The translations under genes were made by a program, and so were the position numbers. Source: Macrostomum lignano (Eukaryota). Taken from it: DNA of 64,000 nucleotides. The notes under the pieces were generated by a model that saw nothing but the letters and a program-made list of their open reading frames with translations, was not told the origin of the DNA and did not search any database. Each line of letters opens with the position of its first letter. Within the stretch, counting starts at the first letter, position 1. Below are positions 1 to 64,000 of the stretch, piece by piece. The stretch lies in contig NIVC01002544.1 of the NCBI GenBank assembly GCA_002269645.1, positions 62,001 through 126,000 on the forward strand, in the 5' to 3' direction.

Positions 1-382
1 CTGCAACTGCTGTGTAAGGGTAGTAGAGAGAATATGCTTCTCTTCGATGTGTTTTTAGTGTATTTTTTGTTAGAATGTACATGGCATACATGTTTTTTTA
101 ACAGAAAATTGAAAAGCAGAAGTGCGGTACACTCCATTTCTTGGGAACATTTTGAAGATGCCTAAAAGCTTCGTTAATCGAGCTTAGCATGCGTAAGTTC
201 TTCGTTAAAACCAACGGCTCAGACATGTTGACTACTCGTACATACATACTTTTCCAGTGAGATAATGCTTTTAATTTTCTTTACTATTTTTTAATAGGCC
301 CAATAAACTAAAATCTAACCCTTTTATTAGGTTCAGTGCGTGCAGCTTTCTGATTGGCGCTCAGAATGTACATTTGATAAGT

Positions 383-396
383 AGAGATGTACACTG
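383..396 (+). promoter_or_regulatory. Candidate upstream element of tRNA-Gly genes (AGAGATGTACACTG)
   Basis: Identical 14-mer at -68 of copy 1 and -69 of copy 2 (1644-1657) in otherwise diverged flanks. Confidence 0.4.
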
Positions 397-450
397 TCTG
401 ACTAAGGGCTGGTCCAATTAACCAGCTCCGCGAGTCGCTTCAGTCTACAA

Positions 451-521
451 GCATCGGTGGTTCAGTGGTAGAATGCTCGCCTGCCACGCGGGCGGCCCGG
501 GTTCGATTCCCGGCCGATGCA
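451..521 (+). tRNA. tRNA-Gly (GCC), copy 1
   Basis: GCATCGG acceptor stem pairs with CCGATGC; D arm; anticodon loop CTGCCAC; T loop GGTTCGATTCC; T7 Pol III terminator at 526-532. Confidence 0.97.
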
Positions 522-1712
522 ATAATTTTTTTCTACTGGTGTCTCATCAAGTGTTAAATTCTGTAATAATGGAAAAAAATAATCATATTTTCTTAACTAA
601 TTTAATGCTACCGCTTATTGCTGCGTCCAGCCTTGAGTTTTGCTCAGCCTCACTAACATATTTTCATATAAACCCGAAATTTCACAATGTCGAAATACGC
701 TGAAGAGATAGGAGGCTATTCGACTTTGTTTAAATTTCAGGTTTGTAAAATTTTTGGGTTTATGTATTTGCAATGCTGTGAAATGGCTGGCTAAGCTTAA
801 GGTTTTCAATGTTGTAAAATTTCGGTCTTATGTAAATTCGAGGTTGTGAAAGGCAGTGTCTTTCGACTTTGTGAAAAATTGGATTTGTGAAACGACCCCC
901 GTAAGTCTTAAAAAATTACAAAAAATGCATTATCTTTACGACAAAAGGTTACTCAGATTTTTCTTAAGAAGAGATTCGAATTTTGCTACTTGAAGTAGAA
1001 GACATAGAACGTAAGTTTTAGAAGAGCAAAAACTAAAAAAGCAATATTTTAAGCATTTGAAATGTTAAATTTTAGACAACCATCCGGATGCTAGTCTCTT
1101 GAGTCCGCTCGAGTCTCCTCTCTAGCAATCCATTGACTCTCCTTCATCTCATATACTCCCTTCAGAAGCTGTATGTATGATGTTCGCTGAGAAAACTGAT
1201 AGCTCTGTATTTGGACAACCGCAAGCACCAGCAAGCACGCTGAGCAGATCGTCCGTGTGAAGCAAGGCAAAGCGTCGAACGAAAAATCAATGCCAAGGCA
1301 ATGTTATCGAATGGAGAAGCGTAGCGGACAAGGTAAATCATGTACTGTGTTCCCTCATACTGAATGGCGCTGATGCGGCTGTTATAAAACATCGATTCTT
1401 GCTACTTCATCATCATCGCGTGACTGACTGCACAGCCCGGGACTGTCTGTTCGGCTCCTGTGCAGCCTGGGCTGATTTTGTGTTTGATTTTTCCTGATCC
1501 ACCCCGTTCAGCGTTCGTCGCCTTGTCTGTCCGTCAAAAAAGCATGTTTGGCGAGATTCATACTGATTTGCAATGTGTTTTTTTAACTATAGGCAACTAA
1601 CTAAAAGTACATATTTTACGCTTGTACAGTGCGCCTACTGACAAGAGATGTACACTGCCTAACTTGGGGCGCAGGTCCTATCAAACGGCTCCGAGTGTCT
1701 CTTGGATAACAA

Positions 1713-1783
1713 GCATCGGTGGTTCAGTGGTAGAATGCTCGCCTGCCACGCGGGCGGCCCGGGTTCGATTCCCGGCCGATGCA
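1713..1783 (+). tRNA. tRNA-Gly (GCC), copy 2
   Basis: Identical 71-nt sequence to copy 1; T6 terminator at 1789-1794. Confidence 0.97.
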
Positions 1784-2719
1784 GCAACTTTTTTGCACCG
1801 ATACAAACGTCTCCAGATAAACAAAACGCGAAGAACGAGTTGAAATTCCGTCAGCCTGCCGATCCACGCATGCGAGAGAGATGGAGTGGGGATAAGCCAG
1901 ACAGACAAGTGCGCCCATTTCTCACTGCTTCTGCATGGAAACTTCTTTTGCAGCATTTGCGGAACACTAGCAGCAATTCGAACACTTTAGCAGAGAGCCT
2001 AAAATCCCTCCTATCCGGCCCCCAGTTCCCCGGGGGAAGCTGGAAAGATACAAACTGAGATAGAGGCGCTCCCGTGTCCCCGGATTAGCCGAAGAGAAGG
2101 AACCATCAGCCTCCTCTTCTGAGCCGCATCAGAAATATGCCGAGACTGCATGGGTTTTAGAGCTGCACCTACACGAGTTCACTCGCCAAATGGAGCTCGA
2201 GCCGCTTTCCCATTGGAAGGTCATTAATAATAATAATTGGCATTCTCAAGCTTATGCCGCGTGCCGGCCTCTTTCTCACTCTCTCATTCGTTGGCCAGAT
2301 CCCACAGTCGTGAGGGAAATTAATGGAATTTTCCCATTTATTTTACCACCCTCCGCGCAACGGTGAAAGCTGCGCGGTCGCCCCTTGGTTGGTGCCTAAG
2401 CTGAGTCGCTGAAGGGTCACAGCTGCTTCTGGGTGAAAGTTCGGGTCCGCGGGGGACCGGAGCGCGATGAGTACAGCCGCCCAGCATCCGGGTGAAGAAA
2501 TATTGGCTCACTTCCCAGTGTTATAAAATTGATTGCAATGCAACTCGCTCCGTCCCTTCGTCTGTCCCGCTCGTGTCTGCACTATTCACTTGAATGATCC
2601 ACCCGGGTGGATCCACCCGAGTGCTTATGGGAGGCTTCTGTAGATGATTTGAAATAATGTTGGATCCCAGAGAGTCACACTTTTATACAAGCGGCTTGCT
2701 CCACTCTCAGTGTCTCTTT

Positions 2720-3240
2720 GGAGTCACTCCATGCTCCGACACAGAATCTCACAGTTGGGTCAGCAGCTGGGTCACTCCATACTCCGACACAGAATCTCAC
2801 AGTCAGCAGCTGGGTCACTCCATGCTCCGACACAGAATCTCACAGTTGGGTCAGCAGCTGGGTCACTCCATGCTCCGACACAGAATCTCACAGTTGGGTC
2901 AGCGGCTGGGTCACTCCATGCTCCGACACAGAATCTCACAGTCAGCAGCTGGGTCACTCCATGCTCCGACACAGAATCGCACAGTTGGGTCAGCAGCTGG
3001 GTCACTCCATGCTCCGACACAGAATCTCACAGTTGGGTCAGCAGCTGGGTCACTCCATGCTCCGACACAGAATCTCACAGTTGGGTCAGCGGCTGGGTCA
3101 CTCCATGCTCCGACACAGAATCTCACAGTCAGCAGCTGGGTCACTCCATGCTCCGACACAGAATCTCACAGTTGGGTCAGCAGCTGGGTCACTCCATGCT
3201 CCGATACAGAGTCTCACAGTTGGGCCAGCAGCTGGGCAAC
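2720..3240. repeat. Minisatellite, 48-bp unit with a 43-bp variant, about 11 copies
   Basis: Unit GGGTCACTCCATGCTCCGACACAGAATCTCACAGTTGGGTCAGCAGCT. Confidence 0.95.
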
Positions 3241-4574
3241 CTACAGTTAGCTTTGTTGCTAGTAAAGCAGTTCCTATAGAATTCAATCTGCATGTCTTAT
3301 AAATTTAGTAGCATCCTTTCTCCGATGCCGCGTTGAAGATAACCCCTGAATTGGCTCAATTCGCATGGCAAACCGCAGCATTGTGCGAATCACCACGGCA
3401 TCATACGTGTACAAACTCGACCTGGACAAATTCAAACCGCCACTGTGGAGGAAAAACGATTTCTAAACAAGTTGCAAACCATAAAAGATGATGACGAAGC
3501 CGGGCAATTTAATCGAGAGCCCACAGAGTTTGGCAGCTTAAGCGCCAAGACGATGAGGGCCGGAGGAGGCGAGGCTTAGGAGGTGTAGACACAGTGGAGT
3601 CCCGGCCTCTCCTCACCCACTTTCAGCACTTCATGCGCTATCGCACGCGCCAGCTCCTCGGCAGCGAATTCCCCTCTCCTCTCCTCTCTTCATCGCCTCT
3701 CCATCTCCTCCTCATAGGCCTGCCGCGCGACCCCCAGTCTCTCACAGCCTCTTTTTTCATTTGGAATGCCGTGACGTGACACAGACGCGGGCCGCGCAGG
3801 GTCGTAGAGTGGAAGCAGAGTCTTGCAGGAGCCCGGGCACGCGGCCCTTGTAAGTCGCCCTGCTTGACATGCCGCAGCTTCAGGTCCGCGGGATCTCTCT
3901 CACACAATTCCCCTTCACCCGGTTCTCAGCATCCCCTCTCTTCCCTACAGCCTCATCCCGCTACAGCCGCATCTTCCTGTCCTGCGCGCGGGGCACAAAA
4001 GCCTGCAAGATCTGGCCGCAGTCTGCGTGGCAAAGTGCGGTGCGACCCGCGGCTGATGGGAAGGCCAGACTGAAGTGGATAAACTCCTCAGCCAGGCCCT
4101 GATTAGCTGATCAGCAACAGACTCATCGCCCCGTCACCCTGCTGACACGCACGCAAGACGCGTATCAAATTAATCCCTAAAAATCCTACTGCCAGCCGTC
4201 TCACCGAAAAGCTTTTTCGCGTGGGCTGCTCAGCAGGAAAGAAGCATTCATTTGCAGCTTCTTTCAGCCCACATTGTTTTTGCCTGCTCAACCTGCTGTA
4301 AGAGCGTGCAGCTCGGCAGATCCGCTCCGAGGATCTTTAATCTTGCAGGTCGTTGCAGGTGTCACTGTTGTATGCTCCGTGAGTCACGAAGCCAGGCGTG
4401 ACAGCTCATATGCACCCATACATGTACTTTTAAGCTACTCAGGTGTTGCAGGCACCCAGTTGCCACCAAGGACAACTACTGATATCTGATATACTGCTAG
4501 TGGTCCTTGGTTGCCACATGCTGCAAATCTGTAGTTGTGCATGTACCAACAGGCGCTGACGAAAATCACCCGCA

Positions 4575-7016
4575 GTTCCGCCACAAACACCCAGTTTTCG
4601 GTGGGCGCCACAAACACCCAGCTTTCGGTGGGCGCCACAAACAACCAGCTTTCGGTGGGCGCCACAAACACCCAGCTTTCGGTGGGCGCCACAAACACCC
4701 AGCTTTCGGTGAGTGCCACAAAACCGTTTTCGGTGGGCGCCACAAACAACCAGTTTTCGGTGGGCGCCACAATCAACCAGTTTTCGGTGGGCGCCACAAA
4801 CAACCAGTTTTCGGTGGGCGCCACAAACAACCAGTTTTCGGTGGGCGCCACAAACAACCAGTTTTCGGTAGACGCCACAAACACCTAGTTTTCGGTGGGC
4901 GCCACAAACAAACAGTTTTCGGTGGGCGCCACAAACAACCAATTTTCAGTGGGCGCCACAAACACCCAGCTTTCGGTGAGTGCCACAAAACCGTTTTCGG
5001 TGGGCGCCACAAACACCCAGTTTTCGGTGGGCGCCACAAACACCCAGCTTTCGGTGGGCGCCACAAACACCCAGCTTTCGGTGAGTGCCACAAAACCGTT
5101 TTCGGTGGGCGCCACAAACAACCAGTTTTCGGTGGGCGCCACAAACAACCAGTTTTAGGTGGGCGCCACAAACAACCAGTTTTCGGTGGGCGCCACAAAC
5201 AACCAGTTTTCGGTGGGCGCCACAAACAACCAGTTTTCGGTAGACGCCACAAACACCTAGTTTTCGGTGGGCGCCACAAACAACCAGTTTTCGGTGGGCG
5301 CCACAAACACCTAGTTTTCGGTGGGCGCCACAAACAACCAGTTTTCGGTGGGCGCCACAAACACCCAGTTTTCGGTGGGCGCCACAAACAACCAGTTTTC
5401 GGTGGGCGCCACAAACAACCAGTTTTCGGTAGACGCCACAAACACCTAGTTTTCGGTGGGCGCCACAAACACCCAGCTTTCGGTGGGCGCCACAAACACC
5501 CAGTTTTCGGTGGGCGCCACAAACAACCAGTTTTCGGTGGGCGCCACAAACACCCAGTTTTCGGTGGGCGCCACAAACACCCAGCTTCCTGTGGGCGCCA
5601 CAAACACCCAGTTTTCGGTGGGCGCCACAAACAACCAGTTTTCGGTGGGCGCCACAAACAACCAGTTTTCGGTAGACGCCACAAACACCTAGTTTTCGGT
5701 GGGCGCCACAAACACCCAGCTTTCGGTGGGCGCCACAAACACCCAGTTTTCGGTGGGCGCCACAAACAACCAGTTTTCGGTGGGCGCCACAAACACCCAG
5801 TTTTCGGTGGGCGCCACAAACAACCAGTTTTCGGTGGGCGCCACAAACACCCAGCTTTCGGTGAGTGCCACAAAACCGTTTTCGGTGGGCGCCACAAACA
5901 CCCAGCTTTCGGTGGACGCCACAAACACCTAGTTTTCGGTAGACGCCACAAACACCTAGTTTTCGGTGGGCGCCACAAACACCTAGTTTTCGGTAGACGC
6001 CACAAACACCTAGTTTTCGGTGGGCGCCACAAACAACCAGTTTTCGGTGGGCGCCACAAACACCCAGCTTCCTGTGGGCGCCACAAACACCCAGCTTCCT
6101 GTGGGCGCCACAAACACCCAGCTTCCGGTGGGCGCCACAAACACCCAGCTTCCTGTGGGCGCCACAAACACCCAGCTTCCTGTGGGCGCCACAAACACCC
6201 AGCTTTCGGTGGACGCCACAAACACCCAGTTTTCGGTGGACGCCACAAACACCCAGTTTTCGGTGGGCGCCACAAACACCCAGCTTCCTGTGGGCGCCAC
6301 AAACACCCAGCTTCCTGTGGGCGCCACAAACACCCAGCTTCCGGTGGGCGCCACAAACACCCAGCTTCCTGTGGGCGCCACAAACACCCAGCTTCCTGTG
6401 GGCGCCACAAACACCCAGCTTTCGGTGGACGCCACAAACACCCAGTTTTCGGTGGACGCCACAAACACCCAGTTTTCGGTGGACGCCACAAACACCCAGT
6501 TTTCGGTGGGCGCCACAAACACCCAGTTTTCGGTGGACGCCACAAACACCCAGTTTTCGGTGGACGCCACAAACACCCAGTTTTCGGTGGGCGCCACAAA
6601 CACCCAGTTTTCGGTGGACGCCACAAACACCCAGTTTTCGGTGGACGCCACAAACACCCAGTTTTCGGTGGACGCCACAAACACCCAGCTTCCGGTGGGC
6701 GCCACAAACACCCAGCTTCCTGTGGGCGCCACAAACACCCAGCTTCCTGTGGGCGCCACAAACACCCAGTTTTCGGTGGGCGCCACAAACACCCAGCTTC
6801 CGGTGGGCGCCACAAACACCCAGCTTCCTGTGGGCGCCACAAACACCCAGCTTCCTGTGGGCGCCACAAACACCCAGTTTTCGGTGGACGCCACAAACAC
6901 CCAGTTTTCGGTGGGCGCCACAAACACCCAGCTTTCGGTGGACGCCACAAACACCCAGCTTCCTGTGGACGCCACAAACACCCAGCTTCCTGTGGACGCC
7001 ACAAACACCCAGTTTT
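4575..7016. repeat. Minisatellite, 27-bp unit, about 90 copies
   Basis: Unit ACAAACACCCAGTTTTCGGTGGGCGCC with point variants and a 24-bp variant; it explains the long repetitive ORFs on both strands. Confidence 0.97.
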
Positions 7017-8372
7017 CCAGAAATTTCCCTACAATTTGAAGGCACTTCTAATAAGCGACAATGATCAATTGCACGTACATATGTAGAAAAGGGCGGCTGT
7101 CTTACCAGTAGCTAAACAGAGGCTCGCAAAATTTCGGCCCTTTAAAAACGACCTATACGACCTTTTTTAGTAAACGCAGGATAACGCAAGAGTAATATAG
7201 AATAAAAAACCAATCATTCCAAGATCAAGCTTATGTAGCATGCTGTAGACATGCAACTTGGCAGAAAGGAACTGTCGGTAAACGGTTTCTGATTGGATGG
7301 GACTGAGGGAACCAACCAAGGCTTTCCGTCGCATTTGGCTGAGGTGCAACTTCTTACAGCAACTAAGCAATATCTCTTGACAAGGGCGTTTAATACGCTC
7401 AAAATGTCTCAACAAAGTCACATCGACTCAAGCTCAGCTCACGGTGGGTGCCTTAGTGGGGGGGGGGGAGAGTGTCACAGGGCCAGACAGCCTTTTCAGC
7501 TGCGCACTAACCACGACCAGCTCCGCTTAACCTTCAACTCTGCCCAACCAACAAGGCATACATAGATTCCAATAAAGTCCCCCTGCACTAGCACTAACCT
7601 AGGTTCAAAGCCGAATCAAATGTAACCTAAATCGCATGCAATAAACTTGAACCAGATGCTGCAGACAAACTGGAGATGGGGCTGCGATTGCCAAATTGAA
7701 TCCTGTACAGAAATGAGGGACAGACAGGGTAACAAGCGGAACAGGCCCGCCGGCTTCAAAAGCAATAAGTGAGAAGCCAGGGACTGAGCAATTTGCTAAG
7801 ATGGATTTTCTTTGCTGATTTATTAGGAAAGCGAGGTCAGATTGAAAGTGAAATCAGAACGCCGCACGCCCTACTAACAGTAATAAAAATGTTAGAAAAA
7901 GAAACAACAGCAAGGCAAACATATTTGGCTCTATTAACTTGTTAAAGATTTTTTTCTCATTTTATTTAGTAAATTGCCAATTACTCCGGAAAACAGTCAA
8001 CGAAAGCTACGCCGACACTCTGATTCATGTTTTAAGCACGAGGACACAAAACACAGCGGCCGCACCCACTGCAATGGGGGGGGGGGTTAGGGCATTAGGA
8101 AGGACACACGGGATCACCAAACTGGCTGCTGACGAGCGGCAATCAGCACGAATGAGTGAGTTAGAAGTTAGCATGCTCTGGGCGCGATTCATTCTTAAGA
8201 AATGTTTTTTAATGAACTACGGATGCTGACGAAGAGATTGACGAGAAACAATGTTAAAGAGAGAGAGAGAGGGACAGAGGAGCAGCTCAGGCGTGATGGG
8301 GCCATTCACGAGACGAGGCGTCAGTCGAGGCCAAACAAACGGCGCCAAGCAGGCTGGTCCGGAAAGGCCGCG

Positions 8373-9101
8373 TCAGCTGGCCCCGTCTTCGCTCAGCGCG
8401 TTCCACCGGTTGCTCACCTGGACGGCCTCGGGCTTGGCCGAGCCGCCGAACGCCTGTGAGTGCGCCGGGTGGCTCCGGCGGCCGCCCGGGTCTCGCACGC
8501 TCTCAAACGGCCGGCTGTCCTCCACGCCCGGCCGGCCGGCAGTCGCCGACGTTTCGCTGCTCTCAGCTCCGCCGCTGACGCCCGGCGCCAGTGTGGGGAA
8601 CTCCTCCACGTCGTTGATGTTCGGCGCGTTCTTGTCGCGTCGGCCGGAGCCGCGCGGCAGCGGCCTGGCAGCGAACAGGTCGGCAGCTGGGCGCCCGCTG
8701 ACGGCCGCTGCTGCCGTGCGCCGGTGCGGCGGCACGTACTGGGTGGCCCGCGGCGCCGACGGAGCCTCGCCGCTGCCGCCGCCAGCCGAGGCCGCCTGCG
8801 AATCAGCGCTGGCGCCGCCGCCAGCAGCAGCTGACGCTGCCGGAGCTTCGCCGCCGCCGGCCTCGCCGCCAGCCGCAGCAGCAGATTCTGCGGGTGCAGC
8901 GGCAGCGGCGGCCGCAGCGGCTGATTCAGCAGCTTTGCGACGCCAGGGACCTTCGTCAACGGAGCCGGCCTCGCCGCCATCCTGGCCAGAGCCGCCCTCG
9001 CTGCTGGCCTCCTGGGCTTGGCGCTCGGCCAGGTTCACCACGCGGAGCCCTTCGAGGTTGAGGCCTGACGGGTCGTCGAAGTCCTCCCAGTCGTCATCCT
9101 C
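8373..9101 (-). CDS. CDV3: CDV3 homologue, exon 2 (3' exon)
   Basis: Acceptor CCAG then EDDDWEDFDDPSGLNLEGLRVVNL...GPWRRK...YVPPHRR...APNINDVEEFPTL...VSNRWNAL, stop at 8373. These match CDV3-family motifs as I recall them (W..., GLRV, GPW, Y.PP, AP.I....FPSL). Phase 0 joins exon 1. Confidence 0.85.
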   Translation of the reverse strand, partial: EDDDWEDFDDPSGLNLEGLRVVNLAERQAQEASSEGGSGQDGGEAGSVDEGPWRRKAAESAAAAAAAAAPAESAAAAGGEAGGGEAPAASAAAGGGASADSQAASAGGGSGEAPSAPRATQYVPPHRRTAAAAVSGRPAADLFAARPLPRGSGRRDKNAPNINDVEEFPTLAPGVSGGAESSETSATAGRPGVEDSRPFESVRDPGGRRSHPAHSQAFGGSAKPEAVQVSNRWNALSEDGAS

Positions 9102-10339
9102 CTGGGTTGGATGGGGAGACAGTGGGCACAGTCTACTAACAGTAGCCTAATGAGAACTGGACTAATGAGAATTTTAGTTTCTATGGCTAGACCATAAAAG
9201 ATGGGATTTTGGTAAATCAAAAAATATTTAATACATAGAAAATTTATATTGAATATAAAAGGTAAAAGTATAGGATATTAAAAATAGACACTGATGACAA
9301 ATGTAAAGCATCAGGGCACTAAGATAAATAATATTTAGGATATTATGAGCCAATGGTACTCAATACTACAAAGTTACTAAATCTGAAAACAGGTTAGTCT
9401 AAAATAATTCAATCATTTATTCTAAGTAGTAATATCTGCAACTGTGCTACTGTCAGGTGAAAATTATAACCCAGTTGTCCTGCTTTTTTTTAAACATGCA
9501 GGCTAGTGAGAAGGCTAGGGCTGCAAGGATGCAAACTGAAGCTATTGGGAGATCAAAGGAGATTTCAAGTACAATAATGTACATGCAGCCGTATGCATAT
9601 GGTACTCAAAGACTAATGTAATTAATGTAATATGTAATTATTCAAAAACCTGTGCACAGAGTCTAAGGCAATAAAAGCCAATTTCTCATTGTTTATGATC
9701 AAAGGATAGTGCTATAGCTGGCTGGATAGGAGTTGGGTTTTTTTAAGATTGGAAATCCAGTTGCCAACTGGCCCTTGGGACTCAAAATCCAGTTGCCAAT
9801 GGCTACTTTTGGTTGCCCATTGGCAACTAGCCAAATTCTTGAGGATGGATATTTCCAAGGCAATACGAGTATTTGAAAAGCATAAATTTGTTCTCTCAAC
9901 TCTAAGATTGCTATCGATGCTGCAAACAATAACAAACTAACAATTCTATCATATCAATTTATATGGCATTTTATTATATTTACGAAGTCTTATATGAATA
10001 TATAAATATTATATTTACAATTTTTTTTTAAATTGGCAACTGGCACGGGAAAAATGAAGTGGCATCACTTGATTGGCCTCTGATGCCAAAAATCCAGTTG
10101 CCAATAAGATTTTCAAGGGGCCAAAAACCCTGTATGGCCTAAAAAAACCTAGGATAGGAGTCAAATCATTGTTCATTTGAACTCCCCTTTTATCTCAAAC
10201 CTAGTTAAAATCAGGGGGTCTCAACTTTGCGCAGATCAAAAGCCCTCTTTTAATACAAGACATTATTCTTAGCACTATCAAGACACCTTTTAGATGCCTA
10301 ACATAGGGTTGGTAGCAAACTATATGTACTCTAAGCAGT

Positions 10340-11507
10340 GGCAATAGTGCAGTTTTGTTTGCAAAATTTTTGAAAGTTTGAAACCAGAAAACAATAACAA
10401 CGATAAAAAATGATGTTTTAAACCATTCTAATGATTGTGGCAGAGACCGTGGCAGCCATCAGGTTGCGCACATTTAGCTCTAGTTGCAGTAGAGCATTTG
10501 CTGGCAGCACTTCATTCAGCGGAATTATCCACAAGGGTCTTGGTGGTCGTCTAGCCATGATGCAATATGTTGTCCAAAAGAAAAAGCAGATATTAGCAGC
10601 TTCTCAGGTAAAGGGAAACAGTTTAAGCCCCCTCCCACTTGAGCCCCTTTCAATTTTTTGAGCCTCTAACTCTATGTCTAAGGACACGGCTACCGTGTCC
10701 CTAGCTACCACGCTACTCTGTGCCTAGAGCCATGGCAGCCGTGTCTTTAGCTGTGTGGACTCGCGGCACGGCCGCCATGTCCCTAGCTCTGTGTATAGGG
10801 ACACGGCGTCCGTGTTCCTAGTAATCTACCATTTACATGCCTGGGGCCACAGCGGTTGTCTCTGAACAATGGGCTTTAAATGCAACATGGTAGCTTGAAC
10901 GTCGTCAGAAGTGTCCATAAAGATGGTCAAATATTGTGTCTAAGTAGCTAAGTAGCTGAGTATACTGCATGCATGCATTATCATCAAGGGCCACCTTAAT
11001 TCCTTGGCTTACAGCCTTTTTACATGCAGTGGCGAAACTAGGATTTTGAAAAGGGGGTATAAATGGATTTGGGCGAAAATCGGAGAAGTGAAGAAATAGC
11101 CTATTTGACCAAAAGACAAACTTGGATCCATGACACAGTATATACTTGTGAGTTTTAGTATATTGGAAAAGATTGATTGACACAATATTTGACCATCTTT
11201 ACGGACACTACTGGCGACATTCAAGCTACCTATGTACATGTATCAAATCATGTTCACCGTGTCCCTAGTCATGGCATTTTTTTAACTATTTTTTCCATAG
11301 ACAACTTGCGTTTCAAGTAGCATTCGAGCATGGAACAGATTTAATCAAAAAAGTATATTAATAGAGCGCCCATTTGCTTTAAAGTTCCATGACCAGTGAG
11401 CTCTGGCATAGTCGCTAGAATGGTTTAAAACATCGTTATTGTTTTCTGATTTTGAACTTTCAAATTTAAATGAAAAATAATTTTGCGAACGAAACTGCAC
11501 TATTGCC
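10340..11507. mobile_element. Non-autonomous DNA transposon, Merlin-like, in the CDV3 intron
   Basis: Imperfect TIRs of about 100 bp starting GGCAATAGTGCAGTTT and ending AAACTGCACTATTGCC; exact 8-bp TSD TAAGCAGT at 10332-10339 and 11508-11515; internal ACACGGC..CCGTGTCCCTAG repeats. GG termini with an 8-bp TSD fit Merlin. Confidence 0.7.
10885..11235. repeat. Inner inverted repeat pair of about 55 bp (nested MITE or internal IR)
   Basis: GTGTCCATAAAGATGGTCAAATATTGTGTC (10911-10940) is inverted at 11179-11208 and the match extends outward; no clear TSD. Confidence 0.6.
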
Positions 11508-12296
11508 TAAGCAGTCTACCTTTAAAATTCCTTGGCCATAGTAGGGATTAGAACATTGGCACTTTGCTATTAAACCACAACCTAAGCTACTAGTTCTTTA
11601 TCTAGGGTAGGGCCTTTAAGAAGGTAAGGTCTGATCCCCTGCCTAGATTCCCCTTCTATCTTGATATTAGTACCTCTGGCCTTGGCTATAGCTCTATAAG
11701 CTATTATTCCCTAGGTTATATCACAATTAAGTATGATTTTCCTAAGCTAATACTAGCATATAAATAAGCATATTTAATATATCAGCTTATATATTATATT
11801 CCAATTCAGGGCTCATTGTTAGTTTCTTGTTTGTAAAACATTTTGTTCTATTCTTTATTATTGAAAGCCCTTTAAAATCAGGTTAGATGGCTACATAAAG
11901 CCAAATTGCATTAACAAAGATTAGAAACTTTTAAAATGCTTGAATCTTGGGATCCTAGCCCAATTTGTTGGGATCCTAGGATTAGCAAAGTCCAAGATAT
12001 CCCAATCCCAAGAATCCCAAGATTTTGTATTTCCTAATTGCCATTCATTAGATAAAATACTTATAATTATATAGTATTAGGCCTACAAATTATAATAGAT
12101 TATAATGGCAGTTTTTAGGCTTAGATAAACAATATCTTATTTGTCAATATCTATATATAAATTGCATTATAAGTTTAATAACAGCGAGTAATGAATAAAA
12201 GATGAAACATTAACCAAGCTAAAGGACAAATTATTTATTGAGGCCTTGTTAATTAGTCTACTCTCTCAAATAAATCTTATCTCAATAGTCACATAC

Positions 12297-12476
12297 CTTA
12301 GTCTTCTTTAGAACATGCGGTGCCTGTTCATTACTTTCAAGCAGTTGTTTCTTCTTCTGTTTTTCCTTTTTAGCCTCATTCTCTTTTTTCATTTCATCCA
12401 GGAGATTGGCAGCAACAATCTTAGTTTTCCCCTTTTTCTTGTCCTTCTTTGCAAAAAAGTCATCGAGATCACCCAT
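12297..12476 (-). CDS. CDV3: CDV3 homologue, exon 1
   Basis: MGDLDDFFAKKDKKKGK is the CDV3 N-terminal signature (LD.FFAK.DKKK); 60 codons then donor AAG|GTATGT. Joined protein is 302 aa. Confidence 0.85.
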
Positions 12477-14244
12477 CTTGCTTTTGCAATTGCAGACAAA
12501 GAAAAAGTAAAGTAATTTTAACCCCGGCACGAAGTGCTACGAGGCACGAAAAGAACAAGATAAGGCTTTAAATGTGTTACCAGAAGAGGCTTTTACTTTG
12601 CTCGTGGTGGTGCAAGTTCAAGAGCCTTTGCGGTCATTTAAATAATATGAACGGCCGGGTTAGAAACAAAAACATACTAAAACAAATACAAAAGTGTTTT
12701 TACCTATTTATAAGAAAGTATAATCTTGTTTTTACTACTTAATTAAAAAAACAATTTCACTTTCAATAACTTTATTTTGAATTTACTAGAAATGTAAGCT
12801 TGAACTATTTTCGTTTTTCGTTTTCACCTTCCTCGCACGTGGCCTGCGACGACTATAGCAGTGAACACTGTATTCCAAGTATAGTTACACAAATTTTGTT
12901 TCAAGTTGTCGTTTTGAACATTAGTTCAACGGCTGGACTTTTTACAGCAATGCTTTGATACGCTTAATGACAGTGTAATACTTTTTACTTTCAAGTTTTA
13001 ATACATCTAGATCCATTTGCATTAATGTCTGGATATTATATTAGGATAATCTGATACGTGTCATGATAGTGATACCTACTATATATATTGCGTTAGATTA
13101 GAAAACCAAAAATAAATCAATGTTATAATTTTGATTCTTACACAAACGCATTGATTTTAGTATTGTTTTTATGTTTTACTGCATGTTAGGAATATTTAAC
13201 TATAGGCCTATTAGTATTATAAATGCTACTAAGCTGCTACTTTCTCAACTAGGAAAGGGCTGGGTACACTGGAGAGCTCGAAAATAATCATCTCAGAGCA
13301 AGATAGTTCAGGAATCATTGAAAAAATAATTTAACAAACAAAACTTGAAGATTGCCTATAAATATAGTATAGTTGAGGTAAGGTTAGAGATTGCAAAATC
13401 CTGGTTTTTTGCGATCCTGGGATCCCAGGATTTAATCCCAATATTTAGCCAATCCTGGGATCAGAAAAATACAAATTTTTAAGCTTTTAGGTTAAAATTT
13501 TAAAGCAAAATGTGCACTAAACATATTTTTGCTTCCATTTTTGATTGTTATAAAGAGAAAGATCCTTTTGTAGATGAAAAACAATATTATCTTGTGGTGT
13601 ATTTAAGTAAGTAGCATAAAAGTACTATTTAAAGTCTAGTAAGCCAAAATGATGCAAGTAAGGGTAGCAGAGTTAGATAGCCCTAAATAAGAGGCAAGTG
13701 CATAGGGTCAGAACACCCTTAGATAGACATTAGCCCCTTTACCACCAAGTTGAATATTTGTGGTGGGCTTTATCTATTTAATGTACAATGCCTCAAGAGA
13801 GACAACTTTATACTTTGAATAACTCTGATTAATACTCTGGCAATTACAATCAATAATTTCAAATTTATTAGCATATCTAACTTTAGCGCATTGGTTGCTA
13901 TATTTTATGAGATTAAGTTGATATAATAGTCACTAATCATTGATAGAAGTGTCTATCGCCCAAGTGTCTTGTTGCCAAAGTGACTAGTAGCCTCCCAAGC
14001 CAAGTTCAATATTTGTCACTTTGCCAAACCCAGCAGCCAGGTTCCTAGTGTCACTGTGGGCAGAATTGAATGATGCATCATTTGTGTACATAGGTCACTC
14101 GAGCTCCACTTTATGAGCTTAAGTTGACAGACCCTTTTTTGTAAGGTAGGATGCAAAGGCGCTCTGCTCTTCCTTCAAGTTTCAATTACTCCCTTTGCGC
14201 TGAGGTTTTGCTATAAATTGCAAAAAAATTCGATTCAATGTCAA

Positions 14245-14315
14245 GCATCGGTGGTTCAGTGGTAGAATGCTCGCCTGCCACGCGGGCGGCCCGGGTTCGT
14301 TTCCCGGCCGATGCA
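14245..14315 (+). tRNA. tRNA-Gly (GCC), copy 3, T-loop variant
   Basis: Same as copies 1 and 2 except GTTCGTTTCC (A to T at 14300, the A58/B-box position); T5 terminator at 14318-14322. Confidence 0.9.
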
Positions 14316-14704
14316 ACTTTTTAAAATATAAAGTCAAACGTTTTTTTCCAAAAAGTATTTTTTTGGATTCGTTAATAAATTTATAGATTTAAATTTTAGC
14401 ATAAACAAGCATACAAACAAATATTAGAGATCTATTATATTTAGATTTTTTGGAGTATTTGGGAATTAGGCTTTTTTATTTAAGGCTCTGGTATTGCCAT
14501 ATGCAACATTAGTCCCATTAAATAGTTTTTTTCTAGAATCTAATGCTTCTACTAACTAGAACTAGCATATATTGGGCTTGATCTATCTATTAGTAATAAC
14601 TAATAGAAAAATAGCCTAGTATTTTAACGCAAAACTACTTACAGCAGCCGAATCAGTTTTCCGATATGTATCGAAAAAATGCTTTGTAAATCTTAAATTT
14701 TCAG

Positions 14705-17700
14705 AAGGTATTCAGCTACGCTTCGTATTTTTCGGTCAGCAATTTCGGCGACCGGTCCAGCGGCAAGCAATTCGAAATTCCTGAGTCGCAACGCCACGAT
14801 GCAAACATTGGTCGCGCTCTCAGCGAGGTGGGCATTGACCCCCTCTATTCGGTGTTTTTCGATCTGCTGCCGAATCGACCTCGCCACTCAGTCAGCGACA
14901 AACCGTCGCCTTGCGATTGGTGGCTCTGCTTCAGCGCCCACCTCGGCAAGTTCTGCGACTTCCCCAATCGGTGGAAGTCTCTCATTCAGCAGGTGCTGGG
15001 CAAGAACCCATCGCTATTGATGTACGTAGCCCAGCAGGTTATGGTGATGCTTCTCGATGAGAAGTACGGCTTCGACTTTGACGAGACTTACCCGTCCAGG
15101 CCGTTCTGGTTCTTCATCTACGGCCTGCTGCTGCTGGATGAGCATGAGTGAGTGCCAACCTTAGGCGAGACCCTGCGGCCTTCAGCGATGTTAATCTTAA
15201 TGATGACCCTTACAATATTTATCCCAATCCCCATCCTCATGATATTTATCCGAATCCCCATCCTCAGGATATTTATCCAAATCCCCATCCTCAGGATATT
15301 TATCCAAATCCCCATCCTCAGGATATTTATCCCAATCCCCATCCTCAGGATATTTATCCAAATTCCCATCCTTAGAATATTCATCCAAATCCCCATCCTC
15401 AGGATATTTATCCAAATCCCCATCCTCAGGATATTTATCCAAATTCCCATCCTTAGAATATTCATCCAAATCCCCATCCTCAGGATATTTATCCCAATCC
15501 CCATCCTCAGGATATTTATCCCAATCCCCATCCTCAGGATATTGATCCCAAACCCCCAGCTCAGACTATTTATCCCAATCCCCATCCTCAGGATATTGAT
15601 CCCAATTCCCATCCTCAGGATATTTCTCTCACTCAGAGAATCCCCCACTCAATCTCCCACTCAGAGAAAGCTAATGCTTATCCCACAAACTGCCATCCCC
15701 AGGCTGGCCGGCTCCACCACGGCTGCCGACGGCGCCGCTAGCTGCCTGAGCCTGGCGGCCTCCACGCGCAGCAGCGGCGACATCCCAGCCGGGGTGAAGC
15801 GCCTCCACACGCTGTTGCACCGGCGCTACCTGGCTGGCCGCAAGCGGCGCCTTTCGCCCGACGTCTCCGTTGACTATCGCGCCGTCAGCAAGCGCCGCTG
15901 GAGCGAGTTCAAGCCGTGGTACCAGGAGCGCCAGCGCCAGCTGTTGCAGCTGACTGCGTCGCACCGCTCCGAAGGCAGCGGCGACTCGACTCCGCGTAGA
16001 TGCGTTGGCGCCAGCTTCCTCCAAACTTTCCTAGAAATTGTGCTAGCGAACGAGCCGCTCCGCCTGAAGCTGGACAAGGCGCTGTGCCGCCTGCCTTTGG
16101 ATGAGTTCAGCAACTGCTTGAACAGCTGCCTGTCGCAGACTGTGCACTGGAAGCAGCTCATGTGTCAGGACGGCTTTGCCCGGCTGGCCCGGCTCTCCTG
16201 GGAGCCGCCGCACACAGCCATTGGGTGCGTGCAGCTGCAGCCCATTAGTTAGTCAGCTGCAGCCCATTAGTTAGTCAGCTGCAGCCCATTAGTTAGTCAG
16301 CTGTAGCCCATTAGTTAGTCAGCTGTAGCCCATTAGTCAGCTGTAGTCCATTAGTTAGTCAGCTGCAGCCTATTAGTTAGTCAGCTGTAGCCCATTAGTT
16401 AGTTAGCTGTAGTGCATTAGTTAGTCAGCTGTAGCCCATTAGTTAGTCAGCTGCCGCCCATTAGTTAGTCAGCTGCCGCCCATTAGTTAGTAATGTTATG
16501 CAACATTGTTCCTGTCTCCCCGCAGGGTTTTCCCCACTATCCCGTCCCTGGACGCTGAGCCGAGGCAGCAACAGCAGCGGCGGCCGAAGCAGGCGGAGCT
16601 CCATTGTCTGCGGCTGCTGGCGAACGATTCTCGAGCAGTTTTCTGCGAGTTCACGAATAATACGGACAAGGACTATGTGAGCTATCGTTGCAACTTTATG
16701 CGTAAATAACCAGTTTCGGGTTTCTATGCGGAATTATTTGACAAAGTTTTCGCCTGCCCGAACCCGACAGAACGTGATGGCGTTCAGCTCCGAGTGGGAG
16801 GCCCTGGCCATGGCCTGGTACTTGCAGCGGCACCGGCTGCTGGCTGTTAGCTTCAGCCAGTCCATGCTGGAGCCTGACGGGGCCCTGGAGAGCCGGCTGC
16901 TGCTGCCCAAACTGCTGCAGCTCTACAGGCCTGTGCTAGGAATGTGAGTGGTTTAGATGTCACCCGTGCTGTGCAGGTGCTAATTAGCCCTGATAAGGGT
17001 GTATCACCTTCAGCCAGTGTGAGTGAGTGCAGGTGCTAATTATCCCTGATAAGGGTGTGTCACTCAGGCCAGTGTGAGTGAGTGCAGGTGCTAATTATCC
17101 CTGATAAGGGTGTGTCACTCAGGCCAGTGTGAGTGAGTGTGGGTGCTAATTAGCCCTGATAAGGGTGTATCACCTTCAGCCAGTGTGAGTGAGTGCAGGT
17201 GCTAATTAGCCCTGATAAGGGTGTATCACCTTCAGCCAGTGTGAGTGAGTGCAGGTGCTAATTAGCTCTGATAAGGGTGGGTCACCCATGCCAATCCCCA
17301 ACCCTCTCGCAGAGCTCCGTTCATCCCAGGCAGAGGCCCCGACCCAGAGCAGCAGTGCGAGTTCAACCTGCAGCTCACAGCATTCAACTGCTCAGATCCT
17401 GAGCAGCCCCGCCTGACACTGTCGGACCCGTCTGACGGCAACAAAGCCCACCAGGTGGGCTGGATGGCGGACCCAACCCTGGCGGCCAGGGCCAGCTGCG
17501 GCCGTCTGCTGCAGGGCCTGCTGTCCGACGTGCTGCCCATGGACGGCTTTGCGGTCCGGCCGGACACCCTGCCGGTGCTGAAGCCCAACGAGTTCCAGGT
17601 GCTCACTGACAACCATCACGAGAACCGACAAGGTCAGCGACCCACTTCTTTATTTTTGTCTTCCTATTTTCACATTTCTTAACTTCTCCAATTTAAACGA

Positions 17701-20700
17701 AAATTGCCAAAATGCACTCTAAACAGTTGTGAGGATCAGCCTCACAATCAACAAGTTTCACCTGCCTAGCCGGCTTGTGCTCAAGCGAATTCCGTCGGTA
17801 AGCTGCGAAAGTTGCTTGGAAATCAATTTAACTTTGTGATTTGTGTACTGTGTGTAATCTGTGCGCGGGTAATTGAAGCATGAGCAGGGGAGATGGGATT
17901 ATGAGCAGGGGAGATGGGATTATGAGCAGGGGAGATGGGATCATGAGCAGGGGAGATGGGATCATGAGCAGGGGAGATGGGATCATGAGCAGGGGAGATG
18001 GGATCATGAGCAGAGGAGATGGGATCATGAGCAGGGGAGATGGGATCATGAGCAGGGGAGATGGGATCATGAGCAGGGGAGATGGGATCATGAGCAGGGG
18101 AAATGGATCATGAGCAGGGGAGATGGGATCATGAGCAGAGGAGATGGGATCATGAGCAGGGGAAATGGATCATGAGCAGGGGAGATAGGATCACGAAAGA
18201 ACGGGGCTGTAATTCCATAAGATATATTTGCCTTTGAACTCCCCGCCTTCCTCCCCGGAGTTCAATAACTTCGCGAAGACGCGGCGCCTGATGTCCCTCG
18301 CCAGCCAGTCCTGCCGCCTGAACTGCGCTCACATCAACCCGGTGCTGGCGCTCACCCTGGAGCCTGAGTTTGGCATCATCTCGGAGCTGCGACTCGCCTC
18401 CTGTGCCACTCTGCTCGCCAGCAGGCAGCGCAAAGTTCACTTCACTGTTGCTCACCTGGTCAGCATGCTCAGGCAGTGTCTCAGCGCACTCCTGTACCTG
18501 CTCAGGCAGACCTGTGTAAGTGGCGCTTATAGGACTCCTTCATTGGGGTGTACAGGAGTGCATTTGTGTTCATTGGGGTGTACAGAGTGCATTTGTGTTC
18601 ATTGGGGTGTACAGAGTGCATTTGTGTTCATTGGGGTGTACAGAGTGCATTTGTGTTCATTGGGGTGTACAGAGTGCATTTGTGTTCATTGGGGTGTACA
18701 GAGTGCATTTGTGCTCATTGGGGTGTACAGAGTGCATTTGTGTTCATTGGGGTGTACAGAGTGCATTTGTGCTCATTGGGGTGTACAGGAGTGCATTGGT
18801 GCTCATTGGGGTGTACAGGAGTGCATTGGTGCTCATTGGGGTGTACAGGAGTGCATTGGTGCTCATTGGGGTGTACAGGAGTGTATTGGTGTTCATTGTG
18901 GTGCACATGAACGCATTGAACTCTGCAGTCGGACAGTAGGCACCACAACAACATCAAGCTGTCGAACATCTTGATCGACTACCTGGACTCTAACGCCATT
19001 AATGTCCGGCTGTGCGACCTTGCTTGTCCGGCTTCGACGCAGGAGTCTGTTGCCAACGACTTGAACAAGCTGCACCACTGCTTGTACGATGAACTGCTGT
19101 GCAATGATAGTCATGGAGAGGCGAGTGCCTGCAGCGAATGCAACCTACTGCTGCCAGTGATGCGGCTGGTCAAGGCAAAGGCTGCTCCGCAGGGCAACGA
19201 GGAGGCCTGTCTGCTCGAGCTGATTGCGGAGACCAATGCTCTGGATAAGACAAGTGAGCGCTGGTTGAGCGTGTTGGGTAGGCAGTGAGCATGTTGGGTA
19301 GGCAGTGAGCATGTTGGGTAGGCAGTGAGTCAGATACGTTTCGCTGAGTAGTAGGCAGTGAGGATGTTGGGTAGGCAGTGAGTCAGATACGTTTCGCTGA
19401 GTAGTAGGCAGTGAGGATGTTGGGTAGGCAGTGAGTCAGATACGTTTCGCTGAGTAGTAGGCAGTGAGCATGTTGGGTAGGCAGTGAGTCAGATACGTTT
19501 CGCTGAGTAGTAGGCAGTGAGCATGTTGGGTAGGCAGTGAGCATGTTGGGTAGGCAGTGAGTCAGATACGTTCCACTGAGTAGTAGGCAGTGAGCATGTT
19601 GGGTAGGCAATGAGCATGTTGGGTAGGCAGTGAGCATGTTGGGTAGGCAGTGAGCATGTTGGGTAGGCAGTGAGCATGTTGGGTAGGCAGTGAGCATGTT
19701 GGGTATGCAGTGAGTCAGATACGTTCCGCTGAGTAGTAGGCAGTGAGGATGTTGGGTAGGCAGTGAGGATGTTGGGTAGGCAGTGAGCATGTTGGGTAGG
19801 CAGTGAGCGTGTTGGGTAGGCAGTGAGCATGTTGGGTAGGCAGTGAGCATGTTGGGTAGGCAGTGAGCATGTTGGGTAGGCAGTGAGCATGTTGGGTAGG
19901 CAGTGAGCATGTTGGATAGGCAGTGAGCATGTTGGATAGGCAGTGAGCGTGTTGGGTAGGCAGTGAGCATGTTGGGTAGGCAGTGAGCGTGTTGGGTAGG
20001 CAGTGAGCGTGTTGGGTAGGCAGTGAGCGTGTTGGGTAGGCAGTGAGCATGTTGGGTAGGCAGTGAGCATGTTGGGTAGGCAGTGAGTCATACGGTACGC
20101 TGAGCAGTAGGCAGTAAGCAAGCTGTATATGTACAGACAACCAAATTGCAAACCTTGTGCCTTCAGAGATTCGTGAAGTCCTCCATCACCCTGTGCTTCC
20201 CGTGGGCTGTTCGCTGCCTCTGCCCAGCGAGTCCGATGGCCAGTGCCTGGGCGTGTCCGAGATCCCGCAGCACCTGCAGTTCAATCCGTCCGATCTGCTG
20301 CTCACCGGCGAAAAGCTGGGCTCCGGCTGCTTTGGCTCCGTAGTGCGCGGCTCCCTGCAGCTCAACGGCCGCAGGGTCAGCGTGGCCGTCAAGACACTCC
20401 GCAGCGACGCCTCCAACAGCCAATTCGTCAAGGAGGTCCTCACGCAGGCGAGTCTGCCGAAGCACGAGAATATACTGGAACTGCTGAAGGTTTCGGAGGG
20501 TGAGTGAGTGGGTGAGTGAGTGAGTGGGTGAGTGAGTGAGTTGGTGAGTGGGTGAGTGAGTGAGTTGGTGTGTGGGTGAGTGAGTGAGTTGGTGAGTGGG
20601 TGAGTGAGTGAGTTGGTGTGTGGGTGAGTGAGTGAGTTGGACTGGTTTGTGCGGCGAAAGTGCACAAACCGGCTTTAGTGCCCAGCGCGTTGATTGTACA

Positions 20701-23700
20701 TCGCCACCTGCCCCCCCCCCTTGGGTGGCAGGGGTGTTTTTAAACCCCCGTCGCGCTCTTCTGGCGGCTCACTTTGCCTTCTCGCAGTGAATTTTTTTGA
20801 CTTAGAAATAGAAACTTTTGCTGAGTCATGAACCGCACCCGTAGCCAGTCAGCCGATTCCGTCCCCACAACTGTGCCAGCACTGCGAGGGAAACTAAAGG
20901 AGCTTGGTTTGCCAACCTCTGGCAACAAAGCAAAACTAGTCCAAAGGCTTCGCGCCCATATTCAAGACGTGGAGACCTCTGTCGAGAGTGACGAGCTGAC
21001 GAACGTTCAGGCCATTCTGCGAGCTACAGGGCAGAACTCGGCGGTAGCGAGCAGCGGGGGCAGCCCCCCAAATCGGCGACAGGTCGAGAACGGTGGGTCT
21101 GGCGCGGCTGGCGGCCTGGACGAACAGCTGCTGGAGGCGGAGAAGCGAATCCGTCTGCTGAAGCTGCGCAAAGAAGAAGCGCAGCTGGAATCCGAGTTCG
21201 CGCAGCTACGGGTCGGCCGTTCTGAGGCACGTGATGTACCGGGTGAGTTGCTAAATTGCCTAACTGGATGTGTGCAGCATGAAGTTGGGCAGCAGCATGA
21301 GAACATGGGAGCCTCAGGGAGAAGTACCAGTAGCGTCTACCGAATCGTTGACTTCGTCAGCAAGCGCAAGCAGTGTCTTCTAGGCCAGAGTAAGTCTAAA
21401 GAAGTGGCGGTCGAGGCGCTGTCGTTAGGCGATTGGGTGACGGGCAATGCGCAGGCGATGCTTCAGATGCTGACTGACGGGCGTCTAGTCAGACTGGATC
21501 AGCATGGTCGATTGGATGTGGCAGAGCTCAGAGACTATCTCAGGTACACCGCACGCATTGGCGAGTTGTTGGACCTGGGCTTCGACAAGAGCCGTGTGAT
21601 GAGATTTGATGACGAGTGCCGGCTCAGCCAAACGTCTGATGGCAAGTGGGAGTCGCACAGCTCGGACCTGAGTCTGGTTGCGGCGTACCTCATGGCTCCC
21701 CAGAAGCAGCAATCGGGGGGTGGTGCCCAGAAGCGCAATCAACTGGTTTGCTTCGACTACAACAGGATACGCGGGTGCGAACGCAAGAGCTGTCGGTTCC
21801 TGCATCGCTGCCGAAGATGCGGCCTGGCGCACTCTGAGGCAGCCTTCCACCGCGACGAATCGAGCGGTGAGGAGAAACCGCAACACTGACTCGATCATAG
21901 CGCGAATTTTATTCCTCCTGTTTTATCCTCTGATCTCAATCTGGCCCAGTGGCAGGCGGAGTTGTCCAAGCTGGATCTCCCGCCCGGTCGGATGGCTTTT
22001 ATCCTTGATGGCGTTGCTAGTGGCTTTCGCATCACCAATCGTCAGATGCATGGCAACGAGCTGGTTGAAGTGGCAAACTACTCATCGGTTTTTAAGCACC
22101 ATGACAGAGTTGCGCGTCAGATTGCTAATGAGCTTCGTCTCGGTCGTTATCGTCTCTGTGCTGCTGGTGACAAACCTTGCATAGTCAGCGCCCTTGGTGC
22201 GCTGCCGAAGTCCAACGGTGGCGTTCGCTTAATCCATGACTGCAGCCGGCCGCAAGGTAAGTCTGTCAACTCCGCTTACGAGAGCGAGCAGAGACTGCGT
22301 TTCACCTGTGTCCAGAACTTTGCTAAGAGGCTTAAGAAGAATTACTTTATGTGCAAGGTCGATCTAAGCGAAGCCTATCGTTCATGTGGGATCCATCCTG
22401 ACGACCAAAAGTTTACCGGTTTGAAGTTTCGGCTAGGTAGCGATGCTTGCGACACCTACATGGTGGACACGCGCCTGCCATTTGGTGCTGCTGCTTCCGT
22501 CACGGCTTTCTATCATCTCAGCGAGGCGGTCAAGTTGATGATGGTGCACCGCGGCTTCGTCAATACTGAGGCCTATCTGGACGATTTTGCCTTTTGCGGT
22601 TTGCAAAACGAGTGCGAGGCCTTCTTTAATGTGTTGACGTCGCTGATGACCAGACTGGGCTTCACCGTGAATTGGACGAAGTGTCAGCAGCCTTCGCAAA
22701 GGATGACGTTTCTCGGTGTGGAGCTCGACACCGTCAAGGGCCTGAAGCGGCTTTCAGACGAGAAAGTGGAGAAACTTTTAGAGCAACTGGACGATGCTGC
22801 TGCCAAGGATCGCATCAGCAAGCAAAGTTTACAGCAGATCATCGGCAGGCTGGTGTGGGCTTCGCAGGTGATCGAATGCGGTCGCCCCTTTCTTCAGGAC
22901 CTGATTTCGCGCTCTAACAATTTGGCCGTCGGTCAGCAAGATGAGGTGGATGCGGCCCTGCGTAGTCAGCTGCGCTGGTGGAAGTGTGCTCTGCTAGCTC
23001 AAAGGTGGAAGACTCTCTGGTTCAATGGCGACTTCGATGCCGCGATCGAGTCGGACGCCTGCCTGGTGGGCGGCGCTGCCGTGCTGCGGTTGCCGGGGGG
23101 CGTGAGTGACTGGCGCTACGTTAATTGGGATCTCGACGCGGATGCTGTTTTTCGGGATCTGCCTATCAATTACAAGGAGGCTGCGATACCTCTGATGGCG
23201 TTGCTGTCGTGGCGGGACCGCCTGCACAACTGTCGGCTGTGCATCTACTGCGATAATATGGCAGCGTGCTGTATTATCAACAATGGGGTCTCCAAGTGCC
23301 CTCTGGTGTTGAGGCTGTTGCAGACGGTGGCGCTGCTTTGCATTCGTCAGAACATTCAGCTGCGTGCTTACCATGTGCCAGGGCCGTTTCAAATTTTTGC
23401 TGACGCCGCGTCTCGGCTGCACGAGGGCAGTCAGTTGTTGAATTTTTTGCTGCGCTTTTATGGCTCATTGATGCGTCTCACCAATTGCTCGCTTTCCCGG
23501 CACACGCTTTCTGCTGCCACATCCGCTTTTCTCCGTTTTCAGGTCGCCAGACTGCGCCAGACCACCTCAGCCACCGAGCCCGTGAACTACTCGGTTCCTC
23601 CTACGCGGCCCGCTCGAAAAGCGCCATCAGCTCACACGTGCGGTCCTGGCGCGCGTACTGCTCAGCCAAGGGACTCGACCCCGCCGGGTGTACTGTGTCC

Positions 23701-26700
23701 ACGCTGCTAAACTACCTGGCTGGCCTCACGGGCACGCGCCTGCGAGCCTACAGTAGCGTTCGCGGTCATGTCAGCTCGCTTTCACTGTGGTTTCGGCTGA
23801 ACGGCGCTCAGGACCTGACGAAGCACACCCTCACCCAGCATCTGCTGCGGGGCTGCAAGCGAGCGCTGGGGCTTCAGGTCAACCAGAAGCTACCAATGTC
23901 TCCGTCGGTGCTGCAAAAGCTTTGGTCTCTGGTTGACAAGGGCGACAATCGGCAACTGGCCTGCTGGGCGGTCACCATCACTGCCTGGTGGGGAATGCTG
24001 CGAAAATCATCACTCCTTCTATCGTCGCCTCAGTTGGGTAGTGGGATGAAGGTGCAGAATCTGACACCTCACCGTTGCGGCCTCCTCTTAAGCGTGGACT
24101 TTGGCAAGACTATTCAGTTCCGTGATCGAGTCCACCACGTCCTGCTTCCGAAGTTCCCCGCCTGCCCCGCGCTCTGCCCGGTAGTGGCGATTCGCCGACA
24201 TCTGTGTGTCAACAAGCTGGCGATGGCCGAGGCGCCACTCTGGTCCTTCATCGATCGCAATGGACAGCGGCGCCATCTAGCTGCTCGGGACTTGGACCGG
24301 TTTCTTGACTCTAAGCTGCAGAGGGCTGGGTGTGGCGGCAAGCTCTACTCGGCTCACAGCCTGCGTCAAGGTGGAGCCACCTGGGCAGCTCGCATGGGCC
24401 TGCCGGTGGCGGAGATCCAGCGGATCGGCGACTGGAAGAGTTCGGCGGTGGAGCGCTACTTGCCCCGCTCGGGTGTTGCCACTGCTGCGGCCTCTCTGCA
24501 TTTTTCTTCCGCCCTTAGTGCTCATTTTTGACGGTGGTCTTCCCGCTGATTTGTTTTTTGCTCAATGCCTAGCTGCTGCTCTTATCCCCCGTTGTGTTTG
24601 GCTTTGGAGGCCTGCTTCGTTTCTGTGCCAAGTTCGTGTTTTAATTGCCTTTGTTGCTGGAAGCACTAATGGACTGGTTTGTGCGGCGAAAGTGCACAAA
24701 CCGGCTTTAGTGCCCAGCGCGTTGATTGTACATCGCCACCTGCCCCCCCCTTGGGTGGCAGGGGTGTTTTTAAACCCCCGTCGCGCTCTACTGGCGGCTC
24801 ACTTTGCCTTCTCGCAGTGAATTTTTTTTTCTTTTTCGTGTTAAGTTTGCTTTAAGCCAAATATACTCGTAGATTGAAGTTCGAAACACTTTTTTATTGA
24901 CGGAGGCCTGCTTCGTTTCTGTGCCAAGTTCGTGTTTTAATTGCCTTTGTTGCTGGAAGCACTAATGGTGCGTGGGTGAGTGAGTGAGTTGGTGAGTGGG
25001 TGAGTGAGTGAGTTGGTGAGTGGGTGAGTGAGTGAGTTGGTGAGTGGGTGAGTGAGTGAGTTGGTGCGTGGGTGAGTGAGTGAGTTGGTGTGTGGGTGAG
25101 TGAGTGAGTTGGTGCGTGGGTGAGTGAGTGAGTTGGTGCGTGGGTGAGTGAGTGAGTTGGTGAGTGGGTGAGTGAGTGAGTTGGTGAGTGGGTGAGTGAG
25201 TGAGTGAGTTGGTGAGTGAGTGAGTGAGTTGGTGAGTGGGTGAGTGAGTGAGTTGGTGCGTGGGTGAGTGAGTGAGTTGGTGTGTGGGGGAGTGGGTGTG
25301 TGGGTGAGTGAGTGAGTTGGTGTGTGGGTGAGTGAGTGAGTGTGTGGGTGAGTGAGTGAGTTGGTGTGTGGGTGAGTGAGTGAGTTGGTGTGTGGGTGAG
25401 TGAGTGTGTGGGTGAGTGAGTGAGTTGGTGTGTGGGTGAGTGAGTGAGTGAGTGAGTGAGTGGGTGAGTGAGTTGGTGTGTGGGTGAGTGAGTGAGTGTG
25501 TGGGTGAGTGAGTGAGTGAGTGGGTGAGTGAGTTGGTGTGTGGGTGAGTGAGTGAGTGTGTGGGTGAGTGAGTGAGTGGGTGAGTGAGTTGGTGTGTGGG
25601 TGAGTGAGTGAGTTGATGAGTGGGTGAGTGGGTGAGTTGGTGAGTGAGTGAGTTGGTGCGTGGGTGAGTGAGTGAGTGAGTGCGTGTGTGAGTTAGTGCG
25701 TGTGTGGGTGAGTGAGTTGAGTGGGTGTGTGGGTGAGTGAGTGCGTGTGTGAGTTAGTGCGTGTGTGGGTGAGTGAGTTGAGTGGGTGTGTGGGTGAGTG
25801 AGTGCGTGTGTGAGTTAGTGCGTGTGTGGGTGAGTGAGTGAGTGAGTGGGTGAGTGACATGCTTGGGCGCAACCTAGGGATTCACCCGGCCGTTTCTGTT
25901 GGCAACACACGCATGTAAGTCGCTATTGGACGGAATAGTAGTCACGTGACTGCTCTCAGCCAATAGCGACTTACATGTGTGTGTTGCCAATAGAAACGGC
26001 CGAGTGATTCCCAAGGTTGCGCATGTATGTCAGAGTGAGTGAGTATTCCCAGCAAGCAGCAGCGCCATCCAACACCTGCCCCCAGGTGAGCAGCAGCTCA
26101 TCACTCCTTACATGGAGATGGCGCTGGACAAATACCTGGCCAGCCACCGCTCCGAGCTGTGCAGTCCTAACGGCCGGGCACTCGACTTTCTGCGCCAGAT
26201 TGCCAGTGTGAGCCGCTTGGAAGATCGATTTTGGAGTGGGAATAGCCGCATAGGGATATGGAGAAGTAGAATCCCAAAGCTTTTAAGGGATTAGCTGATA
26301 CCTTTTCATAATTTGATCAGCTCTGCATGATAAATTAGACATTAGCAGGGATTTATGAGCACAGATAGTGGATAGATGAGGGATTAACACATATTAGCGA
26401 TTAAAATAAATAGATTCGGAACTAATGCACATAGATAAGGCATTTAACATCGATAGATTAGGCATTGACATGGATAGATTAGGCATTAACATGGATAGAT
26501 TAGGCATCAACATGGATAGATTAGGCATTTGACATGGATATATTAGGCATCAACATGGATAGATTAGGGATTAGCACGAATAGATTAGGTATTTGACATG
26601 GATAGATTAGGCATTAACATGGATAGATTAGGCATTTGACATGGATAGATTAGGCATTTGACATGGATATATTAGGCATCAACATGGATAGATTAGGCAT

Positions 26701-28296
26701 TTAACATGGATAGATTAGGTATTTGACATGGATAGATTAGGCATTTAACATGGATAGATTAGGCATCAACATGGATAGATTAGGCATCAACATGGATAGA
26801 TTAGGCATCAACATGGATAGATTAGGCATTTAACATGGATAGATTAGGTATTTGACATGGATAGATTAGGCATTTAACATGGATAGATTAGGTATTTGAC
26901 ATGGATAGATTAGGCATTAACATGGATAGATTAGGCATTTGACATGGATAGATTAGGCATTTGACATGGATATATTAGGCATCAACATGGATAGATTAGG
27001 CATTTAACATGGATAGATTAGGTATTTGACATGGATAGATTAGGCATTTAACATGGATAGATTAGGCATCAACATGGATAGATTAGGCATCAACATGGAT
27101 AGATTAGGCATTTAACATGGATAGATTAGGTATTTGACATGGATAGATTAGGCATTTAACATGGATAGATTAGGTATTTGACATGGATAGATTAGGCATC
27201 AACATGGATAGATTAGGCATTTAACATGGATAGATTAGGTATTTGACATGGATAGATTAGGCATTTAACATGGATAGATTAGGCATTTAACATGGATAGA
27301 TTAGGTATTTGACATGGATAGATTAGGCATTAACATGGATAGATTAGGCATTTGACATGGATAGATTAGGCATTTGACATGGATAGATTAGGCATTAACA
27401 TGGATAGATTAGGGATTAGCACGGATAGATTAGATATTAGCACGGATAGATTAGAGATTAGGATGGATAGATTAGGGATTAGCATGGATAGATTAGTGAT
27501 TAACACGGATAGATTAGGGATAAACACGGATAGATTAGGGATTAACACGGATAGATTAGGGATTAACACGTATAGATTAGAGATTAGCATGGATAGATTA
27601 GGGATTAACACGGATAGATTAGGGATTAACACGGATAGATTAGAGATTAGCATGGATAGATTAGGGATACAGATGGATTAGCAAGCATAGGCCGGCACAA
27701 GAGACGCAGAGCATGTGAACCCCCGTCGACTGCAGGGCATGAGGTTTCTTTCCGATTACGGAGTGTTCCACTGCGACCTGGCTGCCCGCAACGTGCTGAT
27801 GGAGAACCTGAGCCCCGGGCCGCCCAGGCTGAAGATTGGCGACTTCGGTCTGTCCGGGATGTTTCAGAAGCGAGCTGATGCCGAGTACCTGTATTACACC
27901 TTGCCGAAGGACAACCGAAAGTTCCCCATGTACATCCTGCCGCCCACGGACTTGCAGACTAAGATCTACCCAACCACAGACAGCTGGAGCTTCGGCACCC
28001 TCATATGGGAGATGTTCAGCCATATTCCAGTGCTGGAGGCATTCTACGTCAACCCTTCCAGGGACAATGGACCCTTGCATCTGGTCGAGTACGTGAAAAA
28101 GAAGCCGCAGAAGTACCTGCTGCCATTAGATTCGGTGCCGCCACGTCTGCAGGGCCTGGTGCAGCGCTGCTGGGAGCCAGACCATGTTGCCAGAATCAGC
28201 CTGCAGGACATCTACAGTTTCCTGCATAACGATGTGCAGGCAATCTTTACTGAGCCGAACGGCATTGAGAAGAGTTCAACACGGCAGATAGACTAA
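14705..28296 (+). CDS. JAK-like tyrosine kinase (FERM-like, SH2-like, pseudokinase, kinase); 11 exons, start codon not located
   Basis: GT-AG exons 14705-15147, 15703-16224, 16526-16676, 16771-16943, 17313-17632, 17727-17797, 18222-18515, 18929-19253, 20167-20499, 26086-26207, 27736-28296; every junction is phase-compatible, about 1104 aa. Motifs: VGIDPLYSVFFDL, LLMYVAQQ and FSSEWEALAMAWYL resemble JAK FERM; pseudokinase HNNIKLSNIL...LCDLA; kinase GSGCFG, VAVK, HCDLAARN, DFG, EYLYY. Confidence 0.75.
15235..15660. repeat. 27-bp minisatellite (JAK intron 1)
   Basis: Unit AGGATATTTATCCCAATCCCCATCCTC, about 15 copies. Confidence 0.9.
16232..16490. repeat. 22-bp minisatellite (JAK intron 2)
   Basis: Unit GCAGCCCATTAGTTAGTCAGCT, about 11 copies, starting just after the donor. 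Confidence 0.9.
16974..17283. repeat. 56-bp minisatellite (JAK intron 4)
   Basis: Unit CAGGTGCTAATTAGCCCTGATAAGGGTGTATCACCTTCAGCCAGTGTGAGTGAGTG, about 5.5 copies. Confidence 0.9.
17878..18190. repeat. 21-bp minisatellite (JAK intron 6)
   Basis: Unit CATGAGCAGGGGAGATGGGAT, about 14 copies. Confidence 0.9.
18540..18900. repeat. 29/30-bp minisatellite (JAK intron 7)
   Basis: Unit CATTGGGGTGTACAGAGTGCATTTGTGTT, about 12 copies. Confidence 0.9.
19265..20090. repeat. 20-bp minisatellite with 33-bp variant units (JAK intron 8)
   Basis: Unit GTGAGCATGTTGGGTAGGCA interspersed with GTGAGTCAGATACGTTTCGCTGAGTAGTAGGCA. Confidence 0.9.
20167..20499 (+). CDS. Tyrosine kinase N-lobe exon
   Basis: KLGSGCFGSVVRG...VAVKTLR...FVKEV...HENILELL; donor G|GTGAGT at 20499/20500. 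Confidence 0.9.
20828..21889 (+). CDS. Ngaro ORF1 (gag-like) with N-terminal SAP domain and C-terminal Cys/His zinc finger
   Basis: TVPALRGKLKELGLPTSGNKAKLVQRL is a SAP motif; CFDYN...C...C.F.H.C..CG..H at the C-terminus. Confidence 0.85.
   Translation: MNRTRSQSADSVPTTVPALRGKLKELGLPTSGNKAKLVQRLRAHIQDVETSVESDELTNVQAILRATGQNSAVASSGGSPPNRRQVENGGSGAAGGLDEQLLEAEKRIRLLKLRKEEAQLESEFAQLRVGRSEARDVPGELLNCLTGCVQHEVGQQHENMGASGRSTSSVYRIVDFVSKRKQCLLGQSKSKEVAVEALSLGDWVTGNAQAMLQMLTDGRLVRLDQHGRLDVAELRDYLRYTARIGELLDLGFDKSRVMRFDDECRLSQTSDGKWESHSSDLSLVAAYLMAPQKQQSGGGAQKRNQLVCFDYNRIRGCERKSCRFLHRCRRCGLAHSEAAFHRDESSGEEKPQH
21890..23710 (+). CDS. Ngaro ORF2: reverse transcriptase and RNase H
   Basis: LIHDCS, KVDLSEAY, LPFG, YLDD, FLGVELD; RNase H SDAC...E...CDN...ADAASR. 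The frame is open from 21890, directly after the gag TGA and in the same frame. Confidence 0.92.
   Translation, partial: LDHSANFIPPVLSSDLNLAQWQAELSKLDLPPGRMAFILDGVASGFRITNRQMHGNELVEVANYSSVFKHHDRVARQIANELRLGRYRLCAAGDKPCIVSALGALPKSNGGVRLIHDCSRPQGKSVNSAYESEQRLRFTCVQNFAKRLKKNYFMCKVDLSEAYRSCGIHPDDQKFTGLKFRLGSDACDTYMVDTRLPFGAAASVTAFYHLSEAVKLMMVHRGFVNTEAYLDDFAFCGLQNECEAFFNVLTSLMTRLGFTVNWTKCQQPSQRMTFLGVELDTVKGLKRLSDEKVEKLLEQLDDAAAKDRISKQSLQQIIGRLVWASQVIECGRPFLQDLISRSNNLAVGQQDEVDAALRSQLRWWKCALLAQRWKTLWFNGDFDAAIESDACLVGGAAVLRLPGGVSDWRYVNWDLDADAVFRDLPINYKEAAIPLMALLSWRDRLHNCRLCIYCDNMAACCIINNGVSKCPLVLRLLQTVALLCIRQNIQLRAYHVPGPFQIFADAASRLHEGSQLLNFLLRFYGSLMRLTNCSLSRHTLSAATSAFLRFQVARLRQTTSATEPVNYSVPPTRPARKAPSAHTCGPGARTAQPRDSTPPGVLCPRC
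23485..24531 (+). CDS. Ngaro ORF3: tyrosine recombinase
   Basis: Catalytic signature MLRKS, GKT, HSLRQGGAT, IGDWKS, RY; overlaps ORF2 by 226 nt; no ATG near the 5' end. Confidence 0.92.
   Translation: MLAFPAHAFCCHIRFSPFSGRQTAPDHLSHRARELLGSSYAARSKSAISSHVRSWRAYCSAKGLDPAGCTVSTLLNYLAGLTGTRLRAYSSVRGHVSSLSLWFRLNGAQDLTKHTLTQHLLRGCKRALGLQVNQKLPMSPSVLQKLWSLVDKGDNRQLACWAVTITAWWGMLRKSSLLLSSPQLGSGMKVQNLTPHRCGLLLSVDFGKTIQFRDRVHHVLLPKFPACPALCPVVAIRRHLCVNKLAMAEAPLWSFIDRNGQRRHLAARDLDRFLDSKLQRAGCGGKLYSAHSLRQGGATWAARMGLPVAEIQRIGDWKSSAVERYLPRSGVATAAASLHFSSALSAHF
25867..26022. mobile_element. 156-bp hairpin MITE-like element
   Basis: 63-bp inverted arms with about 5 mismatches (GCGCAACC...GCTATTGG and CCAATAGC...GGTTGCGC) around a 30-bp spacer containing palindrome AGTCACGTGACT; TSD not resolved. 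Confidence 0.65.
26452..27680. repeat. 20/21-bp minisatellite (JAK intron 10)
   Basis: Unit CATGGATAGATTAGGCATT(T)AA/GA, about 58 copies. Confidence 0.92.
27736..28296 (+). CDS. Tyrosine kinase C-lobe exon (last exon)
   Basis: GMRFL...HCDLAARNVL...LKIGDFGLS...DSWSFGTLIWEMFS...CW...R; stop at 28296. Confidence 0.92.
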   Translation, partial: GMRFLSDYGVFHCDLAARNVLMENLSPGPPRLKIGDFGLSGMFQKRADAEYLYYTLPKDNRKFPMYILPPTDLQTKIYPTTDSWSFGTLIWEMFSHIPVLEAFYVNPSRDNGPLHLVEYVKKKPQKYLLPLDSVPPRLQGLVQRCWEPDHVARISLQDIYSFLHNDVQAIFTEPNGIEKSSTRQID

Positions 28297-29079
28297 GAAA
28301 TCGTCTACTGAACAGTAGCAAGATAAGAATGCTAAACGAATTTCTTTACTTTCGGAGAAAATGGAAAACTTTATTGTGTTGTGCGTCTACAGGTGAGGAC
28401 ACCTCCCAGTGGACTGAAGGCACTAGTTCACAACGACGAAGAACTAAAAAAACAGACCCTGACCTATTGCTACGAGTTGTGTTCGAATCTCACCTATTTG
28501 TATGCGCATCAACCCACCCTTGTTAAGGCTTTTTCGTTTTCAATATTTCTAATTCTTCAAGCGCCTTGCTACCAGCATTCTACAATAATTTTATCATATT
28601 TTCCTGTCTTTAGCTTTTTAAATCAAGAATGTACTTTTATCTGTTTTTTTAACTGTTCACCTTCGTTTATTCGTACAGACATCGCTTACTAACAAGTAGC
28701 GTGCAACGATTTTGAAGCGATTTTTATGTTAGCAATCGCTCGAAAGTTGCGCAATATAATTGTTGAAAAAATTTCAAAGCTTGTACCAGATACTTTTCGT
28801 GCCGGCTGAGCCAGTTCTCACCTATGAATAACCTCTGATTGGTCAGATATTGACAATAGTTCAATTTGATTGACAATATTGACAATTACCAAGCACAGCG
28901 GTAAGACATCGGGGAGGGAGGCAGAAAAGGTCAGCGATGATGCGGGCGTCAGTCATGACTTCGTACTCGCTGCCGGCGGCTGATGGTCTCGGAGGCAGCC
29001 TCGGACGACCTTGGAAGGTCCATCAAAATTTAGCTGACATTGAGGGTAGTCGTGATCCCAGATCCCTGCATCCGACATC

Positions 29080-29475
29080 TCACATCCGAGCGTTCGCAGT
29101 GCAGCGAGCAGCTCACGGTGTAGCTGGAGTTCTGTTCTATAATCTGAGTGAACATTTAACCGGCCACTTTGGGCATTAAATTCACTGATCTTGGCACTTT
29201 ATGTGAAGATAAAGCTGTGTCCCCAGTTAAGTGAGCGGCTGTTCCTCTCTGCCCTTCACAGTCACAGAGCTGATCATCGCTGGCTCTTTCAGCTGCACTG
29301 CGAACCAGTGAAACCCGCCGTCTGCTTGGCTCCTGTTTTTAGAGTGGAAAAACCTTAGCTAGTGGCATCTCTGTAGATGGTCTCATCAGCTGACTGATTT
29401 CTAGTGTAAAAGCAGCTAGGTGGGGCCCGGATCAGGTGCAAAACTGGACACCGCTCCTGCGAATCGGGAACTGGC
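29080..29475 (-). pseudogene. Decayed copy of the lectin-Ig receptor family
   Basis: Reverse strand shows AG|GCCAGTTCCCGATTCGCAGGAGC and CAGACGGCGGGTTTCACTGGTTCGCAGTGCAGCTGAA...GGGCAGAGAGG (29244-29475; 232 nt vs 243 nt, with stops and frameshifts), then an Ig exon start encoding QNSSYTVSCSLHC (29143 downward). Confidence 0.8.
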
Positions 29476-29703
29476 CTTGCAGTAGATGCAGAGAAAATTT
29501 CTGAACACGAACTTGAATGTAGTAGCGCTTGCTAAAATTATACTCAGTATTCAGTAACAGTCAAAAATTTCACCCCCAAAGCAAGATGAAGATGAAAATT
29601 TTCTAACTAATTGCGACAACTTCTCACTCACTCACAATCCAACCCCCAAGTTACGCAACTAAGTCGCCGCGAGGAAGGGAAAGTTGATTGAATCAGTAAT
29701 ATA

Positions 29704-29915
29704 CGTCACTCGAACGAAATCATAACAATTTATTCTTTATGCAATATGCAGTTAGAATTGCGATAACGCGTGTGGGATCCCCTCACGCAGAAGTGCGGCG
29801 ATTCTGCGGGGCATCCCCAGGATGAGGCGGCGCAGAAAGTCCTGGGGAAGCTGCTGCCAAGCGTTTTCAATGACATGACGCAGCTCCGCCACATTCTGTG
29901 GTGGATTTATTTTCG
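29704..29915 (-). mobile_element. Tc1/mariner transposase C-terminal relic with adjacent terminus
   Basis: Minus frame PQNVAELRHVIENAWQQLPQDFLRRLILGMPRRIAALL is typical of the Tc1 transposase C-terminus; TA at 29702-29703. Confidence 0.7.
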
Positions 29916-30456
29916 AATGCTGCGTTTTAGGAAGTCTTCAGGAAGGCAGTTCCTTCAGTTGACTACTAGCATCGGCTTGGTGTGCCGTCATCCTGGACAA
30001 CCCCTAAGTGGCAATAAGCTTCGCGCGCGTGCCGTTATGCCGTAAGTTGCGTAAGTATGCCGTAAGAAAAATTCATCTCTCTGGAGAGTGGAACCATGAC
30101 GCAATTCTATGATTTTTAAATGACGCTTCTACGATTTTTTACATGACGATTCTATGATTGTTTACATGACGCTTCCATGATTTTTTACATGACGATTCTA
30201 TGATTGTTTACATGACGCTTCCATGATATTTTACATGACGCTTCTATGATTGTTTACATGACGCTTCTACGATATTTTACATGACGATTCTACGATTTTT
30301 TACATGACGATTCTACGATTTTTTACATGACGCTTCTACGATTTTTTACATGACGATTCCATGATTGTTTACATGACGCTTCTACGATTTTTTACATGAC
30401 GCTTCTACGATTTTTTACATGACGATTCTATGATTGTTTACATGACGCTTCTATGA

Positions 30457-32529
30457 CCCGTATAAAACGAAACGGTCACAAAAAGGGGCTGTTACCGTGT
30501 TTTTTACCGTTACGGTCACCAGTTACCATTTTTTACCGTATTTGTGACTGTTTAGTTCAGGGTAACCATGTGACCGTTCAATGTGACCGTATTTTGTGAC
30601 CGTTTTGTTTAGGGTCACATGTTACAGATCAATGTGACCGTATTTTGTGACCGTTTGTTCAGGGTCACATGTTACCGTTCACTGTTACCGTATTTTGTGA
30701 CCGTTTTGTTCTGTTGTGGAGTTTACTACTTGTCGCTTTCTACCAACTGTTGTCGTCTTCATTGCATAATAGGCTGCTACTATGTTGCCTCATTTGAGTG
30801 CGGCGCGACGCACGTGTTATTGTTGCCTGAATTTTTACTTTACAATTTTACAGAGTAGCCTCTCCTGAAATAGGTCACATGGATACCCAGTTATATATAG
30901 TTAGGTATGGACAAGTGATAGTTATGAATAGGGAAGCAAATTTATTACCTATGCCCAGGGATACGTTCTCTTTCAAATCAGTATATAAGGAGAAGTGACG
31001 GTAACCCACGAAGCAACTGACTAATTTCTCATGAACGTTTGCCACTTTTGCAGAGGATAAGAATCATTAAGAACAAAAATCTCTATCATGGAAGACCAGC
31101 AACGCCGCGCCATTATGAATCGTTTAAGAGTGAAACGATTTCGAGAACGCAAGACAGTGCAGCTTCTATTTCAAAGGCGACAACAGTGGTTGCAATCTGG
31201 AACGACTGCAATGGGCGCCGCCATTGGAAATCCACAGACGAATCGTGGTAATAAGCGCCGTCATCCAGACGACGACATCGGTAGCGAAGGTACTCCACAA
31301 CCGCCATCTACCGGCGAAGCTACTTCACAACCGCCATCTACCGGCGAAGCTACTTCACAACCGCCATCTACCGGCGAAGCCTCCACCAGCGAAACTGCCA
31401 GTGAAGCCGGCGATGCCAGTGAAGCTACCGAAAGCTCTGCCAGCGAAACTGCCAGTGAAGCCGGCGATGCCAGCGAAACTGCCAGTGAAGCCGGCGATGC
31501 CAGCGAAGCTACCGAAAGCTACAATGACGACGAAGCTGCAGCCTCTCATCCATCTGCAAATCCATGAGTCGAAGTGTACCAGACTGAAATGCAGCCATTT
31601 CGGGCATTTTATTATTTACTGGGCTTTTTCTGATCTTATCGGGAATAATGAAAGAAAATGGAGAGAGTGGGAGGGAGAAATTTGTGTATGCAACATATCA
31701 TTGTGCTAAACTAAACAAAGCTAAACTAAACCTAAACGTCGCAGTACAATGGGTTTCTAAAACTGCTTAACTTTTGGTCGCGCACTTCTGCGATGTCCCA
31801 CTAATTCAACTACTTCTTTTTGGCGCACTTCTGCGATGTCCCACTAATTCAACTACTTCTTTTTGGCGCACTTCTGCGATCGCTATGTACCATATAATAA
31901 TGCATTTTAATAATAGCGCGCTTTGCGTATATAAAGCTTAATTGCCGCAATTACTGGTTACTTCACATCTAATATATTACTGCTGATTTGTATTCCCTGT
32001 TACTTATTTGCACATTATTTTGCACATACTGTTGATCGATAGTCAGAAAAAACACACAAGATCACAAAACGGTCACAAAATATGGTAACAGTAAACAGTA
32101 ACATAGTTACCCTAAGCAAAACGGTCACAAAATATGGTAACAGTAAACAGTAACATAGTTACCCTAAGCAAAACGGTCACAAAATATGGCAAAAGTAAAC
32201 AGTAACATAGTTACCCTAAGCAAAACGGTCACAAAATATGGCAAAAGTAAACAGTAACATAGTTACCCTAAGCAAAACGGTCACAAAATATGGCAAAAGT
32301 AAACAGTAACATAGTTACCCTAGGCAAAACGGTCACAAAATACGGTCACATTGAACGGTCACATGTGACCCTGAACAAACGGTCACATATATGGTAACTA
32401 TGAACGGTATCATGTTACCTTATTATCATGAACATGAACGGTCACAATAAACGGTCACAAGCATTACAGACCACGGTAACAAGTGGAACGGTCACAGCCC
32501 CTTTTTGTGACCGTTTCGTTTTATACGGG
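30457..32529. mobile_element. Non-autonomous CMC (CACTA/Mirage/Chapaev)-like DNA transposon, 2073 bp
   Basis: Perfect 36-bp TIRs CCCGTATAAAACGAAACGGTCACAAAAAGGGGCTGT; 3-bp TSD TGA at 30454-30456 and 32530-32532; dense subterminal GTGACCGT/ACGGTCAC motifs; 52-bp tandem repeat, about 5 copies, from 32066. Confidence 0.8.
31088..31567 (+). CDS. 159-aa cargo ORF inside the CMC-like element
   Basis: ATG start; basic helix NRLRVKRFRERK; NLS-like KRRH; S/T/E/A-rich repeats; no transposase motif. Confidence 0.35.
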   Translation: MEDQQRRAIMNRLRVKRFRERKTVQLLFQRRQQWLQSGTTAMGAAIGNPQTNRGNKRRHPDDDIGSEGTPQPPSTGEATSQPPSTGEATSQPPSTGEASTSETASEAGDASEATESSASETASEAGDASETASEAGDASEATESYNDDEAAASHPSANP

Positions 32530-34877
32530 TGATTGTTTACATGACGCTTCTACGATATTTTACATGACGATTCTACGATTTTTTACATGACGCTTCTATG
32601 ATTGTTTACATGACGCTTCTACGATTTTTTACATGACGCTTCTATGATTGTTTACATGACGCTTCTACGATTTTTTACATGACGCTTCTACGATTTTTTA
32701 CATGACGCTTCTACGATTTTTTACATGACGATTCTATGATTTTTTACTTGACGCTTCTACGATTTTTTACATGACGCTTCTACGATTTTTTACATGACGC
32801 TTCTACGATTTTTTACATGACGCTTCTACGATTTTTTACATGACGATTCTACGATTTTTTACTTGACGCTTCTATGATTGTTTACATGACGCTTCTATGA
32901 TTGTTTACATGACGCTTCTACGATTTTTTACATGACGCTTCTACGATTTTTTACATGACGCTTCTACGATTTTTTACATGACGCTTCTATGATTGTTTAC
33001 ATGACGCTTCTACGATTTTTTACATGACGCTTCTATGATTGTTTACATGACGCTTCTATGATTTTTTACATGACGCTTCTATGATTGTTTACATGACGCT
33101 TCTACGATTTTTTACATGACGCTTCTACGATTTTTACATGACGCTTCTATGATTGTTTACATGACGCTTCTATGATTTTTTACATGACCCTTCTATGATT
33201 GTTTACATGACGCTTCTATGATTTTTTACATGACGCTTCTACGATTTTTTACATGACGCTTCTATGATTGTTTACATGACGCTTCTACGATTTTTTACAT
33301 GACGCTTCTATGATTGTTTACATGACGCTTCTATGATTGTTTACATGACGCTTCTATGATTTTTTACATGACGCTTCTATGATTGTTTACATGACGCTTC
33401 TATGATTGTTTAAATGACGCTTCTATGATTTTTTACTTGACGCTTCTACGATTTTTTACATGACGCTTCTACGATTTTTTACATGACGCTTCTACGATTT
33501 TTTACATGACGCTTCTACGATTTTTTACATGACGATTCTACGATTTTTTACATGACGCTTCTATGATTGTTTACATGACGCTTCTACGATTTTTTACATG
33601 ACGCTTCTATGATTGTTTACATGACGCTTCTATGATTGTTTACATGACGCTTCTACGATTTTTTACATGACGCTTCTATGATTTTTTACATGACGCTTCT
33701 ACGATTTTTTACATGACGCTTCTATGATTGTTTACATGACGCTTCTATGATTGTTTACATGACGCTTCTATGATTGTTTACATGACGCTTCTATGATTTT
33801 TTACTTGACGCTTCTATGATTGTTTACATGACGCTTCTATGATTGTTTACATGACGCTTCTATGATTGTTTACATGACGCTTCTACGATTTTTTACATGA
33901 CGCTTCTACGATTTTTTACATGACGCTTCTATGATTGTTTACATGACGCTTCTACGATTTTTTACATGACGCTTCTATGATTGTTTACATGACGCTTCTA
34001 CGATTTTTTACATGACGATTCCATGATTTTTTACATGACGATTCTACGATTTTTTACATGACGATTCTATGATTGTTTACATGACGATTCTATGATTGTT
34101 TACATGACGATTCTATGATTGTTTACATGACGATTCTACGATTTTTTACTTGACGCTTCTATGATTGTTTACATGACGCTTCTATGATTGTTTACATGAT
34201 GCTTCTACGATTTTTTACATGACGCTTCTACGATTTTTTACATGACGATTCTATGATTGTTTACATGACGCTTCTATGATTGTTTACATGACGCTTCTAC
34301 GATTTTTTACATGACGCTTCTATGATTGTTTACATGACGCTTCTACGATTTTTTACATGACGATTCTATGGTTGCTGAGTGTATAAAATGAATAATTCGT
34401 TTTTACAAGGAGCAAAAGACGGAAGGACGATTGCTAATTGACTGGCTGTGGTAACTTGGCCTGCGTGCACGCCGGGGGTGGGTGCTGGGTTGCAGAGTTG
34501 TTTTGATGTCTGTCACTCGCTGAATGTACTTTGCTAGCGCGGGGTGGGGGTTCGGGTGAGTCAGGCGATCGATAATAAAATGGTTTCAGCCTGCAATGTT
34601 GTTCGTGCTTTTGGTCAAAATACATGTCGAGGACTTTATTTCACTGGGATTCAGAATTTTATAAGAAGTTCAGCTTATCACATTGAGATTTAACTGTCAG
34701 AAAATAAGTTGAACAGCTCAAGCCTTTAGACAGTCGGGCTGCATCAGGTCACGTGTACTCCAGCAGCTGTTGGCAAGTCCGAGATCTCATTATACTCTTC
34801 CGTTCCTGCAACAGGAGAAGCAGACGGCTGCTCGGGCTTAATTCTTTGCTCTGCTTTCTCACTGCGACTCTGCAAGG

Positions 34878-36345
34878 TCGGAGATGTGAAGTGTCGGATA
34901 TGAAATGTCGGAGATGTGAAGTGTCGGATATGAAATGTCGGAGATGTGAAGTGTCGGATATGAAATGTCGGAGATGTGAAGTGTCGGATATGAAATGTCG
35001 GAGATGTGAAGTGTCGGATATGAAATGTCGGAGATGTGAAGTGTCGGATATGAAATGTCGGAGATGTGAAGTGTCGGATATGAAATGTCGGAGATGTGAA
35101 GTGTCGGATATGAAATGTCGGAGATGTGAAGTGTCGGAGATATGAAGTGTCGGAGATGTGAAGTGTCGGAGATATGAAATGTCGGAGATATGAAATGTCG
35201 GAGATGTGAAGTGTCGGAGATATGAAGTGTCGGAGATATGAAATGTTGGAGATGTGAAGTGTCGGAGATATGAAGTGTCGGAGATGTGAAGTGTCGGAGA
35301 TATGAAGTGTCGGAGATATGAAATATCGGAGTTATTAAGTGTCGGAGATATGAAGTGTCGGAGATATTAAGTGTCGGAGATGTTAAGTGTCGGAGATGTG
35401 AAGTGTCGGAGATGTGAAGTGTCGGAGATATGTGAATCGTCGGAGATATGAAGTGTCGGAGATATGAAGTGTCTGAGATATGAAATGTCGGAGATATGAA
35501 ATGTTGGAGATGTGAAGTGTCGGAGATATGAAGTGTCGGAGATATGAAATATCGGAGTTATTAAGTGTCGGAGATATGAAATATCGGAGTTATTAAGTGT
35601 CGGAGATATGAAGTGTCGGAGATATTAAGTGTCGGAGATGTTAAGTGTCGGAGATGTGAAGTGTCGGAGATGTGAAGTGTCGGAGATATGTGAATCGTCG
35701 GAGATATGAAGTGTCGGAGATATGAAGTGTCTGAGATATGAAATGTCGGAGATATTAAGTGTCGGAGATGTGAAACACTAATGAACGATGACTTTTGGCT
35801 GTGTGCACTGATTGGAACCGGATTCCAGGTGTCAGAGTTCTGGAGTTCAGGGAGCGTTCGTAGAGAGCTGCAGATGACCGTCTGACAGTTTCTCCTCTCC
35901 AGCCTCTGATCTCCATCACTTTTGATTCGCTACAAGCTGAGTAGGAAACCGTCCCTGCTCAAGTTCTGCAGTCAGATCAGTCGGAAAGCTTTCGTAGTCA
36001 TCGTTCATTGGTATTTCACATCTCCGACACTTTATATCTCCGACACTTTTAATATCTCCGACACTATATCTCCGACATTTCATATCTCCGACGATTCACA
36101 TACCAGTATCTCCGACACTTCACATCTCCGACATTTCATATCTCCGACGATTCACATACCAGTATCTCCGACACTTCACATCTCCGACACTTCATATCTC
36201 CGACGATTCACATATCTCCGACACTTTACATCTCCGACACTTCATATCTCCGACACTTTTAATATCTCCGACACTATATCTCCGACATTTCATATCCGAC
36301 ACTTCACATCTCCGACACTTCATATCTGACACTTCATATCTCCTT
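34878..36345. repeat. Foldback structure: inverted 16/24-bp arrays around a 200-bp unique spacer
   Basis: GTCGGAGATGTGAAGT array (34878-35770) and its reverse complement (36015-36345); inner 28-bp IRs at 35766-35793 and 35996-36023 with 2 mismatches. Confidence 0.75.
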
Positions 36346-36649
36346 ATAATACTTCTAGTGGCCTTTTGGTTCGTACATTTATGCATCTACACAATATTTG
36401 CCTAATTTTACGAGTACAATATTCGATGCACCTTTGATGCCAGTTGCACTTGCTGTTAAGGCTAAAATACTGCTTAATTTATCAAACGGTTGGATTAACT
36501 TTGATGCGTGCCATCGAAAAACCATGACTCACCAAAGGCAGATTATGTATTGAAGCGACAACAACTCTTTGTAAAAAAAGATTTCATTGATTTTCTTTGT
36601 TTTACAAAGAGTCTGGTGACAAAATATCAGTCTGATAAATAGGCAAACA

Positions 36650-36800
36650 GATCATGCAAGCAGACATCCTGCAAACAGACATCCTGCAAACAGACATCCT
36701 GCAAGCAGACATCCTGCAAACAGACATCCTGCAAGCAGACATCCTGCAAACAGACATCCTGCAAACAGACATCCTGCAAGCAGACATCCTGCAAGCAGAC
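36650..36800. repeat. 15-bp minisatellite
   Basis: Unit CAGACATCCTGCAA(A/G), about 10 copies. Confidence 0.9.
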
Positions 36801-37159
36801 ACATCCGTGGTACATGTATTTTCATAATGTTTACGGCTTATGGCTTACCAGAGCACCAGTATGCAGTTTAGTGATCAGGATAAATTGACAGGCAGTTCTG
36901 CACCCGGGCACGCAGTTTAATGAGCGCACAGGACTCGCCAAAACTTTGCACAGCCGCGGCTGCAATAAACAGATCGAGCTTTTCATAGCTAACTGCAGAC
37001 GCGCAGCTCTCAAGTTCGCCAGATTCGTCCGCACTTGCCAAACCGGATGTTTGAAATTTGACTGCCAAATTACAGGAGCCTGCAGCGAAATGCAGTAGAA
37101 ATTATTAATATAATTAAAGCTCGCAATTATCTCCAGCTAAGAATGAATGCAAGCCAGCA

Positions 37160-39382
37160 ATGAAGCTCCAATTAGCAGGACTGATCTTCATTTTTATCTT
37201 GCAAGGATCGGCCGCTGACAATTCTGACACGAGTGAGTAACTGACTTTCTTGGTCTGACAATGAGTCATCGAAATCTCCTGATACGAGTACGAGCGTAGA
37301 TACCGTGGTATCATTGCAGGCGAGTTCCCTATTCGAAGGAGCCGCGTGCTGAGCACCTGGCAGTCGTCTTTTGGCGACGGCCAGACCTGCTTCTTCAACA
37401 GAAGCCAGACAGAGGAGGCCTCAGTTGTCAGTGACAAGCAGAAAAGCTACCGGTTCTTTCACAGCAAAGGCAAGAGCCAAGCTGACGGCGGGTTTCACTG
37501 GTTCGCAGTGCAGCTGAATGAGCCAGTGCTGATCAGCTCTGTGACTGTGAAGGGCAGAGAGGGTGAGTCAGTCACTGTCTTTCATACTCGGCAATTTGCT
37601 GATACTCCTAAATTGGGAAAATTTCACTTCAGACGGAGTTCAATACACCTACAACCGAGTGATCGACATTGAAATTTGGACATCGAGCTGGAGCAGGCGG
37701 GTGTTCTCCGGCGATGAGCACTGCACTTCAAGAAGCATGAGCGGGCAGTTCAATGATTCACTGCCAAAATGGACACTTTGCGGTGTGATTAACAGCTCTC
37801 TGGAAAGCATCACTCGTGGTGAACTTCTCACTGTGTCCTGCGAGAATGGGGTGGGTTCTGTCAATAATGCAGGCTAAATTGCTGCCAAACTGCAACTACA
37901 GTAGCTGAACTGCTTTCAGACATCCAAGCCAGCGCATCACCTGCTGCTAAGGAAGGACGTGTCAAGCAAGGAACCGGACACAGATGACGATGATGTCATG
38001 AGCTTTGCGGATCTCAGACTGCAGGTTAGGCGACCTAAAAACCCGCCAGGTAAACTAATGACTGAAATTATTCTCTCTTGGTTTTAATATAAAATCTCTC
38101 AGTCATTCACAACAGTCTCAGTGATTTCCCAGTCATTCACAACAGTCTTAGTGATTTCTCAGTCATTCACAACAGTCTCAGTGACCTCTCATTCATTCAC
38201 AACAGTCTCAGTGATTTCTCATTCACTCACAACAGTCTCAGTGACCTCTCATTCACTCACAACAGTCTCAATGACCTCCCATTCATTCACAACAGTCTCA
38301 GTGACCTCCCATTCATTCACAACAGTCTCAGTGACCTCCCATTCATTCACAACAGTCTTAGTGACCTCTCATTCACTCACACAACAGTCTCAGTGACCTC
38401 TCATTCACTCACAACAGTCTCAGTGATATCTCATTCATTCACAACAGTCTTAGTGATTTCTCAGCCATTCACAACAGTCTCAGTGACCTCTCATTCATTC
38501 ACAACAGTCTCGGTGACCTCCCATTCATTCACAACAGTCTTAGTGATATCTCATTCACTCACAACAGTCTCAGTGACCTCTCATTCATTCACAACAGTCT
38601 CAGTGACCTCTCATTCACTCTCTCTCGCACCTGCAGCCTCATCGCCGAACTCAGCCAGCAACGCAACCTTCTCAGCAACTGTGTCGGCCCTCGTATTTGT
38701 TTTAACCGCCCTAATCTGCGGCGTCGCTCTGGTCAGTAACTGGTCAATTTGATTTTTTTTTGACAGGTAAGAGAATAACCGAATTTCGAATTCCAGCTGA
38801 AGCTGAAACTGAAGAGCAGACAGTTGCAGTCCTCAAGTCCCGAAGCAAAGCTGAGCAATGTGCCAGATAATCCGGCTGGCGTTGCTAAGGCAGTGCGCAA
38901 GGTGAGAGGCATCTGACCCCTGTACAGAATACTGCTGTGATGGCTCATGCAGGAGCAGGGAAGCTCAGTGGTACACGATTCCCCGCATTCATTTGGGCAT
39001 TGTGCTCAAAAATAGGCCATTGGGTTTTCATGCATGCACAGACTGTACATGCCTGATGATTACAGTCAGGGCCGCTGTACACCCCGCGTGAGCGTGTGTG
39101 TGAGTGCCTGCTCCTGCGAATATTGAAACTTCGAATGCTCAACAACTGATGAGCAATGATGAATTGATGATGAAATCCGAGCCGGCTCCACCGATTTCAG
39201 ACCGATTTCAAACTTACTGATTTCAGACGCTGCGACCGCGCGTCACCGCCCGCAGCTGCGAGCCCGAGTGCAGCTACCTGTCGGTGAATCCCAACGCCGA
39301 GCCCGCCGACAACTCGGACAGGAATTCGGACACCGCAAGCGACTGCACCGTCTATTTGGAAATTGTGGCCGATGCCAACTAG
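37160..39382 (+). CDS. Receptor gene A: signal peptide, F-type-lectin-like domain, short stalk, TM, tail with two Tyr motifs
   Basis: Phase-consistent exons 37160-37232 (MKLQLAGLIFIFIL), 37320-37562, 37633-37850, 37920-38049, 38637-38731 (TM), 38797-38901 (LKLKLKSR), 39227-39382 (CSYLSV...CTVYLEIVADAN stop). Confidence 0.75.
38097..38620. repeat. 30-bp minisatellite in the gene A stalk intron
   Basis: Unit CATTCATTCACAACAGTCTCAGTGACCTCT, about 17 copies; reads HSFTTVSVTS; 2-nt insertion near 38380. Confidence 0.9.
38955..39130 (+). mobile_element. Second SINE-like family, internally deleted copy
   Basis: AGCTCAGTGGTAC head remnant; GCATTCATTTGGGCATTGTGCTCAAAA; TGTACATGCCTGAT...GGCCGCTGTACA. 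Confidence 0.55.
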
Positions 39383-39595
39383 CGAGCTGCTTCAATGATC
39401 ATCAGATTCTTCACCTTGCATGCACTGCATCTGTGTACAGGGCACCTGTTCTTGAGTGCGAGCTGAAATTTGTTTTAATGAACTCAAGCAATTGTTCAGT
39501 TTCAATGGTTAATACTCGTATTCAGCACAAATAAATCTTTGAATTTCAAAATAAACGCTGACCTCTCGATGTCCATTGCCGAGCACCGTCGCTTC

Positions 39596-40660
39596 AATCA
39601 GTCAGTCAGTCAGTCAGTCAGTCAGTCAGTCAGTCAGTCAGTCAGTCAGTCAGTCAGTCAGTCAGTCAGTCAGTCAGTCAGTCAGTCAGTCAGTCAGTCA
39701 GTCAGTCAGTCAGTCAGTCAGTCAGTCAGTCAGTCAGTCAGTCAGTCAGTCAGTCAGTCAGTCAGTCAGTCAGTCAGTCAGTCAGTCAGTCAGTCAGTCA
39801 GTCAGTCAGTCAGTCAGTCAGTCAGTCAGTCAGTCAGTCAGTCAGTCAGTCAGTCAGTCAGTCAGTCAGTCAGTCAGTCAGTCAGTCAGTCAGTCAGTCA
39901 GTCAGTCAGTCAGTCAGTCAGTCAGTCAGTCAGTCAGTCAGTCAGTCAGTCAGTCAGTCAGTCAGTCAGTCAGTCAGTCAGTCAGTCAGTCAGTCAGTCA
40001 GTCAGTCAGTCAGTCAGTCAGTCAGTCAGTCAGTCAGTCAGTCAGTCAGTCAGTCAGTCAGTCAGTCAGTCAGTCAGTCAGTCAGTCAGTCAGTCAGTCA
40101 GTCAGTCAGTCAGTCAGTCAGTCAGTCAGTCAGTCAGTCAGTCAGTCAGTCAGTCAGTCAGTCAGTCAGTCAGTCAGTCAGTCAGTCAGTCAGTCAGTCA
40201 GTCAGTCAGTCAGTCAGTCAGTCAGTCAGTCAGTCAGTCAGTCAGTCAGTCAGTCAGTCAGTCAGTCAGTCAGTCAGTCAGTCAGTCAGTCAGTCAGTCA
40301 GTCAGTCAGTCAGTCAGTCAGTCAGTCAGTCAGTCAGTCAGTCAGTCAGTCAGTCAGTCATAGTCACAGTCAGTCACAGTCACAGTCACAGTCAGTCACA
40401 GTCACAGTCACAGTCACAGTCACAGTCAGTCACAGTCACAGTCACAGTCATAGTCACAGTCACAGTCATAATCACAGTCACAGTCATAGTCACAGTCACA
40501 GTCAGTCACAGTCACAGTCACAGTCAGTCACAGTCACAGTCAATCAGTCACAGTCACAGTCACAGTCACAGTCACAGTCACAGTCACAGTCACAGTCACA
40601 GTCACAGTCACAGTCACAGTCACAGTCACAGTCAGTCACAGTCACAGTCAGTCAGTCAGT
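39596..40660. repeat. (CAGT)n microsatellite followed by (CACAGT)n
   Basis: Pure CAGT to about 40360, then CACAGT-type units. Confidence 0.98.
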
Positions 40661-41034
40661 CACCCAGGTGCGAATTTTATTTATTGTGAATTGAATCAGC
40701 AAATGTTTAAATGCTGGCAACGCGGATAAACTTACTGAATATAATTTCAGCATTTTAGTTATGAATATTAGTAGAAAACATCATTAATACCGAATTAAGT
40801 CAGAAATTAAAAATTGTCAAACAGCATCATTAGTTAAAATTGAAAGCTCCGACACTCTGAATAAACATAAAGGTGAACGCGCAACATTGCACAATGCCAA
40901 CCTGTCCGCTCATTTTGCATCTTGATTAGAGCTGTAACAGTGGGGAGGGCAAAGTGTGAAATAAATTACAGCTGACAGATACACAGCCTGCAGAATACAC
41001 AGCATATCATTGCCGGTGCCTTGGCAAAGTCGTC

Positions 41035-45040
<4,006 letters not shown>

Positions 45041-45252
45041 CATGATCAACTGCTCAAACTATAATCAATATTTTATTATTAGATAGAATTCAATATGTAA
45101 ATTTAGCCATTGCCAGTTCATATTGTAAGAATTTCAGAGTTAAAGCAGTCGTATGCATGAGTGAATTACAGGAATTGAAGTATTTAAATGGCGCTGTAAA
45201 TAAAATGCAAGAGAGTTTAAACTCCAAAGAAGCAACGGCTATTAATGCGTCT

Positions 45253-45462
<210 letters not shown>

Positions 45463-45725
45463 CAAATATTACGAATTATTTACGAAACTTTTCTTAAATT
45501 CAACATTTGAAATGACACACAAACAGGCTATATTTAACACATAAGATAAGATAAACCAAGTGTTGATGGGGGTGATGTTGCTGGCTTATTTATAAAATAC
45601 AAAACTATAATTTTAAATATCACTTGCGAATTTGGGTTTTAAACAGAAACATATTTCCCGAAGTTAAACATTTCAAACTGAAAAAGTTTATATAATCTAC
45701 GGCTCGTATTCAAACATGCCAAGCA

Positions 45726-48700
45726 ATGGAGGTCTGGTTCGCAATGGCAGACCTGTTGCTGCTGCTGCTGCTGCTGCTGCTGGTCCAGACAGCCGCGCAT
45801 GCTGAAGTTGGAGCAAACTGTGAGTTCTGCATGAGCAATGAATGTCAGCATGAATAAAAAGAATGTAAGTGCTCAATCTGTGCTCATTATTGCAGGCGAG
45901 TTCCCCATTCGCAGGAGCCGCGTGCTGAGCTCCTGGCAGTCGTCTTTTGGCGACGGCCAAACTTGCTTTTACAACAGAAGCCACACTGATGAGGAATCCG
46001 TGCTCAAAAACAAAACCTTTAGCTACCGGTTCTTCCACAGCGCTGGCCAGAGCTCAGCAGACGGCGGGTTTCACTGGTTTGCAGTGCAGCTGAATGAGCC
46101 AGTGCTCATCAGATCTGTGACTGTGAAGGGCAGAGAGGGTGAGTCACTCACTCAAATGCGTGCTCCAAGTCTGCTGTCTCTGCTCACGGTGCTCTCGCAT
46201 TCCATATGGTGCATCGAAAGTCTTTAAAAGAGCCAGAGGCATTGTGATCTGGACATCAGACAGCAGCAGCCAGCTGTTCTCAGGAGATCACTGCAGTTCA
46301 AGGAGCATGAGCAGCCAGTTCAATGCATCACTGCATCTCTGGAGACGGTGCGGGCTGACTGAGGGCGGCCCAAGAATTTCCGCTGGTGAAAATTTCACAG
46401 TGGATTGCATGGCTGAGGTGAATACATTTCAAATTTAAACTGCCTGTATATATTTACTAGCAAACTCTATAATGATGGATAATAAATAATCTTATTAAGT
46501 AGAATAAACAACCTGCTGCAGAGTTGTTAGAAAGTTGTTTTTCAATAACAAATTCTCAGGTGAGGTACATTCTTCTTAGAAGAAGCATAACAAACGCGGA
46601 CGTCTCGAGCTCTCTTGACTACATGAGTTTCGCTGACCTCCGGCTTCAAAAGTTGCAGCTGAGTAAGTCACGACTGTGGTGATTGCAGCTGCTCAAATGT
46701 CAGAAATATCGTACCTGAACTGCTGCTACCTGTGAACAATTTTACGTTTTAGGGATCTCAGAAGCTCAACTCGTTGCGGAGAACTCCAGCTTCACAGTGA
46801 ATTGCTCATTGGGCTGCACAGACCAGTCAGATGCTGGCTTAGCAGCTCTGATGCAGCTCTGCTTTCCGAACGGCAGCTGCAATGCATCACGGGAGCTGCG
46901 GGTTCCCAGAGCGCAGCCTCAACACGCTGGAAGCTACACCTGCAGACTGGGCTCTGTGGAGATGCGCACTGCAGTCTCTGTGCTGTGTGAGTGCAGACTT
47001 GGCATGGGCTGGCAAGCCTGTCTCTGTGCTGTGTGAGTGCAGACTTGGCATAAGCTGGCAAGCCTGTCTCTGTGCTGTGTGAGTGCAGACTTGGCATGGG
47101 CTGGCAAGCCTGTCTCTGTGCTGTGTGAGTGCAGACTTGGCATGGGCTGGCAAGCCTGTCTCTGTGCTGTGTGAGTGCAGACTTGGCATGGGCTGGCAAG
47201 CATGTCTCTGTGCTGTGTGAGTGCAGACTTGGCATGGGCTGGCAAGCCTGTCTCTGTGCTGTGTGAGTGCAGACTTGGCATGGGCTGGCAAGCCTGTCTC
47301 TGTGCTGTGTGAGTGCAGACTTGGCATGGGCTGGCAAGCATGTCTCTGTGCTGTGTGAGTGCAGACTTGGCATAAGCTGGCAAGCATGTCTCTGTGCTGT
47401 GTGAGTGCAGACTTGGCATAAGCTGGCAAGCATGTCTCTGTGCTGTGTGAGTGCAGACTTGGCATAAGCTGGCAAGCCTGTCTCTGTGCTGTGAGTGCGT
47501 GACTGTGTGACTTGGGATGGGCTGTCAGGCATGTCACTTTCATTTTCTACTGACACATTTCTGTCAGATCCAAATCGATGCCTTTAATTTAATGATGGTG
47601 TCAAGTAATCCTGAGAAAAGCATATCTTGTCAATCTTTTATTCGTTATTGATAAATATGACGATTTTTATTTTGAATTCTAATTCGGTAACTTACTGACT
47701 TTTGCAGCAGTCTCCCCGCGTCAAGTTGTGATGAAGGGCTCCAAGCTCACTATGAGCTGCTCGCTGCACTGCAACGGCTCAGATCTGTGCTCAAACTCAA
47801 GCGGACTGCATCTCTGCTTGCTGAACGGCAGCTGCACAGGCAGTCACAGGATGGCCGTTGCTGTGGCGCAGCCTCTGCACTCTGGAAACTACACCTGCAG
47901 ACTGGGCTCTGTGGAGTCTCGAACTTCGGTCACCGTGCTGTGTGAGCTCTTTAAATTCTCTTCAAAAGTTTCTTATTACAGACAGGATATCACAGGTGGC
48001 TCAACATGCACTCAGATTTAATATTTTTCAGACCCCCATCGAGAGTGTCAGTGTCAGTGCTGAATTTCAACAGCTGTCAGAACCTGTCAGATGTCATCGT
48101 GCAGTTTACATCAACAGAGTCTGAGCCAATCTCCGAGCACAGATGCGGCGCAGAAGCTGCTGGAATTGAAATGCAGAATCTCACACTCATTCACCAGGTT
48201 GGTCTTAAATTCGTCAATCCAAAATTAACCTTTATTTGCTCAATTGACTGTGACGGGTGCGGGCTTGCAGAGCTCTAGCGAGAACGGAACCATCAGCCAG
48301 TGGGTCCCGGACTCGAGCCTGCAAAGCGGCGGTGTCATCTCCATAAAGTGCATCGCTCAGCAGCAGCTCCCGCAGCAGCTCGGCTTTCGGGTATTGAGTC
48401 AGGAGTCTGTGGAAGCCATCTGCACAGAACCGGAGATTTTGAGTTCCCTGTCCATTGCGATTGCCGCTGCCACAATTGGCGGTGCAGTCGCCCTGTCTGC
48501 TGTGTTGGTTGCGGTTGCGGCCGTGGTGAGAAACTGTTGGACACTTCGACCTTTATTCTTCCCTTAACTGCATGATTCACTGCTCAATGCTATTCATGTT
48601 GCAGCGGATTTCCAGGCGGTCTCGTTCCAGAAGTTCGCCATCTGCCAGGCTGAAGATCTACTCAATTGTGCAGGTCAACTCCATGATGATCCCGTACGAT

Positions 48701-51696
48701 GCGCAGCCGACAGATGCTGTGAGTGCCATGCGTTTTATTTTCTTTTTAAGAAATATTTGCAACCAGTCATTTAAAAAACTATTGAACTCAAATTTTGAAT
48801 TATTCCTGTTTGTGAGTTACACGAACTGTTACACAGTGTGAACAAAATTTTTATGGATATTTTTTGTTTTACATAAAAATTCTGCTAAATTTCTATCTCT
48901 ACTTTCAGTAACTGATACCTTATATCTAAAATGAGTTCCGAAAGATATAAACAAGTAACCGGACTTCATTGGGGGCAGAGAAGCTCAGCAGTAAACGCTG
49001 TTGGATCTATGAAGCTTGAACTTTTGTTGTTTGATTTGATTTTGATTTTCAAGTTGGAACTGCTCTCGTCGGCATTCCGAGTGTCATTAGTCAAGTTGGA
49101 ACTGCTCTCGTCGGCATTCCGAGTGTCAATAATCAAGTTGGAACTGCTCTCGTCGGCATTCCGAGTGTCATTAATCAAGTTGGAACTGCTCTCGTCGGCA
49201 TTCCGAGTGTCATTAGTCAAGTTGGAACTGCTCTCGTCGGCATTCCGAGTGTCATTAATCAAGTTGGAACTGCTCTCGTCGGCATTCCGAGTGTCATTAG
49301 TCAAGTTGGAACTGCTCTCGTCGGCATTCCGAGTGTCATTAGTCAAGTTGGAACTGCTCTCGTCGGCATTCCGAGTGTCATTAATCAAGTTGGAACTGCT
49401 CTCGTCGGCATTCCGAGTGTCAATAATCAAGTTGGAACTGCTCTCGTCGGCATTCCGAGTGTCATTAGTCAAGTTGGAACTGCTCTCGTCGGCATTCCGA
49501 GTGTCATTAGTCAAGTTGGAACTGCTCTCGTCGGCATTCCGAGTGTCATTAGTCAAGTTGGAACTGCTCTCGTCGGCATTACGAGTGTCATTAGTCAAGT
49601 TGGAACTGCTCTCGTCGGCATTCCGAGTGTCATTAGTCAAGTTGGAACTGCTCTCGTCGGCATTCCGAGTGTCATTAGTCAAGTTGGAACTGCTCTCGTC
49701 GGCATTCCGAGTGTCATTAGTCAAGTTGGAACTGCTCTCGTCGGCATTCCGAGTGTCATTAGTCAAGTTGGAACTGCTCTCGTCGGCATTCCGAGTGTCA
49801 ATAATCAAGTTGGAACTGCTCTCGTCGGCATTCCGAGTGTCATTAGTCAAGTTGGAACTGCTCTCGTCGGCATTCCGAGTGTCATTAGTCAAGTAGGAAC
49901 TGCTCTCGTCGGCATTCCGAGTGTCATTAGTCAAGTTGGAACTGCTCTCGTCGGCATTCCGAGTGTCATTAGTCAAGTTGGAACTGCTCTCGTCGGCATT
50001 CCGAGTGTCATTAGTCAAGTTGGAACTGCTCTCGTCGGCATTCCGAGTGTCATTAGTCAAGTTGGAACTGCTCTCGTCGGCATTCCGAGTGTCATTAGTC
50101 AAGTTGGAACTGCTCTCGTCGGCATTCCGAGTGTCATTAGTCAAGTTGGAACTGCTCTCGTCGGCATTCCGAGTGTCATTAGTCAAGTTGGAACTGCTCT
50201 CGTCGGCATTACGAGTGTCATTAGTCAAGTTGGAACTGCTCTCGTCGGCATTCCGAGTGTCATTAGTCAAGTTGGAACTGCTCTCGTCGGCATTCCGAGT
50301 GTCATTAGTCAAGTTGGAACTGCTCTCGTCGGCATTCCGAGTGTCATTAGTCAAGTTGGAACTGCTCTCGTTGGCATTCCGAGTGTCATTAGTCAAGTTG
50401 GAACTGCTCTCGTCGGCATTCCGAGTGTCAATAGTCAAGTTGGAACTGGCCTCGTGGGCATTCCAGGCGTCACGTCCGGTAGTAGATTAGTCCAGTTGTT
50501 GACTGGGCCACCCGCAGCTTGGGCTAGCCCCACCCCCAGCTTTGATGACACTTGCTGCGTTGGATATGGTCATCATGCGCACTTCATGAACTTCCGATCT
50601 GTTCCACAGCTTCAACTGCAGCGCCAGCGTACTCCCATGAGTGCAGCACTGCCTGTACTCAAGCACTCCTGGGCGGAGTTTGACTCCCCTCAACTCAACT
50701 CAAGAGGATGATGATGCTCAGGTTTCTCAGGCGCGGTTGAATCACCGTTCATAGCATATTTGACAAAGTCGTCATGAGTGAGAAGGAAGCCAGCGTTCTT
50801 CGTATCACGGCTTAGGACTTGAACGAATTGAAGCGCGGTCAGTGTTTGCTGTCGTACGCGTGACTTTGATTTAGCGGGTTGTCTTTGTTACAGCATCCGA
50901 GTACGCGAACATGCCAAATCGGTTCTGCACAATGTCCACGGCGAAGTTTGCTACTCCGTCCAAAAATAGCACCTCCGTTCTTGATGAGGCCAGTCACATA
51001 GAGTCAATAGTGTGTTTGGAGTCGACATTGGTTATGCCGATGACTTCGATCCGACAATGTCCACTGTCCAGAGTTCGTCCGAATCTCTCAGTTCCTTTTC
51101 AACTTTTTAATTTCTCATTGCTCTCTACGCTCGGGTTTGCTTGTACAGCAAGTATACCTAAGGCAAAAAATAATCAAACAACAAAAGTTCATGCTCGGCA
51201 GATTCAACAAACGCGTCCGACCCTCGCGACACGACCCCTTGCTTGGTGCGCGGCTGCATTCATTTAGGGCTTGTGCTCAAAATTGGCCAGGGGCTCAGGC
51301 TCGATTCACAGCCATGAGGGCCAACCCCCCCCCCCGGCACAGAGAGTGTACATGCCTGACGATTAGAAAGTCAGGCCGCTGTACACCCTGTGTGAGCGTG
51401 TGAGGGCGTGCCTGCATACAGTATTAAAGTAGGTGCTCATTAGTCAGTGGAATGGGCAGAATTGCCTTAACGCTGGTTGTGGGACGGTGGGTGTTTCTAC
51501 CCGGACCTACACAAGCACCGCACTGAAACATTTGCAGGCCTGCTGTTGCACGGAGGAGCTGCCAGAGTGCAGCTACTTAACAATAATCCCACCTGGAGGT
51601 CAGGCAGAGGCCACCACAGCCGATTTGCAGCACTCTGCCAGCGAATGCACCGAGTTTATTGAGATTCTGGCTGATGGAGAGATTGAAGACTCATAA
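45726..51696 (+). CDS. Receptor gene C: SP, F-type-lectin-like domain, 2 Ig, membrane-proximal domain, TM, Tyr-motif tail
   Basis: Exons 45726-45819 (poly-Leu signal peptide), 45896-46138, 46206 or 46221-46417, 46560-46662, Ig 46753-46986, 47708-47941, 48016-48197, TM 48271-48525, 48605-48718, 51538-51696 (CSYLTI...CTEFIEILADG). Two acceptors differ from those of the paralogues. Confidence 0.65.
46974..47496 (+). repeat. 46-bp tandem duplication of an exon end plus splice donor, 11 copies
   Basis: Unit GTCTCTGTGCTGT|GTGAGTGCAGACTTGGCATGGGCTGGCAAGCCT begins inside the Ig exon. Confidence 0.92.
49049..50455. repeat. 42-bp minisatellite, about 33 copies
   Basis: Unit TCAAGTTGGAACTGCTCTCGTCGGCATTCCGAGTGTCATTAG. 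Confidence 0.97.
51255..51520 (+). mobile_element. Second SINE-like family, copy with conserved central hairpin
   Basis: Shares TTCATTT(A/G)GG..., GTGTACATGCCTGAC...GGCCGCTGTACAC and GTGTGAG.GTGTG blocks with copies at about 38955-39130 (+), 54460-54630 (-) and 60055-60395 (+); tRNA-like A/B boxes in the 54.6 and 60.06 kb heads. Confidence 0.65.
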
Positions 51697-52093
51697 GTTC
51701 GGTGTGTACTCAAAAGCTCACAGTTGAAGGATTTAAGTGACGAATCACCAAAATACCTGATGGTCCTCCACACCTGCCTTCTTGCTTCTAATTAATTTAA
51801 CATATACGAAAAACAATATGATATCAGCAAAACGTGAATATCATTGACTTTTTGTTAATGTTACTTTGAACTTATAGATTTTAATCAAACTTTTTCAATC
51901 AAGTTTCGCTAAACATGTGCGCCAATAAAGCATTAATTTTCTGCTTTTAACTCAGAAGTGGCTTTAAATGGACAGTTTAGCCCTGGACACATGGCTTGAT
52001 TTCTTGCAGGATGTTTACTTAGAACTGATGATTGGGCTGTTTTGAGGGGCCTGTTCCTGGAAATAGATCGGAAGCTTATCGGAAAGTGACACA

Positions 52094-52690
<597 letters not shown>

Positions 52691-52993
52691 TTTGCACACT
52701 TGAAACTTCCGTACCAGATCGACGTTTGAGCAAGGGTGCTGATATTATAACTCATTTGAGGCGCCTGTGGTATTGGTGTAGCTAAAAATACATTCCCAAA
52801 ACCCAAAATAGAGCATTTTCATTTAAAATAAGAATGGCCAGGACTTGGCACGCTGACCAACGCGGAGAGCGTTGCCGAACTGTTTACGAGTTGCAGTGGA
52901 CGCTTCCGCAAACAGACTGAAATTCCAGCCCGCACGGCAACTGAGGTCTGCGCTGGTCACTGCCGAAAATTTGATTCGGCAAATCTCAACGCC

Positions 52994-55900
52994 ATGGCAG
53001 CATTTGAACTCATGGTGGTTGTATTGTTTCTGGCACTGCACCGAACAGGAGCGACCGAAGACTGTGAGTTCGATGACGTGTTTTCAAAAATTTCAAAATA
53101 TTTTTTTCCGCAGAAGGGGGAGGGCGCAGGAGGGCATGTCCACCCAGTAAAAGCTATGGGGGGCATGCTAATGCTTTGCCCCTCCCGCGACACTTGGTGA
53201 CCCGTCATGGAAATCAAAAATTTTGTTTTAGGGTGTTAAAATATAGCGCCTGCAGCGCCAAAATGAGGCTCTCGGCGCCAAAATGAGACCCTCGGCGCCA
53301 AAATGAGACCCTCGGCGCCAAAATGGGTGCCTGTCTGCGGCGCCAAAATGAGTGCCTACGGCGGAAAACAGGGTGCCTGCGGCGCCAAAATGAGTGCCTG
53401 CGGTGCCAAAATGAGTGCCTGCGGTGCCAAAATGAGTGCCCGCGGCGCCAAAATGAGTGCCCGCGGCGCCAAAATGAGTGTCCGCGGCGCCAAAATGAGT
53501 GCCCGCGGCGCCAAAATGAGTGCTCGCGGCGCCAAAATGAGTGCCTGCGGCGCCAAAATGAATGCTAACAGCACGTATTTCCATAATAATGTTGGAATGT
53601 ATTCTTATGTTTTAGAAATTTAGTCATGGGAGCTATTGACTTACCATAAAAACCATGGCGACGCCCCTGTGCAGGTGAGCTCCCGATTCGCAGGAGCCGC
53701 GTGCTGAGCACCTGGCAGTCGTCGTTTGGCGACGGTCCGACCTGCTTCTACAACAGAAATCAAACTGATGAAGATGCAGCAATGCAGGAAACAAAAGCTA
53801 CCTGCAAATTCTTTCACAGCGCTGACAAGAGCTCAGCAGACGGCGGGTTTCACTGGTTCGCTGTGCAGCTGAATGAGACAGTGCTCATCAGATCTGTGAC
53901 TGTGAAGGCTCGGCAAGGTAAAATGATAGGATTGATAATTTCGTATTTGTGAAGTGAAGATTTAGTATTTACTGTTTGTCGCATCGAATCTTCAGTCACA
54001 ATTTCGCACCTGTCTGACCACCTGCGGGCGAGCAGCATTGAAATATTCACATCCGGAAACAGCAGCGAGATGTTCTCCGGTGTTGACCACTGCATTTCAA
54101 ACAGCATGAGCAGGCAGTTCAACGACTCGCGTGAGCAGTGGAAATTGTGCGGCAATACAAAAAGCAAGCAGAAAGGGAACATCGCTGCTGGGGAAAATAT
54201 CACTGTGAGCTGTGTGGCAGAGGTGAGTGCTGAGTCAAACTCTCGTGAGTCATTTTAATTTTTCTGCAATGCAAAATGAAGCTTATGCATCAGTTTTAAC
54301 CAAAAAATTTCAGGTTCGACATCTGCTGCTGCGGAGACCCCAGTCGGCTGAGGGGCAGAACTACATGAACTTCGCCGACTTGAGACTTCAGACTGTGTCG
54401 CTGAGTAGGTTGATGGATGAAGATGAATGGAGATGAAGATGGATGAATTTTTGATTTTGACTTTGACTTTCCAATCGTCAGGCATGTACACTCTCTGTTC
54501 CTTGGGGGGGTGGTACTCATGGGTTGCGAATCTGAAGTCAGAAGCCTCAAATGAAAGTGGCAGCGCACGGAATCGAACCAGGGGTCGCGGCGCGAGAGGC
54601 AGATGCCTTTACCGCTGAGCTCCTGGGGCTCTCTACGAGCGCATGCTATTTAACACCCAGAACTAATTGTCCTTGATCCACAACAAGCCTGAAGATACAC
54701 CTCGGAGTTGATTATCAGCTTTATATTTCTTTTATACACCCAGTGGGCAGCTAATTATGATTTGCAATTAGGCCATATTTTATATTGAAAAGTCACCAAA
54801 ATGCTGACTGTATTTTTCAGAATTAGAGAGTCCTCAAGTGGTTGCTGTGGGCTCCAATTTCACGGTGAGCTGCTGGCTGCAGCAGTGCAACGGCTCAAAG
54901 CTGAGTACGAACTCAAGCGAGCTGCAGCTCTGCATTCCAAATGGAACCTGCGTCTCAAATTTGAAATATTTTATTGCCGATGTGCAGCCTGAGCACTCGG
55001 GCAGCTACTCCTGCAAGTTCGGCTCGGTTTCCAAGTCAACTGAAGTAGCTGTTCTGGGTAAGAGCGCTTTAACTCAGCACTCTGTGTGACTCATGGATGA
55101 AGGAATCTTACATGGATGATGGACTCCTTCATCCATGGTGTGACCGCAATAAGAGCGCATTTCAATTGACCTGCACCTGCAGCATAGGCTCGATAAATAA
55201 ATCGTCTTCAATCGCAGTCCTATGTGAGAGACTGCTCTATGCTCACATTCTTTCCAACATGCAATTTAAACCTGAGCTTGGATAAAGACGTATGAGCATG
55301 CCTGCATAAGCATGAGCAAAACCGACTCCAGAGCCATCTCAGTTTTCGATACGAGCTACTCCACTTTTAAGCTAGCGCCAGATACTCCACTTCTGAATTG
55401 CAGCCTCATCTCCAGACCAAGTGGTGGCGGACAGCGGCAACATTTCCATCAGCTGCTCCCTGAACTTGAACTTGTCGGATTCAAACATGAAGTCAAGCCG
55501 GCTGCAGCTGTGCACTCCAAGCGGGGACTGCCGACACACCCAGCAGATCCACATTGCTGATGTGAAACCTCGGCATTCTGGAATTTATGCTTGCAAATTC
55601 GGCAATGCGTCGAAGTCACTTCAAGTCGCTGTTCTGAGTGAGTCATTGATTAGTTGCCTTAAAATGCTTACACTAAAGATGGCGAGAATGCATTCCGATA
55701 GGACGGAGATTTTATTCCACCAAAGAATGTAGGGATTTCAATAGAATAGAAATAGGCTCAGCTTGACTACATTTATGAATCTTAACTTTATTAAATTTCC
55801 AGCTTCATCTCCAAGCCAGAATGTTTCCGAAAACGCAAGCTTCACCGTGAGCTGCTCGCTGCACTGCGGAAATGCATCGCAATGCTCAGATCGCTTATTG

Positions 55901-58900
55901 GGTGGCGACCTCCGGCTGTGCCCTCCGAATGGGAGCTGCCTGACAAATTCAAGTCTGCAAGTGGACAGAGCTCAGGCAATGCACTCCGGAGTTTATACTT
56001 GCAGATATGACGTCATTGAGATCGAGACAGAAGTCTTTGTTCTTTGTAAGTAGAAAGTAGGCTGCCTTCAGAATCTTGTTGCTCAGTGTTGCTCAGTGTT
56101 GCTCAATGCTGCTCAGTGTTGCTCAGCGTTGCTCAATGTTGCTCAATGTTGCTCAGTGTTGTTCAATGTTGCTCAGTGTTGCTCAGTGTTGCTTAATGTT
56201 GCTCAATGTTGCTCAGTGTTGCTCAGTGTTGCTCAGTGTTGCTCAGTGTTGCTCAGTGTTGCTCAGTGTTGCTCAGTGTTGCTTAATGTTGCTCAATGTT
56301 GCTCAGTGTTGCTCAGTGTTGCTCAGTGTTGCTCAGTGTTGCTCAATGTTGCTCAATGTTGCTCAGTGTAGCTCAATGTTGCTCAGTGTTGCTCAATGTT
56401 GCTCAGTGTTGCTCAGTGTTGCTCAATGTTGCTCAATGTTGCTCAGTGTTGCTCAGTGTTGCTTAATGTTGCTCGGTGTTGCTCAGTGTTGCTCAGTGTT
56501 GCTCAGTGTTGCTCAGTGTTGCTCAGTGTTGCTCAGTGTTGCTCAGTGTTGCTCAATGCTGCTCAGTGTTGCTCAGTGTTGCTCAGTGTTGCTCAGTGTT
56601 GCTCAGTGTTGCTCAATGCTGCTCAGTGTTTCTCAATGTTGCTCAATGCTGCTCAGTGTTGCTCAGTGTTGCTCAATGTTGCTCAGTGTTGCTCAGTGTT
56701 GCTCAGTGTTGCTCAATGTTGCTCAGTGTTGCTCAGTGTTGCTCAGTGTTGCTCAGTGTTGCTCAGTGTTGCTCAGTGTTGCTCAATGCTGCTCAGTGTT
56801 GCTCAGTGTTGCTCAGTGTTGCTCAATGTTGCTCAGTGTTGCTCAATTTCACAATCGATTAACTCACCTTCATCAGGCGAGTTCCCAGTTCGGCGAAGTC
56901 GCATTCTGAGTTCGTGGCAGTCATCATTCGACGATGGTCCGACGTGTTTCCACAGCAGGAATCAGGCAGACGAAGCCTCCATCATCAGCAACAGGCAAAC
57001 CAGCTACAAGTTCTTCCACAGCGCCAACAGAAGCCAAGCAGACGGCGGGTTTCACTGGTTCGCCGTGCAGCTGAATGAGCCAGTGATCATCAGATCTGTG
57101 ACTGTGAAGGGCAGAGAGGGTGAGTGAGGACAACTTATTTATACGCTTCTTCTGTAAGGACTGATTCTCCTGTTCTGAAGATTCCACTGTACAGTAATAC
57201 GTTTCAACGACATCATAAGTAACTCCTCATCTTATTTTCAGACGGTGTGACAAGTACTTACAATCGAGCAAAGGACATTGAAATATTTACCTCCAACTCT
57301 AGCAGCTCCCTGATCCATGGGGATAACTGCAACACCAAAAAAATGAGCTTTCAGTTTAAAAATTCGATGCACCATTGGAGGCCATGCGGCGTGACTGATA
57401 AGCAGGGAGACGTCGCAGATGGGGAAATGTTTCACGTGAAATGCGTTGCTGAGGTAAAAATTTGGAAAAAAAAATTTGGAAATTCTACAGTGATTTGAGT
57501 ACCATTGTCTTTCCAAGCAACCTATGAGCATTTAAACTGCAGGTCCGAAGTCTACTCCTGCGAAGAAACGTGTCTAAAGACACGGACGGGCACATGAGCT
57601 TTGCTGACCTGAGGCTTCAGACTGGGAAAATCAGTAAGATTTTTGAGCTGTCATGAGTTGTGTCCAAGTCCTGGTGTGTGTGCTAAGTTGAAGCGCTAGC
57701 AGTACATGCAAAATGACTGAAGTTCGTCTCAAAAGTGTCTCAAATCATTGCATTTCAGAAGTCGAGAGCCCCAAGGCGGTGCTGCAGCACTCAGCATTCT
57801 CAGTGCGCTGCCTGTTGGACTGCAACGGTCGAACCGAATACTCACCGAAGTTGGAGCTCTGCCTTCCAAACGGAAGCTGCGTTGGACAAGCTGAAGCCGT
57901 CATTCACAGGGCGCAGCTGTGGCACCATGGAAACTACACGTGCAAGTTGGGCAGCTCGCAGAGCTCAAAGTTCTTAACGGTGTTTTGTAAGTTTTCATCA
58001 ATAGAAACATGACTTGGTGTTGCATCAGTACTGAATCATTCAAAAGATTCCATAAGTTGATTCTGGACTCTGGATGACAAATCGATTGCTTAGCATTTGA
58101 TAATTAGCGTTGCACTGGGACTCCTCTCGTACACAGATTGGAAGAAAATTCTCGCAAGGAGTCGTGCCAGCTTAAGGCTGGCTGATGGCAGTAGAAGCCA
58201 TCAATGGCAGCAGATCAGGCCGCATTTCAGGTGACTTCCCTATCCGGAGGAGCCGCATATCGAGTGCTTGGCAGTCGTCTGCATTCGAAGACACCTGTTT
58301 TAATAAAAGAACTGCTGAAGCGGAAGTGAACTTGGAACCATGGAAGTATTTTCACAGTAGTCGCAGTAGCTCAGCAGACGGCGGGTTTCACTGGTTCGCA
58401 GTGAAGCTGGATGAGCCAGTGCTCGTCAGATCGGTCACTGTGAAGAGCAGAAACAGTGAGTGACTTTTCACTTCTTCATGAGTATTAATCATACCTAAAT
58501 CTGAGTCCGAATCGTTTTTGTCTGGAGTCTATTAGGTTAAAAAACTTCTCAATAAGGTGTTGTCCTGTCCGGCGCAATGGAAAAGCGATGCCAGGTTTTT
58601 ATTAGTTTTTAGGTCCGTTGCAAATTTATGTTGCTCGTACTAGTGAAGTAGCCTCTTCAAATTCAAGAAAGCAGAATCAAAGTTGGTCTGCAGAGTAAAT
58701 TAAATGCTTTTTTACCCAGCATCACTTTTGCAAACACACCAAATCCATGAGCAGTCGCGGTTTAATTCCAGACGCAGACTACACGAGGGCAAAGGGGATC
58801 GAGATCTTTACGTCAAACAGCAGCGATGAAATATTTTCCGGAAACCACTGCGCCTCGAAGAGCATGAGTGCTCAGTTCAATTGCTCATTTCATCTCTGGA

Positions 58901-61900
58901 GTCTGTGTGGGCAGACAGAGAAGCAAGGAGCAATTCAACCTGGCGAAAATTTTACTGTGAGCTGCGTTGCCGAAGTGAGTGACAGCGTTGCGAAGAGATT
59001 TATCGATTGCGAGTATTATCAACTCGCAAGACTTACATGTAGAATTGTCAGAGCTGTTCAGCACCCATCAAGACCATGAATAGTGGCGGGGTACGAGGTC
59101 AACGCGAACTACCAAGAAACTTTCCAGTGGTGGATGGAGACAATGGAGTGGCCTAGAGAGTCTGGGGGAGATGGGGATAGCTACAAGAGTCAGTCAGAGT
59201 TAGACTACATCCACAGGTGCTTCGCTCGTTTGGCCCATCATGAAATTGGAGTTTACAAGAATCTGCTCACAATGGGTGCTGATTCTCAGTTGAGTACCTC
59301 TACTCCAAAGTTCGCCTACTAAACGACTCATAGCAGCTGGGCAGGTGGGAAGGCAGAAGCCATTTCTTCCGACCAGTGAGATTGACCTGAGCACTCTACA
59401 AGCTTGAGCAGGAGGGTTGGTAGCTACTCCATCTCCCTCCCTGCAGAAGAAAGCGCAGTTGTCTGCATTGCCGACCGTAATGGGATTTGGCGGATCATTC
59501 TGACTCAATGAAATTCCATAATGGGACTCGGTAATGAGGTTCTGGAATTAAAAAATCGATGTGGTCTAGGATCTGCTCTAAAAAATAGCGACTTCCGGCC
59601 CATGGCTGACCATCACTGTTCCGACTTACCTTTTCAGGTCTGGCAGCTGCTTCTGAAAAGAAGTGCCTACATTGAGAACAATGAGTACATGAACTTCATG
59701 GACCTAACACTCCAAACTGTGCCGATTAGTAAGTTAACCATGATTTCTATGCTTCACGATTCACTTATACATTAAAAAATGTTCTAAAACTTTTAGAAGT
59801 GCACAGTCCTCAGTTGGTGGCGCAGAACTCCAGCTTCACTGTGCGCTGCGCCATCAAATGCGATGAAGACGGAGCTGATGTGGCCTCCAACTCGTCTGAG
59901 CTGCGGCTCTGCTCTCCGAACGGAAGCTGCTCAGAAGGATCAACAGTTCGAATCGACAGTGCTCAGCCCCTGCATTCTGGGAAATATACTTGCAAACTGG
60001 GCTCGTTCGAGAGGTCAGCAACAGTCGCAGTGCTGTGTGAGTTCATCTAGTTCGACTGACATCAGTGGTACAGCGCGGTGCTCTGATGTGCCAGTGGCCC
60101 AGGCTCGATTCCAAGTGCAGTCACACTAATTTGAGGCTAAATTGGAATCTCGGCTTGGCTCTGCTCGTGCAATTAACGCAGTGAAGTGTACATGCCTAAC
60201 GATAAATAAAGTTGGGGCCGCTGTACACTCCTGTGTGAGTGTGTGCCTATGCGTATGACTGCGTACGTATCTGCGCGCTTCTGTGCCTGCTCAGGGGAGT
60301 CGGCGGAATGGGCAGTGATGCCTCTCGCCGGTTGTGTGACAATGTCGCTTAAAGTGCGCCAGGGTGCACAGAGCCCCTGTCTCTAACAATAATAACTTAG
60401 TTTGGCTAAAAAGTAGTAATATCCTTGACTATCCGTTATTAAATTCCAAATAGCCATTGTGCCAAGTGGTAAAGCGTCTGACTCTTGCATCAAAGTCCCT
60501 GGTTCGATTCCGTGGATATTTTTGGGGTTAGGATATTTTCAGCAGGACGAACGAAAAAGAGCAAAACTATAATTTCAAGTGCCGATGATGATTTCAGCAT
60601 CCTCAGAACACCAGCTGGTGGCAGAGAACTCAAACTTTTCCGTGAGCTGCTCGCTGCACTGCAACGGCTCTGAGCAGTGCCCCGACTCCAGCAAGCTGCA
60701 GCTCTGCTTGCCAAACGGCACCTGCATTCGGGAAAGCCAGCTCAATGTTGCCGGAGCGACTCCGCTGCACTCTGGAGTTTACAGGTGCAGAGCCGGGCCT
60801 GCCAATGCGTCAACTCTCGTGACTGTGCTGGGTGAGTCCCGTTTACCCTGGCCTTGCCTCCTAGCTGATAATATGTCTTCATTTAGTTTTCCAACGTGTG
60901 TCTTTCAATTTTGCTGATGTCAGCCTCTCTCGAACTCCAGCATCTTCACCTCATCAAGTGGTGGCCGAAAACTCGAGCCTGATATTGAACTGCTCGCTGC
61001 ATTGTGGGCTCGAAGCAGTCGAATGCGAAGACTCAGCTGCTCATGGAAAAATGAAAATTTGCCGTCCCAACAACGGCAGTTGCAGCTCAGATCGATCGTT
61101 TCAAATTTCTGCAGCAACTCCGGCTCAAGCTGGAACCTACGCGTGCAAGATCGGCTCGGCTGAGGCACCGACCTCAGTAGCTGTGCTCTGTGAGTTTGCT
61201 GTCACTTCTCGTGACTTTTGGAATGTCATGCTCAATGGTTGTCACGTACATTAGAGGCCGTTAGTTTTCCTAAGCATCACTTAGCGCTTGAGATTTTTTC
61301 ATTCTAGTGGCACTCACTGGATAGTAGGAAATAAAGTTCTACGAGGGGATGTCTGGAAAAGTTCTGACACTTTTAATCCCAGAGCAGAAACGGAACCAGC
61401 TGAAATTTTTATGGCGGCACATTTTGGAGGCCACTCCATCGAAAGGTTATGCTTGAAAAAGCACCACAATGCCACTGATGGTCTTACAAGAACTGAAAGT
61501 CGCAACAAATATAAAGAGATGGTTTGTCTTTGAAAAACCAATTTTGGTTCTCATATTCTCATTATATTATCAATATGCGCTTGTTCGAACCGGTGCACAT
61601 CCTCGTTAATTCAGCTGTGCATTTATAACAATCGATCGATCAATATTTCAATTCGGAATGCCGCAAAATTCTGTTCACTGCGGCCTATCTGGTTCAAATT
61701 TCCAGTCAGCTCAAAGTCGCTTCAAAGTCCGTCAGTCAAGCGGTGCCAGGACTCCGCAATAGCACCGACGTAGTAGCCCGAATATTCGATGTAGTCGTTC
61801 AGGCCGTCGAACGTAGGCGAGCAAGAGACGTAGCTCTCGGCCACGGCGTCATCTGGTTGGCCAGTCAGCCACAGGCTGCCGTCGATGCTGGAGTTGCAGC

Positions 61901-64000
61901 TGGTCCAGAACCAGCTTCCGCTCGGCTCCTCGCTGCCGGGCAGCTGCCAGCCACCGAGCATCACGCTGGTGTCGGTTGTTAGGCGCCAAACTCCGGATAT
62001 GTTGCAGCTCCTCCAGGTCGCTTACGTCAGCCATGATGACGAGTCCAGGCTCCGCATCGATGTCAGTCTTGGCTACGAGCCAGTCGTGAATTCCAGAGTA
62101 CATCTTGTACTTTGTGCCGCACAGGTCGTCAGAGAATCCGGCAGGGCACAGAGCACCGGGCGGCAGTCCCGGCTGCTGCCTCACGAACACCGGCGCCCTG
62201 CGAGTGCAGCCGCAGTCTCTCACGCGCTTGCTGCACCTGTTGAACACGAACAGCTGGCACGGACCGTCGGCCAGGCTGAACGCCTGACAGTCGAGCTTTG
62301 AGTCGCACAGGCTGGCGCAGTCAATCTTTGATGTGGCATCGCTGCGAGTCTGCACAAACTCTGGCCTGATGCACTGAAACTTGTCGAGCTCCTGGTATCG
62401 AGCTGCCGAGGCCGCAGTCAGCAGCGCAGCCGCTGCAACAAGGCCCAGAAGATGCGGCATCCCTGGTTAAGGCTATGCGAAGAAATTCGCCTGACTTCGA
62501 GGCTTAAGTAGGCAAAAATTTCCGCCAGTTGAGTTCTCCGTTCGATACTTTCTTAGAAATGCTTTGATCCAGGCGGCACTTCCCTTTGAGTCAAGACAGA
62601 GAAGAGAGCTGCATCCATTAGCATTCGAATTGCTGGATTGTCCTCTCTTGGCCATCCATCCATTGTATTGAAAGCAATGCTTTTAGGCATGGTGAGGAAC
62701 AGTCAGCGATTGGAGTGGCTTTTATGCTGTTACTCGCGTGAACTGCTCACTAAATCGGTAATTCAATATCGATTATTTTAAAAGCATCCTTATTATTGGT
62801 CTAATGGTTGATATGGTTCGATTGGTTTCAAAAGACATTTGAGGCTTTCTGAATCGACAAGTAGCCAAGAGCACATGATGCAGCTTTGAGCAATGCACCA
62901 GTCTTGACGATCGGCAATGGTCTCTCTTACTGGTTACCTAACAGTATCATTGGGCCATCCATACACTACATGACGTACGACTCGCAAAGTACTCGAAAAA
63001 TCGAGCTTAGCGCAGTTGTTAGTAATGCTAATATTATTAATAGATTACACCTACCCTAATGGGCAGATGAAGGCTGCGTACGGCTGTTCAGTCCAAGGAT
63101 TGGGGGTGGGTGGCCACACACCCTCAATTCCTATCAAGACACTAGCTAATGCTGGTACCCATTTTACAGCTGGGTGAACTGAAGCAATGCAGCGTTGGGT
63201 GTCTTGTTCAAGGACACAGTTTGGTCTTATGAGACAAAAAATGTCAGAACTTGCCGGACATCACTCATATTTCAATAGAGGGCTCTTATCTGCTCAAAAA
63301 GGTAATTCTATGAGAAATTTTTTCAGAGAAATTACCTACGGGTTGGAAAGTCACAATACAAGCATTATTAGTCCAAGACTGATGATGACACAGGCACAGG
63401 TTCAACCCTAAAGCCTGGAAACCAGGTCATTTATTAAAACTTAATGACTTCTTGGAAAAACTTGTCGAATGCCTAAACATTTCAGCGATTACTTCAAATA
63501 AATCCGTGGCTGTCAACTCAAGCTTCTCCGTTCGGTGCATTCGGCACTGCGACAGAACTTGTCCTGTGCTGAATTCGAGCAAACTGCAGCTCTGCTTGCC
63601 AAACGGCACCTGCTCAGCCAATGACGAACTGCATATCAGCAGTGCCCAGCCTCATGAGCACTCTGGAAACTACACTTGCCAAATGGATGCTGTTCGAACA
63701 TCAGCCTCTGTTACCGTACTTTGTAAGTCGACTGTTATTGAGAAATTTCGCCTTCAGATGGAACAGAGACACGTTGAAAAGTCCCTCTCTCTCTGAACAC
63801 ACTGTAGACCCGCCATCAAGCGTATCAGTCTCTGCCCCGAACTCAAGCAGCTGCGACAGTCCGTCCGACATCGTCGTGCACTTTACATCCTCCGCATCTC
63901 AGCCTGCACCCGAGCACAGTTGCAGTGCTGCTGCTGACATGGCTGCAATGGAAAACTTCACCCGCCTTTCAGAAACGAGTTTTACTAAAGTCAATAACGG
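52994..64000 (+). CDS. Receptor gene D (3'-truncated by the window): SP, Lec, Ig x3, Lec, Ig, Lec, Ig x4, membrane-proximal domain
   Basis: Exons 52994-53063, 53675-53917, 53996-54222, 54314-54404, 54821-55057, 55404-55637, 55803-56045, 56877-57119, 57242-57453, 57543-57633, 57759-57986, 58231-58455, 58772-58974, 59638-59728, 59797-60036, 60598-60831, 60941-61189, 63486-63722, 63808 onward. All phases are compatible and no further signal-peptide exon was found between modules. Confidence 0.7.
53270..53562. repeat. 21-bp minisatellite (gene D intron 1)
   Basis: Unit GCGGCGCCAAAATGAGTGCC(C/T), about 13 copies. Confidence 0.9.
54460..54630 (-). mobile_element. Second SINE-like family, 3'-truncated copy
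   Basis: Minus strand GGAGCTCAGCGGTAAAGGC...GGTTCGATTCCG...TTCATTTGAGGCT...GAGAGTGTACATGCCTGACGATT. Confidence 0.6.
55150..55225 (+). pseudogene. Relic 3' half of an Ig exon inside a gene D intron
   Basis: Reads TCTCSIGSINKSSSIAVL then T|GTGAGA, matching the family Ig exon end; the 5' half is absent. Confidence 0.5.
56085..56846. repeat. 10-bp minisatellite, about 76 copies
   Basis: Unit GCTCA(G/A)TGTT. Confidence 0.97.
60055..60395 (+). mobile_element. Second SINE-like family, near full-length copy
   Basis: CATCAGTGGTACAGCG...GGCTCGATTCC head; central hairpin at 60186-60228; tail ending AACAATAATAAC. Confidence 0.6.
61722..62460 (-). pseudogene. Intronless secreted PAN/apple plus C-type lectin gene, antisense and nested in a gene D intron; one frameshift (pseudogene or sequence error)
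   Basis: Signal peptide MPHLLGLVAAAALLTAASA; PAN-like CASLCDS...CQAFS....CQL; CTL CPAGF...KYK...W...EE...I; after a +1 shift near 61975, VMLGG...W.W...W..GQPDD...GLND. Confidence 0.7.
63023..63218 (-). mobile_element. 5'-truncated copy of the CORE-like SINE
   Basis: Homologous to 44430-44620 (TACACC..CCCTAAT, GAAGGCTG.GTACGGCTGTTCAGT, CCCATTTTA.CAGCTG.GTGAACTGAAGCAAT, CAAGGACAC). Confidence 0.75.

What the first reader, a model, noticed from the sequence alone, without database searches (positions are those of the whole stretch)
14705..28296. Highly divergent but complete JAK-type kinase hidden in repeat-filled introns
Seen: 11 phase-compatible exons (about 1104 aa) with a pseudokinase directly before an active-looking tyrosine kinase. 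The pseudokinase has the catalytic Asp replaced by Asn (HNN) and the kinase activation loop has tandem tyrosines (EYLYY). Established: FERM-SH2-pseudokinase(HGN)-kinase(YY) order defines Janus kinases; N-terminal segments resemble JAK2 GITPVY..MFAL and SSLREALSF as I recall them. Oddities: HCD instead of HRD, the APE motif reads LPP, and no in-frame ATG precedes the acceptor at 14704 (unseen upstream exon or SL trans-splicing). The ORF track alone shows only fragments.
Basis: partly seen in the sequence, partly recalled or inferred. Interest (0 to 1): 0.75.

Follow-up and report, generated by a model that had tools for sequence, protein, structure and literature searches.

The report
Very divergent JAK-like kinase gene
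An intact 11-exon gene in a probable Macrostomum-type flatworm genome encodes a tyrosine kinase preceded by a JAK-style pseudokinase; it looks like an extremely diverged Janus kinase, a family reported as undetected in flatworms, but its receptor-binding FERM and SH2 parts could not be confirmed.

Summary
Eleven GT-AG, phase-compatible exons (14705-28296, + strand) give one 1123-aa reading frame. Every exon has GC3 of 0.71-0.85. All the quoted motifs are present: HNN, HCD, DFG, EYLYY, LPP, and no ATG before the first acceptor.

The JAK reading is partly supported.

For it:
- Residues 601-714 score 32-33 bits on a JAK-JH2-only HMM, but about 0-4 bits on JH1 or non-JAK tyrosine-kinase HMMs. The best of 300 shuffles scored 0.5.
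- Both kinase-domain introns match JAK introns in position and phase. They are absent from Srms, Met-like and ACK control genes.
- Weak colinear F1 (P about 0.02) and F3 (P about 0.04) matches fall at the expected places.

Against it:
- Pfam, PDB and a 35-sequence JAK profile find no FERM or SH2. The N-terminus scores -3.4 bits, against 194-406 for real JAKs, fly hopscotch included.
- The kinase domain has no JAK-specific signal (145 vs 144 bits) and scores about half what a normal tyrosine kinase scores.

A neighbouring lectin ORF has a single database relative, from Macrostomum lignano. That fits the 37-nt intron and a spliced leader ending in AUG, which would supply the missing start codon.

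Verdict: a real gene, most likely a hyper-divergent JAK derivative. Not shown to be a complete JAK.

The parts
14705..15147 (+). Exon 1 (aa 1-147, ends in phase 2). It starts at the acceptor ttaaattttcag|AAG with no upstream in-frame ATG, and is the candidate SL trans-splice acceptor. It holds the weak FERM-F1-like motif at aa 16-54 (14750-14866, ...IGRALSEVGIDPLYSVFFDL).
   Evidence: GC3 is 0.73. Region-restricted hhalign F1 match: score 18.4 against a shuffle mean of 11.2 +/- 2.4, with 1 of 120 shuffles reaching it. Pfam and PDB give no hit. The acceptor fits the Macrostomum trans-splice motif [T/C]TNCAG (PMC8629364).
15703..16224 (+). Exon 2 (aa 148-321, phase 2 to phase 2). Orphan sequence where JAK F2 would lie. 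No detectable similarity.
   Evidence: GC3 is 0.85. hhalign F2 test: 48 of 120 shuffles reach the real score.
16526..16676 (+). Exon 3 (aa 322-372). First half of the weak FERM-F3-like match (..VFCEFTNNTDKDY). It is followed by a 37-nt GT-AG intron (16677-16713).
   Evidence: GC3 is 0.73, and the intron is 0.41 GC. F3 hhalign match covers aa 354-409 (16620-16824), with 4 of 120 shuffles reaching it.
16714..16943 (+). Exon 4 (aa 373-448, ends in phase 2). Second half of the F3-like match (..AFSSEWEALAMAWYL). It ends ..LYRPVLG^^I. This is the candidate counterpart of the universal JAK 'CHGPI^^' phase-2 intron.
   Evidence: The CHGP[IV]^^ phase-2 intron is present in fish JAK1 P0177, crab JAK P0307 and starfish JAK P0276. 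The window intron lies about 4-5 aa from the extrapolated position, in the same phase (inference).
17313..17632 (+). Exon 5 (aa 449-555, ends in phase 1). It sits where the SH2 domain and the SH2-JH2 linker would be, but is about 40 aa shorter than in JAKs. No detectable SH2 similarity.
   Evidence: hhalign SH2 test: 118 of 120 shuffles reach the real score. AlphaFold2 on the single sequence gave pLDDT 46.8, which is uninformative.
17727..17797 (+). Exon 6 (aa 556-579; 71 nt; phase 1 to phase 0). Probable JH2 beta2-beta3, with a retained Lys in RLVLKRI (17771-17791).
   Evidence: GC3 is 0.71. MAFFT aligns LVLKRIPS with the JAK JH2 segment VVLKVLGS.
18222..18515 (+). Exon 7 (aa 580-677). JH2 alphaC, hinge and alphaE. 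The JH2-specific HMM match starts at aa 601 (18285).
   Evidence: The JH2 HMM gives 31.8 bits over aa 601-714, and the best of 300 shuffles is 0.5 bits.
18929..19253 (+). Exon 8 (aa 678-785, ends in phase 1). JH2 catalytic-loop equivalent HHNNIKLSNIL (HNN at 18944-18952), VRLCDLACP in place of DFG / 'KLSDPG', and a shortened C-lobe.
   Evidence: Crab JAK P0307 has the same HHNNIRCHNIL motif. The intron before this exon is phase 0, close to the vertebrate JH2 intron SYL|EDKKLVHG.
20167..20499 (+). Exon 9 (aa 786-896). JH2-JH1 linker and kinase N-lobe: G-loop GSGCFG (20319-20342) and VAVK (20382-20393). The phase-1 donor sits at the start of a (GTGAGTGR)n array.
   Evidence: Pfam PK_Tyr hit. The intron after this exon coincides (+2 alignment columns, same phase) with the vertebrate JAK beta4/beta5 intron.
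26086..26207 (+). Exon 10 (aa 897-937). Kinase beta5, hinge and alphaD-alphaE. It ends ..LRQIAS| in phase 0.
   Evidence: The intron falls in exactly the same alignment column and phase as '|GMxYL' in fish JAK1, fish JAK1-like and crab JAK. It is absent from Srms, Met-like and ACK genes.
27736..28296 (+). Exon 11 (aa 938-1123 plus the TAA stop). Kinase C-lobe: HCDLAARN (27769-27792), DFG (27841-27849), activation loop EYLYY (27883-27897), YILPP for W-x-APE (27931-27945), and a 7-aa insert at the JAK alphaF-alphaG insertion site.
20638..24833 (+). DIRS-like retroelement lodged in intron 9. It is not part of the coding gene but explains the 5.6-kb intron. It carries a SAP-domain gag, an RT and a tyrosine recombinase, flanked by 166-nt direct repeats.

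Best explanation
This is a real, intact, spliced gene for a cytoplasmic tyrosine kinase descended from the Janus-kinase family, diverged further than any JAK in the comparison set.

Shown:
- 11 coding exons form one 1123-aa frame.
- The C-terminal tyrosine-kinase domain keeps the catalytic set: G-loop, VAVK Lys, alphaC Glu, catalytic Asp in HCD, Asn, DFG, and tandem activation-loop tyrosines.
- It is directly preceded by a catalytically dead kinase-like domain (HNN) that is specifically JH2-like.

Inferred:
- The roughly 550-aa N-terminal region is a remodelled FERM. F1 and F3 traces remain, F2 is unrecognisable, and the SH2 segment is shrunken or lost.
- The protein would work as JAKs do. The N-terminal module would tether it to a membrane receptor tail. 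The pseudokinase would hold the kinase in check. Receptor dimerisation would allow trans-phosphorylation of the YY loop.
- HRD to HCD makes it a non-RD kinase, and the loss of APE suggests an altered activation segment and substrate docking.
- The genome is probably that of a Macrostomum-type flatworm. The missing start codon would then be supplied by SL trans-splicing onto the acceptor at 14704. The Macrostomum SL ends in ...TTGCATG and the exon is in phase 0, giving M-KVFSY...
For: - Gene reality: ORF, canonical splice sites, GC3 periodicity in all 11 exons; PK_Tyr E=5e-44.
- JH2: on a JAK-JH2-only HMM built from 35 diverse real JAKs, aa 601-714 score 31.8-32.9 bits. The same region gives no hit (-1.9) on the JH1 HMM and 3.1-4.2 bits on a non-JAK TK HMM, and the best of 300 shuffles is 0.5 bits. 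The HHNNI..NIL motif is shared with crab JAK P0307.
- Introns: the two kinase-domain introns coincide in position and phase with JAK introns. None of the kinase-domain introns of Srms, Met-like or ACK genes coincide. My rough chance estimate for 2 of 2 is about 1e-3. The JH2 intron before HHNN is close to the vertebrate JH2 intron, and the phase-2 intron after YRPVLG is close to the universal CHGPI^^ intron.
- FERM traces: F1 P about 0.017 and F3 P about 0.04, both at colinear positions.
- Order and spacing: the four matches fall at aa 16, 354, 601 and 812, against about 50, 358, 625 and 870 in fish JAK1.
- Other JAK-like features: a 7-aa insert at the JAK alphaF-alphaG site, and HCD also present in the JAK-like protein P0248.
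- Taxon and trans-splicing: the lectin ORF at 61849-62460(-) has a single relative, from Macrostomum lignano (E=2e-46, 50-56% identity). The SL sequence ending in ATG, the 30% of genes that are trans-spliced, and the [T/C]TNCAG acceptor motif come from PMC8629364. The acceptor here reads TTTCAG.
Against: - No FERM_F1, FERM_F2, Jak1_Phl or SH2 Pfam hit at E<=10.
- No PDB sequence hit for aa 1-823.
- The N-terminus scores -3.4 bits on a JAK N-terminal HMM, on which every real JAK tested, fly hopscotch included, scores 194-406 bits in leave-one-out tests.
- Global hhalign gives z=0.13.
- F2 and SH2 show no signal.
- The F1 and F3 P-values are marginal after correction for four tests.
- The kinase domain carries no JAK signal: 145.3 against 143.6 bits, where real JAKs gain +16 to +109 bits. 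The best PDB hits are Eph and MET.
- The JH2 match is only about 15% of a normal JH2 score and covers alphaC through the DFG-equivalent segment only.
- The '|GMxYL' intron also exists in EGFR. This is from my memory and was not checked here.
- Tandem-kinase proteins without FERM are common in the database.
- AlphaFold2 on single exons failed, with pLDDT of 40 and 47.
- The taxon rests on one lectin hit.
- There is no transcript evidence.
Confidence: 0.55

Rival explanations
1. A lineage-specific tandem-kinase protein that is not of JAK descent. The dead kinase-like domain arose from an independent duplication of a tyrosine-kinase domain, and the 550-aa N-terminus is a novel or unrelated module. 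The JAK resemblance is convergent or chance.
For: No FERM or SH2 was found by any profile. The kinase domain is equidistant from all TK families. Many proteins with 2-10 tandem TK domains and no FERM appear among the representatives.
Against: The dead domain prefers the JH2 HMM by about 29 bits over generic TK HMMs. A recent duplicate of a TK domain should show the opposite preference. There are JAK-type intron positions in both domains. Weak F1 and F3 matches fall at the colinear places. There is an insert at the JAK alphaF-alphaG site.
Confidence: 0.25
2. A decaying JAK pseudogene. The degenerate motifs, the missing ATG and the 37-nt 'intron' (really a frameshift) would reflect loss of function.
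For: HCD for HRD, LPP for APE, no start codon, and an HMM score about half of normal. There is an oddly short intron, and repeats and a retroelement sit in the introns.
Against: The reading frame of 3372 nt stays open across 11 exons, and all ten splice-site pairs are canonical and in phase. A strong GC3 excess appears in every exon, in the predicted frame. Sequence that had drifted neutrally far enough to erase FERM similarity would be full of stops and indels. The repeats and the retroelement are confined to introns.
Confidence: 0.08
3. Two adjacent genes joined by mistake: an orphan gene (exons 1-5) and a separate pseudokinase-kinase or kinase-only gene downstream.
For: There is no detectable homology in exons 1-5 and no transcript data. 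Trans-splicing organisms can have closely packed genes and operons (PMC8629364).
Against: All junctions are in phase, with no in-frame stop at any exon end. Exons 6 onward have no start codon of their own in a suitable position. Codon bias is uniform. The total length and the order of the weak matches mirror JAK.
Confidence: 0.07

Closest known systems
Invertebrate Janus kinases (Drosophila-type hopscotch, e.g. P0250 from Zeugodacus; crab JAK P0307; starfish JAK2-like P0276; Lingula JAK2 P0201)
   Same: Length is about 1100 aa. A dead pseudokinase sits directly before an active-type tyrosine kinase. HHNN in JH2 is identical to the crab JAK. There are YY residues in the activation loop. There is a short insert at the alphaF-alphaG site, as in P0276, P0248 and P0252. 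The '|GMxYL' phase-0 intron is shared, and probably the 'CHGPI^^' phase-2 intron. Weak F1 and F3 motifs lie at the same relative positions.
   Different: FERM and SH2 are not detectable: -3.4 bits against 194-406 bits for real JAKs. JH2 scores about 33 bits against 154-284. JH1 scores about 150 bits against 280-360, with no JAK-specific excess. HRD is replaced by HCD, and W-x-APE by YILPP. The SH2 and linker segment is about 40 aa shorter, and the JH2 C-lobe is shorter.
Vertebrate JAK1/JAK2 (fish JAK1 P0177; fish JAK1-like P0001)
   Same: Two further intron positions are shared only with the vertebrate genes: the beta4/beta5 phase-1 intron in JH1, and the 'SYL|ED..HG' phase-0 intron in JH2. 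The domain order is the same.
   Different: Vertebrate JH2 has HGN, and there is a long alphaF-alphaG insert. All four Pfam JAK modules are detected in P0177 (FERM_F1, FERM_F2, Jak1_Phl, SH2_1) and none in the window protein. The vertebrate gene has 23 introns against 10 here.
P0248, an unnamed JAK-like protein from a JGI metatranscriptome (FERM_F1 plus two kinase domains)
   Same: It has the same HRD-to-HCD change in the active kinase. It gives the best single JH1 match to the window protein among JAK-like sequences (89 bits). It has a 7-aa alphaF-alphaG insert.
   Different: P0248 still has a Pfam-detectable FERM_F1, an N-terminus scoring 225 bits and a JH2 scoring 195 bits on the leave-one-out JAK HMMs. 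Its organism is unknown.
Non-JAK tyrosine kinases nearest by raw similarity (Eph receptors, MET, ACK/TNK, Srms/FRK)
   Same: They are 28-35% identical in the kinase domain, with the same 85-89 bit range as the best JAK JH1 matches.
   Different: They have no preceding JH2-like domain and different kinase-domain intron positions (Srms, Met-like and ACK were checked). They have no alphaF-alphaG insert, and their N-terminal or extracellular modules are unrelated.

Membership tests
Janus kinase (JAK) family | C-terminal catalytically competent tyrosine-kinase domain (JH1) | tested here: met
   Pfam PK_Tyr_Ser-Thr E=5e-44 over aa 832-1100. The G-loop, VAVK, catalytic Asp (in HCD), Asn, DFG and YY are present. 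The domain is atypical: HCD for HRD, and LPP for APE.
Janus kinase (JAK) family | Pseudokinase domain (JH2) immediately N-terminal to JH1 | tested here: met
   A JAK-JH2-only HMM gives 31.8-32.9 bits at aa 601-714, colinear with JH2 in the full-length JAK HMM. The same region scores -1.9 to 4.2 bits on JH1 and non-JAK TK HMMs, and the best of 300 shuffles is 0.5 bits. The catalytic Asp is replaced by Asn (HHNN), as in crab JAK. The match is weak compared with real JAKs (154-284 bits) and covers only alphaC through the DFG-equivalent segment.
Janus kinase (JAK) family | N-terminal FERM domain (F1, F2, F3) | tested here: inconclusive
   No Pfam FERM_F1, FERM_F2 or Jak1_Phl hit at E<=10. No PDB hit. 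The JAK N-terminal HMM gives -3.4 bits against 194-406 for real JAKs. Global hhalign gives z=0.13. Region-restricted local hhalign finds weak colinear matches for F1 (1 of 120 shuffles) and F3 (4 of 120) but none for F2. AlphaFold2 on exon 1 alone gave pLDDT 40.
Janus kinase (JAK) family | SH2-like domain between FERM and JH2 | tested here: not met
   No Pfam SH2 or SH2_1 hit. The hhalign SH2/linker test gave 118 of 120 shuffles at or above the real score. The segment is about 40 aa shorter than in JAKs. AlphaFold2 on exon 5 gave pLDDT 47.
Janus kinase (JAK) family | JH1 groups with JAK JH1 rather than with other tyrosine-kinase families | tested here: not met
   The JAK-JH1 HMM gives 145.3 bits and the non-JAK TK HMM 143.6 bits. 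Real JAKs gain +16 to +109 bits in leave-one-out tests. The best PDB hits are Eph and MET, not JAK. The JAK1-like top hit is inflated because two of its domains match. No family is favoured, so this is an absence of signal rather than placement elsewhere.
Janus kinase (JAK) family | JAK-type gene structure (conserved intron positions and phases) | tested here: met
   '|GMxYL' phase 0 falls in the identical alignment column in fish JAK1, fish JAK1-like and crab JAK. The beta4/beta5 phase-1 intron lies within 2 columns of the vertebrate JAK intron. The JH2 phase-0 intron lies within 5 columns (beside a 4-aa insertion) of the vertebrate 'SYL|ED' intron. A phase-2 intron lies about 4-5 aa from the universal 'CHGPI^^' site. 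Srms, Met-like and ACK genes share none of the JH1 positions. The N-terminal correspondences depend on weak alignments.

The most novel reading that the evidence does not exclude
Flatworms, which are reported to lack detectable JAK and STAT, retain a cryptic Janus kinase. It has diverged so far that BLAST and Pfam surveys miss it: the FERM is barely traceable, the SH2 is lost or shrunken, and the kinase is of the non-RD type (HCD). It may therefore signal without a canonical STAT, and its start codon would be donated by the spliced leader.
Probability: 0.4. Interest if true: 0.7.

Novelty: new variant of a known kind. Interest (0 to 1): 0.55.

Why it matters
Surveys of JAK-STAT evolution report that JAK, and STAT too, are not detected in Platyhelminthes (PMC13203501). 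The Schistosoma mansoni tyrosine-kinase family table lists no JAK family (PMC3135232). If this locus is a flatworm JAK derivative, two things follow:

- The 'loss' is at least partly a detection failure caused by extreme divergence.
- It raises the question of what a JAK-type kinase does when the SH2 and possibly STAT are missing.

Macrostomum is an experimentally tractable regeneration and stem-cell model with RNAi and transgenesis, so the question could be tested directly.

The locus is also a practical warning. A conserved-architecture gene can be hidden from ORF- and similarity-based annotation by minisatellite-filled introns, a retroelement insertion, a 37-nt intron and a start codon that is not encoded at the locus.

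Tried and rejected
- Pfam on single exon translations: only the kinase exons hit.
- PDB phmmer with exon 1 and with aa 1-823: nothing relevant.
- Homology search with the spliced kinase domain: no orthologue among 5.8e9 proteins, and the best hits are 28-35% identical. The apparent 'JAK1-like best hit' (108 bits) is an artefact of two domains matching.
I therefore used the one exhaustive search on fish JAK1-like P0001 to collect 150 diverse JAK and TK representatives.
- AlphaFold2 on exon 1 and on exon 5 as single sequences gave pLDDT 40 and 47, which is unusable. I did not run fold search on these models because the matches would be meaningless.
- Global hhalign of the N-terminus against the JAK N-terminal alignment: z=0.13.
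- Search for an upstream ATG-containing first exon in 12400-14704: only a 3-codon candidate (13649-13657, MMQ|GTAAGG), which is unconvincing.
- Taxon identification: an exact look-up of the DIRS gag found nothing on record. The DIRS RT search gave only unnamed Logan and JGI contigs at up to 67% identity, and the first named hit was a coral at 35%. Rfam found only tRNAs. The Macrostomum lignano SL sequence is not in the window.
- Exon mapping of the starfish JAK was only partial because of N gaps. The Amphimedon Eph-like control gene was not on record.
- My first manual guess that exons 3-4 encode the SH2 (with 'PHTAI^^G' as the CHGPI intron) was dropped. MAFFT and hhalign place these exons on F3.
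- No tree was built. The sandbox has no ML phylogeny program, and the branch is very long, so I used an HMM competition instead.
Full report
**1. What is there**

The window is eukaryotic and very rich in repeats. TRF masks 28% of it as minisatellites. On the + strand between 14705 and 28296 I rebuilt a gene from the raw sequence. It has 11 exons:
- 14705-15147
- 15703-16224
- 16526-16676
- 16714-16943
- 17313-17632
- 17727-17797
- 18222-18515
- 18929-19253
- 20167-20499
- 26086-26207
- 27736-28296

Every intron is GT...AG and every junction is phase-compatible. The spliced frame is 3372 nt, or 1123 aa, ending in TAA.

The frames are not accidental. In the predicted frame each of the 11 exons has GC3 of 0.71-0.85, GC2 of 0.36-0.53, and introns of 0.34-0.56 GC. 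This holds even for the 71-nt exon 6 and for the two exons separated by an intron of only 37 nt. Eight of the ten introns contain a minisatellite array. Intron 9 (5.6 kb) also holds a DIRS-like retroelement with 166-nt direct terminal repeats and three open ORFs. No second copy of the gene lies in the window.

**2.

All are present at the coordinates:
- HHNN (aa 682-685) in the first kinase-like domain
- G-loop GSGCFG, VAVK, HCDLAARN, DFG, EYLYY and YILPP in the second

The frame upstream of exon 1 is closed by TAA at 14687-14689, and no ATG precedes the acceptor. A scan of 12400-14704 found no convincing ATG-bearing first exon.

**3. The kinase domain**

Pfam PK_Tyr_Ser-Thr matches aa 832-1100 at E=5e-44, so this is a tyrosine-kinase-type domain with a full catalytic set. 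It is, however, unusually divergent.
- Against 5.8e9 proteins the best matches are only 28-35% identical, and there is no orthologue.
- The top hit there, a fish 'JAK1-like' protein, scores high only because both of its kinase-like domains match the query.
- In the PDB the best hits are Eph receptors and MET at 85-89 bits. No JAK appears in the top 60.
- On a JH1 HMM built from 35 diverse genuine JAKs, ordinary non-JAK tyrosine kinases score about 270-330 bits, while this domain scores 154.
- In a competition between the JAK-JH1 HMM and a non-JAK TK HMM it scores 145.3 against 143.6. Every real JAK, left out in turn, prefers the JAK model by 16-109 bits.

By sequence, then, the kinase belongs to no identifiable family. 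Two smaller features do point to JAK:
- There is a 7-residue insert at the alphaF-alphaG site. This is where JAKs carry their family-specific insertion, and where ACK, Src-like, Eph-like, Met-like and Syk-like kinases have none.
- The same HRD-to-HCD change occurs in P0248, a JAK-like protein with a FERM_F1 domain from a metatranscriptome.

**4. The pseudokinase**

The exhaustive representative search, seeded with fish JAK1-like P0001, gave 150 sequences. From those with JAK-type N-termini I aligned 35 full-length JAKs. Identified members include fly hopscotch, tick hopscotch-like, crab, starfish JAK2-like, nemertean JAK2-like and fish JAK1.
- The full-length HMM hits the window protein twice, colinearly: JH1 at 154 bits, and HMM positions 532-642 (JH2) against aa 601-716 at 24.6 bits. 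The best of 200 shuffles was -1.8.
- A JH2-only HMM gives 31.8-32.9 bits over aa 601-714, from alphaC through the catalytic-loop and DFG equivalents.
- The same region gives no hit on the JH1 HMM and 3-4 bits on the non-JAK TK HMM. The best of 300 shuffles is 0.5 bits.
- The motif HHNNIKLSNIL is nearly identical to HHNNIRCHNIL in the crab JAK.

This is the strongest sequence argument for JAK descent. The dead domain resembles JH2 in particular, not kinases in general. The match is nevertheless only about 15% of what real JH2 domains score (154-284 bits).

**5. Gene structure**

I mapped exons exactly for fish JAK1-like P0001, fish JAK1 P0177 and crab JAK P0307. I mapped them partly for starfish JAK P0276. 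As controls I mapped fish Srms, a starfish Met-like kinase and an annelid ACK. The window protein was then added to the JAK alignment with MAFFT, which knows nothing about introns. Results:
- The last intron (..RQIAS|GMRFL, phase 0) falls in the identical column and phase as '|GMxYL' in all three mapped JAK genes.
- The preceding intron (..KVSE^G, phase 1) is within two columns of the vertebrate JAK beta4/beta5 intron.
- The intron before HHNN (phase 0) is within five columns, beside a 4-residue insertion, of the vertebrate JH2 intron 'SYL|EDKKLVHG'.
- None of the kinase-domain introns of Srms, Met-like or ACK coincide with the window's two.

My rough estimate for two of two JH1 introns matching a JAK1 intron within +/-2 residues and in phase is about 1e-3. 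One caveat, from memory and not checked here: EGFR also has the '|GMxYL' intron.

All three JAKs with N-terminal data share a phase-2 intron right after CHGP[IV]. Extrapolating from the F3 alignment, the window's phase-2 intron after ..LYRPVLG lies about 4-5 residues from that site. This is suggestive only, because it depends on a weak alignment.

**6. The N-terminal 550-600 residues**

Here the JAK reading is weakest.
- Pfam finds no FERM_F1, FERM_F2, Jak1_Phl, SH2 or SH2_1 at E<=10.
- PDB phmmer finds nothing.
- The 35-JAK HMM reports no domain, even at E<=1000 with filters off.
- A JAK N-terminal HMM gives -3.4 bits. Real JAKs left out of the model score 194-406, with hopscotch at 256.
- Global hhalign is indistinguishable from shuffles, z=0.13.
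AlphaFold2 on exon 1 and exon 5 alone gave pLDDT 40 and 47.

One positive signal comes from local hhalign. Over the whole N-terminus its single best alignment is aa 16-54 on the F1 segment with the consensus '..A..cgIsP.y..LFaL', at P=0.29. Four region-restricted tests, each with 120 shuffles, gave:

| Region | Shuffles reaching the real score |
|---|---|
| F1 | 1 of 120 |
| F3 (aa 354-409, ..FCEF...AFSSEWEALAMAWYL against 'c.f.di..isi....l.f.s...a.SfvSll') | 4 of 120 |
| F2 | 48 of 120 |
| SH2 / linker | 118 of 120 |

Fisher's combination of the four is about 0.04. The four matches lie in the JAK order with JAK-like spacing: aa 16, 354, 601 and 812, against about 50, 358, 625 and 870 in fish JAK1.

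I read this as a trace of FERM F1 and F3, no evidence for F2, and no evidence for an SH2. The segment where the SH2 and linker should lie is about 40 residues too short.

**7. Whose genome, and the missing ATG**

The DIRS reverse transcriptase found only unnamed contigs, at up to 67% identity. A composite query of neighbouring genes gave exactly one hit in 5.8e9 proteins. The lectin/PAN-like ORF at 61849-62460(-) matches a Macrostomum lignano C-type-lectin protein at E=2e-46, with 50-56% identity and a 16-residue identical run. This points to a macrostomid flatworm. It is probably not the annotated M. lignano proteome itself, since neither the kinase nor the DIRS proteins were found there.

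The assignment rests on one gene, but it fits three otherwise odd facts:
- the 37-nt intron;
- the repeat-rich genome of roughly 47% GC;
- the lack of a start codon.

On the last point, M. lignano trans-splices about 30% of its genes to a 35-nt leader that ends ...TTGCATG, at acceptors with the motif [T/C]TNCAG (PMC8629364). The exon-1 acceptor is TTTCAG and the exon starts in phase 0. SL addition would therefore create ATG|AAG GTA.., giving M-K-V-F-S-Y. This is inference; there are no transcript data.

**8. Comparison with what is known**

[quoted passage not shown] The S. mansoni TK family table lists no JAK family (PMC3135232). I found no paper that links Macrostomum to a Janus kinase.

Against the six defining features in the membership table:
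- met: JH1, JH2 (weakly) and JAK-type gene structure;
- inconclusive: FERM;
- not met: SH2 and 'JH1 groups with JAKs'.

I therefore do not file it as a complete JAK. I call it a JAK-derived, hyper-divergent variant.

**9. Verdict**

| Claim | Confidence |
|---|---|
| Real, intact gene for a pseudokinase-plus-kinase protein | about 0.9 |
| Of JAK descent | about 0.55 |
| Independent tandem-kinase protein | 0.25 |
| Pseudogene | 0.08 |
| Two genes mis-joined | 0.07 |

The decisive steps are a cDNA, orthologues from other macrostomids to build a profile, and a structure prediction of the full spliced protein.

Noticed in passing
window 20638-24833 (+), inside intron 9: An apparently intact DIRS-like retroelement. 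It carries a SAP-domain gag (20828-21889), an RT (21962-23710) and a tyrosine recombinase (23485-24531), bounded by 166-nt direct repeats that are 97-100% identical (20638-20803 and 24670-24833). A 67-nt internal segment (24606-24672) is repeated just outside the element at 24902-24968. It inserted into a (GTGAGTGR)n array, and the near-identical repeats and open ORFs suggest a recent insertion. Its closest relatives are unnamed metagenome and Logan contigs at up to 67% identity.
   Followed up: partly
window 15215-15625, 16232-16491, 16971-17279, 17879-18193, 18539-18903, 19266-20087, 20504-20640 + 24966-25857, 26431-27665: Eight of the 10 introns of the gene carry a minisatellite array with a period of 20-56 nt, often starting within a few bases of the donor. 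The intron-9 array is built of GTGAGT-like units and starts exactly at the donor, which offers many alternative 5' splice sites. Across the whole window, 28% of the sequence is tandem repeat.
   Followed up: partly
window 16677-16713: There is a 37-nt GT-AG intron between exons 3 and 4. It is required to keep the frame, and both flanking exons show frame-specific GC3 bias. This is very short for most animals, although very short introns are typical of flatworms (the latter from my memory).
   Followed up: partly
window 451-521, 1713-1783, 14245-14315 (+): There are three tRNA-Gly(GCC) genes. The first two are identical. The third has one T-loop substitution (GTTCGTTTCC instead of GTTCGATTCC) and lies 390 nt upstream of the exon-1 acceptor, inside the presumed outron or promoter region.
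   Followed up: no
window ~8373-12500 (-): A CDV3 (carnitine-deficiency-associated protein 3) homologue. The first exon begins MGDLDDFFAKKDKKK.. near 12.4 kb, and a GC-rich second exon (75% GC) lies at 8373-9100. Pfam CDV3 gives E=2e-9. It is divergently oriented to the kinase gene.
   Followed up: partly
window ~41000-64000, both strands; ORF 61849-62460 (-): There are repeated exon modules encoding Ig-like domains (..YTCK..) and a weak F5/8-type-C / galactose-binding-like domain (GGFHWFAV.L.EPV..RSVTV; Pfam E about 5e-4, below threshold). There is also a signal-peptide lectin/PAN-like ORF whose only relative among 5.8e9 proteins is a Macrostomum lignano C-type-lectin protein. This ORF is the only clue to the taxon.
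   Followed up: partly
P0248 (JGI metatranscriptome 3300030709, locus L007): This is a JAK-like protein of unknown organism (FERM_F1 plus two kinase domains). It carries the same HRD-to-HCD substitution as the window kinase, so non-RD JAK-type kinases exist elsewhere.
   Followed up: no
representative set (e.g. P0176, P0198, P0207, P0228): Many database proteins have 2-10 tandem tyrosine-kinase-like domains without JAK N-termini. They are either real multi-kinase proteins or fused gene models. Either way, a tandem kinase arrangement alone is not diagnostic of JAK.
   Followed up: no

Follow-up and report, generated by a model that had tools for sequence, protein, structure and literature searches.

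Lectin-bearing systems closest to the locus

The F-type lectins, namely eel AAA (1K12), striped bass MsaFBP32 (3CQO), S. pneumoniae SpX and S. mitis lectinolysin, are the sole PDB matches of the profile of a protein family encoded by a gene cluster of Macrostomum lignano. Common to both are the jelly-roll fold class, a QSS start, a W-[WF]-x-V-[DQ]-L strand, an R-x-D...R segment, a Cys pair that falls in register and a hydrophobic-acidic last strand, and multiple heads per polypeptide occur in eukaryotic F-type lectins and in one gene of the cluster alike. However, identity is ~13–20%, the His-Arg and Asp-Arg spacings differ (X31 not X24, and X5-7 not X4), the h2DGx Ca motif and the vicinal Cys-Cys are missing, two loops are long insertions, and the domain is spread over three exons and joined to Ig domains, to a TM helix and to tails with Tyr motifs. 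The vertebrate Siglecs (I-type lectins) resemble the family in their membrane-distal glycan-binding head (predicted as such in the family), variable C2-type Ig spacers, single TM, short tail with two Tyr-based motifs at a distance of ~20–25 residues, of which the distal belongs to the ITSM type (gene A: TxYxxI), and tandemly duplicated gene cluster with varying Ig number. The Siglec head, in contrast, is a V-set Ig whose essential Arg binds sialic acid, whereas that of the family is an F-type-lectin-like jelly roll; the proximal motif of the family is not a canonical ITIM, sequence homology is lacking, and the resemblance is an analogy only.

The lophotrochozoan Ig-lectin chimeras (VIgL: FREPs, CREPs and GREPs; gastropod QREPs and HREPs), thought to serve non-self recognition, are likewise lineage-specific invertebrate multigene families combining IgSF with a lectin-type domain, but they are secreted, carry the Ig N-terminally and the lectin C-terminally, lack a TM or cytoplasmic motifs, and use fibrinogen, C-type, galectin, C1q or H-type partners rather than F-type ones. 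Drosophila Furrowed/CG9095 and the selectins share the type I membrane arrangement of N-terminal lectin, run of small-repeat spacers, TM and short tail, and Furrowed includes an FTLD; they differ in having CCP/sushi spacers and a C-type lectin domain instead of Ig, other tail motifs, and single conserved genes in place of an expanded lineage-specific cluster.

The combination of FTLD, Ig and TM, which the first-pass annotation did not know as a described family, had no description in the FTL reviews or a lophotrochozoan lectin survey. Among 1.84 billion representative proteins 23 family matches were found, every named one from M. lignano. Essentially confined to M. lignano, the genes form an uncharacterised, species-restricted receptor family. 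Relatives were represented in the databases by incomplete or wrongly fused models, of which P0001 and P0028 are examples.

We consider it fairly probable that the four-gene tandem cluster encodes Macrostomum-restricted type I membrane glycoproteins, from lectin-like head to Tyr-motif tail, that act as sugar-binding receptors. From the N-terminus, the chain is predicted to begin with a signal peptide (SP) and a divergent F-type-lectin-like jelly roll, single in genes A, B and C and threefold in the fourth gene; towards the C-terminus come short C2-like Ig spacers, numbering 0 to 8, a membrane-proximal Ig-like domain (not in A), one TM and the tail. The membrane-distal head would bind a terminal sugar of glycoconjugates through the conserved Arg-x-Asp...Arg segment, probably with an invariant His; fine specificity would lie in the hypervariable loop that separates the Asp from the second Arg, Ig spacer number and the three heads of the fourth gene would set reach and valency, and ligand-driven clustering would be read out by the Tyr motifs through phosphotyrosine/SH2 signalling or YxxPhi-type endocytosis. 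The analysis demonstrates the gene structures, the domain make-up, the kinship of the head with F-type lectins, the confinement of the family to M. lignano and the conserved motifs. We infer that the head binds sugar and does so with specificity, that the tails are phosphorylated and that there may be a role in immunity, the sugar binding and an immune or allorecognition role being purely inferred.

Four tandem paralogous genes with conserved splice phases

Using tblastn with the exon peptides of the first-pass annotation, the three-exon lectin module was found six times on the plus strand of the window (the whole stretch of 64,000 nt that was analysed), with starts at 37322, 41231, 45898, 53677, 56879 and 58233, together with 13 Ig-like exons. 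Both the splice sites and the phases of the introns were conserved from copy to copy, the introns being in phase 1 between the SP exon and lectin exon 1, phase 1 between lectin exons 1 and 2, phase 0 between exons 2 and 3 and phase 1 after exon 3, followed by 1-1 Ig exons. The spliced models yielded four tandem paralogous plus-strand genes in 37160–64000, with uninterrupted ORFs and GT-AG at every intron, which bears out the four same-orientation genes annotated earlier; their exons are predicted in silico to splice together in clean frames. The lectin domain annotated once per gene was single in genes A, B and C, but threefold in the fourth gene, giving six lectin domains in four genes.

Gene A (37160..39382), whose ATG lies exactly at 37160, has seven exons and a complete ORF of 339 aa: SP (37160-37232), lectin-like (37320-37562, 37633-37850, 37920-38049), TM (38637-38731, by hydropathy) and tail (38797-38901, 39227-39382), with no Ig domain, and its tail end carries ECSYLSV and, at the stop, DCTVYLEIVADAN. 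The UniRef paralogue P0005 has the same architecture. Within intron 4 of gene A lies a 30-bp tandem repeat of 17 copies (38096..38617, +), which has a frame switch at ~38393 and an in-phase CAG acceptor in each unit; its 3′ part is open in the TM-exon frame and would give a Ser/Thr-rich decapeptide repeat, TSHSFTTVSV. This segment, which is absent from P0005, could serve as an optional stalk or be no more than intron sequence. Satellites were abundant in the introns of the cluster.

Gene B (41035..45040, +) has 11 exons and an uninterrupted ORF of 650 aa, consisting of SP (41035-41098), lectin-like (41229-41471, 41555-41754, 41824-41911), three Ig (41997-42230, 42309-42539, 42618-42851), membrane-proximal Ig-like plus TM (42937-43103, 43794-44048; TM by hydropathy) and tail exons (44719-44820, 44906-45040), the tail carrying DCSYLTV and a terminal DCTEFLKIVADGD. 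Gene C (45726..51696, +) was modelled with 10 exons and 604 aa as SP, lectin-like domain, two Ig domains, membrane-proximal domain, TM and a tail with KIYSIV, IPYDAQ, ECSYLTI and a terminal ECTEFIEILADGEIEDS. Two lesions mark it: lectin exon 2 has lost its canonical acceptor, with AT for AG at 46204-46205, and one nucleotide is deleted from a C-run at ~48031, at the start of the membrane-proximal exon. The frame was recovered via in-phase alternative acceptors at 46221 and 48016, and the gene is a possible pseudogene.

The fourth gene, DEF (52994..64000, +), runs off the window, with 19 exons seen, at least 1263 aa, a continuous ORF and all 18 introns GT-AG. Its SP exon (52994-53063) is followed by lectin module 1 (53675-53917, 53996-54222, 54314-54404) and three Ig exons (54821-55057, 55404-55637, 55803-56045), lectin module 2 (56877-57119, 57242-57453, 57543-57633) and one Ig exon (57759-57986), and lectin module 3 (58231-58455, 58772-58974, 59638-59728) and four Ig exons (59797-60036, 60598-60831, 60941-61189, 63486-63722), and then by the first exon of the membrane-proximal domain (63808-64000). 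No SP exon or TM exon was found between its lectin modules (53675-59728), and splice-phase logic suggests a single gene with three lectin modules. The TM helix and Tyr-motif tail, annotated in each gene, were present in A, B and C, with one TM helix each by hydropathy; those of the fourth gene would lie past the window end (64000).

The head is related to F-type lectins

When the 15-member family profile was compared with all 177,635 distinct PDB sequences, six matches were obtained, all genuine F-type lectin domains (3cqo, the best, 1.1e-4; 1k12, 1e-3; 3le0/4gwi, 4e-3; 2j1r; 2j22). Alignment of the family with the FTLD alignment by hhalign (E = 7.6e-5 local, 8.7e-6 global) placed QSS, WFAVQL/WWRVDL, R-x-D...R and one Cys pair in register, with family R79/D81/R87 on AAA R79/D81/R86 and C128/C144 on the FTLD C108/C124 disulfide. 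The whole three-module protein exceeded the Pfam cut-offs for F5_F8_type_C_2 (44.2; cut-off 27.8) and F5_F8_type_C (38.6; cut-off 28.2), the pair also matched by the true FTLDs AAA, MsaFBP32 and SpX-1. The AF2 lectin model was of moderate quality (pTM 0.72, pLDDT 68; residues 6-40 unreliable) and matched CBM32, F-lectin (including 3cqo) and discoidin folds, all galactose-binding-domain folds, at Foldseek probability 1.0. The profile, hhalign, Pfam and structure comparisons thus agree with the F-type lectin pattern first read from the letters, and the head is supported as a divergent F-type-lectin-like domain.

The sugar-binding triad H...RxD...R annotated earlier was recovered in part. Its Arg-x-Asp...Arg segment aligned, Arg79, Asp81 and Arg87 falling exactly on the fucose-binding residues of AAA and MsaFBP32; the His, however, lay 5 residues off FTLD His52 in automatic alignments, so that a 5-residue indel is needed to match them and its position is ambiguous. 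With its spacing of X31 and X5-7 the family departs from the strict HX24RXDX4(R/K) motif, the R-x-D Asp is missing from lectin modules D and F, and neither the Ca-binding motif h2DGx nor the FTLD vicinal Cys-Cys was present in the family head domains. The departures from the motifs, together with sub-threshold Pfam scores of the individual heads, top Foldseek matches scattered over the whole galactose-binding-domain superfamily, and the precedent in the reviews of Drosophila CG9095 and some oyster isoforms as FTLDs without the basic triad, would fit a head that keeps the F-type/discoidin fold and has lost sugar binding for a protein or lipid ligand, as in discoidin, FA58C and some degenerate FTLDs. 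We regard this as rather doubtful, given that Arg79, Asp81 and Arg87 are kept together in four of the six window copies and both Arg in all six, at the fucose-binding positions, and that the profile matches only sugar-binding FTLDs.

Ig spacers and the membrane-proximal domain

The Ig domains exceeded Pfam thresholds (Ig_2, 43 bits in gene B against a cut-off of 27, and 80 bits in the fourth gene), and the modelled numbers of 0 (A), 3 (B), 2 (C) and 8 (fourth gene) match the annotated 0, 3, 2 and at least 8. A conserved two-exon membrane-proximal domain, additional to those named in the first-pass annotation, is present in B, C and the fourth gene and absent in A; it models as a divergent Ig-like domain (pLDDT 82.6, 7-strand sandwich, best matches Ig-like domains), with the synaptic adhesion protein SYG-2 as the best structural match. 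That match, the classic role of Ig-stalked TM proteins as adhesion molecules, the oyster F-type lectin repeats described in the FTL reviews as gamete-recognition 'bindins', and the lack of any pointer to immunity at the locus are in line with a non-immune role in cell-cell or gamete/tissue recognition and adhesion (IgCAM- or bindin-like), in which the ligand of the head would be an endogenous glycan borne by another cell or a gamete. Such a role appears rather unlikely, as short tails with conserved Tyr motifs are more receptor-like than the cytoskeleton-linked tails of CAMs, and gene A has no stalk at all.

Conserved tyrosine motifs in the cytoplasmic tails

The cytoplasmic tails of 70–100 residues contain two conserved motifs ~25 residues apart. 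Motif 1, [D/E]-C-S-Y-L-[S/T]-[V/I], is present in A, B and C and has Cys, not I/V/L/S, at -2, so that it is not a canonical ITIM. Motif 2, [D/E]-C-T-x-[Y/F]-[L/I]-x-I-[V/L]-A-D, reads T-x-Y-L-x-I in gene A, the Tyr being replaced by Phe in B and C, so that of the annotated Tyr motifs the first stood in all three genes and the second in A. T-x-Y-L-x-I-V recurs in the distant member P0030 (DVTEYLDIV), whose cluster representative P0014 has 37% identity to the gene B lectin domain. Since YLSV, YLTV, YLTI, YSIV and YLEI all match YxxPhi and no first motif fits the ITIM consensus at -2, the motifs might instead be clathrin-adaptor sorting signals of endocytic or scavenger lectin receptors rather than phosphotyrosine signals; this we judge unlikely, because the change of Tyr to Phe in motif 2 of B and C with conserved flanks is unexpected for a mu2-binding signal, and the ~25-residue spacing with T at -2 (TVYLEI in A, TEYLDI in P0030) follows the ITSM pattern TxYxx(V/I).

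Selection and decayed copies

Among the lectin-head paralogues, dN/dS was 0.13-0.39, with saturated dS (0.8-2.6) and no window with pN/pS >1, which contradicts at the paralogue level the 'rapidly diversifying' family proposed earlier; the purifying selection argues that the heads are functional. The most variable head segment was the loop after R-x-D. A decayed seventh family copy (28900..29480, -) retains a piece of an Ig exon and a lectin exon 1 disrupted by frameshifts and stops, with neither lectin exon 2 nor exon 3, and an intron of the fourth gene holds a degenerate Ig-exon remnant (55175..55228, +), of which only the 3′ half (...C.IGS....IAVLC) persists and which was left out of the model. 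These two relics, the two lesions of gene C, the satellite-filled introns and the fragmentary or mis-fused models of relatives (P0001, P0028) would fit an array that is mostly non-functional, its duplicates decaying among repeats and its gene models mere products of in-silico splicing. This is very improbable, since the ORFs run without interruption for 339 codons over 7 exons, 650 over 11 and at least 1263 over 19, every intron being a perfect GT-AG, and dN/dS is far below 1 at saturated dS.

A tract of 72-80 nt at the 3′ end of lectin exon 1 (37481..37552, + in gene A; other copies starting at 41390, 46057, 53836, 57038 and 58374, +, and at ~29300, -), with the codons ADGGFHWFAVQLNEPVLIxSVTVK, was nearly identical in nucleotides in all seven copies, six of which share an identical 23-mer, and pooled pS was 0.13 inside the tract vs ~0.7 in the rest of the domain.

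The cluster encodes lectin-headed Ig membrane proteins

The cluster proved to be real; its genes belong to a family of Ig membrane proteins with lectin heads that is uncharacterised and restricted to Macrostomum. Macrostomum lignano, a flatworm (Platyhelminthes, Macrostomorpha), is free-living; the window is eukaryotic in character with abundant micro- and minisatellites, and the spliced lectin-domain query matched the M. lignano UniRef entry A0A1I8JLC6 at 100% identity. A tblastn search of the window with the exon peptides of the first-pass annotation located six + strand copies of the three-exon lectin-like module (the head) between 37.3 and 59.7 kb, together with 13 Ig-like exons and, on the minus strand near 29.3 kb, a partial module copy. 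Splice donors, acceptors and intron phases are kept from copy to copy: the exon for the signal peptide ends in phase 1, lectin exons 1, 2 and 3 are 1-1, 1-0 and 0-1, respectively, and every Ig exon is 1-1. The full gene models, put together by hand, comprise gene A (37160–39382, 7 exons, 339 aa), whose ATG is the region start at 37160, gene B (41035–45040, 11 exons, 650 aa), gene C (45726–51696, 10 exons, 604 aa) and a fourth gene running from 52994 to the window end (19 exons, at least 1263 aa), all on the + strand. GT-AG borders were present at all introns of all models, and each model carries a single terminal stop. They embed 0, 3, 2 and 8 Ig domains, respectively, as the first-pass annotation had counted.

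That annotation was largely right in its structural reading, but had missed that the fourth gene carries three lectin modules (D, E and F), with three and one Ig exons between them and four more Ig exons after the last. A division of D, E and F into three separate genes was ruled out by one continuous 1263-codon ORF, by the in-phase junctions, and by the introns before modules 2 and 3 (831 bp and 244 bp), where nothing but a 10-bp satellite or some short unique sequence is present, with neither a hydrophobic leader nor a TM exon. The missing leader and TM exon and the in-phase junctions argue that the fourth locus is one multi-headed gene with three lectin modules, as judged from the assembled sequence; its TM segment and tail fall past position 64000, outside the window. 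Also overlooked had been an extra two-exon membrane-proximal domain in gene B, gene C and the fourth gene, for which AF2 modelled a seven-strand sandwich (pLDDT 82.6) whose best Foldseek matches, all weak, were Ig-like (SYG-2 D4, butyrophilin and EpoR). In gene C, the canonical acceptor of lectin exon 2 is gone (AG to AT) and one nucleotide is deleted where the membrane-proximal exon begins, while alternative acceptors in phase are available at 46221 and 48016, so gene C may or may not be alive.

The head is a remote relative of F-type lectin domains

The first-pass annotation had read the head as an F-type lectin domain (FTLD) from its motifs. Neither single-sequence phmmer nor a 7-sequence profile matched any PDB entry, and all matches of single head copies to the Pfam families F5_F8_type_C and F5_F8_type_C_2 were below the gathering threshold. 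The three-module protein passed the Pfam whole-protein cut-offs with 44.2 bits for F5_F8_type_C_2 and 38.6 bits for F5_F8_type_C, and in a control the genuine F-type lectins AAA, MsaFBP32 and SpX-1 matched exactly these two families. FTLDs in the PDB were reached only with a profile of 15 diverse family members (A4), which on searching all PDB sequences gave six matches, every one a bona fide F-type lectin domain, with a best E value of 1.1e-4. Copies C and F were left out of some of the alignments used for remote searches. Supportively, hhalign, run against five aligned FTLDs of solved structure, returned E = 7.6e-5 in local and 8.7e-6 in global mode over 136 columns. In its register QSS fell on QSS, HWFAVQL on PWWRVDL, family R79/D81/R87 on R79/D81/R86 of AAA (1K12), and family C128/C144 on the FTLD C108/C124 pair.

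The AF2 model of the head (pLDDT 68, pTM 0.72) gave 69 Foldseek matches at E ≤ 1e-3; among the matches listed, all were galactose-binding-domain-like folds, including CBM32, the galactose oxidase N-domain, SpX-3 (2j22) and discoidin, and the F-lectin MsaFBP32 (3cqo) ranked sixth (E = 6.4e-5), a fold class that by itself cannot tell an FTLD from a CBM32 or discoidin domain. The Pfam whole-protein scores, the AF2 and Foldseek results, the PDB profile search and hhalign together indicate that the head is a remote yet specific FTLD relative, more than a generic discoidin fold.

The head matches the fucose-binding motif in part and lacks the cation-binding motif

FTLDs are defined by the fucose-binding motif H-X24-R-X-D-X4-(R/K) and the cation-binding motif h2DGx (PMC5712786). 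In the heads, R-E-D-X5-7-R was found in A, B, C and E, with R-Q-V in D and R-N-N in F, so that all six window copies have both Arg and four have the Asp. The invariant family His stands 31 residues before the Arg instead of 24, both spacings therefore exceeding those of the published motif, and in gap-free alignments it lies five residues N-terminal of FTLD His52, coming into register only if an indel is assumed. Of the sugar-binding triad claimed by the first-pass annotation, the R-x-D...R portion aligns with AAA, but the His is out of register, the spacings are longer and the Asp is missing from D and F. Sequence and length vary most in the loop that joins R-x-D to the second Arg. The h2DGx motif is absent, the aligned region being a variable loop. 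FGDG[PQ] follows directly behind QSS in four copies and FDDGP in a fifth, with flanks and position differing from those of h2DGx; neither F nor the distant members carry FGDG[PQ]. The vicinal Cys-Cys of FTLDs is likewise absent from the family heads. Sugar binding by the head would be plausible in part, though unproven.

Ig domains, and TM helices and tails with two common motifs in genes A, B and C

The Ig domains matched Pfam Ig_2 with 43.1 bits in gene B and 80.1 bits in the fourth gene (cut-off 27), and also Ig_3, ig, V-set and I-set. The 13 Ig exons align with kept ...V.C... and ...Y.C... motifs, the B- and F-strand Cys pair, at a mean identity of 41%. In gene A, a 30-bp x17 repeat (38096–38617, + strand) follows the lectin domain and precedes the TM exon; in its 3′ part it shares the reading frame of that exon, and splicing to an internal acceptor would give the protein a mucin-like stalk rich in Ser/Thr.

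Genes A, B and C each encode one TM helix and a tail with two common motifs about 25 residues apart: ECSYLSV ... DCTVYLEIVADAN in gene A, DCSYLTV ... DCTEFLKIVADGD in gene B and ECSYLTI ... ECTEFIEILADG in gene C, the last also carrying KIYSIV and IPYDAQ. The distal motif recurs in a distant database relative (P0030) as DVTEYLDIV, and other family members have a different Tyr-rich tail end, DYENSEYKLENAAGVYID. The consensus is (I/V/L/S)xYxx(I/V/L) for an ITIM and TxYxx(V/I) for an ITSM. With its Cys at −2, the proximal motif, C-S-Y-L-[ST]-[VI], departs from the canonical ITIM. In gene A the distal motif, T-V-Y-L-E-I, fits an ITSM (TxYxxI); that of gene B is T-E-F-L-K-I and that of gene C T-E-F-I-E-I, with Phe where gene A has Tyr. 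All of these motifs are also compatible with YxxPhi sorting signals, and Tyr signalling via the tails could be considered partly plausible and as yet unproven.

The paralogues are old, and share a nearly invariant exon-1 tract

Pairwise comparison of the six heads (Nei-Gojobori) gave dN/dS of 0.13–0.39 with dS of 0.8–2.6, and no 15-codon window exceeded 1. These values, with the identity among the Ig exons, indicate that the paralogues are old and under purifying selection; the proposal that the family is rapidly diversifying did not hold at the paralogue level. A decayed seventh copy on the minus strand (28900–29480, about 28.9–29.5 kb) consists of a lectin exon 1 broken by frameshifts and stops, together with a fragment of an Ig exon.

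At its 3′ end, lectin exon 1 carries a tract of 72–80 nt whose nucleotide sequence hardly differs among all seven copies, the decayed one included. The tract lies at 37481–37552, 41390–41461, 46057–46128, 53836–53907, 57038–57109 and 58374–58445 on the + strand, and at about 29245–29330 on the minus strand in the decayed copy. Its pS was 0.13, compared with ~0.7 for the remainder of the domain; six of the seven copies have an identical 23-mer within the tract, and outside it the paralogues are saturated at synonymous sites. Short-tract gene conversion or selection at the nucleotide level could explain the tract; RNA secondary structure was rejected, since folding Z-scores were −0.8 to +1.1 in five of the six copies and no consistent structure was found.

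Among 1.84 billion representatives searched exhaustively with HMMER, only 23 relatives were recovered, and a repeat word-index search that used the family alignment contributed a single further protein. The sole non-Macrostomum relative of the lectin domain (P0016) is encoded at 284–919 of a 1598-bp contig (locus L001) of the JGI metagenome 3300040801, as a continuous ORF lacking introns between the exon-1 and exon-2 equivalents; every further named relative is also from M. lignano. The UniProt names of family members are automatic and mutually inconsistent.

Comparison with known lectin receptors

FTL reviews list CTLD, pentraxin, CCP, TM and FA58C as eukaryotic FTLD partners; Ig is not named there, and its co-occurrence could still stand in the FTLD survey of Bishnoi 2015. 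The literature library searched yielded no paper joining Macrostomum with F-type lectins, and the published flatworm-specific family Mlig-sperm1 was checked and is unrelated. The lophotrochozoan Ig-lectin chimeras listed in a lectin survey (FREP, CREP, GREP, QREP and HREP) are all secreted with the Ig part first, and none is F-type (PMC8878817). In such VIgL proteins (FREP/CREP/GREP-type) an N-terminal IgSF part precedes a C-terminal lectin-type domain (PMC8878817), whereas in the present family the order is reversed, with the lectin N-terminal, and a TM helix and cytoplasmic tail are present. Siglecs carry an N-terminal V-set Ig with a conserved sialic-acid-binding Arg, in contrast to the F-type-lectin-like domain found here. 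By analogy, the family would work like a Siglec or a selectin while belonging to neither, the likeness being architectural only.

An immune role is plausible in part and likewise unproven. It is conceivable, though improbable, that the family forms an independent flatworm Siglec-like glycan checkpoint, in which F-type heads on Ig stalks would read self or microbial glycans and paired ITSM-like tails, able to signal with Tyr (gene A type) and signalling-dead with Phe (B/C type), would tune cell activation via SH2 phosphatases, the exon-1 tract being a gene-conversion anchor through which paralogues would exchange the variable loops on either side of it. Innate recognition receptors of flatworms are little known, and M. 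lignano is tractable by RNAi and transgenesis. Membrane-anchored F-type-lectin heads with Ig stalks and Tyr motifs would give the F-type lectin family a domain combination new to it, and would add, beside gastropod FREP-like proteins, vertebrate Siglecs and selectins, a further case of lectin, spacer and signalling tail put together repeatedly out of different parts. Within a tail motif that is otherwise kept, the Tyr/Phe alternation offers a simple handle on ITSM-type signalling in a platyhelminth. If the heads bind no sugar, the family would be a lineage-specific IgSF expansion of modest interest.

Other features of the window

Just upstream of the receptor cluster lies a protein tyrosine kinase gene (PK_Tyr_Ser-Thr, with the HCDLAARN signature), split into N- and C-lobe ORFs that occupy 20157–20507 and 27715–28296 (+ strand). 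The lobes are ~7 kb apart, and the gap holds a DIRS-like retroelement (20828–24531) with a SAP-domain gag-like ORF, a reverse transcriptase and a tyrosine recombinase. A functional link between kinase and cluster is speculation. Within a 2.3-kb intron of the fourth gene, two overlapping minus-strand ORFs (61722–62460) encode a signal peptide and a Cys-rich protein; a PAN plus C-type lectin reading made by eye (WxW, QPD) was dropped, as Pfam gave only weak PAN matches and no Lectin_C.

Three tRNA-Gly(GCC) genes were called by ARAGORN and Rfam on the + strand (451–521, 1713–1783 and 14245–14315). tRNA-like, SINE-like sequences occur in introns at ~44460–44700 and 54540–54640, with no tRNA call there. 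Large intergenic and intronic micro- and minisatellites occupy 39594–40662, 43125–43746, 45253–45462, 46974–47493, 49049–50464, 52094–52690, 53248–53565 and 56077–56845, of types including (TCAG)n, (GATA)n, (TAC)70, 42-bp x34, (GCCT)149, 21-bp x15 and 10-bp x77, and several of them give rise to long spurious ORFs. One of them, a 46-bp x11 repeat, begins at the splice donor of the first Ig exon in gene C and copies this donor. Introns of genes A and C hold a short interspersed repeat with the core GTACATGCCTGAYGATTA ... GGCCGCTGTACAC ... GTGAGCGTGTG, of which the fourth gene has two copies; the sites are 39045–39062, 51348–51365 and 60188–60205 on the + strand and 54472–54489 on the minus strand.

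Follow-up and report, generated by a model that had tools for sequence, protein, structure and literature searches.

Tail exons of three tandem receptor genes

Three adjoining genes of the flatworm Macrostomum lignano, here called A, B, and C, encode lectin-like/Ig surface receptors with short cytoplasmic tails, and two motifs (blocks 1 and 2) are common to all three tails. The genes lie in the 64-kb stretch of DNA that was analyzed (the window; Table 1). An earlier note on this DNA had quoted six peptides from the tails, and all six were found on the + strand where the note had placed them, within the terminal coding exons of A, B, and C. The interval that it delimited opens at 39227, the first base of the gene A tail exon, and closes at 51696, the last base of the gene C stop codon. 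Each tail open reading frame (ORF) has a Y-rich acceptor ending in CAG upstream, is in phase 0, and ends in a stop codon, and an AATAAA lies 150 to 230 nt downstream of each. As the note had also remarked, the tail exons are hard to see in an ORF list of the bacterial type, where A is represented only by 32 aa without block 1 and B by 47 aa; the default minimum is 60 aa.

The tail exons are joined to transmembrane (TM) exons in existing gene models. For gene A the joining is exact in P0004, a transcript-based NCBI model that connects the TM, juxtamembrane, and tail exons, and the M. lignano annotation method was RNA-seq guided (PMC5730564). For gene C (P0014) and a B-like copy (P0015) the joining is found in UniProt models. 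P0015 runs from ...GLAIRL straight into AGPSRGVPDSDCSYLTV...CTEFLEIVADGD, linking TM to tail and skipping the candidate juxtamembrane exon of gene B.

Table 1. Positions of receptor genes, exons, and tail motifs in the window
Feature	Position	Strand	Remarks
Gene A (BOX15_Mlig012084g1, 339 aa)	37160..39382	+	GT-AG exon assembly reproduces P0004 exactly
Gene A exons	37160-37232, 37320-37562, 37633-37850, 37920-38049, 38637-38731 (TM), 38797-38901 (juxtamembrane), 39227-39382 (tail and stop)		
30-bp repeat array	38096-38617		Within the gene A intron preceding the TM exon
Gene A tail exon	39227..39382	+	TLRPRVTARSCEPECSYLSV...SDCTVYLEIVADAN, stop; distal aromatic Tyr (TAT), fits TxYxxI
Gene A block 1	39266-39286	+	ECSYLSV
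Gene A block 2	39338-39373	+	SDCTVYLEIVAD
Gene B (616-aa type I protein)	41035..45040	+	Our own model; frame-consistent GT-AG junctions
Gene B exons, signal peptide and lectin-like domain	41035-41098, 41229-41471, 41555-41754, 41824-41911		
Gene B exons, three Ig	41997-42230, 42309-42539, 42618-42851		Followed by 42937-43103
Gene B 3′ exons	43794-44048 (membrane-proximal domain and TM), 44906-45040 (tail)		
Gene B candidate juxtamembrane exon	44719..44820	+	TSKRDTESSVEAVELKLVVAESSGMQHNDGSEAE; phase 0/0
Gene B tail exon	44906..45040	+	AGPRVPDSDCSYLTV...SDCTEFLKIVADGD, stop; distal aromatic Phe (TTC)
Gene B block 1	44930-44950	+	DCSYLTV
Gene B block 2	44996-45031	+	SDCTEFLKIVAD
Gene C	45726..51696	+	3′ three exons reproduce P0014 exactly, with GT-AG sites
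Gene C exons, signal peptide and lectin-like domain	45726-45819, 45896-46138, 46221-46417, 46560-46662		
Gene C exons, two Ig	46753-46986, 47708-47941		Followed by 48016-48197
Gene C 3′ exons	48271-48525 (TM), 48605-48718 (juxtamembrane), 51538-51696 (tail)		
42-bp minisatellite	49049-50464		Inside the last intron of gene C
Gene C tail exon	51538..51696	+	ACCCTEELPECSYLTI...SECTEFIEILADGEIEDS, stop; distal aromatic Phe (TTT)
Gene C block 1	51565-51585	+	ECSYLTI
Gene C block 2	51640-51675	+	SECTEFIEILAD
Family modules D, E, and F	52994..64000	+	D, 52994-56046; E, 56877-57987; F, 58231 to window end
Module F membrane-proximal exon	63810-63983		

Family members are built in the order signal peptide, probable galactose-binding-like N-domain, zero to three Ig domains, membrane-proximal domain, one TM helix free of charged residues, basic juxtamembrane exon, and tail exon. 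Gene A has no Ig exon, and the Ig_2 scores of genes B and C (43.2 and 36.2 bits, respectively, against a Pfam cutoff of 27) place both in the immunoglobulin superfamily (IgSF). All eight N-domains tested matched F5_F8_type_C (PF00754; best E value, 5e-5), each under the Pfam gathering cutoffs, and the top PDB sequence matches were weak, local, and nonsignificant ones to the fucolectins 3cqo and 1k12 (E values, 0.19 and 0.76), with an uncertain alignment register near the ligand His. Foldseek with a medium-confidence AF2 model of the N-domain (pLDDT 56; pTM 0.61) returned galactose-binding-like folds only, with CBM32, EndoS CBM, and F-lectin folds at E values of 3e-5 to 1e-3 and TM scores of 0.4 to 0.47 normalized by query. 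The N-domain is like F-type lectins and discoidin domains (F5/8 type C, CBM32) in its weak Pfam, PDB sequence, and fold matches, but it is split across three exons and was seen in M. lignano only. The ectodomain probably consists of one galactose-binding-like (discoidin/F-lectin-like) domain followed by zero to three Ig domains.

Orientation of the tails was read from the signal peptides, the many NxS/T sites of the ectodomain, and the basic stretches directly after the TM helix (LKLKLKSR, RISRRSRSR, and RKARSS), and from these features we conclude that the tails of A, B, and C face the cytoplasm. Family members were seen in M. lignano alone, both in a tail-profile search of 1.84e9 proteins and in N-domain searches. 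We note that the family is without any Pfam model. We conclude that A, B, and C are tandem paralogues of a type I membrane receptor family specific to Macrostomum and that each tail stretch is the last coding exon of its gene. Modules D, E, and F lie downstream and could be spliced in frame as a single multimodule gene. Neither D nor E was found to have a TM or tail exon within the window, and the position of the F membrane-proximal exon puts the TM and tail of F past the window end.

Conservation of the two blocks

The tails are more alike than chance would make them. Tail-against-tail tblastn within the window gave E values of 1e-6 to 5e-8. A tail-only HMM (a 48-position profile of the A, B, and C tails) searched against 1.84e9 representative proteins at a cutoff of E ≤ 0.001 matched five proteins, all of them family members (E values, 6e-21 to 1.4e-8), and the tail profile had no match among PDB sequences. 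The two-motif tail that the earlier note had called conserved extends to further paralogues: Mlig029700 (P0016/P0019) has the same tail in a transcript-based model, and a second genomic cluster supplies two more (L003:11465-11596 and 16262-16393). C-S-Y-L, S-x-C-T, and A-D are invariant over six distinct tails. The consensus for block 1 is [DE]-C-S-Y-L-[ST]-[VI], followed by a variable linker of about 17 to 24 residues, and that for block 2, which lies 2 to 6 residues from the C terminus, is S-[DE]-C-T-[EV]-[FY]-[LI]-[EK]-[IM]-[VL]-A-D.

Between the A, B, and C tails, dS is saturated (1.4 to 2.2), dN is 0.43 to 0.50, and dN/dS is about 0.23 to 0.35. Moreover, synonymous differences are present inside the conserved blocks. 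Because dS is saturated, dN is lower, and the blocks themselves differ at synonymous sites, we conclude from codon comparison that blocks 1 and 2 are held by purifying selection and not by recent gene conversion.

Every family member with a known 3′ end bears a Tyr-containing tail, either like those of A, B, and C (type 1) or of a second type, [DE]YENSEYKLENA.G.Y (type 2; P0001-3, P0007, P0011, and L003:2003-2170), and the two types are mixed inside clusters. Type 2 tails are Tyr rich, contain YxN, and do not fit the YxxΦ sorting-signal pattern, which points to tyrosine chemistry as a probable theme of the family.

The two blocks and known tyrosine motifs

The Tyr of block 1 is invariant in the six tails, and tails other than that of gene A have a single Tyr each. 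None of A, B, and C matched a strict ITIM, [S/I/V/L]-x-Y-x-x-[I/V/L], and Cys occupies the −2 position in all six tails. An ITAM (two Yxx[L/I] motifs, 6 to 12 residues apart) was likewise not found, as gene A alone has two Tyr motifs, with a spacing of 22 residues (YLSV...YLEI). YxxΦ, taken as Y-x-x-[L/I/V/M/F] lying 7 or more residues from the membrane in a cytoplasmic tail, is present in all six tails as YLSV, YLTV, or YLTI, a pattern that arises by chance in 15 to 28% of shuffles of family tails.

Block 2 had been described in the earlier note as a perfect ITSM in gene A with a change from Tyr to Phe in B and C. The gene A part of that description stands, as TVYLEI fits TxYxx[VI], a match seen in 1.4% of shuffles of the gene A tail. 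The direction of change that it implies is not evident, however, as the distal position is Phe in four of five lineages (B, B-like, C, and G/H, the last being two further paralogues) and Tyr in the gene A lineage only. TVYLEI occurs in A and near-identical copies, and TEF[LI][EK][IM] occurs in B, B-like, C, G, and H, such that the ITSM belongs to gene A and its near-identical copies and not to the family. T at −2 and I/M at +3 of the distal aromatic are kept in all paralogues, and conservation of block 2 extends beyond the ITSM consensus to invariant S, C, T, A, and D. Parsimony on the N-domain tree favors, with weak support, Phe as the older state, in which case the gene A "ITSM" may have arisen by a single TTT-to-TAT change in a block that is conserved on other grounds. 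Since block 2 is conserved with Phe, the core function predicted from that conservation cannot require phosphorylation.

Possible functions of the tails

A phosphotyrosine-signaling role for the tails is plausible. As a whole account, to which we give tentatively somewhat less than an even chance, the tail exon of these Macrostomum-specific type I receptors would be a bipartite short-linear-motif module with a regulated block 1 Tyr. That Tyr, invariant and in an acidic context, would be phosphorylated by a Src-type kinase upon ligand engagement and then presumably read by an SH2 protein, with a conjectural signaling output. Block 2 would be a phosphorylation-independent aromatic/aliphatic docking element, functional with Phe, and the distal Tyr of gene A would be an optional second phosphotyrosine site that fits TxYxxI by happenstance. 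Platyhelminths possess SH2-based readers and writers, such as the Syk kinase SmTK4 with its Src partners in Schistosoma (PMC2820527). Against this account, block 1 departs from the strict ITIM, block 2 has Phe in most lineages, the invariant Cys of both blocks and the invariant A-D fit no SH2 motif, and YLSV, YLTV, and YLTI equally match a phosphorylation-independent YxxΦ signal.

That match underlies a reading that we consider rather doubtful, in which the receptors would be endocytic and lectin type instead of signaling: unphosphorylated block 1 would be read as YxxΦ by AP-2/AP-1 mu, and block 2 would be a distal acidic-hydrophobic element (dileucine-like, ExxxI[VL]). The presence of YxxΦ in all six tails, a carbohydrate-binding-module-like ectodomain with a short tail, the tolerance of block 2 for Phe, E-x-x-x-[IM]-[VL] in B, C, G, and H, and the absence of a charged TM residue and of any kinase-docking feature all suit sorting. 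However, the conserved E/D, C, and S upstream of the Tyr are unnecessary for mu-subunit binding, the dileucine-like reading calls for an acidic residue at −4 that gene A lacks, and the conserved tyrosines of type 2 tails lie outside YxxΦ. We note that sorting would be compatible with phosphotyrosine regulation. Asialoglycoprotein receptor, mannose-6-phosphate receptors, and sortilin are endocytic lectin/sorting receptors with YxxΦ and a distal acidic/dileucine signal. The flatworm receptors resemble them in that the ectodomain is of a carbohydrate-binding type and the short tail has both a conserved YxxΦ and, near the C terminus, another hydrophobic motif. They are not homologous to them, however; block 2 departs from canonical [DE]xxxL[LI] and DxxLL, and the conserved residues upstream of the Tyr are not part of YxxΦ. 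Still less probable is docking of another kind, in which both blocks would act through [DEST]x0-2[WFY]xx[LIV], as in Atg8/LC3 interaction, or the two invariant Cys would be key, through palmitoylation or an intermolecular zinc clasp as in CD4/CD8-Lck. Y/F interchange is typical of hydrophobic-pocket motifs, both blocks of all tails match the LIR-like pattern, and Cys at −2 (block 1) and −3 (block 2) is invariant in six tails and unexplained by any Tyr-motif model; we regard this docking as very unlikely, as the pattern appears in 18 to 24% of shuffles, G carries Met at +3 of block 2, LIRs are unusual in plasma membrane lectin/Ig receptors, and none of the tails has a known partner.

The earlier note pointed toward a proposal of receptors paired as in immune systems. 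On that model, SH2 phosphatases or adaptors would be recruited by an ITIM-like proximal Tyr together with a distal ITSM, and Tyr-to-Phe change in B and C would switch output. The ITSM match of gene A, the T and I/M kept around the distal aromatic, and the clustered, diversifying nature of these IgSF genes agree with that proposal, and block 2 is similar to distal motifs of the TEYSEI/TEYATI type in Siglecs and PD-1. We nevertheless find it improbable. Tyr is confined to the A lineage with Phe favored as ancestral, a strict ITIM is lacking, and the canonical ITSM readers SAP and EAT-2 are described from vertebrates. Moreover, paired receptors include a paralogue whose tail is truncated and whose TM helix carries a charged residue with which to engage an adaptor, and this hallmark is absent: no Asp, Glu, Lys, or Arg occurs in the TM helix of A, B, or C, and there is no tail-less activating partner among members with a known 3′ end. 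Likeness to vertebrate ITIM-plus-ITSM IgSF tails (PD-1, PECAM-1, CD33-related Siglecs, and the SLAM family) takes in type I topology, Ig domains, a short tail, and a membrane-proximal Yxx[VIL] paired, close to the C terminus, with a distal motif like T-x-Y-x-x-[VI]; TVYLEI of gene A fits the ITSM consensus, and TEF[IL][EK]I resembles TEYSEI/TEYATI. In contrast, sequence homology is absent (the profile of the tails found nothing in PDB sequences and nothing beyond the family in 1.84e9 proteins), and the flatworm tails have a proximal Cys at −2, a distal Phe in most, and extra invariant Cys, Ser, and Ala-Asp beneath an N-terminal domain that is probably galactose-binding-like and not V-set.

A broader possibility, which we hold to be quite unlikely, is that a free-living flatworm independently evolved an immunoreceptor-like system of lineage-specific, clustered, fast-duplicating lectin-like/Ig receptors. 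Phosphotyrosine/SH2 output would depend on which of the swappable terminal exons is present (type 1, CSYL...CT[EV][FY]; type 2, YENSEYKLEN..Y), and distal Tyr/Phe variation would tune the signal. Such a receptor family would, if real, be the first to be proposed for Platyhelminthes. In Botryllus schlosseri, the FcoR genes encode clustered, copy-number-variable IgSF coreceptors with conserved tyrosine motifs, and paralogues or alleles differ by single motif substitutions or tail-exon swaps (PMC12582321). The flatworm genes are like FcoR in being invertebrate, clustered IgSF genes, here with both tail types mixed within clusters, but Botryllus is a chordate, FcoR motifs are canonical ITIM/hemITAM, unlike those of the flatworm, and the flatworm family is not known to act in allorecognition or immunity.

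Should the tail prove to be a phosphotyrosine module, the family would provide the first candidate signaling receptors of immunoreceptor type in a flatworm, and clustered IgSF with swappable tyrosine-motif exons (vertebrates and Botryllus) would extend to a protostome. As transgenesis works in M. lignano, the natural Tyr/Phe difference between paralogues is a ready-made experiment. If the tail instead serves in sorting, the genes would form a lineage-specific set of endocytic lectin-like receptors, useful for annotation and otherwise ordinary. We note that genes B and C are missing from the NCBI annotation of the contig, as D-E-F probably are, and that the NCBI calls in the gene B region are a kinase and gene A only.

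Gene models of the receptor array

The window DNA is from Macrostomum lignano and matches contig NIVC01002544.1 of assembly GCA_002269645.1, and the locus record drawn from it agrees base for base with window 27160-49382. On the plus strand, a conserved N-terminal domain (N-domain) recurs in tandem six times, in modules A to F. For gene A, seven GT-AG exons in the window rebuild all 339 residues of the NCBI protein exactly, and the source of that annotation is a genome-guided RNA-seq transcriptome (PMC5730564). Frame-consistent GT-AG models of B and C predict type I proteins of ~600 residues, each with a signal peptide, the N-domain (three exons), Ig exons (three in B and two in C), a membrane-proximal domain, a single transmembrane (TM) helix that lacks charged residues, and a tail of short length. 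Ig_2 scores were 43.2 bits for B and 36.2 bits for C (cutoff, 27), and Ig exons were absent from A.

The N-domain matched F5_F8_type_C in all eight copies tested, each time below threshold (best E value, 5e-5), and its only matches among PDB sequences were two fucolectins with nonsignificant E values. AF2 gave a pLDDT of 36 on full-length A, and the fold search rests on an N-domain-only family member, the model of which was of medium confidence (pLDDT 56, pTM 0.61) with a usable core. That medium-confidence model retrieved only CBM32, EndoS CBM, F-lectin, and related folds. The N-domain is probably a diverged module of the galactose-binding-like type. Sequence searches with B and with the N-domain profile found no relatives outside M. 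lignano.

Positions of genes, exons, and neighboring features (window positions unless a contig is named)
Feature	Position	Strand	Remark
A	37160-39382	+	PAA57031.1, BOX15_Mlig012084g1
A, TM exon	38637-38731	+	exon of NCBI model
A, basic juxtamembrane exon	38797-38901	+	between TM and tail exons
A, tail exon	39227-39382	+	after juxtamembrane exon
A, block Cys	39269-39271, 39344-39346		
B	41035-45040	+	GT-AG model; uncalled in NCBI annotation
B, candidate juxtamembrane exon	44719-44820	+	predicted
B, block Cys	44933-44935, 45002-45004		
C	45726-51696	+	GT-AG model; uncalled in NCBI annotation
C, TM exon	48271-48525	+	UniProt P0014 reproduced exactly
C, juxtamembrane exon	48605-48718	+	UniProt P0014 reproduced exactly
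C, tail exon	51538-51696	+	UniProt P0014 reproduced exactly
C, block Cys	51568-51570, 51646-51648		
D, E, F	52994-64000	+	no NCBI annotation
Tyrosine-kinase-like gene	20118-28293	+	N-lobe exon 20118-20504, C-lobe exon 27691-28293
DIRS-like retrotransposon	20825-24528	+	
Family fragments	29485-29245, 35923-35761	-	
Satellite arrays	38096-38617, 39594-40662, 43125-43746, 45253-45462		
Satellite arrays	46974-47493, 49049-50464, 52094-52690, 56077-56845		
Second family cluster	NIVC01000052.1, 1-16400		tail types mixed
Type-2 tail exon	NIVC01000052.1, 2003-2170		..EYENSEYKLENAAGVY
Degenerate type-2 tail exon	NIVC01000052.1, 6053-6109		ENENSEYEPENATEVY
Type-1 tail exon	NIVC01000052.1, 11465-11596		
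Type-1 tail exon	NIVC01000052.1, 16262-16393		

Tail exons and their conservation

All six tail peptides that the earlier note had quoted from A, B, and C were found on the plus strand at the positions claimed, and its interval runs from the first base of the A tail exon (39227) to the last base of the C stop codon (51696). Each tail frame starts in phase 0 directly after a pyrimidine-rich ...CAG acceptor and is closed by a stop, with AATAAA 150 to 230 nt downstream. The remark that the ORF track obscures these exons was fair, since the bacterial-type ORF list shows the A tail only as a 32-amino-acid piece lacking block 1, the proximal tyrosine motif, and the B tail as 47 amino acids. Moreover, the tail exons are indeed joined to TM exons in existing gene models of A, C, and a B-like copy. 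Those of C (P0014) and the B-like copy (P0015) are UniProt computational predictions from the older ML2 assembly. In P0015, TM runs straight into tail (...GLAIRL joined to AGPSRGVPDSDCSYLTV...), and the corresponding donor (44049) and acceptor (44905) in B form the top-scoring junction in the window. The topology puts the tail on the cytoplasmic side: there is a signal peptide, the ectodomain carries glycosylation sequons, and the TM helix is followed directly by basic residues. The window contains no further type-1 tail exon (CSYL...CT[EV][FY]) and no type-2 tail exon (YENSEYKLEN..Y).

A profile of the A, B, and C tails (48 positions) was searched with HMMER against 1.84 billion representative proteins at an E value of ≤0.001. 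Five proteins matched, all from M. lignano and all of one family: an A-like variant (P0012), an A-B fusion model (P0013), C (P0014), the B-like copy (P0015), and BOX15_Mlig029700 (P0016/P0019), a new paralogue whose locus is the second cluster on NIVC01000052.1. No contig placement was found for paralogues known only from UniProt, and the profile had no match among PDB sequences. Both blocks are thus kept in further paralogues, namely BOX15_Mlig029700 and the tails of the second cluster.

When six distinct tails were aligned, C-S-Y-L, S-x-C-T, and A-D were invariant, and the consensus was [DE]CSYL[ST][VI], 17 to 24 variable residues, and S[DE]CT[EV][FY][LI][EK][IM][VL]AD. Pairwise dS among the A, B, and C tails was 1.4 to 2.2 (saturated) and dN was 0.43 to 0.50, with synonymous differences inside the blocks (e.g., CTG/TTA, ACC/ACT, and GTG/GTA). 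The saturated dS and the synonymous changes within the blocks show that both are under long-standing purifying selection. A chance origin of the blocks was ruled out by their conservation at saturated dS. The six known tails have an invariant Cys at -2 from the proximal Tyr and another at -3 from the distal Tyr or Phe, and the C tail has a CCC run where its exon starts.

The distal residue and possible roles of the tail

The proximal Tyr was present in 6/6 tails. At the distal position, in block 2, the A lineage has Tyr (TAT) and Phe is found in B (TTC), the B-like copy, C (TTT), and the tails of two further paralogues, G and H (both TTC). The residues are thus as first described, with a perfect ITSM in A and Phe for Tyr in B and C, but in the wider family Phe is the rule. 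The headline of a perfect ITSM lost in paralogues does not match this wider picture. On a weakly resolved N-domain tree with an uncertain root, a single change from Phe to Tyr along the A branch is more parsimonious than at least two Tyr-to-Phe changes. The N-domain NJ tree was poorly resolved and its bootstrap consensus collapses; genes with type-2 tails interleave in it with those of type 1, a pattern suggestive of gene conversion or of shuffled terminal exons.

The ITSM pattern (TxYxx[VI]) matched in A only, and 1.4% of A-tail shuffles also matched. Strict ITIM matched no tail because of the Cys at -2. An ITAM was ruled out by spacing, as the two tyrosine motifs of A are 22 residues apart. 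With no ITIM match and ITSM in one lineage only, the tails as a family are not members of these classes, and the ITIM-plus-ITSM tails of PD-1, PECAM-1, and Siglecs are at most a functional parallel.

Because block 2 is conserved even where it has Phe, phosphorylation cannot be essential to its core function, and the functional tyrosine of the tail module is predicted to be that of block 1. We tentatively favor a reading in which phosphorylated block 1 Tyr would recruit an SH2 protein, because block 1 has an acidic context and conserved upstream residues irrelevant to AP-2 binding, because the type-2 tail (...[DE]YENSEYKLENA.G.Y, including a YxN) is also built on conserved tyrosines that do not fit YxxΦ, and because flatworms have Src and Syk kinases bearing SH2 domains (PMC2820527). 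The first two points speak against the main rival, in which a lectin-type receptor would be endocytosed through YxxΦ; all tails match YxxΦ, as do 15 to 28% of shuffles, and we consider this rival somewhat less likely, though compatible with SH2 recruitment at block 1. The ITSM match in A is what the switch between paired receptors proposed in the earlier note would build on, but that model depends on a single residue of a single lineage, and hallmarks of paired receptors are absent, making it improbable. Least likely is Cys-dependent or Atg8-type docking: a LIR-like regex matched both blocks in all tails but is also frequent by chance. The invariant Cys of both blocks is accounted for by none of the tyrosine-motif models, and the ITSM, ITIM, ITAM, YxxΦ, and LIR readings alike leave it and the terminal A-D unexplained.

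We conclude that A, B, and C belong to a family of lectin-like/Ig receptors that is lineage specific and has a conserved bipartite tail motif of its own. Among invertebrates, the closest parallel is the Botryllus FcoR family, a cluster of IgSF genes whose tyrosine-motif exons differ or are swapped (PMC12582321); no paper was found on these loci or on ITIM/ITSM-type receptors in flatworms. The exons, their conservation, and the Tyr/Phe variation that occurs naturally are well established and can be tested in M. lignano, a transgenic model.

Neighboring features and second loci

Downstream of C, the D, E, and F modules can be spliced in frame from Ig exon to the next lectin-like exon, and the junction codon restores a conserved Cys (..VFVL/C/EFPVRR, 56045>56877; ..LTVF/C/DFPIRR, 57986>58231). 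A signal-peptide exon is missing from both E and F, and D-E-F may be one multimodule gene with three lectin-like domains. Directly upstream of the array lies a divergent tyrosine-kinase-like gene with HCDLAARN in the catalytic loop (NCBI product, 1091 amino acids). Between its N-lobe and C-lobe exons sits the DIRS-like element, with a SAP-domain ORF, reverse transcriptase, and a phage-integrase-type tyrosine recombinase. The minus-strand fragments between the kinase gene and A, one an N-domain piece (78% identity) and the other resembling the membrane-proximal domain, are probably pseudogene remnants.

The fusion model P0013 (UniProt A0A1I8JLC6) joins the A tail (39338-39361, ending ..CTVYLEI) to B lectin-like exon 2 (41229 onward) using a GT inside the A tail exon. 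The fusion is either a prediction artifact or polycistronic read-through; M. lignano has trans-spliced multigene precursors (PMC5730564). The entire region from the kinase gene through A, B, and C is present again on contig NIVC01002925.1; this duplicate is 95 to 99.6% identical, introns included, and so uninformative on selection. It fits the redundancy for which the DV1 assembly is known. In its version of A, Mlig012084g2, the tail exon opens with three additional residues, TEP.

Within the receptor array, both the introns and the spacers between genes are filled with long runs of micro- and minisatellites, among them a 42-bp unit repeated 34 times in the last intron of C, TCAG repeated 204 times between A and B, and TAC repeated 70 times between B and C. 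The annotated transcript skips a 30-bp array that precedes the A TM exon, although this array reads in frame as SVISHSFTTV repeats.
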